The position numbers and the translations under genes are program-made. 64,000 nucleotides of DNA. It comes from Paramoeba atlantica (lineage: Eukaryota; Protista; Discosea). Shown in pieces: positions 1 through 64,000 of the stretch. How positions within the stretch are numbered: position 1 is the stretch's first letter; each line of letters opens with the position of its first letter. Below the pieces are notes generated by a model, which was not told the DNA's origin, ran no database searches, and saw nothing but the letters and a program-made list of their open reading frames with translations. The stretch spans positions 930,001 to 994,000 of the forward strand of contig CDRNVI010000012.1 in assembly GCA_977017575.1 (NCBI GenBank), given 5' to 3'.

Positions 1-20
1 CCAAGCGCAACTGTGTCGGA

Positions 21-767
21 ATGAAAACCAAACGAGAGGTACCCATGGGAGGCAGTCGATACTCTGTGAACTACAAGCCGCTGCATCGAATTCCGAAGTG
101 GCTTGCGTACATTGTACACGACCGCGAACGAAAACGTTTGCTGGGATTCTTTCTGTACAGCAACGGGTGTTACGTTGCGGAGCTACTGACGTACAAACAG
201 ATTCCCCGGCTTGTGTACAACAAGTATTTTCAAAAGTACATCCCGACTCTGGGGCAGACCGTCGAGCTCCGTCAAATTACCTATGGTAAGGAATTCCACT
301 CGCTGGAGTGGTACCCAGGGGGTGGAGCAAGCATGGTACGAGCGGCCGGGACCTCGGCTGTGATCCTACGCGGAACGGAACCAAATTTGGTACCTGTGCT
401 GCTACCGAGCACGGAGGTTCGATTATTCGAGGATAACTGTCACTGCGTGTTTGGACGGCGTGCCGGGGTCATGCAGCGCTACACCCGTTTCGGGGGATTT
501 CGCACTCGTATAGGAATTCGTATGGTGCGACCTCGGAGCAAGAAGAACCAAGTGAAAATGGACCAGCACCCCGCAGGAGGGGGGAATGGCTCCAAGTGGC
601 ATTTAATTTTTCCACTGGATTACCGCATTCACCCAGTGTCACAGAAAACGAAGCATTGGCTCTCGTCGTATATTTTGCGAGGACGATTGTACAACAAGCA
701 TATGTCGATTGCTGAAATCAAGGAGAAAACATACGGGTGGAAAAGTCGCGATCCAGTTTATCGATAA
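21..767 (+). CDS. MRPL2: Mitochondrial ribosomal protein uL2m (probably 5'-truncated by the window edge)
   Basis: L2-type C-terminal region (RP...MDQHPAGGGNG, equivalent to the HPHGGG motif) and L2 RNA-binding segments (ASMVRAAGTSAVI). The frame is open from position 3, so the real start may lie upstream. Confidence 0.75.
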   Translation: MKTKREVPMGGSRYSVNYKPLHRIPKWLAYIVHDRERKRLLGFFLYSNGCYVAELLTYKQIPRLVYNKYFQKYIPTLGQTVELRQITYGKEFHSLEWYPGGGASMVRAAGTSAVILRGTEPNLVPVLLPSTEVRLFEDNCHCVFGRRAGVMQRYTRFGGFRTRIGIRMVRPRSKKNQVKMDQHPAGGGNGSKWHLIFPLDYRIHPVSQKTKHWLSSYILRGRLYNKHMSIAEIKEKTYGWKSRDPVYR

Positions 768-947
768 ACTGCTTCATTTCTAAGATTTCTTGTAGATAGT
801 TTAGGTTTTTTAAATATTTCTGTTCTACATGTACCTGTGGTCTTCACATGCTCGAGTGCCAAATATCGAATATTTTTTGAAAGTAATTTTCGTTTACCCC
901 TTTTTAGGAAAGATTGCGATTCACATACTACAGCAATCACTTACATT

Positions 948-2660
948 ATGATGACTGCACCATCTCCCACTGTCGACAGTTCCCTACTCGATGACGCACT
1001 AAGCTCTGCGCTTCATAATTTATACCCCACCGGTCCACCCAAGCGCAATACCGAAAACTTACCTCCCAGCGAGCCCCCAGATAAAGCCATCCCTCGGGTT
1101 AAAATCGCCTCACGACCTCCCCCCCAGGAGGAACCTCCCCACACCTCGCCCCCCGAGACCTGTTGCCTCCACATCCCCACCCTGGAACCCGGAGTCACGG
1201 ACCAAACCCTCTTCGAGGCCTTTGCCCCGTTCCACGCCCTTGACGCCTTTGTCATCCAAGACCCCGCACTCTACACCTTCTCCACCTCCACCAGTCCCCC
1301 CACCTCCCCTCCCCCTCCCACCCCCACCCCACCCGCCGGCATCCTCCTCTTCCGTGACCCCACCACCGCCGCCGCCGCCGCCGAACGCGTCTCCCTCACC
1401 GGCCTCGTCCCCTCCCCCCCCTCCTCCCCCCCTCCCCCCCTCCCCGAGCTCGCGCGCTCCCCCCCCGCCTCCGCCCTCCGCACCCCCCTCGGTTGCGCCC
1501 ACCGCGGCTGCCGCACCCTCCTCTGCATCCTGCTCCACTCCCCGCACCACACCCAGGGCGCCACCGCGGAGGTGCTCTCCGCGCTCGAGGACCCCCGCCA
1601 CGCCGCGGCCATCCTCGCCCACCCGCGGTTCGTCTCCCCCGGGCTCGGCTCCGTCGTCGCGCGCGCCCGCCCCGAGCTCCGCCCCCACCTCTCCCGCGAG
1701 CTCCTCACCACGCTGCTCCGCGAGGACAGCGCCGAGGGCTACGTCGCGGAGGCCATGGCGCTCTGGGGGGAGCTCTTCGCCCGGGGGTGCTTCCGCGGGG
1801 TCAGCACCCCCGGGCGCGTGCTCGAGGCCGTGCTGGAGTCCGGGGTGGGGCTCACCCGGAAACGGGTAAAGGGGTTGTGTGGGTTGGTGGCCCGCACGAC
1901 ACGGGAGGGGTGGGAGGGGGAGGCTGTGGAGGGGGTGCTGCGGAGGTTAAGGGGGCGGAGTGTGGAGCCGGAGGGGAAGGAGGCGTTGGTGGAGCTGTGT
2001 AGGTTGTTGCGGGAGAGGGGGAGGGGGGAGAGGGGGGAGGGATCGAGGGGGGGTGGGAGGGGAACGCATGGGGGTCAAAAGCAAGGGGGGTCGGGGGAGG
2101 GGAAGGAGGGAGGGGGGGTTCATACGCAGCGGAAGCCCTCGTCCTCGTCGTCTTCCTCCTCTGCGGGTGGTGCAACGCCTCTTGCAGCCTCGCTCGGTAC
2201 CCCTGCGGTGGTTGTGCTCACGAACAACACAAAGCTCACCTGCGCGCTGTGCTCCGCAAGGGCAAAGGTACGGTGCACGGAATGTGAAAAGAATTTCTGT
2301 GCGGAATGCCAGAAGTACGACGTCCAGATTCATGATTGCCTGTCCCGTACCGTGTACGTTAGCAAGCTGGACCCCTCCGTAACGGCCTCGGAGTTTCGAG
2401 AAATTCTTGATCGATTTGGCACGGTCGCAAAAGTACGACTCTGTGGTGACCCCACGCAACGCAGCTTGTATGCTTTCATAGAGTTTACAACTGCGGCAGC
2501 AGCGCGTAAACTTCTTCAAGCTGACAAACAAATGATACGGAGCCTTAGTTGGCGGTGTTTACCCGCTCGTCAGCCTATCCATGACCACAACGAAGAAGAT
2601 CAATCCGGTAAGTCACGGATCTGCACCTTTGGACTTTCTTCTGAAGCAGCCGCTCAATGA
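948..2660 (+). CDS. Multi-domain RNA-binding protein: degenerate RRM, MIF4G-like helical region, Cys-rich zinc finger, C-terminal RRM
   Basis: C-terminal RRM TVYVSKLDPSV...KVRLCGDPTQRSLYAFIEF; CALC...CTEC...FCAEC...H finger; WGELF and LCGLV helices. ATG at 948 follows a CAG at ~931-933. Confidence 0.65.
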   Translation: MMTAPSPTVDSSLLDDALSSALHNLYPTGPPKRNTENLPPSEPPDKAIPRVKIASRPPPQEEPPHTSPPETCCLHIPTLEPGVTDQTLFEAFAPFHALDAFVIQDPALYTFSTSTSPPTSPPPPTPTPPAGILLFRDPTTAAAAAERVSLTGLVPSPPSSPPPPLPELARSPPASALRTPLGCAHRGCRTLLCILLHSPHHTQGATAEVLSALEDPRHAAAILAHPRFVSPGLGSVVARARPELRPHLSRELLTTLLREDSAEGYVAEAMALWGELFARGCFRGVSTPGRVLEAVLESGVGLTRKRVKGLCGLVARTTREGWEGEAVEGVLRRLRGRSVEPEGKEALVELCRLLRERGRGERGEGSRGGGRGTHGGQKQGGSGEGKEGGGVHTQRKPSSSSSSSSAGGATPLAASLGTPAVVVLTNNTKLTCALCSARAKVRCTECEKNFCAECQKYDVQIHDCLSRTVYVSKLDPSVTASEFREILDRFGTVAKVRLCGDPTQRSLYAFIEFTTAAAARKLLQADKQMIRSLSWRCLPARQPIHDHNEEDQSGKSRICTFGLSSEAAAQ

Positions 2661-3024
2661 TTCTTGCTGCTACTCAACCTGTGCGAAAGGAAAAAAAACG
2701 AATAGAACACGGCGGGTAGTACATTCGCGCATTTTAATTATCAACGTGAATGATTTTGCCAACAGAGATACAATGATTGGTTATCATCTAAGTTTGGACT
2801 CTCTTGTATTGTTTATGGAATATATTCTACGTATTGATGCATTCATATGCATTTTGTAAAAAAAACAGTAATGCCATTAATACATTATGAACCTTGATCT
2901 TCTGAAAGTTTTTTTCTCACCACTGTGATAGGACTAATCCTTTCACCAGTACATTAGCTAGTCTTTTACGTTAGTGAATTTTATTTGTCTTCAGACACAC
3001 TTTAAGTCTTACACTTTTTTACAC

Positions 3025-3435
3025 ATGACTGCGCAGCATACCACTATGAGTAAATCTTCTAGGGGGAGACCTCGCATGCCCAAAACTCCACCAACGACAA
3101 TGGATGATGATCCTCCAAAGCAAGAAGAGGAGCAATTAGAGGAATCTACGAAACCTGCGCCCAAAAAGCGCTTTGAAATTGTCAAATGGAATGCCGTAGC
3201 ACTATGGTCGTGGGATATTACCGTCGACACCTGTGCCATATGTCGCAATCACATTATGGATTTATGCATTGACTGTCAGGCTAAAGCACAACCCACGACG
3301 CATAACGAGTGTACCGTGGCGTGGGGCAAGTGCAACCATGCTTACCACTTTCACTGCATCTCTAGGTGGCTACGAACCCGCAATGTATGTCCTTTGGATA
3401 ATCGAGACTGGGAATTTAAGAAATACGGCAGGTAA
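3025..3435 (+). CDS. RBX1: RING-box protein 1 (SCF E3 ligase subunit)
   Basis: [38 protein letters not shown]...[32 protein letters not shown]; alternative start at 3046. Confidence 0.97.
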
Positions 3436-3819
3436 AGATCGTCTGAATCATAGCAGTGTGTTTAAAAGTGGTTCCCAGTTTTCTAATTATTCACTTATCA
3501 ATAGTTCTCTAGGGTTAGAGCATCGGATGATATTCAATGTAAGGGTAGACGTTCTCATGTACATGTAAATTGAGGTTATTCCCCTTTTTGGTGAACTTTT
3601 AAGCATTTGCGGCTTTATTTATTCTTGTTGATTCAAAAGCTTTATACTTTTGAAGTGGATTGTCTTGAAGTTTTATTTGCATTCGAACTTATAGTGGAAA
3701 TTTTTCGATGTCCGGTCTTTCGGTATTCACCTTCAGGTCTAGGAAAGCGATTCAGGAACGCTTCCTGCATATACATCACGGTATAGGGAAATAGTAATTC
3801 ATTGGGCTCCTCCGCACTT

Positions 3820-6519
3820 ATGCTCCGTCTTGCGACTATTTTGTGCTCGTTGTGCTTTTTATCCATCGGTTTATTTACCAGAGGTTTCTTGCTAAGCAGA
3901 GAAACTCTCTTAGGATATAATCAATCTAGCCCTTCCGTTCCACGACTTGTGGATCGAGTTGTGATTATTCTGGTAGATGCACTTCGTCCTGACTTTATTT
4001 TCCCTAATATTCGATCTCATCCCCCTGGGGCTTCAGTTCGTCCTCACTCCCTTTCCTACATTTCCGATGCTCTACGTTCGAAGTCCAACGTCGCCGGGTT
4101 TGCTTTTGTTGCGGACCCGCCCACCACCACAGCCCAGCGACTTAAATCCCTCACGTCCGGAACGTTTCCTACGTTTATTGAGGCCGGTCAGAATTTTGAT
4201 TCTGCTGTGCTCCGCGAAGACAACATCATCGCTCAACTTAAGCAACAGAATATTTCACGTGCGGTTTTGGGGGATGACACTTGGTTGAATTTATTCCCCG
4301 AACCCATGTGGAATCGCACCCATGTGTATCCCAGTCTGGACGTCTACGATCTGCATACGGTAGATCGCGGAATTCTCTCCCATCTTTATCCATTGTTGCA
4401 AAATGATCAACATGAATTTGTGGTGGCTCATTTTTTGGGTGTCGATCATGTAGGGCATCGATACGATGCGCGTCATCCAGAAATGTCATCAAAGTTGGCA
4501 GAAATTAATGAGTGTATTGAGAAAACGAGTGCCGTATTACAACAGGGTGAACAGGATTCTCTTTTGCTCGTGTTTGGAGATCATGGTATTACGGATAGTG
4601 GAGATCATGGAGGAGGCAGTGAAGACGAAGTCACTTCCTTTCTCTTTGCTGAATACTTTTTTAATACCAAAACGACGGAAACAGAAGTCCATAACTCTAT
4701 GAAAGGCAAGGATAATTCCGATAGCTCGAGAAATAAGACAGTCACACGTGCTAACAATAATTCTCCTCTTCATGAAAGTACAGCACCAAAGCTAGAGACA
4801 TTTCTAAGACAGATGCAACAACAGCGTCATACATATTACGACCCAGAAAACAGAACCTGGGATTATGAGGGTCGCGCGTTGAAGGGCACTGAGGTGTGTA
4901 TTAACGGCACTATACCGTATGTGTACCAGGTAGATCTTGTTCCTACACTTGCCATGCTTTTCGGAATTCCTATACCTCAAAATAACATGGGTAGAATTAT
5001 TCCAGAAATTTTAGCTTTCCCCATTTTTGCTCAATACACAGATGGCGTTGAAGTACTAGAAAATGCCTATCTGGATAACATCCATCAAGTATCGGAATGT
5101 TTGCGAAATTCTCATCATGCGGATGAGAAGTTAGAGTATTTATCTCAAAAATTATCTAACAATTCTGCTTTGAACGCAGAAAAATATGTTAAGCAGTCTA
5201 AAGATACGGAGTCCCTGTCTTTTTTGTTTGCTTGTGATTCTGCTTTACGAGAGGCATCCAGTCGTCTTCGACTTGAGTGGACTCATTATGATGAGAACCT
5301 GATGATTATAAGTCTTTCTGGGCTTGCAATTTGCTGGGCGGCCTCTTTTTTATGTTTGCTCCAAGTTTTACTACCAGACCATGATTTACGCGACATACGA
5401 AACGTGAAAAGTGTTCGACTAAAAGGCTTTGCTCACACCATCATACTTGTTTCTCTATTGTTTTTTAAGTGCTTTTCCGCGTTGAGTAGTAGCCTCATAA
5501 TAGAAGAATCGGCAGTGGTCTGGGCAGGAATGCAGTTAACATTGGTTGTTCTTGCTGCACACTGTTCTGTCCAAAGGAGTAAGGCGCTTACTGTTACTTT
5601 TGTTGCGCTATACTTGTTGCACTACGGAGTACCCGTGAGAACACACAGTCTGGCGCTGGCATCATCTGTTGTTAAACACGTAGAATACTTTTCACCGCTT
5701 TTTCTTGCATGCAGCGGATATTTAACTTACTCTTTCTTGCACGACAAACATACCAAAGTCTTGAACATTGTATGTGTCTGTATGCTTGGTTGTTATCGCT
5801 ATTTCCGCTCCGAACCCGGATGCCAGGTGGCAATACTAAGTTCTAGAACTGCTCTGCTCCTTATAGTGATTTTGTTTTCCTTGTCGTTGCGTAATCTTCG
5901 TAAAGGCTCGCAAGCCGCGTACGTCATTGTGAGTTCATGCATATATTTCGGAATCTTGGTATCTCAGCCCAAATATATTTTTTCGTACGCGCTCTACATT
6001 GTTTTTTTGAAATCTGTTCGAGAATGGAGCAAAGACTTTAGTGAAGTGAAGTTACGAAAAGATGATAAGAACTTGTTCCTTCTTGCCACTCCAATACTCG
6101 CAGTCTATGTGAGCCACTATGGACTGTTTTTCGCAACAGGTCACCACACTGTTTTATCTACTTTGGACTGGACGTCTGCATATACAGCCATGGGGGAGTA
6201 CAATTGGTACACGGGAATGTTTTTTGTGAGCAGCGAATCTTTTTTGGCTTATTTTGTCGGACCGATAGCAGCGACTGTCTTAGTTAGCGGCGTTTTTGAG
6301 TCATCTTATAGCAAAAAAATAGTGTCTCCATTTAGGATAGTAAGCCAAGTATTGTTGTTCAACTCTCTAGGATCTATATTCGGTGCAGCTCTCACAATAT
6401 GGTTACATCGTAGGCATCTGATGTTATGGGAAATTTTTACACCTTACTACATATACACCGTGATTGGAAATATCATGAGCATCGTCGTGACGCTTTTCTT
6501 CTTTGCGATTACAAGATGA
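3820..6519 (+). CDS. PIGO: GPI ethanolamine phosphate transferase 3 (PIG-O/GPI13)
   Basis: VDALRPDF, ADPPTTTAQRLKSLTSG, HFLGVDHVGH, GDHG...GDHGG alkaline-phosphatase-like motifs plus a multi-TM C-terminus ending RRHLMLWEIF. Confidence 0.93.
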   Translation: MLRLATILCSLCFLSIGLFTRGFLLSRETLLGYNQSSPSVPRLVDRVVIILVDALRPDFIFPNIRSHPPGASVRPHSLSYISDALRSKSNVAGFAFVADPPTTTAQRLKSLTSGTFPTFIEAGQNFDSAVLREDNIIAQLKQQNISRAVLGDDTWLNLFPEPMWNRTHVYPSLDVYDLHTVDRGILSHLYPLLQNDQHEFVVAHFLGVDHVGHRYDARHPEMSSKLAEINECIEKTSAVLQQGEQDSLLLVFGDHGITDSGDHGGGSEDEVTSFLFAEYFFNTKTTETEVHNSMKGKDNSDSSRNKTVTRANNNSPLHESTAPKLETFLRQMQQQRHTYYDPENRTWDYEGRALKGTEVCINGTIPYVYQVDLVPTLAMLFGIPIPQNNMGRIIPEILAFPIFAQYTDGVEVLENAYLDNIHQVSECLRNSHHADEKLEYLSQKLSNNSALNAEKYVKQSKDTESLSFLFACDSALREASSRLRLEWTHYDENLMIISLSGLAICWAASFLCLLQVLLPDHDLRDIRNVKSVRLKGFAHTIILVSLLFFKCFSALSSSLIIEESAVVWAGMQLTLVVLAAHCSVQRSKALTVTFVALYLLHYGVPVRTHSLALASSVVKHVEYFSPLFLACSGYLTYSFLHDKHTKVLNIVCVCMLGCYRYFRSEPGCQVAILSSRTALLLIVILFSLSLRNLRKGSQAAYVIVSSCIYFGILVSQPKYIFSYALYIVFLKSVREWSKDFSEVKLRKDDKNLFLLATPILAVYVSHYGLFFATGHHTVLSTLDWTSAYTAMGEYNWYTGMFFVSSESFLAYFVGPIAATVLVSGVFESSYSKKIVSPFRIVSQVLLFNSLGSIFGAALTIWLHRRHLMLWEIFTPYYIYTVIGNIMSIVVTLFFFAITR

Positions 6520-6595
6520 AAGATTTTATCTAGACCTCTCCGCAGGATATCTTTTTGTTGATTCTTTGGATATTTTTTTATTTCTGGTTTCTATA

Positions 6596-7532
6596 CACCC
6601 CTGTACAGCTTCATTTACCCCCCCTACAGGTCTTGTATTTTGTTCGATTTTGGAAATGTTTGGTATAGGACTGTTTTTCGACGCGATCGTCTCGAATCCG
6701 CTGTCCTTTTCATGATTGGAATAAAAAAATTACTAAAATGACCAGACGATTTTTGAGCTTTTTCCATATTTTTGAACTTTTTTATGTTTATAAAAGTATA
6801 CAATTTTAATAAAATTAAAAGTATATTAATCGTGTGTAGAGAACGTAAAAATGACGCTAGATAGGTATTCAATATCCAATATGATACCTTTTCTTTTCTA
6901 TCACCAATTGAAGTCTTTTGCAATAGTTTTTAAAAGGATTTCTTAATTCGTCAACATGTTCTCCCGTTTTAATGATGGCATCTTGTAATTCGTGTCTATT
7001 CTTAGGTTTTATTACTGTTTGGATGTGATAATCCATCCAAGACCACACCTTCTCTACAGGGTTTAAATCAGGGGATAAGGGGGGCCAATCTATTGCTCCC
7101 TTTTTCAACTTTTAAATGCGAGGCAATGAGTTGGGGCATTATCCAACTGAAGAATTACCCGGCTCTTCTTTCGTAAAGAAGAAACGAAACCGCTTTCTAC
7201 CATAGCTTTCCACACATCTTTTAGTTCCTTGTACCGTGCTATGATCAGCGTTCGCCTTTCGGGTGGAATGCGCTGATTTGGGAGAGAGGAAGCCCGATAT
7301 CTTTTGACCATTAAGGAAAAAATGTCAAAAAATGGATTTTTTTTAGTGTGGGCAAATGAAAAACGAGTTTTTCGACGAAATTTTTAAACTCTCGGAAGAA
7401 AAAAAGGTCGCTCAAGTGAAAAGGACAGCGGATTCGAGACGATTGTGTCGAAAAACAGTCCCACACCAAATATCTCCAAAGTCGAACAAAATGCAAGATC
7501 TGTGCGGGGGTAAATGAAGCTGTACAGGGGTG
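6596..7532 (-). mobile_element. Internally deleted Tc1/mariner-type DNA transposon
   Basis: ~117-bp imperfect TIRs (6596-6712 / 7418-7532) beginning CACCCCTGTACAGC; TA on both sides (6594-95, 7533-34); transposase remnant inside. Confidence 0.88.
6869..7311 (-). pseudogene. Tc1-like DDE transposase C-terminal fragment, frameshifted
   Basis: LQLDNAPTH in one frame and DWPPLSPDLNPVEKVW in another, joined by a frameshift near 7105. Confidence 0.85.
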
Positions 7533-7559
7533 TATCTACAGTAAGTTGGTTTCTACCTA

Positions 7560-7889
7560 CTGCCCTCCCACTTAAACGCAGCCGGGTTTTGGCCGAAAAT
7601 TGCGCGCAAGTAGCCGGGTCAAAAATAACACAAGGGGGAAATTGAGCTGAAGGTGGAGAGAGAAACATACAGTAGTGGAAAAAAAATCTGAGAATGAAAG
7701 AAAGCTAACCAGAGTGTAATGAGTCGATCAATAGGAAATCGTGCATGCGATAAAAAAAAATAAGCGATATAAACGATAAAAAAAATCCTCTAAATAAATC
7801 GCCCCGCTTCGCGTGCGGTTTTGGTCGTGCCTCAAAATTGTGCTTAAGTAGTCTTATCAAACGGTTGCGCATAAGTGGGGGGGGCGCAG
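7560..7889. mobile_element. MITE with TA-flanked CTG..C-run..ACTTA termini
   Basis: Left TA|CTGCCCTCCCACTTAAACGCAGCCG versus reverse complement of the right end TA|CTGCGCCCCCCCCACTTATGCGCAACCG. Confidence 0.6.
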
Positions 7890-8005
7890 TATGTAACTGA
7901 TATTTCATTTGTGATTCCGTTTATTTTACGAAACTTTAATTGTGAAGATTTATTACTACAATAGTAGTATCTTTTGTATTTCAATTTGGAAATCTTACTA
8001 TCCAC

Positions 8006-8938
8006 ATGCCTGCAGCTGAGAAAAGAATTAAGTCACCCGACGACTTAACACATTTTCTACATTGCGAAACTCGTCAAGAGTTGCTTCGGTTTATTGAGGA
8101 ACTAGCCACCAGTGTCCGGGGACTTCAAAGAACCGAAGTAGCCGTTCCAAAGCCAGAATCTTTGGCCCAGCGCATAATAGACATGCTGCGAATCCTTCAA
8201 AAATGGGTTGTAGATATACCTCTACAAAGCAGCAGCACTCAACGATACGGAAATAGGGCGTTTCGAGATTGGTGTGCCCGGTTGCGAGAGCAGTGCAACA
8301 GTCTGGTACACAAGATGCTTTCAGAAGACTCGACTACGTTGTTATATCTAGACGAAATAGTGAGTTACCTGTTGGATGCTTTTGGAAATGCCACCAGATT
8401 GGATTACGGTACGGGTCATGAACTTCATTTTCTCGTCTTCCTGTATTGTCTCCACAAAATTGGGCTTATCTCCAAAGATGCATTTCGTGGCATTACAATG
8501 TATGTGTTTTGGGAATACATAGTTCTGGTACGTGCCTTGCAATCTCGATATCATCTCGAACCTGCAGGTTCACACGGAGTTTGGGGGCTCGACGATTTTC
8601 ACCATCTTCCATTTATTTTTGGTTCCTCACAGCTTATAACATCTACACAGACAAATTCGTATCCCCCTTCGGTAATCACAGACACTTCACTAATACAAAG
8701 TCGGCGAGCAGAAAATTTTTACTTCGACGCTGTCGCATGGGTCTTGGATAATAAACGGGGTCCATTTCATGAGCATAGCTCGATGTTGTATAGCATCAGC
8801 GGAATGAACAGCTGGGAGAAAATATTTGAAGGCATGTTACGCATGTATGATGGCGAAGTATTGGGAAAATTCCCTATTATGCAACACTTTTTGTTTGGGA
8901 CACTTTGTCCATACGACGGTTCCCACGAGGCTTTATGA
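8006..8938 (+). CDS. PTPA: Serine/threonine phosphatase 2A activator (PTPA/RRD)
   Basis: RYGNRAFRDW, FGNATRLDYGTGHELHF, LEPAGSHGVWGLDDFHHLPFIFGSSQL, EVLGKFPIMQHFLFG. Confidence 0.97.
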   Translation: MPAAEKRIKSPDDLTHFLHCETRQELLRFIEELATSVRGLQRTEVAVPKPESLAQRIIDMLRILQKWVVDIPLQSSSTQRYGNRAFRDWCARLREQCNSLVHKMLSEDSTTLLYLDEIVSYLLDAFGNATRLDYGTGHELHFLVFLYCLHKIGLISKDAFRGITMYVFWEYIVLVRALQSRYHLEPAGSHGVWGLDDFHHLPFIFGSSQLITSTQTNSYPPSVITDTSLIQSRRAENFYFDAVAWVLDNKRGPFHEHSSMLYSISGMNSWEKIFEGMLRMYDGEVLGKFPIMQHFLFGTLCPYDGSHEAL

Positions 8939-9729
8939 TAACAAAAAAAAACATACATGTGAACGTATGGATCAAAGTAAGGAGAGGCGTCACCTATAAC
9001 GCACCCCTAAAAGGAGTACTGCTAGCTCAACGTATTTTCAGTTCAACGCATCTTATTGAGTACGTTATTGAGTATGTATAGTTTTTGGTGAAGTTCAGGA
9101 ACCACAGTATCTTTCGCTAACAGTCAGACCTCTCGAAACTACCCCCTCAACTGCGCCACATTATCAATGGCACCGATCTTACGCTACTGTTGCCTTGAAA
9201 CAAAGATGACCTGTACTATTGCTCGTAGCTGAATGCGTCTGTAGCTCCATGCATGTTTGTAACTGTATGACGTCGTGGTTTTTGTAAATAAAAGTAAAAT
9301 ATCTGCCCTAAAAATACTTCTTGTGGTGCGAAAAATGCTTTTTCGTTTTATCGACACCTCCCTGAACACGGGCGCCCTCAGTGTGAAAGGAATTCATACC
9401 TAATTTATCATATCCGGGGAATACATATCGGGGGAATCACATCGGGGTATGTATTATTGTGTGGGATCTACAGTCCCATTTCGAATCCTTGCAACAAACT
9501 TTTAGAAAGCATAAAATGAGCTTTTTAGATGCGGTTTTCTCTAGGTTTCTCGTATTCTTATAAGGTATAGTGCAAAATTACGCAAAGCTTTTGATTTTTA
9601 CGCATCACGTGCTTATTCCATTAATAATACGTAATTTAGCTCTGCTTTGCTGCTTAATCACATTTTTTTATAGATTTTTTTCATTTTAGCCAACCTTCCA
9701 CCTCCTGAGTATTAGCTTTAAGCTGGATA

Positions 9730-10719
9730 GTGAGTCGGATTTCTCGACTAGGGGATCATCGGAACATTCTTGCTCAAGCGAAACTGAAGGAACATTTGCT
9801 ACTTCAGACATCACCACGGGCTCAGAGGGTGATGATTCTGATTGGGACCCGGACGATGAAGTTTCTTGCTCGTCCGGTTATAAACGGTTTAGCACCTACG
9901 AAAGTGACACCAGTGAAGATGTATCATCTCTCATTACTGGGCTGGTCCCAAGAAACTGCTCAGGCCGGTCAAAATCCTCCATCACATATTACCATGCTAA
10001 AAGAAAATAACATGTCCAATGACACATTTTTCAGTCATCTAGTTTTCACGGATGAGGTGAATGTTCACGCTGGTGACCTATCACGCGGGGCTTGGCAGAG
10101 TCCTGAAGATAGAGTTCCAAAAGGCCGTTCCCATCATCCAACAAAGGTTATGCTATGATGGGCTATTGACGCTGAAGGCCGGGTAATTTATCATTGGTGT
10201 GATGACTTCCGTCGGTTCTACGCTGATGAAAATATCAGTCGTACGGTGTTTAACGAAATTGGTGAAATGCCACCTCAAAATAAGCAAATTGGGTCAGTAC
10301 ATTACAGAAAGCAAATCCTCGAGGCAAATTATTCTCGTTCACAGCCATCAGCAATCCTTGTTGATGACGGTGCACCTCCCCATACTGCAAAACGAACAAC
10401 TGAATGGTGGGCGACGTACGTAGGCTCAGAAAGTGTTGAGGCGCCTCTCCGACAATATCACTCTTCGTTCGATGAGAAAAAAGTACTTCCAAAATGGCCA
10501 GCGGATTCTCCCGACCTAAATCCAATAGAGAATCTGTGGAGAAAAATAAAAATCGAAAAGAATAAGAGAAATCCATCAACCGTTTCTCAAATTAAAGCGG
10601 TATGTGAAGAGTATTTGGAGTCGGAATCATGCGTAGGTTATTGTCAGTTACTTCATGCATCATTCAAAAAAAGGTTAGAGCTCTGCATTCGGAAAGAAGG
10701 TAAAAAAATTCCTTACTAG
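9730..10719 (+). pseudogene. IS630/Tc1-family transposase with one in-frame TGA (10156-10158); DD53E triad
   Basis: ORFs 9730-10158 and 10246-10719 share one frame: LVFTDE ... KVML*WAI ... LVDDGAPPH ... WPADSPDLNPIENLWRKIK. No TIRs found. Confidence 0.85.
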
Positions 10720-11258
10720 ACGCTTGTTGATGAAAATTTGAAAATTTGGGGTGGAAAAAATACGATAGATCTTTCTGTCAACTCATCAATTGTTTTTCAA
10801 ATGCGTTGTGCCTTAGTGGGCAATTATGTAGTGTCGTTCGTAAATTTTTTACAGGAGATTTTCGACAAAAATTGGGTTCCAAAATTACTTCCCGCCCAAC
10901 ATTTTGACTCAAAAGCAAATTGAAAAATCCTAAAACTGTTTCAACAAACTAATTTTGCACTAAAGTCCTGACCCTAAATGATGCGTTTCCACCACTTATT
11001 TTTTCAGACGCACCCCCTCTCCACTAAACTTTCCACGCGTATTCTCAAAGAGCCATTCCTTGTCCTCGGTGGTAAGATCATAGTTTTCCCGATCATCCTG
11101 GGTTAAAATCACAAGGGCCTTCAACCGCAACATCCTCCCCCACATCGTTGCTTTCGTCAAGTCAAAATATATAATATTCATTAAGAAAATTTTAATACGC
11201 ATAAATATATACCCATGTAATATAAATGACAAATATTCGCATTCTGCAGTGAAACCTC

Positions 11259-12170
11259 ATGAGGCAGAAAGTCTCTTTTGTGCGATGCATTAAGCCTTTG
11301 CGCGACCTCAATGAATGGATTTCTAAAGGTTGTGATGGAGTTCCAACGGAAATAGACAAAGCTTCTTTAGAAAGATTGATCAAAGAATCTGAGCCTTACT
11401 TGTACAGTCCGGAGTACAACTTGCCTTGGAATACCTTAGAAAACTTTTGCAGAATAAGGTCAGTGACACCAGAAGCGGTCCGAGTTATGCGACGTCTTAC
11501 AGTGAAAATGGCACTGCGATCTCAAGAACGACACCCATCACATTACGGAAATGCACATCGCATCTCACAAAAGAACTGTCACACTCTTCTACGCTTCCTA
11601 GCCTATGCGATGGAAACAGACAAGGAATCTGGACAACTATCTGTCGGTTTTTTGAATGAATTTCAGTGTGTGTTGCACTACATTGAAAGTTATGCCAGTA
11701 GTGTAACTCATCTACTCTCTTCTGTAGCAAATGAAAGCGTCAGAAAAAGACAAAGAATATTTGTTCCGTTTCGAAAATCTCTCTCGAACCACCATTTTCC
11801 ACTTGGGAGTGTTCCGCAGACTGTGCACTCGGAACGAAAGGCAAAGTTCATTTTGCGAGATAATGTTTCCAGTAGGAATCTTTTATGGCAGTTAAATCAG
11901 TTTTCGGAAACGTTACTAACGGTGACAGGAGTTAAATATCCAGTAGAGAGAGACGTTTCGTTTTTTCAATCCTTATTTCGGGTCTTATATCTTATAGTTC
12001 AATGCCTTGATCACCGTTCCAAGAAGTGTACTTATAAACAGCTTATGAATGTAGCCTCACATGATCTACGCACTTGCTTATTTTGTCTGCGACGAAGAGA
12101 ACATGAGTGGGATAGCATCTCAGAAGTATCTTTATTAAGCGGTTTACTGGTCCACGTGCTAGACGCTTGA
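11259..12170 (+). CDS. Hypothetical protein (303 aa)
   Basis: Long ORF on the cluster strand with ordinary composition; no motif recognised. Confidence 0.6.
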   Translation: MRQKVSFVRCIKPLRDLNEWISKGCDGVPTEIDKASLERLIKESEPYLYSPEYNLPWNTLENFCRIRSVTPEAVRVMRRLTVKMALRSQERHPSHYGNAHRISQKNCHTLLRFLAYAMETDKESGQLSVGFLNEFQCVLHYIESYASSVTHLLSSVANESVRKRQRIFVPFRKSLSNHHFPLGSVPQTVHSERKAKFILRDNVSSRNLLWQLNQFSETLLTVTGVKYPVERDVSFFQSLFRVLYLIVQCLDHRSKKCTYKQLMNVASHDLRTCLFCLRRREHEWDSISEVSLLSGLLVHVLDA

Positions 12171-12334
12171 AAGCAGTTTCGGCACATTATTAGGCTCACT
12201 CAATGTAGCCTTGTACTAATCCAATTTCGAACGAGTGAGTATCCCCATCCGAAATTTAATGGCAACGTTTCTCTAGTACCTGTATTGCTACCTGCACTCC
12301 GATGCGGGATTTTTGTTGTGACGAAAGGTTCTTT

Positions 12335-12724
12335 TTATCGAGTACCCGAAGTGTCGTACATTTCCACTACAAACGTGTATAAACTACTGTATAAAGTAGT
12401 GGTATCTCTGCAAGGAGAAAGCATTGAGGTTTTAGAGTTTCGATTGAAAATTGTGGTTACATGAGAATGGTAAAGGGGGTCCTGATATCCTGTCCGTCCC
12501 ATGATCCCCCCTATGGAAATCTTAGTTACTTCATGCGTTTTTTGTCCATTTTGGTCGAGAGCCCATAAATGACGAACAAAAAAATACGAAGCGTGTTCGC
12601 CTTTAAGCTCCGATGCTATTTTTAAACGTTTTGGAACCGGATTAATGTATATCAAGGCCTTCCTATCACTGGTTCCGCTTTGTACATACCCCTCTAGAGT
12701 GGTCTTGTTTTTGTCCTCACTCAT
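12335..12724 (-). CDS. Possible ORF or pseudogene fragment next to a solo transposon terminus
   Basis: 129-aa ATG ORF against the cluster orientation; the frame stays open 46 more codons past its TAA; no motif recognised. Confidence 0.2.
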   Translation of the reverse strand: MSEDKNKTTLEGYVQSGTSDRKALIYINPVPKRLKIASELKGEHASYFFVRHLWALDQNGQKTHEVTKISIGGIMGRTGYQDPLYHSHVTTIFNRNSKTSMLSPCRDTTTLYSSLYTFVVEMYDTSGTR

Positions 12725-12927
12725 AGCCTCTCAAAATTCTTTTGAGAAAAGGTCTTTTAAAAGTAGACTTTTTTCAGCTTTTCATTTTTAGCGTTCAAAT
12801 CGAGTTGCACACTAACATGAGAAGTCGGTGCCGCATTCTTATTTTTCAAGCTGTGTTCTCATTTTCCCGTTTAAGTCATTTACATTTTTAAGTAAATTTT
12901 AGTTATGTTCCGGTTTAATGTACCTAG

Positions 12928-12977
12928 AACCTATAAAGGGGGGAGGGGTCGAGGCTATTATAAACGGGTGGGTACAG
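12928..12977. mobile_element. Solo terminus of the MITE family seen at 36435
   Basis: GAACCTATAAAGGGGGGAGGGGTCGAGGCTATTATAAACGGGTGGGTACAG|TA is nearly the reverse complement of 36435-36486. Confidence 0.75.
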
Positions 12978-13531
12978 TACTATACGTGGCTGAAGTACAG
13001 TTGTAGTGAGTACCACGAATGCCTACCCCTGCATATTTACGCCCTTCATTTAGACTTTCTCAAAGAGTTTTATGTGGGTACGCCGCGAAGCGGCGCGAAA
13101 TTTTTTTTTTCATTTTTTATTACGCGGTAACGTTCTATACCTGGTAGTTATACAGTGGTTTCAATTGAACTTCCTCCCCCCGCGGAATTTTGAGTTTTTT
13201 TGTCCGTTTTTGCTCATTTTTGTTGCAAACGAGAGTTCTCGTTCCCCTAGTGAAGCGCTTTGGCACCTTTTTTTCATAGGGACCCTCTAGTGCTCATATG
13301 ATGACCCGAAAAACAGCCAAAACAAGATTCTTGATAAATACGAATCTTGGAAGGAAGTCTAAAACCATGTGATTTGGACCCAGGGGGTACCAGGGGGTTC
13401 CTTCAAAAAAAGGGCAGCAAAGCGCTTCGTCAGAAAAACGAGATCTATCCAATGCTGCGAAAATGAAAAAACACAGATAAAAGCAGGGTTCGCAGAAACT
13501 ATAAAACTATCAATATAGTACTATATAGTTA

Positions 13532-13857
13532 CTATACCCCCCCCCCCTGCTTATGAGTTCCCGCAATTCTGGTACGCTTATGAGTTCCTTTTTCTAAGGC
13601 GAATGTTTTTGTACCCACTTTTCGAGAAGCGATTTTTTTTTGAACAGAACAAAAATTCACAATTTTACCAACTACTGTACGTCAGGCTGCTGTACAGACT
13701 TGCATACTAAGCTGACAATCTTTTTAGTGCCAGTACCATTGTAAAGGAGAACCCGCGGCGCCTATTTTCGCTTTTTTATAGCTCGATTTCTGGTCTGGTA
13801 CGCTTATGAGCTCCTTTTTCTCAAAACGAGGGAACTCATAAGCAGGGGGGGGTATAG
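13532..13857. mobile_element. MITE (326 bp) nested in 13153-15326
   Basis: TA|CTATAC-C-run-TGCTTATGAGTTCCC ... GGGAACTCATAAGCA-G-run-TATAG|TA; TCTGGTACGCTTATGAG(T/C)TCCTTTTTCT occurs twice internally. Confidence 0.85.
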
Positions 13858-14863
13858 TAATATAAACTTTTTTTAAAAACTATAAAAAACTATATTTTTT
13901 TGTTTCACGTTTTAAGCACTCCTAAGCTCACCAACACGCCATAAATACACAGATAATTCTTTTGTGTACGATTTTTCTTATTTTTAAACCCGGAAATTGA
14001 TGCCCGAAATTAAAGGTACGAGGGGTACTTCCTGCAAAGATTATATTATTGAAGTGTTGCGCACGGAGAGAACTAAACAAGCGGTTGAATGTAACTTGTG
14101 TCAGGAGGGGTCGTACCCCAGTCCCAACGAGTGGCCTTGACAGATTGTCTTGTGCGAATCTTGCGTCCCAAACATCTTCTCACTGCATCGCTGTCGCCGC
14201 ACATTGGCTGGAGCCACCGACGTTATGACTTGGGACTGAATAACTGCTGCTCACAATTCTATGAGTTTGAATAAATACAATCTTATGAGTTTGAATAAAT
14301 TACGCGATGTGTTGTCCGGTGGAGAGTGCGTGTTTCCTATCGTCACTCCTTTCGCATGCGTTTCATTGCTATTTCCGATTGCTATTTTTCATTGCTATTT
14401 CCGAGGAGATGACGCACTAGTCGATGATATTTTTCGGCGGTGATGGAACCGCGGGGAAGAGGGAACATGTTTCGATAACCACCATAAAAATCGAAGGGTA
14501 TCTCCCCGTTTGTAAAGGATTCCGATATAACAAAAGAATCTTTAAGGGACATGCCCTTCCATTTTTGTCGTGGTTTGCCAAAGGTGCTTTTAGTATCTCC
14601 CTCGTCCACTTTAGCTTGGGTTACATTTTTTTCAGAATTTCTTGTCATATCATACGTACGTAAGCGTGTAAGAACGCGTGTAGAGGCGTGTGTATGTCCT
14701 TCACAAGCGGAGAGGACTCAAAAAATATCACTTGTAAAGTGAAAAATACTTTATACTTTTCGCATAGTTTTATAGTAAAATATAGTAAATGTAGTACTAT
14801 ACAAATGTATAGTAACTATATTCCATGAAAAAACTATATTTTACTATATTATACAAACAACAA

Positions 14864-15270
14864 AGGGGGGGGTACGTCTATTGTTGGCATTCATCTATTG
14901 TTGGCAAACTAATAAAATCACCTATTGTTGGCAATCGGTTATTGTTGACATTTAATTAATTTTGATTTTTTTGACCCATTGCCATGTGTAACGGATAAAA
15001 TCCTGGAATCTGCTAAGGTCAAAATTTCCACGTTTTTCGAAAATTTTCGAAAATTTCCTCTTTTTCGAGGATACGTATAAGTATCCTCGTGTATGAGGGG
15101 GGCGACGGTAGTGTAAGTGATAAAAGTAGCGCAAGTTACCTTGATAGCCAACAATAGATGATTTTATTGCCGTTCCATCTATTGTTGGTTAAGGGGGGTA
15201 TTGTATCATCTATTGTTGGCAATCGGCTATTGTTGGCAAAAAAAGTTGCCAACAATAGACAAGCCCCCCT
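14864..15270. repeat. Element bounded by G-run/C-run ends containing nine copies of CTATTGTTGGCA
   Basis: Forward copies at ~14878, 14895, 14922, 14939, 15179, 15210, 15227 (two are variants); reverse copies at ~15147 and 15247. Confidence 0.8.
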
Positions 15271-15794
15271 GGATAAAAAAACTCAAAATTCCGCGGGGGG
15301 AAGATACATGTATCTTGAAACCACTGTATTAACCCGGAACACGGTACAAATTAAATCATTTACAATGCCGATACCTCAGTTCCTATTTTTTGCTATTCTC
15401 ACAACAGGTTCGTCTCATTATTTTTCTTCTAAACTGTATGATGACAATTTTAACGTGATTGCTGTTCTGTGCAGGAAGAAATGATAACGTATACCCACAA
15501 TTCGCTGAGTTATTTTTTATTTTGTGTACACAGAACATTCACATTCACAAAATCACGTTCATAAAATCAACATAATAAATGTAGCCTGCGCCTGCGCCGT
15601 CTCACCAATTCTTTTTATTTGCATGAGAATATATTTCTAAGGCTTCGTGAGGGTGGATCTCTTATGAATGTATGACAGTGTATTGTAAGTCCCTTGATCG
15701 TAGCACGTATGCTGTATGATAGTATTCGGACTGTTTCACGTAGACGGCTGCGCCTATATTGTTTCCTTCGAGAGAAGCGGGCACCTGCCCACTA

Positions 15795-18700
15795 ATGAAG
15801 CTTCGCTGCCAACTATTTGTACTGGATCATGTATACGAGACAGATTTTGCAGACCAAAAAAGCCATGGAACTACTATACTTAACCGTGTGTCTAGGAAAC
15901 ACGAAATCAGTTCATTGTCCTCTAGCTATCCTGGAAGCGTTTCAGCCCAACAGGCTCGAGTTCCGGTGCTCAGGTGTTTCGGAAGAACATTGAAAGGGGA
16001 AAGCGTATGCGCTCGAATTCACGGAGTTTTTCCTTACATTATGCTTTACTCACCTCTTCAGCACTCGAGAGAGAATGGTTTAGGTGTCTGGGATGACACT
16101 CTTCCCCGCAGGTTTAGCTGCACATTGGAAGATGCTATTAGAGAGCAATACCACATGCCACGAAATAGAAACATTATTCATTCCGTATGTCTTGTAAAGG
16201 GAATGCCTTGCTATGGTTATCATCCTGATTCTGCTATCTTTTTTAAAGTGGAATTCTATCACACCGCATACGTAAAGCGTGCGGTAAATGTTTGCACTCA
16301 AAGCACAGCTGTCGGTGGTATCAAATGGCTCCCACATGAAGCTCACTTGAGTTTTGAGTTACAATTCTTAGTTGACTTTGACCTTGGCGGCATGTCATGG
16401 CTGGACCTGTCTGATTGTAAATCTGCGCAACACAAAACGACTACAGTTGAAATTGAAGTAGACGTGGAGTGTAGAAACGTACAACCCGCTGACACAACTG
16501 TGACACAAGGTCATCGCTTTCAGTCGGTGTCATCTATGAAGTATGTTACGATGGAATTGGAAGAATTCTATAAGAATACTAACGCCACAGATATGTTCTT
16601 ATCGGAGCTGAAAGAAACTGAATCCGCATATCACACAAACAATACTGAAGCATCTTTGATATTATGTGACAACAAGAAGAATCCTGTCAATCGTAACATG
16701 GAGAACATGTTCGAAGAACTCTATTCAGTTTCACATAAAGAAGCAGAAGTCGTGCATTCAACTCCTTCATTATCATCAACGGGTGCCTTCAGTGACAAAG
16801 AGGCTACACCAGAGCCATTAACTTTGGATCTCATTCGCGAGATCGGGCGCACCGGATACAGTCCTGAAGCCATATGTTTTTTAGATGATGATAATAATTC
16901 AATCAAGCGCAATAGTAGTTCATGCTTAGAGCATTCCTCAACGAGCACCGAATTTTACAAACAAGAAAGCGAAGATGTTTCTTTAAGCCCACGTGAAAAT
17001 GTCAATGTACGTCGGGAGCTTGACTTTGAAACTCCACGAAAGGCTCGGAACTCAGGTCGTAAAAATACAAAGGATACATCAGCTCGCCGTCTACAGCATG
17101 ACATTCTGAACTACAACGCTTTTTCTCAGGCAGAGGCTGCAAGTTATTCCATCTCGTGCAGTGGTAAAACGCAAGATTCTCTTGATTCTGTTGAAAGATC
17201 AGAAAGTTCCATTGAATTGTTCTCAGATCGTCCCACTGTGTCTATCGGTCATACCAGTGAATCATATTTCCTTCCAAGGAGAAATGGACGGGACGAAGTG
17301 AGTCATATCGAAAAGCCTGGTACTCCATTACATAGTCCCATGCGCGCTCAAGGAGAGTCAGAGGATTTTATTCTTACTCCAAAACGCTGTGTGCGCTTTG
17401 ACAACTCTTCAAAATCAGCTGGGTTGGGTTCAGTCTCTGAAAAAGAAACATGTTTAAGAACTGACGGCAGTTCAGCCGGACCTTACAAGTCTATGCCCAA
17501 GTCTATTTGCGGTCCTATGAATGTTGGTGTCCCGAAAAGGTGGAAACGCGTCGTTTTTCGTACTTCCGCTCCATCTTGGAAATCTGTTGAAAGTACCCCA
17601 GATTCCATAAACAATCTGCAAGATCCTTTTCCTAGAAATGCATTGCCTACTTCCCTTTCTACTCGATCATCCCAAGCATACAGGGAGTTTCAAGAGATAT
17701 TCAAAAAACAGACTTATTATCCTGAGCATTATGATGTATCATTGAAGACTGAAATTAATTTGACCATATCTGCAAGAAATTTGTCCCCCAGCTGGGCAGA
17801 AATCAAGTCCTCCTATGACACCTGTTCCAGAAGTGCAGAAATGGCTATCCGAGATAGAATACGAACACCAAGTGGAGAAAAGGGAATATATACAGCAATT
17901 TCTGGGATAAAAAATGTGCGCAGCCCTGAGGCTTTTCGGTTGGAAAATTCACGTAAGCATCTTGTTCAATTACGCTGCCTTTATTTCGAGATTATGATAG
18001 GCTCACGAGGTGTCTTACGTGCTGCATGTCTAATCTTTTATAACGCTCAATCGGAGAATATTACCGACTCCGAGATGCATATAATTGGTGCTGGGGCCCG
18101 AAGGTTGCGCACGAAAGGCCAATCACAGTGTCACGTGTGCTGCATTTATCACCATACAGAATTTTTACTTCTGCGTGCCGTGGAGAAAAAGTTGGTCAAT
18201 AGTGACCCCGACCTCATTGCAGGGTGGGAAATACAAAAACGAAGTTTAGGATACTTTATATCAAGATATAAACATGTCATCGGGAGTGAACCTGTACTCG
18301 GAAGATCGATTAGTAATATTACTGATAAAGATGCGGGTTCAGCTGCACCGGATTCAAGGCCAAAATCTAAGGAAATCAAATCAGACGATGACCAGAGTGA
18401 CATAAACCAAATTGATAGAGATGAAAACCGAAAGAAACATAGAGAACATGAAAATTTTCTGTCCGTTTTCGGTTCTGTTTTGAATGCAGCCGAGAAAGAT
18501 GAGTCAAGTGTGTCGTTGGAACACGTATCAACAGACACGTATAAATCTTCGCGAACTCTACATTTACATGGAAGAATACTAATAAACTTATGGAAAGTCT
18601 ACCGGAGCGAACAGAAATCCAAATCATACACACTTCAAAACGCAGCATGGCATTTACTGCGTCGTAGACTTCCTGAACATTCAGACCTAAGTTTGGAGCA

Positions 18701-20930
18701 ATACCTAACGAATGGATCTGTTTCCCAATCCTACTATGCTCTACATCGCCTTTGGGACTACACAATGTGCAGTCTTGAAGTTTGTTTGAAGCTAGATTTC
18801 CTTGTTCGCACCGCTGAAATGGCTAGAATCTACGGTATACAATTCTTTGAAGTCCTCTCCAGAGGATCTCAGTTTCGTGTGGAATCTATCCTGTTGCGAA
18901 TAGCCCGGCGTCAAAACTATGTCGTGCTTTCACCATCAACAGAAGAAGTAGCCAGGCAAAACGATCAAGAGGCGGTACCCTTGGTAATGGAACCTGCCAG
19001 TGGATATTACCGCGACCCCGTTCTTGTGCTAGACTTTCGGTCCCTGTACCCTTCCATAATAATCGCATATAATTTGTGTTACACTACTTGCCTTGGAAAA
19101 TTATCCCGATTGGAAAGTAAAAAATTGGGAGTTTTATCAGGATATCAGACCCCTGTTGATGTTGTTAGATCTATCAAATCTCACATTAGGATTGCACCCA
19201 ACACTACGATGTTTGTCAGTGAGGATCTTCGTAAAGGCATTATTCCAACAGCACTGCGTTCAATACTGGGTACAAGACAGCTTGTCATCAAGGCAAGAAA
19301 AAAAGCTGAAGCTGAGAGCGATCTCATAGGCAGCCGGGTTCTTGAAGCACGTCAACTGGCTCTCAAGCTGCTAGCAAATGTTATTTATGGATATACGGCC
19401 GCGACATGGACAGGGAGGATGCCGTGTTCGGACCTCGCCGACGCAATTGTGCTACTTGCGAGAAACGTGCTGGAACAAACTATTCACAGTGTGAACCAGA
19501 ATGCGGAATGGGGAGCTTTCGTTGTGAGCGGAGACACGGATTCACTGTTCGTACATATAAAAGGGGCAACTCTACCTCGAGCTTTTCAAGTTGCGCACGA
19601 AATAATAGACTTTGTGCAGAATCGCTTTCCTTCTCCAATTGCGTTAAAGCTGGAGAAGGTGTATCTGCCATGTGTCTTGGTCGCTAAGAAGCGTTACGCC
19701 GGATATGCTTACGAATCACTTTCAAGCACTCCGAAACTGGATGTTAAAGGTTTGGAATGCATTCGTCGTGATCAAACCGATGCGACAGCGAATATGCTGA
19801 CTAAAATGTTGCATCTTCTTTTCAAAAATTCGGATATTCAAGCTTTGGAAAGTTACTTTACTAGACAATGCGAAAAACTTTTAAGTGGAAGCGTGACACC
19901 TTGTGATTTGATTCTACGTCAAGAAGTTAAGTTTGGTACCTACCAAGCAGCCAATTTGCCTCCTGCAGCCGAAATTGCCGTACAAGAAGTGAAGAAAGGA
20001 GAAGGAGTTCCAATGTACGGAGAACGGGTGCCATATCTAATTACTCACACCGCGCAGTTTGCCAAACGACTCCGTGACATGTTGGTACATCCGCGCGTAT
20101 ATTTTTCTAGTATAATCAGCAAACCTGATTCCGGACAATTTTTTAGTATCAATATGTTTGACAATCCAGAGACGCAACGACCACCGAATATTCATGTAGA
20201 ATACTATCTGGATAGACAAATCGTACCTGCACTGCAACGCGTTTTTGGCCTAATCAACGTGCACCTTGGCGAATGGCTCTCTAGAGTGCGAAGGTCAGTT
20301 TCTTCTATCCCTTCTATGAAAGCTACTCGTGACACATTAGATGGTTTTTTGCGGCAAGCGAATTGTGTTTCGTGTTCAAAACCGGCCGGTTCTACGGCAG
20401 TACCAATACGGACTGAAGAATTTCCCAAGCGAAGTAAAAAAGTGGTGGCCAAAAAAGCAAATGAGAAAATTGTGAATGAATCCAATGCCTTATGTCAACA
20501 ATGCTTTCAGGATTCTCAGACGACTCTACTAGGCCTCCGTATGCGCCTCAACGCAGTGCAGAAGAGACTTCACAATCAATACATCATTTGCCACCGTTGT
20601 ACAGGGGAAGTCGGGGGACCAGACGAAGTCTCGACGTGTGTGAACACTGAATGTCCAATATCATTTGAGCGTGTTAAATTGCAAGGAAGGTTAAGTTATC
20701 TTCATGAAACTGTTATAGATATAGAGGATCTGTTTAATCCTATAAGATTGAACAACTCTGATGAAACTCATTCAAACTTTAAGGTCGATGCGTTCTATAG
20801 AAAACCTTTTAATAAATTGTCCAACCGGGAGCCCTGCGAAACACTTAGCTCAGTCGAATCCTCAGAGTACATTGATCTTCTTACCCCGCGAGCCTCATCT
20901 CGAGATATAAACGAGATTTATGTCGAATAA
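15795..20930 (+). CDS. REV3: DNA polymerase zeta catalytic subunit
   Basis: Family-B motifs VLDFRSLYPSIIIAYNLCYTT, RQLALKLLANVIYGYTAA, SGDTDSLFV, KKRYAG; REV3-type LSRGSQFRVES and PHEAHL; C-terminal Cys4 clusters. Confidence 0.96.
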   Translation: MKLRCQLFVLDHVYETDFADQKSHGTTILNRVSRKHEISSLSSSYPGSVSAQQARVPVLRCFGRTLKGESVCARIHGVFPYIMLYSPLQHSRENGLGVWDDTLPRRFSCTLEDAIREQYHMPRNRNIIHSVCLVKGMPCYGYHPDSAIFFKVEFYHTAYVKRAVNVCTQSTAVGGIKWLPHEAHLSFELQFLVDFDLGGMSWLDLSDCKSAQHKTTTVEIEVDVECRNVQPADTTVTQGHRFQSVSSMKYVTMELEEFYKNTNATDMFLSELKETESAYHTNNTEASLILCDNKKNPVNRNMENMFEELYSVSHKEAEVVHSTPSLSSTGAFSDKEATPEPLTLDLIREIGRTGYSPEAICFLDDDNNSIKRNSSSCLEHSSTSTEFYKQESEDVSLSPRENVNVRRELDFETPRKARNSGRKNTKDTSARRLQHDILNYNAFSQAEAASYSISCSGKTQDSLDSVERSESSIELFSDRPTVSIGHTSESYFLPRRNGRDEVSHIEKPGTPLHSPMRAQGESEDFILTPKRCVRFDNSSKSAGLGSVSEKETCLRTDGSSAGPYKSMPKSICGPMNVGVPKRWKRVVFRTSAPSWKSVESTPDSINNLQDPFPRNALPTSLSTRSSQAYREFQEIFKKQTYYPEHYDVSLKTEINLTISARNLSPSWAEIKSSYDTCSRSAEMAIRDRIRTPSGEKGIYTAISGIKNVRSPEAFRLENSRKHLVQLRCLYFEIMIGSRGVLRAACLIFYNAQSENITDSEMHIIGAGARRLRTKGQSQCHVCCIYHHTEFLLLRAVEKKLVNSDPDLIAGWEIQKRSLGYFISRYKHVIGSEPVLGRSISNITDKDAGSAAPDSRPKSKEIKSDDDQSDINQIDRDENRKKHREHENFLSVFGSVLNAAEKDESSVSLEHVSTDTYKSSRTLHLHGRILINLWKVYRSEQKSKSYTLQNAAWHLLRRRLPEHSDLSLEQYLTNGSVSQSYYALHRLWDYTMCSLEVCLKLDFLVRTAEMARIYGIQFFEVLSRGSQFRVESILLRIARRQNYVVLSPSTEEVARQNDQEAVPLVMEPASGYYRDPVLVLDFRSLYPSIIIAYNLCYTTCLGKLSRLESKKLGVLSGYQTPVDVVRSIKSHIRIAPNTTMFVSEDLRKGIIPTALRSILGTRQLVIKARKKAEAESDLIGSRVLEARQLALKLLANVIYGYTAATWTGRMPCSDLADAIVLLARNVLEQTIHSVNQNAEWGAFVVSGDTDSLFVHIKGATLPRAFQVAHEIIDFVQNRFPSPIALKLEKVYLPCVLVAKKRYAGYAYESLSSTPKLDVKGLECIRRDQTDATANMLTKMLHLLFKNSDIQALESYFTRQCEKLLSGSVTPCDLILRQEVKFGTYQAANLPPAAEIAVQEVKKGEGVPMYGERVPYLITHTAQFAKRLRDMLVHPRVYFSSIISKPDSGQFFSINMFDNPETQRPPNIHVEYYLDRQIVPALQRVFGLINVHLGEWLSRVRRSVSSIPSMKATRDTLDGFLRQANCVSCSKPAGSTAVPIRTEEFPKRSKKVVAKKANEKIVNESNALCQQCFQDSQTTLLGLRMRLNAVQKRLHNQYIICHRCTGEVGGPDEVSTCVNTECPISFERVKLQGRLSYLHETVIDIEDLFNPIRLNNSDETHSNFKVDAFYRKPFNKLSNREPCETLSSVESSEYIDLLTPRASSRDINEIYVE

Positions 20931-21410
20931 ACATTTTGGTTGAATACCTTTGTTTGACCTTACAGTAAGGGTAATAGGCGGCTTCGGAGCAGTTTTGCTG
21001 CAGCCTTGGTAACATTTGTTGCTAATCGAGGATGTTGTGATGGTTGCGCAACCACTATCAATAGCAACATAAAAGCCAAGTAGAGTGTATTCCCGGTCAA
21101 TGTCCATTATTCCTATCAATGTCCATTATTCCCACCGTGATTGGCACTTCATCCGGATTAGTTTCAAATTATTCTTTGTTGAACGACGCACTGCAGTTTT
21201 GATGTGATTCGTGTCCACACCCATCTGCAATTCTTCGAATACACATCAAGTACTTTCCCTGTACAGTAAGGACGCTTAAAAGCAGCATTTCATCTCTCAT
21301 CATAGCGATTCGTGTTGAGCACACTTTCACGTGTTTTTACTGTCATTTTATTCTTCGTTTTCTATTTTCTCAACTTGTATATTACATGTCCTGATCCTCC
21401 CGTGCTTCAG

Positions 21411-22187
21411 ATGGCACCTCACCGTCCTCACCTAACCTCCTTCTACCTCCCTCTCACCCTCCTCACCTGCCTTGTGCTGTGTGTCGAAGCCCTCACCGTC
21501 CGCACCTTCTTCCCCGGCTCCCTCTCCTCCCCCTCTCTCCTCCTCTTTTTCCTCACCACCTTTGCCACCGTGGTCCTCCTCCTCCTCTTCGGGGTTTTCA
21601 CCCCACGAAAAGACATCTTCCACACGTTAGCCCAACACGACATGGACCACACCAATACACATAGGCCTGGTTTCTCGAACGTTGCGGAGGATCCCGGCAT
21701 GTTGGACCCCGATAGCGTCCCCCCCGCCCCTCCCACGGTGGCCGACCGGGTCCCCGGCGCCACCTACTCCTGTGAGCGCTACACCCGGGACGCTCTCGCG
21801 GAGCTCCTCGGGTCCCAGCCCTACCGCCGCTGGCTGGAGCGCTCCATCCTCCAGGCCAACGTGCAGCGCACGGTGGCGGGACTCCGACACGCCCTGGTGC
21901 GTACCCTCCTGGGGTGCGTGCTCTCGGCCTGGGTGATCCGCGAGGGGGTGGGGAGGGGAGGGGGGGCGGTGGGGGTGGAGGCCGTGGCAGCGTTACTCAC
22001 GGCGTTTCTGGTGGCGCTGCCCCCCCGGGAGGGGGTGGTGGCGGGGTGTGTGGTGGCGGCGAGCGGGGTGTGTTATCTAAGTGAGGGGGAGGAGGCGAGC
22101 TCGCTGCCGATTGTGACCTGTACCACCGTTATATTGCGTATATTGGCGGAGGAGACCTTGGGTGGGTGGAGTTCGTGTGTCGTTTAA
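21411..22187 (+). CDS. Hypothetical multi-pass membrane protein
   Basis: Hydrophobic segments at both ends; ATG at 21411 directly after a pyrimidine tract and CAG. Sequence is strongly skewed (see findings). Confidence 0.55.
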   Translation: MAPHRPHLTSFYLPLTLLTCLVLCVEALTVRTFFPGSLSSPSLLLFFLTTFATVVLLLLFGVFTPRKDIFHTLAQHDMDHTNTHRPGFSNVAEDPGMLDPDSVPPAPPTVADRVPGATYSCERYTRDALAELLGSQPYRRWLERSILQANVQRTVAGLRHALVRTLLGCVLSAWVIREGVGRGGGAVGVEAVAALLTAFLVALPPREGVVAGCVVAASGVCYLSEGEEASSLPIVTCTTVILRILAEETLGGWSSCVV

Positions 22188-22453
22188 GGGCGTGTGTTTA
22201 ATTAGGGTGGGGAAGGGATGGTTGACCTGCGTTGAAGTGCGGGTTTGTCATTCTGTTCTTTTGAAAGGGATAGTACGGAGCTGATAAGAATTTTCTTTTT
22301 TAAAATAGGTACGATATACGCTCTTACGATAGCCACAAACAATCTTTTTTTAAGTAATCTTTTTTTCCTGTCGGCAATACTTTTTCCCGAATGTCAAGCC
22401 TTCGAAAGGCATGCTCATGCGATTTTTTACATTTTTGAAGGAACTTTTGCCTG

Positions 22454-23464
22454 ATGAGTTCATTTGAACTTTCACACATCTTTGTATTGGATTGCGGGCG
22501 TCAACCACTACGTCGCCTACAGGGACCGAGTGAAAATACACGAAGGACATCCGACGGGAAAGACAATCTCTTCGTTGAATCGCCGAATTCAAACAGTAAG
22601 GTGCTCTACGTTGCACCAAAGGTAAGTCGTCGTATGGATTTGACTTATCCTACTATCTTTACTTCCGGCGAAGAATTTGTTCCGGTGGAACAGTGGTTGG
22701 GTGAGACTCTTAAGGGTGTGACTAGTTTTCAGCTTCTCCGACGAATTTTCATGCCCTCTGAGACCGTAATAGTTGTATGTCAGAGTCAAATACACGCCTC
22801 ACGCGCTATAAACCGAATTCAGCGACACCGTCCTGTTGGTTTGCAAGCTGTACTAAACTCAGAGAATGAGTGCAACAATCAAAGTGGTGGGAGTTCGAAT
22901 GATCAAAATGCTGAACCGTGGCGCCGTTCCGATCATCTCGAAATGACACCACTTACTTTCGACAGACTTGAGATACTCTGTATGTCAGCGCCGCAGTCCA
23001 TCCATGGATTGATCGCGGAGCTTTCGGAAATGTCCCGCAATATTCTTCGCAGGCCCTCCGTGGTGAATACCAAAGTGTTTCACAGAATGGTGACCACTGT
23101 AGTGCGTGGCAATGTTAGAAAAGACCTTTTCCAAGCGCGTGTGAGTACAGGCGCGCCGAAATCGAGTTTGCAAGGAAACCCAAATGGGAGTACATCCATT
23201 GTGAAGAGTGATTTGCATGTAGCTGACGTCATTGAGAGTAAAGAACAGACAAATCAAACAAGTAATACTGCAACAGATGCCTTGCAATCGTCAGCGCCAG
23301 TACACGATGCTCCCTGCTCACTCTCTCTGCTTCGTTCAGTGAGATCGAGAAGTGCTCCGCATGTGTCAAGCACCAAAATAAAGAAGCACAACATTGTGCG
23401 TTCACGTTCACTCTCACCCTGCGGGTCGACAACCACACATAAGACTTGTGACCATCTAGTCTAG
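22454..23464 (+). CDS. Hypothetical protein (336 aa)
   Basis: Long + strand ORF; no confident motif. Confidence 0.6.
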   Translation: MSSFELSHIFVLDCGRQPLRRLQGPSENTRRTSDGKDNLFVESPNSNSKVLYVAPKVSRRMDLTYPTIFTSGEEFVPVEQWLGETLKGVTSFQLLRRIFMPSETVIVVCQSQIHASRAINRIQRHRPVGLQAVLNSENECNNQSGGSSNDQNAEPWRRSDHLEMTPLTFDRLEILCMSAPQSIHGLIAELSEMSRNILRRPSVVNTKVFHRMVTTVVRGNVRKDLFQARVSTGAPKSSLQGNPNGSTSIVKSDLHVADVIESKEQTNQTSNTATDALQSSAPVHDAPCSLSLLRSVRSRSAPHVSSTKIKKHNIVRSRSLSPCGSTTTHKTCDHLV

Positions 23465-23953
23465 ATGCACGTTTTGCTTTTTTCTGTGGTAGCAAAACAG
23501 GCCTATGCGCCTCTACCCTTAGGAACAATAAGTTCCATAAAAAGTGTAGTACTTGATCTGATTTACTCTGTTCATTTCAGAAGATGCTGAGAAGATGTTC
23601 CAGTGACGGAGCGCTCCTCACGTTCGTCAAGCGCTGCATATTAAATCTCCTAGGGATTTTGGAAAGTCTTTCCTTTTCCGCTCCGTTGGTTTCAAGCTTC
23701 CGATTCCGTTGGTTCAAGCTTTCCCACTCCTCGTTTGTTTTACTGCAAGCGTCGAAAAATACTCCACTTACTAACTCTATTGCAGCTTCAGATGCGGTCA
23801 TACTATCATACCGTTTAGGCAAACGTACCTTTCAATTATCCACTTATCCGCTGTAGTGCTCTTAACCTTACTGTATATAGAGAATGTCGCGCGAATAAAG
23901 GAAGCTGTCAAGTAATTTCGACTCTTTCTGTGATTTATAATTCTACCAATAAC

Positions 23954-24532
23954 ATGGCCGATTATGTGCGTCCCGCTAAAGTCCATGGAAGTGCGTTGCC
24001 TCAGGAGTACTTATTAGAAAAAATACTGCAAGACGTGAAGGTAGTACCACTCAAAATACCAGTAAGATCTCCTTTTTGTTGGAGTACCGAGACACCTGCG
24101 TGTAAATGGCGTGGTGTGACTTGTGACGCACAGGGTATAGTGACAAAAATCTACTGGGGCTGCTGTAACTTAAACGGTGAATTGCACTGGGAGTTCTTGC
24201 CTAAAACGCTCATTACATTCAACGCGCGTTCTAATGAGCTCCGCGGTATCGTAGAGCTCATCGATCTGCCTCCTGGATTAGAAAGCTTCAGTGCCTCTTA
24301 TAACTTACATGGAGGAACGCCTGATTTACGTGAACTGCCTCTCACCATGAAGGAATTGTGGCTAGAATACAACTGCTTTGAGGGGCGAGTGGATCTGGAT
24401 GCCCTTCCCAAATCTATGAAGGCTTTACATCTTGAAGAAAATCAAGATCTGAGTGGTCAAATTGATGTCTCAAAACTTCCTCCAAAACTGTATTACAACA
24501 TACGTAGCACGAATATTACGATGTTGCATTGA
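23954..24532 (+). CDS. Short leucine-rich-repeat family protein (copy 1)
   Basis: TPACKWRGVTC cap followed by LP..L..L.L..N.F.G.VDL repeats; N-terminal PAKVHGSALPQEY resembles the copy at 38417. Confidence 0.85.
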   Translation: MADYVRPAKVHGSALPQEYLLEKILQDVKVVPLKIPVRSPFCWSTETPACKWRGVTCDAQGIVTKIYWGCCNLNGELHWEFLPKTLITFNARSNELRGIVELIDLPPGLESFSASYNLHGGTPDLRELPLTMKELWLEYNCFEGRVDLDALPKSMKALHLEENQDLSGQIDVSKLPPKLYYNIRSTNITMLH

Positions 24533-24569
24533 GACAACGACGCAGTGCATTATTGTTAAATCATACATT

Positions 24570-24690
24570 ATTTTCTTTTTTAGGCTCTTCGTTAAACGCG
24601 GCGGTAGTTTTCAACGCGAAGCGCGCAGCATGAGTGACTTCTAAGTTGAAAGCAACCACCGCGTTTAACGAAGAGCCTAAAAAAGAAAAT
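24570..24690. repeat. 121-bp foldback palindrome
   Basis: 31-bp perfect arms (24570-24600 / 24660-24690) extending imperfectly to ~46 bp; homologous to 43738-43908 in the opposite orientation. Confidence 0.9.
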
Positions 24691-25269
24691 TTAGCCTGGA
24701 AATCGGAAAGATTATAGCCAAAAATAGCCGAATTTCGGGTACAAATGGGGTCATTTTCGCATATTTTTGCTCTCAGAGCACTAAATCCGACATTTGCGCG
24801 TGGGAAATCACTCGCAGGCATGAATGAAAGCCTACCGAACGTATTGGGTAGAGAATACGACTCCAACCATACCATTCGTTCGACACAAAAATGCCCCTTT
24901 AGGTCCGAAAAATACTTTTTCACCTTTTTTAGTCAAAACTGGGTCATTTTGAGGGGCGCACCACGGTTCGAAGAAGTGATACCTTGCGAAAACAACTGCG
25001 GAGAAAGCTAGTGTAGGTCCCAAACTATCGAAATACAATAGGTGAAACGATTTTGGAAAAATATTTTTTTTGTCATTTTTTTCGCCAAGTTGAATTTTTT
25101 TTTAAAATTTTTTTTCCGAAAAAATCCGAACTTGGCGGACCCGTCATGCGGATACGCGGGGGGGTCACCCCGGGGTAGGGGGGTGGAAAATGCGCGCCAA
25201 GACCCCGGCTACCCTTTCTGCGGTTTTTTTTCGAAAACTAATTTTTTCGAAAAAATTTGCTCGACCATG

Positions 25270-25354
25270 CCCCCCCCCCCCCTGGACCCCCCCCCTGGAC
25301 CCCCCCCCTGGAGCCCCCCCCCTGGACCCCCCCCCTGGACCCCCCCCCATGGAC
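25270..25354 (-). repeat. (C9TGGA)x6 tandem array; G-quadruplex-prone on the minus strand
   Basis: Six C-runs of 9-13 nt separated by TGGA. Confidence 0.9.
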
Positions 25355-25757
25355 CTCCCATTTTTTTCAAATTTTTTTTTCAGTTTTGGACCACCGGAGC
25401 CCCCTTTTATATTTTTTTCTTCTATTATATTACTGTGTTCCTCTTTATATTTTCACTGTTTTTGTTCACTTTTTTTTCAATAATCGAGTGTAGAGCGGTA
25501 GTTTTACAACCACCGCAACATTCAATAAATACGAATTCAATGTGTATAGATTGTATATGAATACAATATGTATTGGCCTTCAAAAATGGCGGCATAAATA
25601 GAATAATAAATTAGAATAGCTTGAATGTAGCGAGGTCAAAGCACTCTCCTCCGAGGATCCGGATCTTCCCTAATTTCATACATTGGTTTTGTTTTTTGAG
25701 CTAATAGTCCTTTACAAGTGTTTTTATAAGGAAATTCTGTTGCGTTCAAGATTTTTT

Positions 25758-26840
25758 ATGAGTGCACTTGAAAACGTCCGCGAAGCGCTTCTTTTTGCAT
25801 TTTGTCGTATCAAACACTCTGACGGCGATCACATAAAATCTATGGTAGAAACAACCTTACAATGGGTAAGAGAAGCACGTCTTTTGATGCCGGATATCGT
25901 CACCGGGATGTGGCTTCACCTACAAGGGGTCGAACACCTGCAAGGGAACGATGATTATAAAGTGGAGTCCATTCTAACTGTCTCGTATTTTTTAGATTGC
26001 CTTATTTCCAAGCTTGGTGAAGACTCTGATCAAGCGCCATTAGAAAACCTATGTTACTACCTCGACAAAGCTGGCTTAGTAACCTTACTTCTAAATACGT
26101 CTCAAAAGCTTCCGGAAGGCCAACGGAAGCAAATGGAGCGTTTGGTTTCACATTGGAAACTATGTTCCGCACTTAGACCGGAAAATAAAGATTTTAATTC
26201 GTCTGTGAATGATCTATTTCTGGGGATTTCCTCTCAATTGTCGGACGATGCGCTTCAGAGTCGAACAGAAGTGCTACAAAATATTTATAACGCACTTACC
26301 AATGTATCGGAATGGAGACTACAACAGGTATTACATCTACTCCCATCCTACCTTGGTGAAATACACACGCGAGCGGGTTTCGAAAGGCTGAAAACATTAC
26401 ACAATATCTTGAAACAAGAAAATGAGTCCGGTCGTACGTCTGACTCCGCGCAAACAATTGCACACTACATCGAGGCCTATCAACCTCATAAATCAATTTC
26501 ACAGCGACTCAGGCTCCTTGCGAATCACCACAAATATGGTTCGGCTGCAAAAAGAACAACTAGAAGAGATGGACCCATAGTTGTTGAGCCGTTCGTTTCT
26601 CCGCCGTCGCGTTTGGAGATGCTATCTCTTATGTCCTTTCAATACCATCCGCCGCGTGCCGACACACTTCACATTCCAACTGCTAGCGACGTGATGTCAT
26701 ACGCATTTTCTTCAATGGAGCGTTTCGATTCCAAGTGCGTCTACAGGCGGCCATGGCTTCCTTCCACAAAAGAGTGGTTTAACATGCGTGATAATCGTAG
26801 CACTGTTGTGTCAAGCAGTAGAAAAATGGACGACTTTTAA
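25758..26840 (+). CDS. Hypothetical protein with CID-like N-terminus (possible PCF11-like)
   Basis: SILTVSYFLDCLISK resembles the CID helix YL.D.I.KN; C-terminal RRPWLPSTKEWF resembles the PCF11 R.W....W motif. By-eye similarity only. Confidence 0.45.
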   Translation: MSALENVREALLFAFCRIKHSDGDHIKSMVETTLQWVREARLLMPDIVTGMWLHLQGVEHLQGNDDYKVESILTVSYFLDCLISKLGEDSDQAPLENLCYYLDKAGLVTLLLNTSQKLPEGQRKQMERLVSHWKLCSALRPENKDFNSSVNDLFLGISSQLSDDALQSRTEVLQNIYNALTNVSEWRLQQVLHLLPSYLGEIHTRAGFERLKTLHNILKQENESGRTSDSAQTIAHYIEAYQPHKSISQRLRLLANHHKYGSAAKRTTRRDGPIVVEPFVSPPSRLEMLSLMSFQYHPPRADTLHIPTASDVMSYAFSSMERFDSKCVYRRPWLPSTKEWFNMRDNRSTVVSSSRKMDDF

Positions 26841-27056
26841 CCAAGTGGGATACGGTTTGATCAACAAGGAAAAGAAGGGGTGAAATTCACTTCGAATTGG
26901 CAACGGTTTGTCTACAAAAGCATATTTCGAAAAGAGTATCTCGTCTACTGTGTCAATCTTTTTATGTCATGTGTTTCGCAATTTGGAACATTGAAATTTT
27001 AGAAATATTCTATTTTAAACACTTTAGCAAATGGGAGAACGGTAAAGAGTCACTTT

Positions 27057-27626
27057 ATGAGTAAAGCATACAGCAAGGTAGCAGTTCGCCGGAAAAGAAA
27101 ACCCGTTTGTTCGTTACACCATCTTGGATATGGTTCTTGGTTTGCGCTCTTAGTGTTCATCGTTTCTTGGGGTTTGTTAGTGCCCAGTGAATTGCAGTTC
27201 GGTTCACTTTTTCTCTCGTGTGGTTTCAGTGTTATCGAATGGCTTTACTACAGACACAGTAGTGAACGCTCTGACGGCACGGTATCGCTCTCTCTTCAAC
27301 CCGTGCGCGGAGGCCATACCACCGTTGAGCAGTGGATAATGAATCTGCTCTTTATTCCTGTTTTTGTTTTTGGCTATCGCGCGTGCATCAAAGGAACTCT
27401 TCTTCGTTGCCTTCTGTCTCCATTGAATATTTGGATGCTGGAAATTGTTGAAGGAAGTGTTCTAGGGTCTTTATACGGGTATAACCCTGCATGGGATTAC
27501 TCAGGTCAACCAGGCAGTGCATTCCGAGGTCTTATCCAATTATCCTATTGGAAACTCTGGATCGGTCTTCAAATCCTTATTGAATTGACGCTTCTTGTGT
27601 TCATAAACTCCAAGTCTGGGGTGTAG
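27057..27626 (+). CDS. TMEM229/CmpB-like membrane protein
   Basis: W.LEIVEG...PAWDYS....FRGLIQLSYW.LW matches the PWDYS...G.I.L.Y..W family pattern; several TM segments. Confidence 0.6.
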   Translation: MSKAYSKVAVRRKRKPVCSLHHLGYGSWFALLVFIVSWGLLVPSELQFGSLFLSCGFSVIEWLYYRHSSERSDGTVSLSLQPVRGGHTTVEQWIMNLLFIPVFVFGYRACIKGTLLRCLLSPLNIWMLEIVEGSVLGSLYGYNPAWDYSGQPGSAFRGLIQLSYWKLWIGLQILIELTLLVFINSKSGV

Positions 27627-27888
27627 AAAAGCAAAGTGAAGCACACTTGTGGGAGCAACTCGTTATTGTGTATATGCACACTGTACATTTCTTTTGGCAG
27701 GTGGGTTGGGTTCTGTATATCACCACCCTCTAGCCTAGAATGTGGGCGGTATCTAGACTAGATACTCATGCAAGGCACTATTGATATAAAAAAACAACAC
27801 AAAACCGTTCCAAAGCTTTCTTTCTCCTTCCTCCTTTTTTCCTTTTCCTTTTCTTCCTCTCTCCCTCACCACCACCCCCTTCACCACC

Positions 27889-28518
27889 ATGCTTCTTCTC
27901 GCCCTCTCCCTCGACTCCACCACCCCCTCCCCCTCCCACCCCCTCCGCCCCTCCAAACTCCACACCTCCACCCTCCCCCCCGCCCACCACCTTGCCCGTT
28001 TCACGGCCAACCTCTCCCACCCCCACCCCTCCTGGGACCCCGCCCTCCCGCTGTGGCAGTGGCACCACGTGCTCTGTGGGCGTGCGGGCCAGCCCGTGGC
28101 CCTGGCCTGGGCCTCCCTCGGCCTCCGCGGCACCCCGCGCTGGGCCGCCCTCCCCCTGCTCCCCTCCCTCCAGGGCGTGGAGCTCACCCACAATGCGCTA
28201 CGGGGCGAGATCCCCTGGGGGGAACTCCCGGAGTCCCTCCACACGTTACTGCTCGCCCACAACCGGTTTACCGGGCCGTTGTGGTGCCTGGGGGCAGGAG
28301 GGGGAAGACTCCCGGGCAAGCTGCAGATGCTTGATCTCGCCCATAATGGGTTTAGTGGGGAGGTGGATCTCTGTGGGGACGCCCTTCCGGGGTCTCTGCA
28401 GGAGATGGATTTAAGTGGGAATAGCGGGTTGTGGGGGAAAGTGGTGGTGTATGCACTGCCGCCGAGGTTGAGGAATTATGATTGGGAGGGGACAGGGATT
28501 GTGGAGTGTTATGATTGA
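27889..28518 (+). CDS. Short LRR family protein (copy 2), inside a C-to-G skew island
   Basis: WDPALPLWQW..V.C cap; LPESLHTLLLAHNRFTG, LPGKLQMLDLAHNGFSGEVDL, LPGSLQEMDLSGN. Confidence 0.8.
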   Translation: MLLLALSLDSTTPSPSHPLRPSKLHTSTLPPAHHLARFTANLSHPHPSWDPALPLWQWHHVLCGRAGQPVALAWASLGLRGTPRWAALPLLPSLQGVELTHNALRGEIPWGELPESLHTLLLAHNRFTGPLWCLGAGGGRLPGKLQMLDLAHNGFSGEVDLCGDALPGSLQEMDLSGNSGLWGKVVVYALPPRLRNYDWEGTGIVECYD

Positions 28519-28768
28519 ACAAGGGGAGTCTTTGGGTAGCGGATCAAAGGCTTGTAAAATATCGTTTGTATGATAGTGCCCGATCGAACGCTTGTAATGT
28601 ATAAAGATTAAAGATTTGAATCAACAGTTTGTGTCATACAAGAAGGTTCATCACATGGGGTCAGTAGGTTAACCGGCTTTTTCATACGCGTACATGAATA
28701 ACTTTGTTGCAAAAAGTATTTTTTGTGTTAGAAGAATTTTAGGATTAGTACATTCTATTGAAGAACAC

Positions 28769-29179
28769 ATGGGCAAACCAGAGACTGCTCGATTCGGGCT
28801 ACAAACCCGAAAATTCTCTTACAACCCTCTGCTCAGTCGCAAACAAATGGTTCTGGAGATCACCATGCCACCCAACAAAGGAACAATCCCTCGCAAGGAC
28901 GTCCGCCAGAAAGTACGCGAGCTTTTTAAAGTAGCGGACGAAAATCTTGTCTCCATTTACGGTTTTAAAAACGCATTCGGGGGCGGGAAGGTCACGGGTT
29001 TCTGTCTCATCTACGACAACCTTGATTCCTTGAAAAAGTACGAGCCAAATTACCGCCTGCTTCGCATTGGAATGGGTAAGAAGAGAGGTCCCGCGCGCAA
29101 GGGTGTGAAGGAGAAGAAGAACAAGCGCAAGAAGCTCCGTGGCAAGAATAAGGTCAAGCAGGTCAGCAAGAAGAAGTAA
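28769..29179 (+). CDS. RPS24: 40S ribosomal protein S24 (eS24)
   Basis: TRKFSYNPLLSRKQMVLEI...YGFKNAFGGGKVTGFCLIYDNLDSLKKYEPNYRL; lysine-rich tail. Confidence 0.97.
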   Translation: MGKPETARFGLQTRKFSYNPLLSRKQMVLEITMPPNKGTIPRKDVRQKVRELFKVADENLVSIYGFKNAFGGGKVTGFCLIYDNLDSLKKYEPNYRLLRIGMGKKRGPARKGVKEKKNKRKKLRGKNKVKQVSKKK

Positions 29180-29427
29180 CAAACCAAAATCGGTGCTGCC
29201 TAATGGTGATGCTAAGCTAGTGCAAGTTTTTTAGCCGACTATCTGTAGGTGCAGATGTCTGTGTAAGATAAAGAAACTAAAAACTTTTTTCGCCATGTCC
29301 TTTGTTTTAATTTCGTAATGCTATTGTTATTAAAACAAAATAATATAAAACGGTCGACGTATCGCCCGCTCTATGGCAGCTTACTACATAAAGTACATCT
29401 AGCTTTTACAGTTTTTTTAGGAGCCTC

Positions 29428-31311
29428 ATGCTTTTTCACTACACTCGAGGACTTCTCCGCTGGAAGTGGGCCAAACGACTCCCCCGGGTGCCCAACCCGA
29501 AACGATTTCTTCTCAAACTAAAACCTCCAATCCCAGTGGCACGGCGAGACCCGCGGGTGTGGTCCTCCGACAAGACCACACCAAAATCTTTTGCCGCCCC
29601 TATGTGGGACAACTGGGCGTACCGTGCCCGAAGTGAGGACACCGATGAAGCCCTGCAGCCGATCATGGATATGCCCGACTCCCTCAAGCAGCGTATGTTT
29701 GAGGTCCCCTGGTGGGCTAACCCCTTCGGGAGCTGGTACTTAAACAACATACTAAGCTTGGAGCTGCTTCGTATTCAATACCGCAAGCAGGATGTCAAGC
29801 CGGATAGTCAACCCGGCACAATTCAACCCGAGGCGCAGCAAACCTTTCTCGGGCCGAACACACGTTCTCTAGAAGAAAAAATTCGAATTTACCGAAAGTT
29901 TCGTCTAGAGGTGAATGCAGGCACTACTCTTTCCGAAGATGACGACAACGCGATTAAAAAACTTATCCAGCGCCGCTGGGCCTCACTTCAATTTGGGGAA
30001 CGAACGAAGGGGTATCCTTGTACCTACGCGGACTATATTCTTTTTCTTAATGAGTGGTTCCGTTCAATGGATGAGGAGGGACGGACACGATTACGTGAGC
30101 ACTTCGATAAGAACATACGCCCTCTTCTCTCCGTAATGTCTCACAGTGACGTGCAGTACTTGGAGGCGAAAACCCAAAACTCAATGACACCGGAACTGGA
30201 GAAGCGGGTAGCTATCTACTCCAATGTCGGCACCCCCGAGTTCTTAGAAATGTCTCAGAGATTGAAATATGAGATCAATGAAGACTACAAAGTCCGCGAT
30301 GAACTCGGCCCGGAGATGTTTGCGTTGTGGACCAAAGCTCCGGAGCGCTGGCCTCCAGAACGCCTTGCAAAAATGTACAGCCTGGACTTTACTACAGTAC
30401 GTAAGATACTGGTGTGGCATCATTTCAAGGCTTGCTATGATAGCTGCGTGGAACCCGACTGGTCTCTCCCCAAACGATTGTTCGCCTTGGAGTGGATTCG
30501 CGATGCCCGCGCTCGGCAAGCTGGGAAATTCTACGGACGTATGCGGTTCGCGGAGAATAAAATCAATTTCATGAATGATCGACAACTGTTCAGTGACTTC
30601 TTACGTAGACGAGAGGCGAGTTATGAACATGTATGGGATATGGACGACCCGTATCGATTTCTGCAAACGGAACGCGATCTCGAGGACTACTTTGGTGACA
30701 ACTATGATCTGTACCGTCGTCTGTTTCCGGAGATGATTGGGAGAACCGGGGAGCCTGTAATGAAGTACGCAAGCATGCCCTACTGGGCAGGAGATCATCA
30801 GGAGCCGTTTCGAAAATCTCCATACAACTGGTTGTTCGCTGAAATTGGAATTAACGTTGGATACGACGCCACGAAAAAACTTGAACTTGATCCTACCAAT
30901 GAGAAGCGGCGTCGTTTTATTGTGCAGCAACCGGACGGCACCTTGCGCTCGGCGAAGATGTCTGAGATGCGAGCATGGTACTGGAAAGAGAACTGGGCGG
31001 ATTTCCGTTTTTGGACACCTCATATGGAGTGGGGGCAGCAGGACTCCCCCTCTCATGAGTCCTACCAGGATTTACACCGCAACACTTCTGATGCGGACTA
31101 TCGAAAAGGGAAGCGTCTCTCCTCGAACCCGACAAAGTGGTTTTATGAGTCGCACTACACCCGTACTGGTCGAATTAATTTTGACAGCACTCGATTGAAA
31201 GACACACAGCGAAAACGCCCCGTGATTTACCCACAGGTCGTGAATCCTCCCTCGGTGCAGCTAAGAAGTAAGGCAAAGTTTAAATTGTTCCAAATGGTTC
31301 CTGAGGTGTAG
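29428..31311 (+). CDS. Conserved mitochondrial protein, probably mitoribosomal or an assembly factor
   Basis: Basic N-terminus resembling a targeting peptide; MFALWTKAPERWPPERLAKMYSLDFTTVRKIL resembles the mS45/Bot1/neugrin-type helix-turn-helix. Exact identity not established. Confidence 0.55.
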   Translation: MLFHYTRGLLRWKWAKRLPRVPNPKRFLLKLKPPIPVARRDPRVWSSDKTTPKSFAAPMWDNWAYRARSEDTDEALQPIMDMPDSLKQRMFEVPWWANPFGSWYLNNILSLELLRIQYRKQDVKPDSQPGTIQPEAQQTFLGPNTRSLEEKIRIYRKFRLEVNAGTTLSEDDDNAIKKLIQRRWASLQFGERTKGYPCTYADYILFLNEWFRSMDEEGRTRLREHFDKNIRPLLSVMSHSDVQYLEAKTQNSMTPELEKRVAIYSNVGTPEFLEMSQRLKYEINEDYKVRDELGPEMFALWTKAPERWPPERLAKMYSLDFTTVRKILVWHHFKACYDSCVEPDWSLPKRLFALEWIRDARARQAGKFYGRMRFAENKINFMNDRQLFSDFLRRREASYEHVWDMDDPYRFLQTERDLEDYFGDNYDLYRRLFPEMIGRTGEPVMKYASMPYWAGDHQEPFRKSPYNWLFAEIGINVGYDATKKLELDPTNEKRRRFIVQQPDGTLRSAKMSEMRAWYWKENWADFRFWTPHMEWGQQDSPSHESYQDLHRNTSDADYRKGKRLSSNPTKWFYESHYTRTGRINFDSTRLKDTQRKRPVIYPQVVNPPSVQLRSKAKFKLFQMVPEV

Positions 31312-31687
31312 TCCTGCACGTACACAGGTGTAAGACCCTGCAAAGTTTGATTTTTCGAGACGCTGGTTGGATCAATCGATATTGATCTTCCATCAGCAAA
31401 AGCAGTTGAGACTGATTGGTCTCTACAGTGTATGTAGAACTCAAGAGAAGGTAGTGAAGAGGAAATGATTCGATGGCTTGCACATAGTGGTAAACCTAAA
31501 GTACAGATTGGAGCGTCCCTGAAACGCGTTGAAAAATGTTTTGTGGTTTTCCTATCTCATGAAGTTGATGTACACAACTTGTTCATATTCGTATGGCCTT
31601 ATATTCTGTCAAACTACACTAGTAATAAAATATTGAGCCAGCCTCTCGATCTCTTTGATTACATTTTCCTCTTCAAACCACATCACT

Positions 31688-32401
31688 ATGTACCGCATTT
31701 CACGCTACTGGTTTGCTGCCACCTCCGCCGTACATGCCACACAAAACCGAAAAGTTCACAAACCCCAAACTCCCCCGGAAGCCGAATCCGCAAGCCAACA
31801 CGGCCCTTCCCCCCACCCCAACCCCAACGCCAAAACACCGGCCGGAACCGAAAGCGGTCTGCAGGCCCCGAAGAAGCCTCGGCGGTTTACGATTATGACC
31901 ACAACCACCAAGGCGGTTCATGTGCACTACCGGAATATGCTCTCCCTGTGGTGGTGGTACGTGGCCCGGGGCCCACGCTACCTGGCCGTCGCGACATTTA
32001 CCTTTATTGCCAGCGCACTTATCTACCGTGCAAAAAAGGGACAGCAGAAATCCGCCGAGTGTGTAATGCTCGGGGAGAACTTACTCGATGAACGCACAAA
32101 GGAGCTGCTCGGGGATATTGAGAAACTTCGTGAGAAAGACCCGGTGAGACTGGAGAAGGAGGCGAACACATTTCACGAACAGTTTTGGAAGACCCGGGCG
32201 CTTGCCGTGACGGAGGATCGCCACCACCGACGGTCGCTCGAGAAGAAACAAATCCAGGCGATCTCCGCGAGTACCGGTACGGATATGTCGGAATGGATGG
32301 AGGCAAAGGTGAAGGACACAAAGGAGAAGGAGGTGGCACGACGTACGCATGACTATATTCAAGGCTTTCATACCCACCTGAAGGTGCGGAGATTGATTTA
32401 G
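31688..32401 (+). CDS. Hypothetical single-TM protein, possibly mitochondrial
   Basis: MYRISRYWF basic N-terminus; one TM segment (YLAVATFTFIASALIY); coiled-coil-like C-terminus. Confidence 0.6.
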   Translation: MYRISRYWFAATSAVHATQNRKVHKPQTPPEAESASQHGPSPHPNPNAKTPAGTESGLQAPKKPRRFTIMTTTTKAVHVHYRNMLSLWWWYVARGPRYLAVATFTFIASALIYRAKKGQQKSAECVMLGENLLDERTKELLGDIEKLREKDPVRLEKEANTFHEQFWKTRALAVTEDRHHRRSLEKKQIQAISASTGTDMSEWMEAKVKDTKEKEVARRTHDYIQGFHTHLKVRRLI

Positions 32402-32721
32402 TAATGACTGGAAATCCTGACTTTCAGTGCAGTGTACATGTGTATACTGCACTGCGCTAGTTTCATGTTTTTAGAACCTTTGCTCCTGGATGCGGAATGT
32501 CTTCTTGGATGTGGTGGTAAACCGCATGAGTGGACCAATGCGTTTGGCTTTCGTCGAATATCCTTTGGGACTCCTAAATCATTCATATTTTTAAGTCGCG
32601 TGTATATTCTACCACAATGGAAAAAAACCACAATACAATGTATGTACACGTATCGTATCCTTTTTAGCATATTATACTACACTTAGGAATTAGAAAATAA
32701 GATAGTTCGAATCGGCAAACA

Positions 32722-33600
32722 ATGCCACTTCTTCTAATAGGACTCGGACTAGGCGATGAAAGTGATATCACACAGAGGGGTCGAACGCTACTCCGTAGTG
32801 CCGAGAAGGTATATCTCGAGTACTATACCTCTCTGCTCTGCAACCCAGACTCTCTACAAAGTGTTACCAACTCTACCACGCACGACTTTGAGAAACCCGT
32901 AATGCTTTGTGGACGATCGGCTTCGATTGCGGGCAGGGAGTTTATTGAGGACGGCACTCAATTGCTTTGCGAGGCAAAAACTCAGTCCGTGGCTTTACTT
33001 GTAGTCGGTGATCCCTTTGGTGCCACAACACACAGTGATCTTTACGTAAGGTGTGTACGGAGCCAAATCCCTGTAGAGGTCGTGCACAACGCCAGTATAA
33101 TCAACGCCATCGGATGTACCGGATTGCAGCTCTACCGTTTCGGATCCACCATTACTCTGTGTCTGTGGACAGAGTCTTGGAAACCGGAGAGTTGGTATTC
33201 TGCTCTGGAGGGCAACCTGAGCCGTGGCTTACACACCCTTGTGCTACTTGATATAAAAATACGTGAGCAAACCGAGGACAGTTTAGCCAGAGGAAGTTTA
33301 TCCCAACGTCAGTACTTATCCCCACGCTTTATGACGTCAAGGGAGGGCGCGGACCAACTATTGGAAGTGTCACAGCGTCAACCGCACAGTTTGATATCGG
33401 CGTCGTCCAAGATTGTGGCAGTTGCTAGAATCGGTTCTTCCTCACAGGCCATAGCGTACTGTACACTGGGGGAGCTTGCGGAAGGTGCTGCGGATGAGGT
33501 CCTAGGAGGACCTTTGCACTCTCTTGTGGTCCCGGCGCCCGAGCTTCACGAATGTGAAATGAGTCATTTGCAGTGTATTGCATGGACCTCATCTGGATAA
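32722..33600 (+). CDS. DPH5: Diphthine methyl ester synthase
   Basis: LLIGLGLGDESDIT, VYLEYYTS, LLVVGDPFGATTHSDL, VHNASIINAIGCTGLQLYRFG, GLHTLVLLDIK, GGPLHSLVVP. Confidence 0.96.
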   Translation: MPLLLIGLGLGDESDITQRGRTLLRSAEKVYLEYYTSLLCNPDSLQSVTNSTTHDFEKPVMLCGRSASIAGREFIEDGTQLLCEAKTQSVALLVVGDPFGATTHSDLYVRCVRSQIPVEVVHNASIINAIGCTGLQLYRFGSTITLCLWTESWKPESWYSALEGNLSRGLHTLVLLDIKIREQTEDSLARGSLSQRQYLSPRFMTSREGADQLLEVSQRQPHSLISASSKIVAVARIGSSSQAIAYCTLGELAEGAADEVLGGPLHSLVVPAPELHECEMSHLQCIAWTSSG

Positions 33601-33975
33601 TATGGATGAACCAGAGGGATGCTCTAAGCCTTTGTACACGTGAGTGCAGTTAGTGATCGTCCAAGCAAAAGAGCATGGAAGAGGTGATGTTTATTTGCGG
33701 ACACAGACTGGGTGATTTTTAACTTTGGAAACGAAGTATTGTGGTTGACCTGAAAAACAAGTAAGAGTAATATCGAAATTCTTTTTTCAAATAGGCAAAT
33801 TTTTTTGTCTACTTTTCCAAAGCATTTCTTATTTCTTTGCTATACGTCGTATTCGATGAATGTTTTTCTCTCATTGGTGACCCTCTTGGCCCTGTCGAGC
33901 AGCCCAAGGTCTGGATCTTCCGGATTTTCTTCTTTTTCTCTTGTTGCACTGCCTTGTTTCAGTCAGCTTAGTCTT

Positions 33976-34929
33976 ATGTGCCACAGCGCTGAAGAAGAGG
34001 AACAAATTACTATTGAAGACTCATCAGAAGTTGAACAAAGAAATAAGAAACGCCGACGCCAGGAAAATTCTAGAACTCCCAATGTGCGTGATCCTCCTCC
34101 AGGGGTCGAAGAGCCAGAGGCTAAGTCACTTGACGAGGCGCATGCAAAACTTTCGACGATTCTACACACTCTCAAAGATTCTCTGAAGCAAGGTAAAGGC
34201 TTTGTCGATGGTCAAATTCTAGAAAATCTACACGCGCAGCACGAGCGGCACCAGTTCACAGTGGCATTACTACAACGAAAACACCGTATGATGACGGAGG
34301 GTCAACGCCTAGGGACCTCACCCGATCAATTTCTTATGCTCTTCCAAACCCTCCCTGGTAAGTTGAAAGAATTTACCGAACTTGTGAACACGCAAAAAGA
34401 GCGACATGCTCGCGTGCTGGAATCCACCCTGGAGGTCTTGCGATCTCACAACAGTCCCATCGACACTTCTCTTCTCGCCTACTGTGAGCAGAAGTGGAAA
34501 GACAAGGCGTACGCCTCGCTGAGTAAAATCAACGAAATGTTACGACGACACTCCGCGATACGTTCCCGCTGGTGGGCCGGATTTACCCCATTTGAGTGGG
34601 TATGGATCACACAGCACATTGCGGTGTATTACGTACTTTATATTTTACTACGTGCCGCAGTCTACTATGCCGTGGGAAACCGGCACGGGGGTTTCATTCA
34701 ATGTACCTACCGCTACATGTTACCTCTGTTCTCCTTTGTTATCTTTGGCGTGCTACACACTGAATCTAAAAGCCTACTGACGCTGTCCCTCACACGATGG
34801 CGAGTGTTTGTGATTTATGCTATCTTGCTTTGGGTGGTATATCTTTGTGAGTACGTGCGCAGCGTACTGCGCGCATTGTACTTGTTACGCAGGCGTCGTG
34901 GCACAAAATCTGTTATACGGAAGGAGTGA
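33976..34929 (+). CDS. Hypothetical coiled-coil protein with C-terminal TM segments
   Basis: Long ORF; pyrimidine tract and CAG just before ATG 33976 favour this start. Confidence 0.6.
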   Translation: MCHSAEEEEQITIEDSSEVEQRNKKRRRQENSRTPNVRDPPPGVEEPEAKSLDEAHAKLSTILHTLKDSLKQGKGFVDGQILENLHAQHERHQFTVALLQRKHRMMTEGQRLGTSPDQFLMLFQTLPGKLKEFTELVNTQKERHARVLESTLEVLRSHNSPIDTSLLAYCEQKWKDKAYASLSKINEMLRRHSAIRSRWWAGFTPFEWVWITQHIAVYYVLYILLRAAVYYAVGNRHGGFIQCTYRYMLPLFSFVIFGVLHTESKSLLTLSLTRWRVFVIYAILLWVVYLCEYVRSVLRALYLLRRRRGTKSVIRKE

Positions 34930-35371
34930 TGCTCCGCGTGGTATGTCTTTTTAGTTGGACCACTGCCTAATGTAGGAGCATGCGTACGGAGCAAACACAG
35001 GGTACTGTATCTTGACCTTGTTCAAGAGATTCATTTTGTTTTCCTTTTTAACTTTCGCATAAGAATCGTTTAATTCTGTGATCTTTTTTCCATACTTAGA
35101 GGATCACTTAAAAAGTTAGCCTACTTTGTTAATTCCTCGAAACGAAAACATTTTTAGAGCTTAGTGGTGCTTCCGTATTCTATAAATTACGGAGGTATGT
35201 ACATGTATACGGAGGTACGTTGGCGGGAACACTATACACTGTACTTTGACATTTGAGTCATAGTGCTGAGCGTGTTTCGTGAGTTACTACTGATTTGATC
35301 GCCATCTTGTTTGTTTCTCTTTTCCTTACTGTTTTCTACCAATTCATATTTTCTTATGAGCTTACTTGGCG

Positions 35372-35551
35372 ATGGATCTAGGTAACAATGAAAAATTACT
35401 AGGAGACGTCCAATACATCATGAACTATGACATAGCTCATCACATGCAAAAGGTACTCAAGCAAATAACTTGTAAACTTCCTACAGATCCAATTGAGTTT
35501 ATGATTCGATACTTCGAGACATTAGAAGAAATTGGCGCTAAAAGCACCTGA
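35372..35551 (+). CDS. Small RIIa/Dpy-30-like dimerization-domain protein
   Basis: YIMNYDIAHHMQKVLKQITCKLPTDPIEFMIRYF matches the YL.......L...L......P.DPI.F...Y pattern. Confidence 0.6.
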   Translation: MDLGNNEKLLGDVQYIMNYDIAHHMQKVLKQITCKLPTDPIEFMIRYFETLEEIGAKST

Positions 35552-36113
35552 AATGCATGTACTACCAAGATTCTGACATAACATTTTCTACGTGTGCACT
35601 TTGCGCACTTTTGGCGCAAATTTACCACCGGCCTACGGTGCAAATCTCAGCTCCTATTTATCGAGTCTTCTCGTGTGTGACCTAATGAAAAAACAGAGCA
35701 AGTGGGAAGTAGGTTCTCGTGATCCTAGAAGCAGGCCGTGAAGTAAAAGGCACTGTTTCAAAAATGATGGTTTACCTTTAAGATTGGTCACGCAAAAAAA
35801 TCTGATTGTGAAAATTAAAAGAAAATTAAAACTCAGTGTTAAACCTCTGAAAATGAATGAAAGGTTTTGTATCTATCATACACGAATTATACGTGCATCA
35901 TACAGGATGCATCATACATGTATACATGTACGTGCATCAAACAATCATACGTTCATTTCGATACATACGACTGTCCATCTTGTACGTTTTTGTGTAAATT
36001 CTTGTACAAAAATATCACCGGCTTCTGTTCGTACTTTAATTTATTGAAAGTGCTTTGAATTTGTTTATCCTTTTACTTCTCTTTCTTCATAACATATCTT
36101 TGATAATTCGGTA

Positions 36114-36284
36114 ATGACATCTCCTGATCACAATTCGAATTCATCGGCATCTGATATTTCCCACAATGAGAATTTTGATCCGAAAATGTGGACTATTCCG
36201 AAAGTGGATAACTTGTCTGATGAAATCGACGATAAACTAGCAGAGTTTATTCAAAAAAGGGAGCAAGAGTTCGAAAAAGCTTAA
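36114..36284 (+). CDS. Candidate 56-aa small protein absent from the ORF track
   Basis: MTSPDHNSNSSASDISHNENFDPKMWTIPKVDNLSDEIDDKLAEFIQKREQEFEKA*; pyrimidine tract upstream but no AG between the tract and the ATG. Confidence 0.3.
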   Translation: MTSPDHNSNSSASDISHNENFDPKMWTIPKVDNLSDEIDDKLAEFIQKREQEFEKA

Positions 36285-36434
36285 CCTGTAAGGACGGAAC
36301 GAATCTTTGATCTTTGTGATCTTCCATACGACAGTACCGTTTCTAATGTGCTCTTTGAAACGCCTTATCATACATGTATAATTAATTTTACATCTTGATC
36401 TTTCCTGCACATTTGTTTGTGTTTCTTGCACATA

Positions 36435-36741
36435 CTGTACCCCCCTGTTTATAATAGCCTCGACCCCTCCCCCCCTTTATAGGTTCTTTTTTTTGGCGAA
36501 CCACGGAAAATGTTTTTAATTTTCTTGCACCGTCTTAACTATTTTGATATTTTCACGTGGTTCTTCGAGGTATGGCGCGGGGTGGTGCTGGACATTTTAC
36601 TTTGGCAGAGCACCGGGGCCCACTTTGCGATTGAATAATCGCCCAAATGTAGGGCGATTTCTGTGCGAACTTTTAATCGCCCTCCCCCCTTTATAGGTTC
36701 ATTTGGGCCAAAGCGAGGCTATTATAAACGGGGGGGTACAG
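36435..36741. mobile_element. MITE (307 bp)
   Basis: TA|CTGTACCCCCCTGTTTATAATAGCCTCG ... CGAGGCTATTATAAACGGGGGGGTACAG|TA; internal direct repeat of CCCCCCTTTATAGGTTC. Confidence 0.88.
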
Positions 36742-36996
36742 TATATTTATTTCGGAGTAATGTGACCCCCACCTAGTTTAGTGCCGCGGGGTACCCTCCC
36801 TCACCTACCTAGTGCCGTTTTTCTACATTTTTGGTTTCAGCTTTTTTGGAGGGTGGGAAGAAAATTTGGAGGATACAGTATGTATCTTTTGCTTGACTCA
36901 CGTGAAACGAATAGCATACTTACAGGCCTAGAAGTTTCTATCAATTGTAATTCAATTTACTGTGCCCCCCCTCCACTTATAGTGCCGCGGGGTACT

Positions 36997-37238
36997 CCCC
37001 CACTTATAGTGCCGTTTTGACAAAAATGTTCGAAAAATGACTAATTGTTTTTGTCCAAAAAGTACAGTAAACATGGTGGAAATTTCTAACATTGAGTGGC
37101 TTCAAAGTTGAAAACAGCCACCACGTTTAACTAAGCCACTCAATGTTAGAAATTTCCACCATGTTTACTGTACTTTTTGGACAAAAACAATTAGTCATTT
37201 TTCGAACATTTTCGTCAAAACGGCACTATAAGTGGGGG
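36997..37238. repeat. Near-perfect 242-bp palindrome
   Basis: ~106-bp arms (36997-37102 / 37133-37238) with one mismatch; 30-nt spacer. Confidence 0.92.
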
Positions 37239-37251
37239 GGCTATAAGAATA

Positions 37252-37429
37252 ACCGAGGGCAAAGTGGACGAGGGAGTACCATTAGTTTAGGTGCGGCATT
37301 TTCCACAGAAAAAACGGCATCTCTACCTTTTTAGGCGCTTGTCTTCATGCCATAAGGGAGATACCGTTTTTCCTGCGGAAACTGCCGCACCTAAACTATT
37401 GGTACTCCCTCGTCCACTTTGCCCTGGGT
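37252..37429. mobile_element. 178-bp foldback MITE
   Basis: ~70-bp imperfect arms starting TA|ACC(G/C)AGGGCAAAGTGGACGAGGGAGTACCA; TA on both sides. Confidence 0.8.
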
Positions 37430-38416
37430 TACATAAGAAAAACATGTTCCCTAGGACTCCTTACAGCTTCCCACGCGAGGAAGTCGTCGTCGCTGCGGCA
37501 AAAAGTCAAAAGGCTCCGCCATCTTCTTTTTGCATTGTGCCTCCTCCTTCCTCTAAGGTCTTGCGTATCCCAAACCTGAAGTTGAAGAAAGCATATGTGG
37601 CGAATTGGGGTTTGCAAATCGCTTCCAAAGAAGGGGGTCCCGAGTGGTCGAAAAGGCGCGTTTTTTTTACCTAAAACTATCAATTTATGCTGCTGCCTTT
37701 GGTTCTTTACGAAAAAAAACTTTTTCAGGAAAATTTTTCGCCGGGCCAAATTTATTAATATAGGATAGCGAGGGAGTAGTATCTCCCTCAATACGTTTTA
37801 GGAGTCGATTTATCAATCACGCATCAATCGCGGTCTCAAAGGAAGAAAGCGCCAGAGAAGCTTTAACAAAGAGCGAAAGGCAATTTTAAGGAAGGTGCAC
37901 CTTAAATTGCTCCAAGAAATTAATGGTAAGCATGCAGTGACGAAGGTATTTATCTTTTCCGTTATGGAAACATACTGAATACGGTTAGTCATTTCGAAAC
38001 TTGTTTACGAATTAATATTTCATAATTTTTTATTTTAGGGCATCTTTATTTCACAATTTTTTACGACCACTCCATTTACAGCGCTTATGCACTCAAAACC
38101 ACATGATAGAAAGATTTGCGCCGCGAAGCGGCGCGCTTTTTTTTTTGAGGGTGGAAAAATTTTCACCCTCGATCTGAAACATACTACCCCCCCCACTTAT
38201 ACTGCCGTTTGGTCGAAAACCGCGGCACTATAAGTGGGGGGGGCACAGTAATGATTCTTGAGAACATTTTAATTATTTGTGTATCCCCACTCATAGTGCC
38301 GCTTGGCCAAAACCCGCGGCCCTATGAGTGGAGGAGGACGCAATAACTATCGATTTCCTTTTTTTCATCATTTTTCTACTATCAACTATTTTTCTACTAT
38401 ATCCCGCATACTAGAT

Positions 38417-39100
38417 ATGGTACTTTCTGTACGGACCGTATTGGTCCACTCCGCGGACAGCCCATCGGCGAGTACGTCAGTGATGAAGCCGGCTAAAGCA
38501 CGGGGCATTGCACTTCCTCAAGAGTATCAATTGGTTCGTATGTTCGAAAATGTCAAAGATCTCCCTTCTACATGGAATATAGACACCCCGGCCTGTGAGT
38601 GGGAAGGCATTTTATGTATAGAAAAACGTGCTAGTTTTTTTCATTTGACAGGAAATGTGCGGTTTCTTGATGGGCACCCCCAGTGGGAGTATCTTCCAAG
38701 CAGTGTGACATGCCTCCATCTCCCTGAAAACCGACTGTGCGGCGAGATCAATACAAGTTCATTACCAAATGCTTTGACAGAACTTAACGTGCGAAACAAT
38801 GTGAAACTATCCGGCGAAGTCAACCTTGGAACTTTGCCCTCCGCACTGACCCTCTTCCTGATTTCATGCAATTCCTTTTCTGGAGAACTAGACTTTGGAA
38901 ATTTGCCGGCGACCATCAAGCAGCTTTGGATGCAAAATAACAAGTTCAGCCATGCGATCGGGCTCCGCTCCCTCCCGGTTTCGCTTAGAGTGCTGTACTT
39001 GCATGATAATCCCGAGTTAGTGGGAGAAATAAATGTTACTCTTTTACCTGAGTTTTTAGCTTTAAAAACATGGACAAATACTCAAATTCGAGTTCTGTGA
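38417..39100 (+). CDS. Short LRR family protein (copy 3)
   Basis: PAKARGIALPQEY, TPACEWEGILC cap, LPSALTLFLISCNSFSGELDF-type repeats. Confidence 0.85.
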   Translation: MVLSVRTVLVHSADSPSASTSVMKPAKARGIALPQEYQLVRMFENVKDLPSTWNIDTPACEWEGILCIEKRASFFHLTGNVRFLDGHPQWEYLPSSVTCLHLPENRLCGEINTSSLPNALTELNVRNNVKLSGEVNLGTLPSALTLFLISCNSFSGELDFGNLPATIKQLWMQNNKFSHAIGLRSLPVSLRVLYLHDNPELVGEINVTLLPEFLALKTWTNTQIRVL

Positions 39101-39252
39101 AATAAGGGCTTTTACTCTCGTGTACGTGTTTCCTCTCACCATCATTAGATTCCTCTTAGTTTTAAGGAATGGAGACACTCTTGGGGCAATACTGTTTATT
39201 CGATGACATATTTTTCTAACCCACTGTCACAAAACTATTATTTATTGTAACA

Positions 39253-40242
39253 ATGAGCACAGCGCTAATTCCTTCAAAAAATTCTCTGGTGAGCCGTCAA
39301 GTCTCGGATACTGATCACAGAACTGCTTTCTGGAATGCTCATGGACAAGAAATCTCAGCAGTACGTTTCTCTCCCTCTGGGGGTTTGCTTGCTACCTCAG
39401 CATTGGAGAGTGACGTTCAGTTGTGGAGAGGGGCAGAGAAATATGAATCCGTGGCGCTGCTAAAAAGGCATCGGTTTCCCGTTCGTGATGTTGCCTGGTG
39501 TAGCGACTTGTTTCTATTTTCCGCGTCCTCCGATGGTTTTGTCAATCTCTGGGACATTGAAACGGAGCAATGCATTTGTGGATCCCAAACCGACTCACGA
39601 GCCATTATTAACTCCATCCACGTACTCCCATCAACTACGCTGGTACTGATGGCAAGTGATGATCGAACCGTGCAATGTTCTGACATTCGAATAAAAAATG
39701 GCACCGTACGGGTTTTTGAGAACAATATACCATGCACTACGGTGGTCAGCAGTTCGTGTGGGTCAAATCTTTATGTTGGTGACATTGCGGGGAGGATTCA
39801 TCGTTATGATTTTGCCTCCACAGATCGACTTGACACCACCCAGGCCCACAGTAGCGTCATCACATCACTGTCTTGTCAAAAAGAGCAACTGCTGAGCACT
39901 GCCTTGGAGGGGCAGAGTAAGGTGTGGGATATTCGCCCCTACGTGGAGGTGGGAAAAGAATTGCTATGGGAGACTCAGGGGCAAGAGTATCCTGGGGAAC
40001 AGATTCTTTACCGCAGCGCGTGGCTGGTAACTAAAAAGGATACGATACTAGTTCCCTCCGCGAAGTCACCATATGAGATCATATTGTGGAGTATGGAAGG
40101 ACACAGTGAGGCTCCGCACAGAGAAGTCATGTCAACGGCGCATACAAGCTTGATTACCGTGGTTGAAGCGCACCCAACCGAAACTGTTGTTGCATCGGCT
40201 ACCCTTGGGGGAACTGTGGAGTGTAGGCAACTCCCTGCTTAA
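39253..40242 (+). CDS. SNRNP40: WD40 protein, U5 snRNP 40K-like
   Basis: AH..EISAVRFSPSG.LLATS...VQLW...Y...ALLKRH...V....LFSASSDG.V.LWD.ET follows the U5-40K N-terminal pattern. Confidence 0.65.
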   Translation: MSTALIPSKNSLVSRQVSDTDHRTAFWNAHGQEISAVRFSPSGGLLATSALESDVQLWRGAEKYESVALLKRHRFPVRDVAWCSDLFLFSASSDGFVNLWDIETEQCICGSQTDSRAIINSIHVLPSTTLVLMASDDRTVQCSDIRIKNGTVRVFENNIPCTTVVSSSCGSNLYVGDIAGRIHRYDFASTDRLDTTQAHSSVITSLSCQKEQLLSTALEGQSKVWDIRPYVEVGKELLWETQGQEYPGEQILYRSAWLVTKKDTILVPSAKSPYEIILWSMEGHSEAPHREVMSTAHTSLITVVEAHPTETVVASATLGGTVECRQLPA

Positions 40243-40649
40243 TGTTGGCAGTACCGTACGATTCATGCAAAGGCTCAATGAACAGATCACCGGACGCCTG
40301 ATAAAAAGCTTGAGTACTTCTACAACATCTACACATGCATGTATTATTCGCAGATTTCACTTCGAGCTACACAAGCTGCGCATTCTATTTTTTATTGAGA
40401 ATAGAGTGCTGCAGTAGTAGAGTGACCGAATCCTGAAATTTAACTGTATCTTGACCGATACCACCGTCATTGTCTACATTTCAACAAAAGGAGGGAGATG
40501 CTACACAGGGGTGTTAATAACTGAGGCCCACTAATTAAAGGCCGTTGTCCCGGCGGTTTAAAGGTAATGATTAAAGCAACAACTTTTTAGTTCGTTTAGT
40601 AGACTCTTTTTATGCCCTACTTACTTTCGTATTATCCAAAGCTACTAGC

Positions 40650-41276
40650 ATGATACTAAACGCAGCTGATATTCGAACTTCACGTGCTGGTAAAGTTAGA
40701 GGGCATTATTGTCCACCCGAAGTAAGGCTTTCTCAATTCATACGTTTGGTCGAAAATCCGCATCCATCTTGGAAAGCAGAAAATCCAATCAGTGAATGGG
40801 TCGAGGTGAAATCCACAGATTCAGGATTGGTCATATATTGGGGCGGCTTTGGTCTAAAAGGACAAGTGGAATGGAAACATCTGCCCGAGTCCGTGAACTC
40901 GCTTTACATTGGAAAAGGTATCCGGAAGGGCAAGTTAAGGCCTAATTTACTTAACGGATCAATTGAATTCTCGACACTACCGCGTGGGGTGGAAGAATTT
41001 TCTGTAGAGGGTCACATCAGAGGCGAGTTTTCGGGGACATTAGATTTTACACAGCTTCCCATTGCACTCCGAGGGCTTAACATTGAAAAAAACAGATTTT
41101 GCGGTAACGTCGATTTTACGATGCTTCCGGTTAATCTTGAGTACGCATGGCTCGCCAATAATTTTTTCTCCGGCCGTGTTGATTTTTCGAAGCTTCCCCC
41201 AAAATTACTTCTGCTAACTATGAACTCTGGTATTGTATATCATGGTCAGCTGCCAAAATTCGTTGAAATATACTGA
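40650..41276 (+). CDS. Short LRR family protein (copy 4)
   Basis: LPIALRGLNIEKNRFCGNVDF and LPVNLEYAWLANNFFSGRVDF repeats; W....EW cap. Confidence 0.82.
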   Translation: MILNAADIRTSRAGKVRGHYCPPEVRLSQFIRLVENPHPSWKAENPISEWVEVKSTDSGLVIYWGGFGLKGQVEWKHLPESVNSLYIGKGIRKGKLRPNLLNGSIEFSTLPRGVEEFSVEGHIRGEFSGTLDFTQLPIALRGLNIEKNRFCGNVDFTMLPVNLEYAWLANNFFSGRVDFSKLPPKLLLLTMNSGIVYHGQLPKFVEIY

Positions 41277-41676
41277 GAAATACACAACGTGGTGTGATAT
41301 TCTTTTTGATACATTTTTATAAACATTTTTATAACTCGGTTATACAACAACAGTCATACTGTTATATTTTTTGGGAAGAAACGAAATATCGAAAATTAGG
41401 TCACAACAAGACCAATCTGTTGGTTTCTTGCTTTTTATTCTTCCTTCCCGGTAAGTGAATAGTGACTCTCTACTGTCTTCTAGGATCAAAAGAAGAGGTG
41501 ATCGAAAGAAAGATAACTGAAATAAATAGTCGTGGTGCAAATTGGCGATCGTAAAAGTGTTTATAAGAAAATTCTTTGTTGGACAAAAAGAATTTTTAGG
41601 TTGTTTTCCTCCCATTATTTTCAAGAATGATTTAGGGTAAAAAAATGCAAAGCTTGCAGTTTTATTTATTGATAAG

Positions 41677-43494
41677 ATGAAGAGAAAGCTGTTCAAGCCC
41701 CTTAAAAGAGGAAATGGTTCAGTCGCTACACCTCGTATTCAAACTATACCTACGGATGCAGTTGAATCCACATCCTTCGATAAACCGGATAATGGCATCC
41801 AAAAAACTATAAACGGTATACTGAATAAAATTACCGTTTCATCAGCATCAAATCTCATTAACCAAATTCTGGAACTTTATCAGCATAACGCATCGAACGT
41901 TGTGACCACTGCAGTAGCATCAAGTATAGTGAACAGCCTTGTATACAATACCGACGTTCGCTATCATAACTCTACAATTCTTCCACTGTGTTTAATTGTT
42001 AAAGCAATTCAAAATCGTGCTGGAAATTTACAGCTTATTCAGTTGCTCCGTGTTATCATGGAACCTTTGACCTTGTTTGTACGTGAACTCGCTGTTATTT
42101 CTGAACATAGCAGGCCTATTTCAACAGTATGTAGTAACGGAATCAGAAACCTTGTCCTTTTTCTGTCGCTTTTATACAATCTTAACGTTGTGTCCCAGTT
42201 GTTAGTAAGTGATCTGGCATTAATTTTGTCTGGCAGTAGTCTCCTTGTCGATTCCAATACACAGATCATCTCCAATCCTGGGCAATGCGATACACTCTTG
42301 ATATTGTTGCAGCATTGCGGGTCACTACTTCGGAGTGAGAACCCTGGTGTCGTGGAAAGAATATTTTCTTCAATTCAAAATTCTAGTAAAAAGAATTCTA
42401 CGTCTCAGAACACTGAGAGCTACGGAGCACATGTGAAAGAAGCCCTAGAACAGGATGAACAATCTCTTTCTCGTACACATCACGAGATTCTTTTGGGCTT
42501 TCTGCAAGAACTACGCTTTTATCGAAAGAGCAAGGCAAAAAGGAGGGAGGCTTCACTTTCTCCTGAGGAACTAAAACAAAGCCGACAAATCATGCGACAA
42601 ACGGTAGGAGAAAGCAGTGACCATGTGCTTACATTATCGTGGCAAGATTTATGGAACGAGAACCCGGTGCAGACTTTGATGACAACTCAATTTCTTGATG
42701 TTTCGGATCAGGATTCGAAAATACGAACGTCTTGTGCAACCGATCACTTGATTTTTTCTTCAGAGCGAAGTTTTCTAGAGGATTCAAAGAGTGATTCTAC
42801 GTGGTCCTGGTTGAGAGGAACTAACGCTAACACTCAGTTGCGAAGGGACTATTGGGGTCTATTTACACGAACTCCTCAACTTTCATACGACAACATTCTT
42901 TGTGCTGCTGTAGCACTTGACCCTAAAAGGAAGCACTGTGAAGACTTAGCGGCTATGATGGTGAAGTATCTGAGCTCGAACCTTTCTAAAGATCAGTTTA
43001 CGGAAACTAGTTCTACATTTCGTGTCTTCAACCACATGTGCTCAACTCGACGTAACTTTCGTTTTCACATGCAGAAGTATATTGAAGCATTCTGCAAAGC
43101 TTTAGATCCTGTGAAGGACAATGAACTTCCTTTATCGCTGATACTAAGAATGGCTCGATGTGCTGCCTGCTGCTCGCGTTGCTCACTAAATAATTCAAAA
43201 AGATTGCAACAGCGTATCCCGGAAAATTTTGGTGCACTGCACTCAGATTTGTGGAGCTATTGCATTCTCTTCTTTTCCATGGGAATGTTGTACTGCTCGA
43301 GTGATGAATCATCGGTAGAATGGATTTCCAGCGTGGCTCAACGTAAGTCTGTAAAAGATTTTATTCGCCAATATTTTCGAGACGCAGAGTATTACAGCAT
43401 ATTTTATCCGCTATTTCAAGCCGTACCTCACGCGGAGAAGATTTTAATGTCACGTTTTCGTGGTATTCTTTCACCGAGATTGGAATCATCTTAA
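41677..43494 (+). CDS. Nucleolar MIF4G-domain protein, NOM1/SGD1-like
   Basis: INGILNKITVSS...ILELY..N and LSLLYNLNVV...LLQHCG..LRSENP are consistent with the Sgd1/NOM1 MIF4G domain. Confidence 0.6.
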   Translation: MKRKLFKPLKRGNGSVATPRIQTIPTDAVESTSFDKPDNGIQKTINGILNKITVSSASNLINQILELYQHNASNVVTTAVASSIVNSLVYNTDVRYHNSTILPLCLIVKAIQNRAGNLQLIQLLRVIMEPLTLFVRELAVISEHSRPISTVCSNGIRNLVLFLSLLYNLNVVSQLLVSDLALILSGSSLLVDSNTQIISNPGQCDTLLILLQHCGSLLRSENPGVVERIFSSIQNSSKKNSTSQNTESYGAHVKEALEQDEQSLSRTHHEILLGFLQELRFYRKSKAKRREASLSPEELKQSRQIMRQTVGESSDHVLTLSWQDLWNENPVQTLMTTQFLDVSDQDSKIRTSCATDHLIFSSERSFLEDSKSDSTWSWLRGTNANTQLRRDYWGLFTRTPQLSYDNILCAAVALDPKRKHCEDLAAMMVKYLSSNLSKDQFTETSSTFRVFNHMCSTRRNFRFHMQKYIEAFCKALDPVKDNELPLSLILRMARCAACCSRCSLNNSKRLQQRIPENFGALHSDLWSYCILFFSMGMLYCSSDESSVEWISSVAQRKSVKDFIRQYFRDAEYYSIFYPLFQAVPHAEKILMSRFRGILSPRLESS

Positions 43495-43737
43495 ATCGTA
43501 TCCGGGCTTCTACGTCATTATAGCTTACTACTACCCCGCTTAGGACATGTTACAGTTGTAATGAAACTGGGATAATTTAGAGGGCTGAAACCACCTTGGT
43601 TTGCCTGGGTTTGCCTGGGTTTGCTAATTTTCAATATTGTATTAGGTAACTCAGTTTCTTCCTTGGCGAAAAGCACAGTATATTATTTAATGCTCTTTTC
43701 GCACAATAACCTATTTTTCTTGGATTCACCCAAAAAA

Positions 43738-43908
43738 AATATTATTCATGATCTTTTGGCGGTTTTTCTTTTTTAGGCTCTTCGTTAAACGCGGTGGTTG
43801 TTTTCAACTTAGAAGTCACTCATGCTGCGCACTTCGCGTTGAAAACTACCTTCGCGTTTAACGAAGAGCCTAAAAAAGAAAAATCGCCAAAAGATCATGA
43901 ATAATATT
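43738..43908. repeat. 171-bp foldback palindrome (same family as 24570-24690)
   Basis: 56-bp arms (43738-43793 / 43853-43908) with one mismatch; the central part is the reverse complement of the 24570 copy. Confidence 0.9.
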
Positions 43909-44100
43909 GCTGTGACCTTTTACAGCGGAAAAAAATCTAACCCCCCCTCCTTATACTTCGTTACTGCTCAAAATGGGCGAAGTATAAATGGGAGGTTGCA
44001 GTAATATTAAACGGGGGTACGACTTAATGTACCGGGTATCCTTTTATATACCGGGGAGGTGTATATATAATCGCTACCCAATATACCCCCCCTGGGCAAT

Positions 44101-44178
44101 GTGGAAAACAAGGGGGTGGGGTTATGAACGCTCAAAACAAATAGAGCGTTTATACCCCCCACCCCCTTGTTTTTCACG
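44101..44178. repeat. G-rich/C-rich hairpin, ~33-bp imperfect stem
   Basis: GTGGAAAACAAGGGGGTGGGG..GAACGCTC - 10-nt loop - GAGCGTTT..CCCCACCCCCTTGTTTTTCAC. Confidence 0.75.
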
Positions 44179-44304
44179 GTGCCATCATGTATTTCCCCTT
44201 TTAACCTCCTTGGTTACCGCAAAAAAACATTGGGGCTAATATGCCCCTACCCCCCGGCATTATGCCCCCATTACGGTGAGCGAATGTACCCCCCCTTAAT
44301 AAAT

Positions 44305-44386
44305 ATACATAGGGTACATTAGGAACATATAGGGTACTATAGGGAACATATAGGGTACATATAGGGTGCTATTTATATAGGGTACA
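44305..44386 (+). repeat. Degenerate 10-11-bp tandem repeat with a TAGGG core
   Basis: ATAGGG at ~44309, 44329, 44339, 44350, 44361, 44377, with (T/A)ACAT-type linkers. Confidence 0.7.
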
Positions 44387-44936
44387 CTACCCCCCCTATA
44401 CATTAAGAGGGGGTGCTTTTTGGGTGAGAAAGGACCTTTTTTGTTCATGAGTACGTTGACTTTCAGCACATCCAACCCCGAAACCACGCCATTCGCTCCC
44501 TCGCAACCGCCCTCACCTCGCCCAGCCACCCCCACCCTCCCAAACACCCCCTCCCTCCTCCGACGACCCTCCCGAGCCAATTCTTTGTTACTGGGGGTCA
44601 GCCAAAAAAGGGTCAAATCCTTGTTACTGGGGGGGTCTAGTACTATGGGGGTCTAAGGTAGTCTCCGCACTCTCTCCCTACACACTTCCTGTACCCCCTG
44701 TACCCCCCACCTGGACCCGAGTTGCACCCCCTGGAACCCCCACCCGGATCCTCCAGCGAACTCCATAGCCGAAAAAACTCCAAGTATCATTGCCATTGGT
44801 TTCTCTTGGGACCTGACTGGGTTTGCATTTTACTGGTTTCAGCCCTCTTACACTGGTACCAGAGGATGTCAATCAGAACACGTGGAAATGTTCTCTCGAT
44901 GCGAGCCATAAATATTATAGCGATGTGAGTTGTATT

Positions 44937-45017
44937 GGCACTATGGGCAAAGGCACTATGGGCAAAGGCACTACGGGCAAAGGCACTATGGGCAAAGGCA
45001 CTATGGGCAAAGGCATT
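44937..45017 (+). repeat. 15-bp tandem repeat (GGCACTATGGGCAAA)x5 plus a partial unit
   Basis: Direct reading; one unit has CTAC instead of CTAT; the array abuts the Merlin TSD. Confidence 0.95.
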
Positions 45018-45025
45018 CAAAATGC

Positions 45026-46727
45026 GGTCAAAAGGGCATATTTTTGTACCAATTTTTGTTTTCAATGAAATTTCTACCCGATGAGTCGAAAGAAATTCTT
45101 AAACTTACAGAAACATTTTATCTTTCCTCATTAATAATGTACAGAAATATTACAAATGCTTGGGTTAAATTAAAGCAAAATTCGCCTTTTCTTAAAAAAA
45201 AGTTTTTTTTTGCGGTTTTCAAAAATTTTGTGCAATGAAATCAACACTTTCCGATTCTAGTTTTCTACTTAAATACTTGGACAAGACTTATAAATGAATA
45301 TAATGACAATGATCTTGTAGATTCTGTAGGATGCGCAGCATTACATCGCCGCCATTGTACCGTAGGCTGCCGTTGCATTTTTCAGCATTGGCTTGCACAC
45401 GATCTGCCCGTTTATCCTTTTTCCTTCCTAATAGGTTTCCTTCTCGATTAAGTCTCTTCTTCGCCACCGAATTCGCGCACTCCACAGTGTTCGTGTGGAC
45501 ACCCTCTTCTGTTATCCATTCTCGGCGGTGGTTCACGCTATTCCACTTATAGCGTCCACCAAGGCGGATATTGTGACGCGACCCGTCGGTCCATGTTCGT
45601 GTCCTCCCCCCGCTCGCCAGATCTTCAATTCGAGGAAGTAACGTGCTCGCCTTACGATCAGGTACAACTTCCATGAACATTTCAGATAATTTGCTCGCTC
45701 GAGTAGTCACAGCAATTGTCTGTGCAACTTCTGTACCATCATCTCGCACCCGTCTTGCACCATGAGAACCTCGGTGACGTTTCCGTACAGAAAAATATGT
45801 CTCATCGCATTGCATTGAACCAACGCTGCCGCGATTCCTGATACGTCGGCGAACATGAGCTGTGGCCATCATGCCATCCATCCATTGCCTTAGAGACACA
45901 ATGGTCTGCTGACTAAGTTCTGTCTCCGCTGCCGAATCCGCATGTCGTCCACCACGAGCGTACAAAATTATGTACTTTAATGTTTGCTTTGCACTTCTTT
46001 GTGCCCTTCCAGGTACGAGAGGTCCTAAGGTGGCGTACATTCCTTTGCATTTTTTAGTACACCTCCATTTCCCGTCAGTTCTATAGTAGAGTCATAGTAT
46101 AGGGCGCCTTGTGTAGTCTTTTATAACATACAACCTTCTGAGCCACCAACTTATGGGTTCTTAACCACTCCCTGCATTTCGATTCGCTCCACACAGAAAC
46201 TTTGCTCAAAGTGAGATTTCCTCGGCAAGCGAAGCCGTTGCATCCTTTACAGGGCATGTGTTGGAGTTGAGGAGTCTGAATCTAAAAAATGAATCTGAAA
46301 AATAAAGGAAAAAGTGGAAATACGTGATACGATACAAAAAAAGATATAATTATTTTTAGTGGGGACGACTTTCCTTTTTTTTTTCAAAAAAGGCGAATTT
46401 TGCTTTAATTTCACCAATGCTTGCATTGCGGAATTGCAATCACCTTTCACCTTCGCATGGCGCTGAAAAGTTTTCGGAAATTCTAGGAAGGAATGTTCAT
46501 CCGGTAAGCAAATCGTAGGATTTTACTCACTCAAATATATCACACCCTTCGCAGTAGAAGCTCATATTGTTGCGCGAAATAGAATTTTAAAGGTGATGCT
46601 AACTTTCTTTTAAAAACGGTTCCTTTGTAATGAAGGATTCGAATAAATTATTTAAATTTATTCAAATATTGCAAAAATCGATTTCGGTCAATCCGAAGAG
46701 TTGGTACAAAAATATGCCCTTTTCACC
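45026..46727 (-). mobile_element. Merlin (IS1016/IS1595-like) DNA transposon, 1702 bp
   Basis: 27-bp TIRs GGTCAAAAGGGCATATTTTTGTACCAA (45026-45052) / TTGGTACAAAAATATGCCCTTTTCACC (46701-46727), one mismatch; 8-bp TSD CAAAATGC at 45018-25 and 46728-35; extra subterminal IR ~45160-45203 / 46375-46415. Confidence 0.93.
45288..46257 (-). pseudogene. Merlin transposase with one frameshift near 46082-46090
   Basis: DDE core QCDETYF / WTDG / VNH...HTNTVE. An upstream 58-codon frame (ATG 46257: ...CREWLRTHKL...C...H) joins via a +1 shift to LYYRTDGKWRCTKKC and the 250-aa ORF. Confidence 0.85.
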
Positions 46728-47088
46728 CAAAATGCAATGTTGCAGATGCAACACTTTTCTGGAAAACGTGTGGCAGGAACTGCTGCCGAATGAACCTTCT
46801 GCCTAGAACGTGTGGAATGCGTAGTTCGATTCTTTCATTGCTATGGAACTACAAACTCCTTTTTTTCTGTAGATGAGAATATGTGAGAAGTGGAATGAAA
46901 GTTTAAAAACTTTTAAGGCATGTAATTCTGTATATTACATAACATATAGATTTTTTGGTTTCCCATGAGCAGAAACATATAGGCTCATGCAAAGCGAATT
47001 AATTTCAAAGGATTGAGATTGGTGTTATTCAGGCCACTCTTTTTGGTGTTTTATCAAGCCTTTTGTTTTTAGAGCTTAGTTCTGACCT

Positions 47089-47895
47089 ATGGTTTCCAAA
47101 ACAAAGTCTTCTCAACCGACGAAGTCAAGCAAAAAGACCGCCGCCAGCTCATCAAAGGGAAGCTCCAAGGTCGCCGCCACGAAGGCAAAGAACCCACTTT
47201 TCGTGGACCGCCCCAAAACTTTTGGACTTGGGGGAAATGTTCTTCCTCCACGAGATGTCACCCGGCAAGTTCGATGGCCACTGTATGTCGTGCGTCAGCG
47301 TCGCCGTCGGGTCCTGGAGCGTCGCATGAAGGTCCCCCCCGCCGTACACCAGTTCCGTAACGCACTCGACAAGAGCACTAAGAAAGAGCTTCTCGGGTTC
47401 CTCCAAGGCTATGCCCCTGAGGTCGCCAAGAAGGCACTAGCGGTGAAACAGGCCGCCAAGGCAAAGAGCTCCCGGGTGCCGGCGAAACCCGCCCAGCTGT
47501 CCTATGGAATCCAGGAGGTCACACGCACGGTGGAGTCCAAGCGCGCTCGTCTGGTTGTGATTGCCCACGACGTGGATCCGCTTGAATTAGTGCTGTGGCT
47601 CCCTCAGCTGTGTGTTGCGCAGGGTGTGCCCTACTGTATTGTAAAGTCGAAATCTGAACTGGGAAAACTAGTTGGGCACAAGACGTGCACTGCTATCGCG
47701 TTGACAGAGGTGCGCTCCCAGGACCAGGCGATGCTGGAAAAGCTCTTGACTACTATTAACGCGAAATTCACCGAGCGTTTTGAGGAAATACGACGTGCCT
47801 GGGGTGGTAACCAACAGAGCACGCAGGCCCAGATTCGTGCGAAAAAGCGGGAGAAGGCACTTGCTGGGTTAAAGGCCTCCGACGTTGCAAAGTGA
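47089..47895 (+). CDS. RPL7A: 60S ribosomal protein L7a (eL8)
   Basis: NPLF..RPKTFGLGG....RDVTR.VRWP.YV..QR....L..RMKVPPAVHQF; LVVIAHDVDPLELVLWLPQLC...VPYCIVKSK. Confidence 0.97.
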   Translation: MVSKTKSSQPTKSSKKTAASSSKGSSKVAATKAKNPLFVDRPKTFGLGGNVLPPRDVTRQVRWPLYVVRQRRRRVLERRMKVPPAVHQFRNALDKSTKKELLGFLQGYAPEVAKKALAVKQAAKAKSSRVPAKPAQLSYGIQEVTRTVESKRARLVVIAHDVDPLELVLWLPQLCVAQGVPYCIVKSKSELGKLVGHKTCTAIALTEVRSQDQAMLEKLLTTINAKFTERFEEIRRAWGGNQQSTQAQIRAKKREKALAGLKASDVAK

Positions 47896-48173
47896 TGAAG
47901 AAAAAATATCTCTAGAAGATTGAAACATAGGACGGTAAAGCTGCAGAAGTCGTTGCAAAACAAAATACAAGTGTTTTGTTTTGCCCCTTAAGAATTTTGT
48001 AGAATATTAAGAAACAAACTTTTGGTATAAATTATAACTTTTTCATTTTATAAATGCAACACTCTTATCCATTATCACTCTAACACAACTTTTTCTTGTC
48101 TTGATCAACTACACACAATCTGTTACTCTGATCCCTCTCTCCTTGCTTATCTTCCTTTTTCTCTCTTCTATCC

Positions 48174-49655
48174 ATGAGCCACACCCCTTCCCCCCAACAC
48201 TCCCCCAGTACCCAACCCACCACCTCTCCCACTCTCTCCCCCACCCTCCTTCACCCCCCACCCCGCACCCCCACCGCCCCAGTCCCCGGCTTTCCCCATC
48301 CCCCTTCCTTCTTTCACCACCACCACCCCACCCTCCCCGAACTCCCCGGCCACCCTCCACCCCCTCCTCGTGATCCCCCACCCCCTCCACGTCCCCCCAC
48401 CCTCGGCGGCACCGACCCGATGAAATACAAAACCGCAATGTGCCGCAACTGGGAGACCACCGGACAGTGCCACTTCCGCGGGTGTACCTTCGCCCATGGC
48501 CGCGCGGAGCTCCGACCCCTACCCCCACGTCCCGGCGTAGTCGACACAACGCCCCACAGCCTCCCCACCGATAGCCCGTTAACCCACCTCCCTACTCCCC
48601 CCTCCCACTCTACCCCATTTGTGGAGTGTGGGCCCTTTCCCCCCTCTACCGTACATCTCATCGACACACTCCCTACCACCCGGACCCACTCCCCCACAAC
48701 TGTACCCAGTACCGGGAGTAGTCCCAGTCACAGTAGCAGTAACAGCAACCGTACCGTAGTCCACAGTAGTGCCGCCACAGCTCCAGCAACAGCCACAACA
48801 ACAACAACCGGCCTGGGATCGACCACCCTATGGGGAAGGCCTACCGTACCCGCGGGCTCGACGCCTGCTGTAGTCGGGGTCCTCGGGGTCCCACGTAGTG
48901 GACCTCACGTCGTGCCGTTACAACCGACGAACTACCCCCACACACAAACAACAAACGAACGGGGGCGTACTACGGCGACGACACCTCGAGGAGTAGCGGG
49001 AGCCATGGGGTATGGGGTAGGGGGAACGACAGGGGGAGTGGTGTCCCGGTCCCCGACCCCTACGCCTACGTTGGTGGCCCCGGTTTATTCGTCGGGGGGA
49101 GCGGGAGGAGGGGTTGCTCCAGGGGGTAGTGGTGTGCCTCGGAGTCGAGGAGGGGGGATGACCGCAACAGAGGAGTTGCTGCGGGAACTTGCGAACGCGA
49201 TCCACCGGGATCATGAGACCTTGCGTGGGGTGCAGGACACCGCACGTGGTTTGGAGAAGGTGTTGCAGGCGGAGAGGGTGGAGAGGGCGGCGCAGCGAGT
49301 GGAGGCGGAGAGGAGTGCGATGGAGCTCGCACGGGTGAAACAAAGGGTGGTGGAGTTGGAGCAGAGGTTGGTGGGGGTGACGGAGGGGGAGGAGGCAGAC
49401 GGGTCGGGGGTGAAGTTGCCGGGTACGGAACGGCACAGCCCTGTGGAGGGGCGCTCGGGTACTCCGACGAGTCGGGATACGATGCGACCTGGGGATAAGT
49501 CCACTCCGCTGTTTTCCGAGACTATGAGCATGCAGGAGCGGGCACTCACGCCGCGTGAAATATCTCCGTCAGATGAAACGGCGGCAGAGTGTGCGTCCAG
49601 CGAGGATCAAAAACTCCGGGAATTGCTAAGCGTCCTGCAGGTAGGCTCCTTGTAG
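48174..49655 (+). CDS. CCCH zinc-finger RNA-binding protein with C-terminal coiled coil
   Basis: KYKTAMCRNWETTGQCHFRGCTFAHGRAELR; heptad-rich region LAN...LEQRL. Confidence 0.82.
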   Translation: MSHTPSPQHSPSTQPTTSPTLSPTLLHPPPRTPTAPVPGFPHPPSFFHHHHPTLPELPGHPPPPPRDPPPPPRPPTLGGTDPMKYKTAMCRNWETTGQCHFRGCTFAHGRAELRPLPPRPGVVDTTPHSLPTDSPLTHLPTPPSHSTPFVECGPFPPSTVHLIDTLPTTRTHSPTTVPSTGSSPSHSSSNSNRTVVHSSAATAPATATTTTTGLGSTTLWGRPTVPAGSTPAVVGVLGVPRSGPHVVPLQPTNYPHTQTTNERGRTTATTPRGVAGAMGYGVGGTTGGVVSRSPTPTPTLVAPVYSSGGAGGGVAPGGSGVPRSRGGGMTATEELLRELANAIHRDHETLRGVQDTARGLEKVLQAERVERAAQRVEAERSAMELARVKQRVVELEQRLVGVTEGEEADGSGVKLPGTERHSPVEGRSGTPTSRDTMRPGDKSTPLFSETMSMQERALTPREISPSDETAAECASSEDQKLRELLSVLQVGSL

Positions 49656-50336
49656 ACGCCACGCATCTTCATAATCTTTGCATATTGATAGATCTGCGAT
49701 AGGATAGTTATGTCTTGCTGGCTTGGTGCAAGTTGCCAATCATGAGATGTGCGGCATGATTAGGTTTGACGGCTCAAAGTCTTTATTTCTCCATGTGTTT
49801 ATAGTTCAGTTTTTTAGAAACATAATAATCAACAAAGTAGTACTTGTTTCGCTGCTCTTAAAAGTCTAGAATTGCTCTTTTTGTCTTATGCGTATTATTC
49901 TTATTCGATTTAACCGAATCTATTTTTGAAGTTTTAATCCCCTTTAATCTGTCAAATTCACATTTAATCACCGCATCTTAATGTAGATTTTAATTTACGT
50001 TGCTGTTTTATCTAATCGGGACGTGTCAGAGTCTTGTTAAAGCCACCAATCTGTACGTCTTTGGGCTAGATGCCAATAGGCAATGAATCTCATTCTCTAA
50101 CTCACTAAATGTAATAGGTATATCAACCTGAACGAATACAAGTCTTTGGAAGTAAAGCAGGTGTAGTGTATCGCTTTCCTATTTCTTATAATCTGTTGCG
50201 TATTTCTAGATTTTAGTTTGAAACCCGAGTTGTTGAGTGACACGCTACAGATTTATCGTTGTCATACGTGCATCGCGGAGTATTTAATTTTTTATTGTAG
50301 AATAAGAAGTCATCATTCTAATTTTTCTTTATCAAT

Positions 50337-50738
50337 ATGGGGCTTTGTGCCTCCAAAGTAAACACCAGCAGTCCTGTAGCAGCACAATTTGACGCCGATT
50401 GGATTCCTTTTATCGATGGAAAGAGAGGTGCAGATTTTCACCGAGTAGTGAGGGCCTGTTCCCCTTTTGCAAGCCATGAGTTGGGAGAGCGATGGGCAGA
50501 AGGGGTCCTTAAGCGAATGCACATCGGTTTGGAGAAACGCAATCTTGCAGGAGTGTACAAATATGATATTAAGGGAATTGGGAACAATGGCATCATTGAG
50601 GTTTGTTGTAACGTGACAAATCCGAGTGGGCTTCCTGGTCCACACGTTAACCGAAATTTTCATTATGTCTTGCAATATCTTACAGAACAGTCTTCAGATA
50701 AAATAGACAGGGAAAAGGGGCAAGTGATGGATTCCTAG
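50337..50738 (+). CDS. Hypothetical protein with an N-terminal acylation-type motif
   Basis: MGLCASK (Gly2, Cys4, Ser6) fits myristoylation/palmitoylation. Confidence 0.6.
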   Translation: MGLCASKVNTSSPVAAQFDADWIPFIDGKRGADFHRVVRACSPFASHELGERWAEGVLKRMHIGLEKRNLAGVYKYDIKGIGNNGIIEVCCNVTNPSGLPGPHVNRNFHYVLQYLTEQSSDKIDREKGQVMDS

Positions 50739-51059
50739 TGTTCTTTGCAGTATCTATTCGCGATACAGACTCCGAGCATGTTTTGTACAAAGAGAGGCAT
50801 ACAGTATGTGATCAGTGCTTTCCCATCTTTCCAGATACGGATTTCAGATCAGTATTGCGCAACGTAATAAACGAAAAAACGTATTTGTCATTTTGAAAAG
50901 TGGTCATCTTTTTAAGAATGATCCATCTGTGTTACTTCACACTTCAAGACTACTTGAGCATACAATTTATGTAGAATAATCTAGAAATAATCTGCACGAA
51001 ACATTTGCTGAAAATGGACATTTGAAGGTTGTTTCATTACTGAGTTCTACTGCTATAAA

Positions 51060-52292
51060 ATGAAACTCAAAGTGCGACTTGTCACAGGTGAATTTAAAGA
51101 TGCGGAGATTCCGGATAAGGGTACCGTTGGGGAATTAAAGACGGCCGTTGCGCAGGAGTATGAATCAGAATCCGTCAAATTTTGCTTTAAAGGTTCTGTC
51201 CTAACAGATAGTGAGAAGGTGCTTCACGACGCCGGCGTATGTGAGAACGATACCCTTGTCATGGTTGGAAAAAAGAAAAAAATTGTTGCAGAGGTCCCAA
51301 AAACTTCTGCTGCTCTAGGTAATGCCGAGTCGGGCACCACTCAGAGCGCCCCTGTACCATACATTCCCTCTGATTCTTCTTCCGCTGTGAACCCCTCCGC
51401 ACCTGCCTCCACGCCCACCCGTGCCGCCACGTCCACTTTACTTGCGCCGAACGAACAAGATATCACCAATCTCACCTCCATGGGGTTCTCACGAGAGCTG
51501 GTCCTTCGGGCACTCCGGGCAGCGTACAACAACCCCGAACGTGCGGTGGAGTACTGTCTCAGCGGAATCCCCGCCAATACGGAGCGTGGTTACAGCGCCC
51601 CCGTGCCTATGCCCTCTTTTCCTGCTCCTGGTACCGCGTCGGAAACCCCAGCCGAGAGTACAAACCCGAGTAGTGCTACAGTACCGGAGACAGCTCACCA
51701 TGGTGCGTTAAATGAGTCAGCGGGGACGACCTCCACCGCTACAACACCCGACATCGACGAAGCACAGCGCCAACTACGTGAGTTGCTCGGGGGGGCTCCC
51801 GAGCCCTCCGCTCTGGCCCAGGAACTACAAAACCTGCCGAACTTCGATGCTATACGGGATCTGATTCTTCGTAACCCGGAGTCGATGTTACCGATGGCCA
51901 TGCAGCAGTTACAGCAATCCCACCCCGCGCTGCACACGCTGATACAGCAAAGTCCGCAGGAGTTTATGAGCCTATTAAGCCGTGGTCTCGGGGGCAACGC
52001 TGAGTTAGGGGGTGAGGCTGGGTCTGTACCTCAAGTCGTCACGCTCGGCGCCGAAGACGTGGAGCCAATTCAACGTTTAATGGCACTCGGGGGGTTCACC
52101 CAGGAGCAGGCCGCACGGGCCTACGTCCTGGGTCGACGTAATGAGGAGATCGCCGCCGCGATTCTTTTTGAAAGTATGGAACAAGGCGGCGATGGGGGCA
52201 TCGGGGATTTGTTGCCCTCGATGGAAGGATCCACCAATGAGGCGAGTGACAGCGACTCAAAAGATGAAAATGGGGACACAAACGAAGAGTAA
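51060..52292 (+). CDS. RAD23: UV excision repair protein RAD23
   Basis: N-terminal UBL; UBA1 ([34 protein letters not shown]); STI1/XPC-binding region; UBA2 ([10 protein letters not shown]...AYV...[10 protein letters not shown]). Confidence 0.95.
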
Positions 52293-52535
52293 CGTGGGCT
52301 AGATCATTTTATTGAAAAGAAATTGTTCGGCATAACATGATGTAGGTGAATATGATATTTTTTAGAAGAAAATGCTTGCTTTGAGGTTATAGGCTATGTG
52401 TTTCATTAGAATGTTGCTGTTGTGTAACGCATTGGTTATTGATTTTTGAACGCGATACACCAGTCTTAGAATCATACGAGTATGTATGTAGATACACTAA
52501 AAGGGTTCTAAGAACGATCTCTTCAAAATTTTATT

Positions 52536-53858
52536 ATGTTTGAACTCCCACAAAAACTAAAAGCTTACTTCTTGGGCACGCAATCGCAATCAGAGCTTGC
52601 TGCCGCTGTGGAGGCCTGCCAGAGTTGGAGCAGCGCCCTTCCTATTCGACTCATCGATATTTACTGTGCCGTCCGGTATGAAATAGAATCCAACCAAAGC
52701 CCCGCCTCGGTCCCCAGTCTCGGTGATTTTCTTCGTTCCATGCATGTCCTTCTTCGACAATCCGCCGGACACTACCCGGAACTCAAGCTGCGAACTCTCG
52801 ACTTTAGCTACCTCGCGCTTTCCTCAAGCTGCCCCTACATGACCCACGCCCTCGTCCTCCTCCGTGAGGTACCCTGTGGGGTGATGGATCTCCGAGAGGG
52901 GAATCAAGCACTGCGGCAGGACCCGCTGGCGGTGGCGGACATTATCACAGCCACGAAACAAAACTCCAGTGTGCGTCTTGTGTTCCTCCCAGAAGAGCTC
53001 ACGCAGTATCCCACCACAGGCAGTATGGGTTGTAAGGCGTTGGTACTGGTTGCTCCGGAGGATCTCGGGAAAATCTCGATCGGAGGGGAGCTGCAATTTT
53101 TCGGATCCGACGAGAGGAACATAGGGCTGCCCCTTCCGAATTTGGGTAACACCGCACATCATCATGTGCGTGCAACAGTAGTTTACGATAGCACGATTCG
53201 CCAAAAGCCTAGATTTCCTACTTTGGAAGGGATCTCACGATATATAAAAAGTCGAGTCCCGCATCACACGGAGATAATTCGATCACAGCAGATAGACGAG
53301 AATTGTGTATGTAGCATGCGAGAACGCCTCAAAGTTTTGCAGAACCCAGGGATGGCCATCTCCGACAAGGAACGGCTGGTCGAGGCTGTGCATTACTTGA
53401 GCTGGAATACATGTCTCGAGATCTTGCAGAGGCAAAGTCTTACCCTCACGCAATGCATGGTACAATGCACCCCAGCCTTACTCTCTTCACTGTTGAAGCG
53501 TGATCACAACGACAAGTCTCCACAAAAGGACGAGGACATGCTAAGCGCAGTGCTTGAAACTGTACGCTATCATGTAGATGCATTCCAGAGCTACCATCAG
53601 CGTAAATCGCAGCAAAACGATAAATCATCAGAGATGGAATACGAAGCCGGAAATCTTTTCTACGCTGTGGACGTGTTACGTCGCCACGGAATTGATTGGC
53701 GACGCTTACATAGTGAGGAGAGTGCCGTTGAGGGATACATAGAGCAACTTTATCTGAACCGCGAGAGAGAGTATGCCAGGGAAGTGCAAAATGCGGTGAC
53801 GTGGGTCTCCCAAAATCTTGCCAAAATGCGCAAAGATGCCTTGTTTGATGAAGCGTAA
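52536..53858 (+). CDS. Hypothetical protein (440 aa)
   Basis: Long + strand ORF; no confident family. Confidence 0.6.
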   Translation: MFELPQKLKAYFLGTQSQSELAAAVEACQSWSSALPIRLIDIYCAVRYEIESNQSPASVPSLGDFLRSMHVLLRQSAGHYPELKLRTLDFSYLALSSSCPYMTHALVLLREVPCGVMDLREGNQALRQDPLAVADIITATKQNSSVRLVFLPEELTQYPTTGSMGCKALVLVAPEDLGKISIGGELQFFGSDERNIGLPLPNLGNTAHHHVRATVVYDSTIRQKPRFPTLEGISRYIKSRVPHHTEIIRSQQIDENCVCSMRERLKVLQNPGMAISDKERLVEAVHYLSWNTCLEILQRQSLTLTQCMVQCTPALLSSLLKRDHNDKSPQKDEDMLSAVLETVRYHVDAFQSYHQRKSQQNDKSSEMEYEAGNLFYAVDVLRRHGIDWRRLHSEESAVEGYIEQLYLNREREYAREVQNAVTWVSQNLAKMRKDALFDEA

Positions 53859-54075
53859 AAACTATTCGTCAATCACAACCGCATTATAACTACTGTTGTT
53901 TTCTTTGTCGTAGTCAACGGCTTCACGCTTTTCCTAAAATCAGATTACCATTTTAACGTAATTTTGATATAAACTTAACAGAAAGACATGTTAAGGAGAT
54001 ACGATCACACATTATAGCACCTTTTCTTTCCGATCAAGTACTACCTTACTTACAGTCGTATTTTCGAACTCTTCA

Positions 54076-54528
54076 ATGCTTCTTCGCAGCACGCGCTCTC
54101 TCGTACGCCGGGCTGCTATTTTTATTCCTTTTCGTATTTGTAGTACGTCTAGTTTATCACACATAGCTCCTCGTCTTTCTGTGTCATCCATTATTTCCGC
54201 CACTCCTCGTCGTTGTTATTGCACAGGCAAGGATTCAGAGAATACTGCAGCATCTGAAAAGTCTGATGCAAGTACCCTACTTGACCGTGATATTGTTAAA
54301 CAGCGCGTTATGGACGTAGTAAAAAACTTTGAAAAGGTGGACGCATCAAAGGTATCCGAGAATTCTCATTTTGTTCAAGATTTGGGACTTGACTCCCTAG
54401 ATGTGGTGGAAGTTGTAATGGCGTTGGAGCAAGAATTCGTGGTGGACATTCCAGACAACGACGCAGAGAAAATACAAAGTATTGAAGAAGCGATCGACTA
54501 TATTGCGGCGAATCCCTCTGCAAAGTAA
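54076..54528 (+). CDS. ACP: Mitochondrial acyl carrier protein
   Basis: MLLRSTR targeting peptide; HFVQDLGLDSLDVVEVVMALEQEF..DIPD.DAEKI phosphopantetheine site. Confidence 0.96.
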   Translation: MLLRSTRSLVRRAAIFIPFRICSTSSLSHIAPRLSVSSIISATPRRCYCTGKDSENTAASEKSDASTLLDRDIVKQRVMDVVKNFEKVDASKVSENSHFVQDLGLDSLDVVEVVMALEQEFVVDIPDNDAEKIQSIEEAIDYIAANPSAK

Positions 54529-54978
54529 CTTCAAGTTCTACGACGCATGTACAACGTCATTGTAGGTAGAGCGCCCCTTTTTCAAAAGACTACCAGTCTA
54601 TACATGAATATTTTGCGTTGAGTTATTGGGAAAAACTAAGAAAAATTTAATCTGCTTAATCAATGTCATTTCTTTTTACTTTTAAGTCGTCGATCATTCA
54701 GACATTTGACTTTTGGGGGATCTAAAAATACTAGCCATGTGTTTTCGAGTATTATGCTGCAGATGAGACAACGAATACTTTTACTTACTTCTATAGTAAA
54801 AACATCTTGCTTAATGACATCTAGACATCTTATCTTTTTTCGGAAACAACGGATTTTTTGAAACAAATGCACTGACACGGGTGGTATTTTTTGTAGCATT
54901 ACGAATTTTCTTTCATCCTACATACTTCTACATACTTCGATGTTGCACATTATTTAAGGTCCTTTTCTGTCACGAAGC

Positions 54979-56115
54979 ATGAGATCACAAAGCACAAAAA
55001 GACAAGCCCTTGACTACATTCTCGATGAGACCTCAGCTGACCACTTCCATTTCCACCCAAATGCTAAACTACGTTATATTCGCTCCATCTTTCGAGCTAC
55101 AACGCTTCTTGTGGTTCTTGTCTCGTGCATTCAACTTGGGATCGAATCTCTACCACGTTACTATTTAACACTTCGTTCACCTCCCACTTTCTGGTTTAGT
55201 ATTGAGTGTTTTTGTGTCGCCTACTTAACCATAGAATATCTCACTCGTTGGTGGGCCCACCTCGGAAATCGAGTACGATTTCCTCTTCAATTTCTCAACA
55301 TCCTTGATTTACTCGCAGTGATCCCGTTCTACATCGAAAGAATCCTTGATGCCTGCGGTGGCATCCCCACATATCACCTCATGGACTTACGTGTGCTGCG
55401 GTTGTTTCGTGTCACCCGCGCCGTGCGCTTCTTCCCTGGGGGATCACTTGTGCTCCGCGCGTTCACAGACACTGCCCCCACACTCGGGAGCTGTCTGGTT
55501 GCATTCGTTCTGCTTCTATTTTTCTGGTCCTCGTTGCTTTATACCGTAGAGCGCGCGCACAGTCGGTTTGATCCCGGACGCTCTCTGTGGGTACGTCCTC
55601 GATACAAAGGGCTGGTGCTCGCCGAGGAGGTCTCACCGTTTCAATCCGTCTACCACACCCTGTGGTGGGCAGCTACCTCGATGTGTACAGTGGGGTATGG
55701 CGACGCCGTCCCCCTGAGTGCGATGGGAAAAATCATCGCCACACTCACTATGCTGTCCGGGATTTTTATGCTAGCTCTGCCAACCTCTGTGGTGGGCTCG
55801 CGGTTCTTACATTTGTACCGAAATTCTCACCGAAAAGCGGAGTTTAATTGTTTGCGTAAGCCAGTGGATCATAGAAAAGTGTGTATTGCCTCTGAACTTG
55901 GGTCCCTAGCAGAGGATGCTCTCCTTACCGACGATGAGTCTCATCGCCTGCATCAAGTGCTGTGGGATAAGAAGTATGAGAGAGCATTGCAACAAATTTA
56001 TCAAGCATCGCTTTTGACGCAAAATTATGATCTTCGTCGACGCCGTTTTGTAGAAAATTTACATGGTCTCCTTGCTCATGACCACCAGGGTTGTGCATGT
56101 TATGGTTACATTTAA
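54979..56115 (+). CDS. Voltage-gated potassium channel alpha subunit
   Basis: S3 NILDLLAVIPFY, S4 DLRVLRLFRVTR, pore WWAATSMCTVGYGD, S6 LALPTSVV. Confidence 0.92.
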   Translation: MRSQSTKRQALDYILDETSADHFHFHPNAKLRYIRSIFRATTLLVVLVSCIQLGIESLPRYYLTLRSPPTFWFSIECFCVAYLTIEYLTRWWAHLGNRVRFPLQFLNILDLLAVIPFYIERILDACGGIPTYHLMDLRVLRLFRVTRAVRFFPGGSLVLRAFTDTAPTLGSCLVAFVLLLFFWSSLLYTVERAHSRFDPGRSLWVRPRYKGLVLAEEVSPFQSVYHTLWWAATSMCTVGYGDAVPLSAMGKIIATLTMLSGIFMLALPTSVVGSRFLHLYRNSHRKAEFNCLRKPVDHRKVCIASELGSLAEDALLTDDESHRLHQVLWDKKYERALQQIYQASLLTQNYDLRRRRFVENLHGLLAHDHQGCACYGYI

Positions 56116-56519
56116 ATCATCTAAAGAAGTGTTGTAGAATGGTGGCTGAGATCCCAAATTGAATTTAAGATTCCTACGTTAGGTGACGCGCACTCATAAG
56201 GATGACCCCGTCGGATGTTTTCGTCATTTTGTGATGAACGTGCGGGCAACCATTCAAAGAGGCCATGCACCGATGGTGCAGGTCGCCGTCCAGGGATGGT
56301 GGTCTAATGGGATTGGATAATTTGTGTCTGAGTAGGAAAAAAGGTCCGAAATCTACGAGAATCATTTAAGGATGACCAATTTGTTTCCTCTTTTCGACCT
56401 CCCCGAAAAACAATATTAAGTAAGGGAAATAAACAATAAGTGGGAAAAGAGTCTAAGGAAAAGTTGAAACGTTTTCTAGCTTGCTTCTTTATGAAGTATG
56501 TAATCATATAGAGTAGTTT

Positions 56520-56846
56520 TAAACCACTGTCCAGCTTACCCCCCCCCCGGTAGATTACGAAGGTATAGGTATATTAAAAAATCTAAAGAATCCACAAAAA
56601 CGCCTAAAAAACATTTCTCCCCAAAATGCGTTTAAAAATTCTTTGAAAAGTCCTGTTTAGGGACTGAAAATGTAAAAAAAAGTACTTTATCTTCTGTAAA
56701 TGCTCTTTTGCGCCAGGCCTTTTCTGAACCTTGTGTTGTGAAAGCCTTGTGTTGGAGGGGGGGTATATTAAAGCAGAGTGGACACTGTAATATACCTCCC
56801 CGGTATATTATGGGGGTATAGGTATGGTAAACTGGACAGTGGTTTA
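56520..56846. mobile_element. MITE-like element (~325 bp)
   Basis: TAAACCACTGTCCAG(C/T)TTACC inverted repeat, 21 bp with one mismatch, TA at both outer ends; shares TATACCTCCCCGGTATAT with ~44045-44062 (reverse strand). Confidence 0.65.
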
Positions 56847-56952
56847 TTGTAGAGAGAAATATAGGGGCGATACCGCGTTTGAAATGCATTTATCCAGATA
56901 CAACAGTAAAGTACAATTGAACGCTTGATAAAGTACAATTGAACGCTTCGAT

Positions 56953-57483
56953 ATGGACGGCGAAACCTTCACAACCAAGTTGGCCAAAGCCCTTCGCCTT
57001 GGTACAGACGAACCGTTTGCAACAATACACGCGAAGGACCCGATGCATGGCGACTTGTCGACAACTGCTATTGATAGCTATATCGAAATTAAGCAAATCA
57101 TGAGTTTGCTCAATTTTGGTGAGAAAGCTTATCTTGCGTACGATCTTGTGGCTCAATTTATAAGTTTGAATACATGTGAAGAGCTTCACGAAAAGTTCCG
57201 CGAACAAAAAAGCATTGTTTATGCAAAGTCACGCAATCTAGAGTCACGTAACACGTCGTCTGACTCATTTCGCTCTGAATTATGTCTAAATACTCTTTCC
57301 AAGGTCATCCAGCAAATGAGCTCTCTCAGCTCGGAAGATTGTAGAGGTACATCCCGTCTCATCGCTTGTTCCTTCCTACGCGGGCGTGTTCGATCGTATC
57401 TTGCGGAGAGAAAGGATTGTACTTCGTCAGATGTAGATGAATGGTACGCTGCGCAACGTATCATCCGAAGGTCATTGCGATGA
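56953..57483 (+). CDS. Hypothetical protein, paralogue A
   Basis: Shares GEKAYLAYDLV and FRSELC...AC..LR.RV..Y with 58140-58703. Confidence 0.7.
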   Translation: MDGETFTTKLAKALRLGTDEPFATIHAKDPMHGDLSTTAIDSYIEIKQIMSLLNFGEKAYLAYDLVAQFISLNTCEELHEKFREQKSIVYAKSRNLESRNTSSDSFRSELCLNTLSKVIQQMSSLSSEDCRGTSRLIACSFLRGRVRSYLAERKDCTSSDVDEWYAAQRIIRRSLR

Positions 57484-58139
57484 AATTATAAATCAAAATG
57501 TTTTTAGAATCCATACAAATATAATTAACAAGATCAAAAAGTGATGTGATACGACGGCATTAAGATTGATAGCGCAAAGTCCACCCACCTCAATTCTTCA
57601 ACGGAGGCCAAGCTGTAACAAGTGAAAAACAAATGGGAAGATCTCTTTTCTGTTTTTTAAGTCGTTATTTAAGGTGTCTATATTTCCGAAAATTGTAAGT
57701 CTATTTACAGTATTCAGATTCTTGCTCCCGAAGTTAGTATGCGATACTGAAAATACAAAGTGCTACTCTTGCCACTACATCATGCGTTTATACATCTTAC
57801 TTTACTTACTCCTTTACTATCTGTGCTATCTCATCTAAAATAGGAGGTAGCCAAAATATAAAGTATCCAGGTAGTATTAAAATACATACATGTACATTTG
57901 ATTCGAATCCCTTGCTTCATAAATTATATTTATTGTCTGTAGAGACTTCCCCCCGGTCGCGACATTGATTACAAAAAAGAGTTTGCATAATAGTGACCAT
58001 AAAATTGGAAAAAAATCAAGTATTTTCTCAAAATAATTTTTAATGCATTTCTTAGAAATGCATCGTAGAAATTCTACAAGCATTTTTTATAGCATTTTCA
58101 AGCATTCCACCAAACTCATCAGATACATCGCTCCGTAAT

Positions 58140-58703
58140 ATGGATTTTTCGCTGGCTGGTGACGACCCAAATTCTAATGATGATGCTTTTCTGGAATTCC
58201 AAACGAAGCACTCATTGAAAAGAATGGAAAAACTTGAAGGCATTTACTCTGATACGGAGGAAGGTCATGTTCCTACGTGCCACGATTCAGTGAGAGCGGA
58301 GCGTTTAGACCTACCAGAAATTTGTTCTCATTATAAAGTATTATCGCGTTACGCTTCCATTGTTGCTCTTGTTTCCAAGCTTGATCAGGGTGAACGAGCA
58401 TACGTGGCATACGAACTAGTGGGATCTTACGTTGGCGAAGAACATTTACTAGGCCTAAAAGAAGCATCGCCATCAGAATGGAAATCGCAACTGCAAAACC
58501 AAGGAAAAAATTCGAAAAAACCTTTTCGATACGAGTTGTGCAACGAAATTTTGCGTCTCATAAATCGGCGTGTCTCGGATCTCACACCTCGTGAGTGCTT
58601 TTGCGTCAGCTGTCGTGTGGCCTGCTTACTTTTACGAGCCCGTGTCGTTCGGTATTGCCAAAAACATCCAGCGTCTCGCATGAACCCTGACTGGACTTGG
58701 TAA
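58140..58703 (+). CDS. Hypothetical protein, paralogue B
   Basis: GERAYVAYELV and FRYELC...AC..LRARV..Y align to paralogue A. Confidence 0.7.
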   Translation: MDFSLAGDDPNSNDDAFLEFQTKHSLKRMEKLEGIYSDTEEGHVPTCHDSVRAERLDLPEICSHYKVLSRYASIVALVSKLDQGERAYVAYELVGSYVGEEHLLGLKEASPSEWKSQLQNQGKNSKKPFRYELCNEILRLINRRVSDLTPRECFCVSCRVACLLLRARVVRYCQKHPASRMNPDWTW

Positions 58704-59251
58704 ACGCTTGTTCTACAGTGCATATGAAAAAAAAGTAAAAATTCATTACTTGCTCAGTCAATAATTATTTTTTTTTGTTTTAACAGCCTACATCAGAATT
58801 GTTCAAAGATTATATTCTAAATACATGTAATTTGGAAAGGTTAATGCACGGGATTTACAATATCGCGCACTAATCTATTTTGTGTATATCGCAGATAGTA
58901 AGCTTCCTTTATACTTAGAACGTTTTTTTCAAAGGAATTATGCTATTAGGTGCACCTTGCTTCATTATTGTTTTAGATTATCTTAAGAATGTTAAGTGTT
59001 TTATTAAGAATTATGCTTCTTACTGAGCTACTTACTTGAACTAGTTACAGTAAGATTAGCTTGCGTATTCCTTCCTTGCAATGCAAAGTACAAATGAGTA
59101 TGTGTTCAGAAACAAATCTCTCAATTGCAATATTTTTTTATTCCAGTTCATTTGGATATCCTATTTCGGTATCATACCATCATTCATGTATCTGTGCACA
59201 AAGTGTCAAAAGGAAAATTGTTTCTTTTTTATTCTTCACATCACTTTTCTT

Positions 59252-59512
59252 ATGGCTGCTCCTAGCAAAGCGATCAAGAAGGTTGTCAAAAAGATTTCCG
59301 CATCGAAGAAGAGCGTTAAAAAGGTACAGGCCACGCGTGTTGTCAAACCGAAAAAGTCGAGCCCCGCAAAACGTAAGGCAAGTCCGGCCAAAAAATCTAC
59401 TGCTAAGAAAGCCTCTAAAAAGGTCGTGAAGAAGCCTGCGAAATCTGCTGGCAAGCGTTCTTCTAAAAGAAAAGCAAACACCAGCAAAGCGAAGAAGCCC
59501 GCGAAAAAATAA
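59252..59512 (+). CDS. Short histone H1-like protein (copy 1, 86 aa)
   Basis: Lys/Ala/Ser-rich with SPAK motifs and no globular domain, as in kinetoplastid H1. Confidence 0.75.
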   Translation: MAAPSKAIKKVVKKISASKKSVKKVQATRVVKPKKSSPAKRKASPAKKSTAKKASKKVVKKPAKSAGKRSSKRKANTSKAKKPAKK

Positions 59513-60732
59513 AGAAGAATTGATGCATACCTCGTATCTCAGAATATGCGCAACATGTATGTTAATTTGAGCTGCTCTTCTTCACACAGACATAGCATTT
59601 CTTTTCTGGTTATGCCGTGTGAAAAGTCTTTTTTACCAAGCTCCACGAAGCGACATAAGTGTTTTATATCCTGATTGATATATTTATCGTAATCCAATAA
59701 TAGTTCGGAGAAATTTTTATCAAAAAATGTTTATACGGCACAGCGTGTTATAAATTATAATTGCTTAGCATTCCTTCATCACGTTAACCCGCTTCATTTA
59801 ATTTTTTTACTTGCCTTTGACCGGTATTACCATGACAACATCTTTTAAAACTTGTGAGGAACAAACCAGATGGCATGAGTATGGGAAGTGCAACCTTTTT
59901 TTCAAGAAGAATCTCGGGACGAAGATGGCTGAGAAATGTGGATAAGAAATTAGAGCCTGAGTTTCTATGGAACTACACTCAGAATCTTGTGCAAGTTTCG
60001 CGCACCGAGCTGTCGCAGCAGATGTTATAAAACGTGCGAGTGGCAGAAGGGCAGTGATTATACCCCGAGCATTGGCTTTGATCCCCAGAGCTGCCGTTTC
60101 CTCACTCGAAATGGTTTTGAATAATGTTCGGTTTGAGTGTTGAGGCACATTGGTCTTCTGTCGCGTACAGTTCAGTTCTAGGATATAACAGTTGCGGGGC
60201 TACGGGTGTGATCTCGCGTGATCTCCAGTGAACTTGCGTTTTTTCGCGCGATATCGCGTGATCCCGTTTTAGACTCACCCACAGCCCCTCAATTAATGAC
60301 TAAGACGGGTGTTAGTACCTTTAGAAGTTTGTAGATTCGAACCTGTAAAGTGCATTTCAATCGAAAATTTAAATTCGCAGAAAGCAACTCCAAAGCTGAA
60401 GGAATGGTATCAAGTGCCTGAGCCACACGTAACGTTCCATTCATGGGAAGCCTAAAATATTCCTTTGCGTACTAACCCGCCATAAATTAGATGCCATAAA
60501 AGGGGCCAAAATGAACAAACAATATTCATAGGAGTGGAAAGTGTTTTATGAAAGCGAATTAGCTTAAGCAGATCACCTTTTTTATAAAACAATTATACTC
60601 CACCATACTAATTTTATGTTTGCATCGAAAACTTTGTTTTTACTGTGGACGGTCTTCGTTGATATCTATTTTCTAACTAGATTATACTCGAATAAATTCC
60701 AGTTTCAAATCACAAAATTCCCTTTCAATTTT

Positions 60733-61002
60733 ATGTCTGCGTCAGCAAAAGTCTCCAAAAAAGTGATTAAGGTCTCATCGACTAAGAAAGGGGTAAAGAA
60801 AGTAACTAAAACTCTGGAAAAACGAAGTGTAAAATCTAAGAAAGCTAACCCTGCGAAAAAAATGACCAAGAAAAACACCAAGAAAACGGCGAAAAAAAAC
60901 ATATCAAAGAAACCGCTCGTAAAAAAATCTAGCAAGAAATCTCCTGCAAAAAGAAAGTCTTCTTCCAAAGTAAGCAAGTCTAAGGTTTCTAGAAAAGTAT
61001 AA
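60733..61002 (+). CDS. Short histone H1-like protein (copy 2, 89 aa)
   Basis: SSTKKGVKK and KSPAKRK motifs; lysine-rich. Confidence 0.75.
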   Translation: MSASAKVSKKVIKVSSTKKGVKKVTKTLEKRSVKSKKANPAKKMTKKNTKKTAKKNISKKPLVKKSSKKSPAKRKSSSKVSKSKVSRKV

Positions 61003-61337
61003 GGCACCTAAGGTTTTCTAAAAAAATAACTTGAAACATAGGCGCAGTTATTAATATCTGTCGAAAATCTACGAAAACCGAACGCCTTTCATTCTTCTGT
61101 TGTTTTGTTTTTGTTATACCAAAATCTCGTAAATAACGATACGCCATTTTCTAGTATGAAACGACATATATTATTTCTTGCTGCGCTTAATCGTGTTTCC
61201 TGTCTCTTCCTCAACCTTATTGTACTATTTGTAGGAGACTGAACATCATGAAAAGTAAGGCGATACTTGCTCTCGCATATTGTACTTCTATTTTTCCTTC
61301 TTAGTATATTTTTTCTCTTGTTCTGTTTTACTACACA

Positions 61338-61586
61338 ATGGCTGCACCTGCTAAGTCTGTCCAGAAGAACGCCAAGAAGGCCGTCTCATCCAAGAAAGGG
61401 GTAAAAAAAGTAAAAAAGACGCAGACCAAACGTGCTGCACAACCCAAGCGAAAGGCTAGTCCTATCAAGAAAGGCGTAAAAAAGGTAGCTAAAAATATCA
61501 TAAAAAAGTCTGTAGCAAAGAAAACTACTAAGAAGAGTCCTGCAAAGCGCAAGGCAAGTCCCAAAACAAGGCCTTCTAAGAAATAG
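61338..61586 (+). CDS. Short histone H1-like protein (copy 3, 82 aa)
   Basis: SSKKGVKK, KRKASP twice; pyrimidine tract and AG upstream. Confidence 0.78.
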   Translation: MAAPAKSVQKNAKKAVSSKKGVKKVKKTQTKRAAQPKRKASPIKKGVKKVAKNIIKKSVAKKTTKKSPAKRKASPKTRPSKK

Positions 61587-61896
61587 ATCTCAGAGCAGTT
61601 GGCAGTAGTGTCTCGGGCCTATACATGCTGATTATCATTCGGAATTGGCTACCATTCTAGCGCTAATGTTTCATTTGATACGCATATTGAAATGGCATTT
61701 TGAGCGTACGGCGTACGCTTTCTTGTCTTTTCGATTAAAGGCATTATGTTCTGATTGACACATTATTGATACATCTTGTCTAAAAGCAAAATAAAATTTC
61801 TTGCCTACTGATAATTTAAGTAGTGTCAGTATTTAGATTTCATTATACTGGATTTCCAGACTACTTTTAACTACGTTTACTCCTTCATTTCTCCTC

Positions 61897-62151
61897 ATGG
61901 CTGTTCCTGCTAAAATTGCCAAAAAGGTGACCAAAAAAGTTTCGTCTTCCAAAAAGGGCGTAAAGAAATCAGCGAAATTACAAGCGAAGCGTTCCGTTAA
62001 ATCAAAGAAGACTGCTCCGAAACGCAAAGCGAGCCCAGCCAAAAAAAATTCTAAGAAGATAGTCAAAAAGGCAAGTAAAAAGAGCATGAAAAAGCCCATT
62101 GCGAAGAAACTTGCCAAAAAATCAGTTGCGAAGAAAGTAAAAAAGGCGTAA
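61897..62151 (+). CDS. Short histone H1-like protein (copy 4, 84 aa)
   Basis: SSSKKGVKK, KRKASPAKK. Confidence 0.78.
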   Translation: MAVPAKIAKKVTKKVSSSKKGVKKSAKLQAKRSVKSKKTAPKRKASPAKKNSKKIVKKASKKSMKKPIAKKLAKKSVAKKVKKA

Positions 62152-62460
62152 ACGCTCGATGCCAAGTACCGTTGTGCAAACAGACACGAAGTTGTAGGCT
62201 GATGTCTATACTGTAGTCCACGTCGATGCTTTGTTGTATTACATTCCCCAACTACGAAGCGTTTTCGGCATCTGCGCCGAAGATTTGACCTGTTTTTATA
62301 GTGTAACCGAACAGTCATTTCATTTTGTGTCATACTGCATAGAAAAAAATATCAATAGAACAAAGTTTTCTATTTGAAGCTTTTTCAGTGCATCGATTTG
62401 AAGGAAATCATTCACTATTTTTAATTAAAGATTGCTTTCCTAATCGTTTTCTCTTTTTCG

Positions 62461-63474
62461 ATGAAAAAGTTGTTCCAACTGTGGCTTACGCCTACGTCCG
62501 TCCTACCACTCCCCGGTCTCTACATATTTCGCGAAGCATTTTCTCCACAGAATGTCCCCAGTTGTTTACCTCCTTCAGAAGCGGCCGCGCGGTACGTCAG
62601 CGGTTCGTTGCTTCAGTCATCCTCACCTGAGACCTTAATGATACAGCTCATGCGAGAGAACTTCTTACCATATCTTATTCAGCGCATTCGTAGCTTCCCC
62701 TCCGACAATATACCCTCCGAGACGGAAGCTTCTCCCGTAGCCCAATACGCATCCCAGTTATACGCCCTGGAAACCATATCTGCACTGCGTCACAACTTAT
62801 CCAAAGAAGACACGTTCCGCTCGGTCTTACAATGGTTTCAGTACCGTCAGGCGTTTCGATCCTCGGTACATCTAATCCGGGACAGTCGATGTTTACATCA
62901 AGCGAGTCCCGAGATTTCGTATTTTGATTTCATCAAAGACATGGGTTCGTTGTGTGCGAAAACAACCGACCTGGACTCAACTTGTGTGAACGTTCTTGGT
63001 CTCACGGGAAAGGGGTTGGCAAACACTAGTCATCGAGACACCGCGGTGGGATGGGATCAGATGGGTCAATTCCTGTCTCGTAAACTCTCTCCTGAGATTT
63101 CCATGATTACACAAACCGCAAAAGACCTGCAGGCGCAGCAAAACAAAATGACACAGAAAAGTTTTGTTTGGTGCTTCCTGCGATTGTGGTGTTGTGTGGC
63201 GGTGGCCTGGCGTGGATCTTCCAGCATCGATGACCTGCAAAGTGTCTTCGCGTCCCACCAGTGGGTGTTGACCACACACTACATCACACGGACGTGTGAG
63301 GAGGTGAGGGGGAGGTTGAGCTCGGAGAAGGCGCTGTCCGAGACCCGCACGGGTTCTCCCTTGACGCAGGATGTCATGCACAAGTTGTTGTGTCGTACCC
63401 CGTTGGATGTGCCTCCGCCAGCGACGATACCGATCCCAGCGAAGCGTTTGCTTCCGACGGAGGAAGGAGTCTAG
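62461..63474 (+). CDS. Hypothetical protein (337 aa)
   Basis: Long + strand ORF; no motif recognised. Confidence 0.6.
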   Translation: MKKLFQLWLTPTSVLPLPGLYIFREAFSPQNVPSCLPPSEAAARYVSGSLLQSSSPETLMIQLMRENFLPYLIQRIRSFPSDNIPSETEASPVAQYASQLYALETISALRHNLSKEDTFRSVLQWFQYRQAFRSSVHLIRDSRCLHQASPEISYFDFIKDMGSLCAKTTDLDSTCVNVLGLTGKGLANTSHRDTAVGWDQMGQFLSRKLSPEISMITQTAKDLQAQQNKMTQKSFVWCFLRLWCCVAVAWRGSSSIDDLQSVFASHQWVLTTHYITRTCEEVRGRLSSEKALSETRTGSPLTQDVMHKLLCRTPLDVPPPATIPIPAKRLLPTEEGV

Positions 63475-63735
63475 GGAAGTTGTGTAAAATCGTGTAGTAT
63501 AGAAAATAGGCTTAAAAAATCTACATTACTCGAAATTTTTCTCGCTGTTTCGTTGAATTTAGTTGTTGGAAATTTATTGCACATGTTTAGATCAAGCATT
63601 CTCGACGGATGAGACTCAAAAAATGGTAGTATATTTTTGAAGGTACGCACGAATCGTAAAGCGTTTGCATGTTCTTGCAGTCTACTTTTTTATACACCCT
63701 TTTTTTATATTACATAGACTTCAATCCGTGCAGCG

Positions 63736-63939
63736 ATGCTGTTCATTGGAACACTCGTTTTTATTTTCATTGGGACTGCACTGGCTGCAACGCTACACTT
63801 GTGGGCATCGGAACGCACTCGCCTTTTAAGGATCCTCATCCCCCTAGGACTTTTTTGTATGTGGCTATCCTACGCAATAATTTATGTGGCCCAGATTCAT
63901 CCGTTAATTATCCCGACGCGCATCAGGCAGTCTCATTAA
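63736..63939 (+). CDS. VMA9: V-type H+-ATPase subunit e
   Basis: Two TM helices and FCMWLSYAIIYVAQIHPLIIP, matching the CC/MWL.WAI.YLAQL.PLI.P pattern. Confidence 0.82.
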   Translation: MLFIGTLVFIFIGTALAATLHLWASERTRLLRILIPLGLFCMWLSYAIIYVAQIHPLIIPTRIRQSH

Positions 63940-64000
63940 TGTTATGACTATTATAGTCTTAAGTCCTGTATATTACCACGTTGAGTCTGATGAAGCGTAG

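Follow-up and report, generated by a model that had tools for sequence, protein, structure and literature searches.

Mammalian CpG-island promoters have a G-rich non-template strand on their downstream side, and the bidirectional ones show a skew flip. Replication skews described elsewhere have low amplitude and extend over entire replication units, and grass genes carry 5'-3' gradients of GC content. In trypanosomes, RNA polymerase II start regions contain strand-specific G/T-rich elements together with runs of G, with the coding strand being G/T-rich in each direction (PMC5579346). We found no description in the literature of the arrangement reported here, in which gene-bounded islands flip from C-rich to G-rich.

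The window analysed is a stretch of 64,000 nucleotides (contig CDRNVI010000012.1, positions 930,001 to 994,000). Against a background of 43% G+C, a coarse scan in 200-nt windows for at least 40% C followed by at least 40% G recovered islands with C-rich/G-rich parts at 951-1850/1701-2200, 21351-21900/21801-22250, 27751-28300/28251-28550 and 48051-48800/48951-49550, confirming all four GC-rich islands of the original prediction. Finer half-boundaries came from windows of 100 nt in which C or G reached at least 38%, and the islands and weaker cases that follow are on the + strand. The C-rich half of island 1 (1002-1738, at least 38% C per 100 nt) and its G-rich half (1740-2145) lie within gene 948-2660, which encodes a B-box and RRM protein; the G-rich half stops short of the conserved B-box/RRM portion (Pfam RRM_1 at residues 469-532 of the product). 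In island 2, the C-rich half (21406-21892) starts 5 nt 5' of the start codon of gene 21411-22187, and the G-rich half (21898-22239) runs 52 nt past the stop codon. The C-rich half of island 3 (27830-28233) begins 59 nt upstream of gene 27889-28518, which encodes a leucine-rich repeat (LRR) protein, and the G-rich half (28267-28516) terminates at the stop codon. Island 4 begins 30 nt upstream of gene 48174-49655, which encodes a CCCH zinc-finger protein; its C-rich half covers 48144-48900 and its G-rich half 48986-49493, with a tail of G-ending codons continuing to about 49600. Two weaker cases were also present: gene 31688-32401 (GC3 0.66), weak to intermediate, in which third-position skew is -0.27 in the first half and +0.37 in the second, and the RAD23-like gene 51060-52292 (GC3 0.56), which has a mirror-skew score of 87 at 51958. 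Two C-rich patches are unrelated to the islands; one (25274-25359) is a 13-nt tandem repeat and the other (44474-44758) lies inside a transposon.

Walking outward along the same contig gave a wider sample of 103 kb with seven islands in total, or about one per 15 kb, in an array of co-directional genes. Strong effects are seen in roughly one of every eight genes (about 12%). The genes of the seven islands encode RNA-binding, LRR, zinc-finger, dioxygenase and mitochondrial ribosomal proteins, together with two proteins without known function.

The islands are present in independent data. A contig from run X2 extends across 47000-50264 and shows 4 differences. For island 4, run X3 includes the extreme C part as well as the extreme G part, run X5 (2015, from another study) includes the inner parts, and an RNA-like run covers the island too. 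A separate ENA assembly is 99.98% identical across islands 2 and 3. The original prediction had proposed that an artefact would disappear from independent data; the islands persisted in X2, X3 and the second assembly. Reading frames stay open across the islands for 0.7-1.4 kb, and the ENA gene calls split islands 1, 3, 5 and 6 into spurious pieces, some of them on the wrong strand.

All seven islands in the 103 kb consist of a C-run followed directly by a G-run, as had been predicted from the first four. The reverse order did not occur among the seven, and every G-run in the 103 kb was preceded by a C-run. Mirror-skew scores for islands 1-4 were 306, 199, 220 and 191, and peaks of opposite sign were found solely at the islands' own edges. 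The proposal that polarity might reverse with gene orientation turned out to be uninformative under any model, because reverse-complementing a C-then-G island gives the same order once more.

The bias was most extreme at third codon positions, which over the islands reached 84-88% C and then 64-88% G. In island 1, third positions were 88% C at 1323-1547 (up to 88% C and 0-8% G across the C-rich half), had 0% A+T at 1548-1847 and reached 88% G at 1923-1997. Third-position A+T was 0-13% in island cores, compared with 50-73% in the orthologue, and thus AT-to-GC enrichment was greatest at silent sites. Fourfold-degenerate sites had the composition A.09, C.67, G.12 and T.13 in the C-rich halves and A.11, C.16, G.63 and T.10 in the G-rich halves, a near-perfect mirror, although the symmetry of the halves is imperfect in that the C-rich halves are longer (mean 597 versus 402 nt, P=0.03). 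No A/T skew was found, with A approximately equal to T in both halves at fourfold sites and at all sites. A mirror without A/T skew fits a C/G-specific insertion rule better than deamination. Run lengths, with a maximum of 8, were consistent with independent point substitutions. CpG observed/expected was 1.00 in the background and 0.49-0.73 in the islands; being lowered, not raised, it speaks against a skewed promoter of the CpG-island type.

Quadruplex-type motifs on the + strand were confined to G-rich halves, except for one at 25158 beside the unrelated 13-nt repeat. On the - strand they fell mostly in C-rich halves, the remainder being single hits within islands, plus motif clusters at the unrelated 25.3-kb and 44.5-kb patches. 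Complementarity of the two arms in register, compared with 60 shuffles, was within the shuffle range for five of the seven islands. The best local complementarity exceeded all 60 shuffles in island I0 (17.5 versus 16.0) and equalled the maximum in island I5 (15.0), and inverted matches were of low complexity only. Fold-back templated correction of a quasi-palindrome was ruled against, as the arms are not complementary in register beyond composition.

Each of the seven islands in the 103 kb lies within one coding sequence plus or minus 80 nt (P<5e-5 against random placement). The start codon lies 5-154 nt from the left edge (P<5e-5), and the right edges of four islands are 2-52 nt from the stop codon (P=3e-4). 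Island length (687-1426 nt) tracks gene length, and three islands are tied to the gene's 5' end and weaken within the gene. No island of the seven has its centre in intergenic DNA, spans two genes or starts in mid-gene; none occurs in the four genes over 1100 amino acids in the 103 kb. Genes neighbouring the islands are untouched, and we found no motif shared by the island centres. The original prediction held that the skew reaches beyond coding sequence. The spill-over is real: the 80 nt upstream of islands 3 and 4 contain 34-47% C, compared with 19 +/- 5% for other genes (island 3: 47% C, 1% G), and the 80 nt downstream of islands 2 and 3 contain 29-39% G, compared with 20 +/- 5% elsewhere (island 2: 39%). 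It is, however, short, and beyond 80 nt from the gene the flanks return to background composition.

In related genomes, the orthologues of three island genes have no island. For island 1, orthologues P0001-P0004 align throughout and are island-free. No islands were found in 83 kb of relatives' DNA, and a paralogue of the island 3 gene (23930-24532) has equal length and no island. In the gene for mitochondrial L15, codons for conserved residues end in C and then in G here, and in A or T in the closest relative. The proteins were affected too: an island protein has 37 prolines and 27 glycines, compared with 12 and 8 in the orthologue. By this comparison, the islands are derived. The effect at synonymous sites, the spill-over of no more than 80 nt into non-coding flanks and the island-free orthologues support the earlier view that the signal acts on DNA and is not a protein or codon preference. 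Because silent sites are saturated relative to the nearest orthologues, substitution counts reflect composition, not events; polymorphisms inside island 4 numbered only four. A weaker form of the pattern was seen in ordinary genes. In non-island genes, third-position skew went from -0.05 to +0.12 (P=0.014), a gradient that rose with GC3 (rho 0.36, P=0.011) and was absent from the relatives' genes that we examined.

We tentatively interpret the islands as footprints of a lineage-specific, strand-asymmetric substitution bias at the level of DNA, through mutation or biased repair, bounded by the gene as a unit, although we hold this reading with rather less than even confidence. With respect to an intragenic point, the bias pushes sites of all kinds to C on the strand read towards it and to G on the one read outward, and is rotationally symmetric. 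It is confined to one transcript unit, roughly from the splice acceptor or 5' untranslated region (UTR) to no more than 80 nt past the stop codon, and is graded among genes, with purifying selection preserving reading frames and conserved residues. A dCMP-inserting, REV1-like activity is compatible with a pure G/C skew lacking A/T skew; its expected C gain on one strand without A/T asymmetry is matched by the end-state composition, not by an event spectrum. In the mechanism that we consider most likely, the G-gaining strand (coding strand in the 3' half, its complement in the 5' half) would be repeatedly unpaired or structured, either displaced by an RNA-DNA hybrid or acting as a G-quadruplex template. 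A dCMP-inserting bypass activity copying across the exposed strand would tend to turn any base there into G, and the resulting G-richness could promote more structure, giving a self-reinforcing state that would extend until AT-rich intergenic DNA is reached. The 5' half would require antisense transcription or some other exposure of the template strand, and we know of no process that makes the G-gaining strand switch in mid-gene. A gene-specific trigger would also be needed because neighbouring genes are untouched. A bolder proposal, less likely than not, is that an undescribed, gene-targeted and self-reinforcing hypermutation or biased repair, recent in one early-branching kinetoplastid lineage, converts whole transcript units so that the 5' half becomes C-rich and the 3' half G-rich, affecting about 12% of genes strongly and the rest weakly while purifying selection holds their proteins.

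Selection on mRNA or gene DNA structure would produce the same boundaries as a substitution bias. Some transcripts could benefit from being poor in G in the 5' half and poor in C in the 3' half, through folding, quadruplex formation, pairing over long distances or bound proteins that regulate translation or stability; expression in this organism is controlled after transcription because transcription is polycistronic. The island boundaries match the transcript or coding unit with spill-over within probable UTRs, islands occur in RNA contigs, and the gradient correlates with GC3. Islands 2 and 3 are also predicted to fold with about half of the pairs joining the two halves, at energies 2.7-4.4 SD below within-half shuffles. 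We nevertheless consider such selection unlikely: the saturating bias alters amino-acid composition, as the proline and glycine counts show, the seven genes comprise five unrelated functions and two unknowns, and it is hard to see what an RNA would gain from so exact a mirror composition. There is no specific complementarity between halves beyond composition, and the island 4 gene is not highly expressed (depth 45-54, compared with 688 for a neighbouring ribosomal protein gene). It is extremely unlikely that the islands are an artefact of assembly, sequencing or annotation, or that they arise by chance from low-complexity coding of proline and glycine. Two of the short-read contig sets, X4 and X5, do miss the extreme C and G stretches, and ORF edges could partly follow island edges because GC-rich DNA is open in many reading frames. 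The full islands were nonetheless found in X2, X3 and the second assembly, the effect was strongest at third codon positions, and the proteins encoded by the long open frames align end to end with orthologues or a same-length paralogue.

Fixed bidirectional replication origins, with the flip marking the initiation point and strand-asymmetric errors nearby (for example, C insertion opposite an exposed lagging-strand template) building the halves, would account for the C-then-G polarity from established fork geometry and for the mirror symmetry, without requiring any asymmetry of transcription direction; seven per 103 kb is also a plausible eukaryotic origin density. The original prediction had placed such origins about 20 kb apart, but we regard them as improbable, since all seven islands sit inside single genes with edges at start or stop codons (P<5e-5) and lengths that track the gene. 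Island-free long genes, the lack of intergenic-centred or mid-gene-starting islands, the lack of a motif shared by centres and the graded continuum through ordinary genes also argue against origins, as do the weakness and whole-unit span of replication skews elsewhere. The keto skew expected of origins (T excess with G excess) is not seen, nor is a gene-independent asymmetry extending well past 1 kb. Internal bidirectional RNA polymerase II start regions, like the divergent transcription start regions of trypanosomes, would likewise give C-rich then G-rich sequence on the + strand. This explanation is quite unlikely, because the islands are gene-bounded and lie inside coding sequences of a co-directional array at about one per 15 kb, not at non-coding array boundaries. 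The coding-strand G enrichment agrees with such start regions, and the lack of T enrichment does not (comparison from PMC5579346). Recombination hotspots with GC-biased gene conversion, in which the flip would reflect resection polarity on either side of a double-strand break, might explain the strong AT-to-GC enrichment at silent sites, the size of about 1 kb, which resembles a conversion tract, and the three 5'-anchored, fading islands, which recall the gradients of grass genes. Gene conversion is nonetheless very unlikely, as it does not distinguish G from C and so cannot make the island skew of 0.8-0.9 (C:G at fourfold sites.67:.12, then.16:.63). Furthermore, 5'-to-3' resection leaves the + strand single to the left of the break, where, from established polarity, damage and C insertion opposite that strand would be expected to make the left half G-rich, the opposite of the islands.

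If the islands are mutational, they would constitute a natural experiment in which hundreds to thousands of genes carry the polarity of strand-specific synthesis or repair, a legible map of the places at which DNA strands are treated differently and an extreme test of the compositional pressure that proteins can tolerate; gene-targeted hypermutation, if correct, would be a new mutational drive with the gene as its unit of action. If they are selected, they would point to an unknown layer of post-transcriptional control in organisms without gene-by-gene transcriptional control. In either case, island genes are mis-called by gene finders and under-covered in short-read data, and they will mislead composition-based tests, for instance of codon usage, horizontal transfer or phylogeny.

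The GC-skew switch at origins in bacteria and archaea, and the weak mutational asymmetry at yeast and human origins, share with the islands a sign change at a point, C-left/G-right polarity and mirror-image sides. The islands differ in measuring 0.7-1.4 kb rather than a whole replication unit, in reaching 88% C or G at third positions and in being GC-enriching, free of T/A skew and confined to single genes. Trypanosome RNA polymerase II start regions belong to the same phylogenetic group, and their G-rich strand points away from the centre, which gives the same polarity if they are divergent (PMC5579346). They are, however, non-coding, G+T-rich regions of several kb between gene arrays (PMC5579346), whereas the islands are intragenic, coding and enriched in G only, at about one per 15 kb of a co-directional array. 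Mammalian CpG-island promoters, with their GC skew and R-loops, are likewise GC-rich regions of about 1 kb in an AT-leaning genome, but here the background is not CpG-depleted (1.0), CpG is lower in the islands (0.5-0.7), and the islands are coding, gene-bounded and far more strongly skewed. REV1-type dCMP insertion opposite abasic sites or structured G-rich templates would yield C on the nascent strand, and G on the template strand, from any base without A/T skew, as at the fourfold sites, although its known form is a scattered mutational signature and not kilobase compositional domains like these. Grass genes with 5'-3' GC gradients and hyper-GC bird genes share the gene-scale AT-to-GC drive, the peak at silent sites, the amino-acid shift and, in some cases, the 3' fading. 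They lack the switch between C and G strands, which is the defining feature of the islands.

Four stretches of the window switch from C-rich to G-rich on the + strand, at the places where the original prediction had put them (islands 1–4). In 200-nt windows, a half with more than 40% C was followed by one with more than 40% G: 951–1850 (C) and 1701–2200 (G) in island 1, 21351–21900 and 21801–22250 in island 2, 27751–28300 and 28251–28550 in island 3, and 48051–48800 and 48951–49550 in island 4. The window as a whole has a G+C content of 44.6%, or 43.1% with the islands excluded. The C runs and then the G runs are visible inside open reading frames on reading the sequence directly, and the signal peaks at third codon positions, where C and G reach 88% (1323–1547) and 88% (1923–1997) in island 1, 88% and 68% in island 2, 84% and 64% in island 3, and 72% and 80% in island 4. 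Between the two halves of island 1 (1548–1847), third-position A+T falls to 0%. Mirror-skew scores were 306, 199, 220 and 191 for islands 1, 2, 3 and 4, respectively, and peaks of opposite sign occurred only at the outer edges of the islands themselves.

We also merged the window with neighbouring ENA sequence into 103,298 nt of the same contig, which form one co-directional gene array. A detector set to find runs of 150 nt or more with C or G at 38% or above per 100 nt returned seven G-runs, each with a C-run directly before it (7/7). Four of these pairs are islands 1–4 and the other three are additional islands outside the window: L008 6546–7971, L004 16883–17890 (island 5, in a PhyH-family gene) and L005 20006–20727 (island 6, in the gene for mitochondrial ribosomal protein L15), where L-numbers denote sequence records. 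The order was thus C-then-G throughout, as predicted, and the distinct alternative, G-then-C, never occurs among the seven islands. Because the reverse complement of C-then-G is again C-then-G, the order cannot flip with gene orientation, and comparing polarity with gene strand cannot discriminate between explanations, a point that the mirrored base composition of the halves bears out; minus-strand gene arrays were not found in the 103 kb. Within the C-half of island 5, about 6.1 kb past the window end, an AAC/AAT-rich (poly-asparagine) stretch (L004 17075–17220) consists almost purely of A and C, and G depletion persists even in this low-complexity sequence.

Other C-rich patches were rejected as islands. 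Of two C-only patches in the 103 kb, one is a transposon and the other a short stretch upstream of island 6. The array at 25274–25359 repeats a 13-nt unit (nine C followed by TGGA) 6.5 times in tandem and has no G partner; it resembles a C-half and is bordered on either side by long runs of T/A, in DNA that appears to be non-coding. The patch at 44474–44758 belongs to a transposon of about 44200–46100, which contains on the − strand (45288–46040) a 250-aa frame encoding a transposase domain of the ISXO2/IS1595 (Merlin) type, opposite to all its neighbours; every other long reading frame of the window is on the + strand. Around the transposase lie an 11/21-nt repeat (44309–44367), a 15-nt tandem repeat of 5.3 copies (44937–45015) and the C-rich stretches at 44474–44758. 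The only kinetoplastids with reported Merlin elements are Bodo saltans and Perkinsela (PMC8101967), and a transposase look-up for further loci matched this locus alone. A repeat of about 119 nt at 43764–43882 and 24570–24690, in both orientations and 84–97% identical to L003 5144–5262, may represent a small mobile element's terminal repeat.

Gene boundaries delimit the islands. The distance between left edge and start codon is 34, 54, 5, 59, 30, 154 and 33 nt (n = 7). On the right, four of the seven islands end 22, 52, 2 and 31 nt from the stop codon, and the other three end within the gene. One coding sequence ± 80 nt contains each island (7/7), and island length (687–1426 nt) tracks gene length (630–1713 nt). 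Placing the same seven lengths at random in 20,000 trials gave P < 5 × 10⁻⁵ for the left edges, P = 3 × 10⁻⁴ for the four right edges and P < 5 × 10⁻⁵ for confinement to single genes. None of the seven islands starts mid-gene, and none of the four genes longer than 1100 aa in the 103 kb carries one. The gene boundaries were not made by the islands, because the starts of the L15 gene and of the island 1 gene (948–2660) match those of their orthologues, and the island 3 gene, which encodes an LRR protein, can be aligned over its entire length with a paralogue at 23930–24532 that has no island. Skew had also been predicted outside coding sequence. The flanks are indeed enriched, with 34–47% C in the 80 nt upstream of the genes of islands 3 and 4 versus 19 ± 5% (maximum 31%) for other genes, and 29–39% G in the 80 nt downstream in islands 2 and 3 versus 20 ± 5%, but this reaches only up to 80 nt, past which the flanks have background composition.

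That the islands are an artefact is exceedingly improbable, as contigs from three read sets and a second assembly carry the island sequence. A 3.6-kb contig of read set X2 spans 47000–50264 with four differences, contigs of X3 cover 48158–49000 and 49025–50108, intervals that take in the extreme C and the extreme G part of island 4, and X5, from a different study in 2015, covers its inner parts. The 263-kb contig ctg4015l of ENA assembly ERZ24900291, from the same organism, matches islands 2 and 3 at 99.98% identity; this assembly differs structurally near 37100 and is therefore not simply the same file as the window. At this place (37093–37427 versus L003 17568–17996), a 146-nt segment is inverted and about 330 nt are additional; the two assemblies have probably resolved a repeat or an element bearing a hairpin in different ways.

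Contigs of the read sets are unstranded. In X3, depth was 688 over the L7Ae ribosomal protein gene, about 45–54 over neighbouring genes and about 0–2 in intergenic stretches, and by this pattern X3 behaves like an RNA library. One X3 contig has 19 extra letters joined at 50295, containing CAGTTTCTGTAC and ending in CAGTTTCTGTAC plus one C. This sequence is the kinetoplastid spliced leader core and also lies within the Perkinsela leader primer (PMC5601477); position 50295 is a trans-splice acceptor. It follows that mature mRNA includes island 4 and that the DNA is that of a trans-splicing kinetoplastid. The tail of the leader is unlike published Perkinsela and trypanosome leaders, and the nearest named relatives are two prokinetoplastids, PhM-4 (70% identity) and PhF-6 (58%), followed by Trypanoplasma (61%) and the trypanosomatids (59%). 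High expression or codon optimization was rejected as the cause, as the CCCH zinc-finger gene of island 4 (48174–49655) has ordinary depth in RNA-like runs. Automatic ENA gene calls (L003, L004, L005, L007 and L008) split island genes into short pieces, several on the wrong strand (− strand at L003 8351–8764 over island 3 and L004 17057–17386 over island 5), so that these genes are largely absent from protein databases.

Comparison with relatives places the island effect at the DNA level, as had been proposed, and shows that it is derived. The L15 protein is 63–90% identical to that of the closest relative inside island 6. At identical residues, 63–70% of the first 90 codons end in C in this genome and 57–75% of most of codons 90–240 end in G; in the closest relative, 50–73% of codons at the same residues end in A or T overall. 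The PhyH gene of island 5 behaves in the same way; one orthologue call of it (L010) is about 100 aa shorter and may be truncated. The protein of gene 948–2660 aligns over its full length with four orthologues, and two relatives' genes (L001 and L002) have ordinary composition. Its C-half has 37 prolines against 12 in an orthologue, and its G-half 27 glycines against 8. Faster protein evolution was rejected, as over ungapped columns this protein is no farther from outgroups than its orthologue; constrained residues thus withstood the pressure. Differences from orthologues (the three other bases to C, then to G) fall at saturated silent sites and show an end state, not mutational events; we rejected them as a substitution spectrum because the counts only mirror composition. 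In 61.8 kb of three related genomes, no island with a score of at least 90 was found against 4.2 expected at the density of this genome (Poisson P = 0.015), nor was any found in a metagenome scan of three more distant environmental kinetoplastid loci (21 kb).

At 4-fold sites, the two halves are near-exact complements (C-halves: A.09, C.67, G.12, T.13; G-halves: A.11, C.16, G.63, T.10), and A/T skew is absent there and at all sites. This argues against single-strand deamination, which would raise T along with G; the keto (G+T) skew expected from it was rejected, with A and T about equal in both halves. The complementary composition argues for a process that tells C from G specifically. Of NNY codons, 77% end in C in the C-half and only 36% in the G-half, where 89% of NNR codons end in G. 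The halves differ in length (mean 597 nt for C and 402 nt for G; C longer in six of seven islands, P = 0.03, all in co-directional + strand genes), a departure from symmetry that may be tied to gene direction. Quadruplex-type motifs on the + strand occur in G-halves only, bar one at 25158; those on the − strand are mainly in C-halves, the rest lying in the 25274–25359 and 44474–44758 patches or as single hits within islands. Homopolymer slippage was rejected, with 19 runs of at least 7 nt (longest, 8) versus 19.1 expected from independent substitutions. True inverted repeats or fold-back correction were rejected too: matches were only low-complexity, and complementarity fell inside the shuffle range in five of seven islands, slightly exceeding it in island I0. 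The flip points of the seven islands share no motif beyond composition, and no tRNA or other RNA genes were found within the window.

A weaker form of the same pattern runs through ordinary genes. In 50 non-island genes, third-position skew climbs weakly between the 5′ end (−0.05) and the 3′ end (+0.12), is greater in the second half than in the first in 32 of 50 (P = 0.014), and has a gradient that correlates with GC3 (rho 0.36, P = 0.011). The gradient was not found in 46 genes of relatives (23/46, P = 0.32). Given this gradient, the islands look like the extreme end of a gene-level process active throughout the genome. No description of such islands turned up in full-text literature searches or in the most relevant genome papers, on Bodo saltans (PMC2621209), Perkinsela (PMC5601477), free-living prokinetoplastids (PMC7859406) and trypanosomatid assemblies (PMC10441713).

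The islands call for a process that acts on DNA, or on something later copied into DNA, treats the strands oppositely on either side of a within-gene point, prefers C/G specifically, halts at AT-rich intergenic DNA or transcript-unit ends, and differs in strength between genes. Our best guess, held tentatively, is that the G-gaining strand is repeatedly unpaired or structured, that a dCMP-inserting bypass activity would copy across it, and that the resulting G-richness may feed back by promoting structure formation. This model is weakest in the 5′ half, where exposure would have to affect the template strand. An intact REV3 gene (DNA polymerase zeta, catalytic subunit; about 1710–1720 aa, ordinary composition) lies between islands 1 and 2 at 15759–20930; we take its position adjoining a possible translesion-synthesis footprint to be a coincidence. 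The original prediction proposed fixed replication origins, or else bidirectional transcription or R-loop sites. The established strand geometry of origins, with the lagging-strand template exposed on either side, matches the polarity. Origins leave unexplained the gene-bounded geometry and the weak gradient across ordinary genes, and the islands have neither a motif at their centres nor a T skew, so we now consider this reading unlikely.

Selection on mRNA or DNA structure seems to us similarly doubtful. Recombination hotspots with GC-biased conversion are very unlikely, as the exposed 3′ overhangs flanking a resected double-strand break predict, by established strand geometry, the opposite order. 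Divergent transcription starts inside genes, which we regard as a distinctly slim prospect, match the polarity through exposure of the non-template strand on either side and would resemble the G/T-rich start regions of Trypanosoma brucei (PMC5579346).
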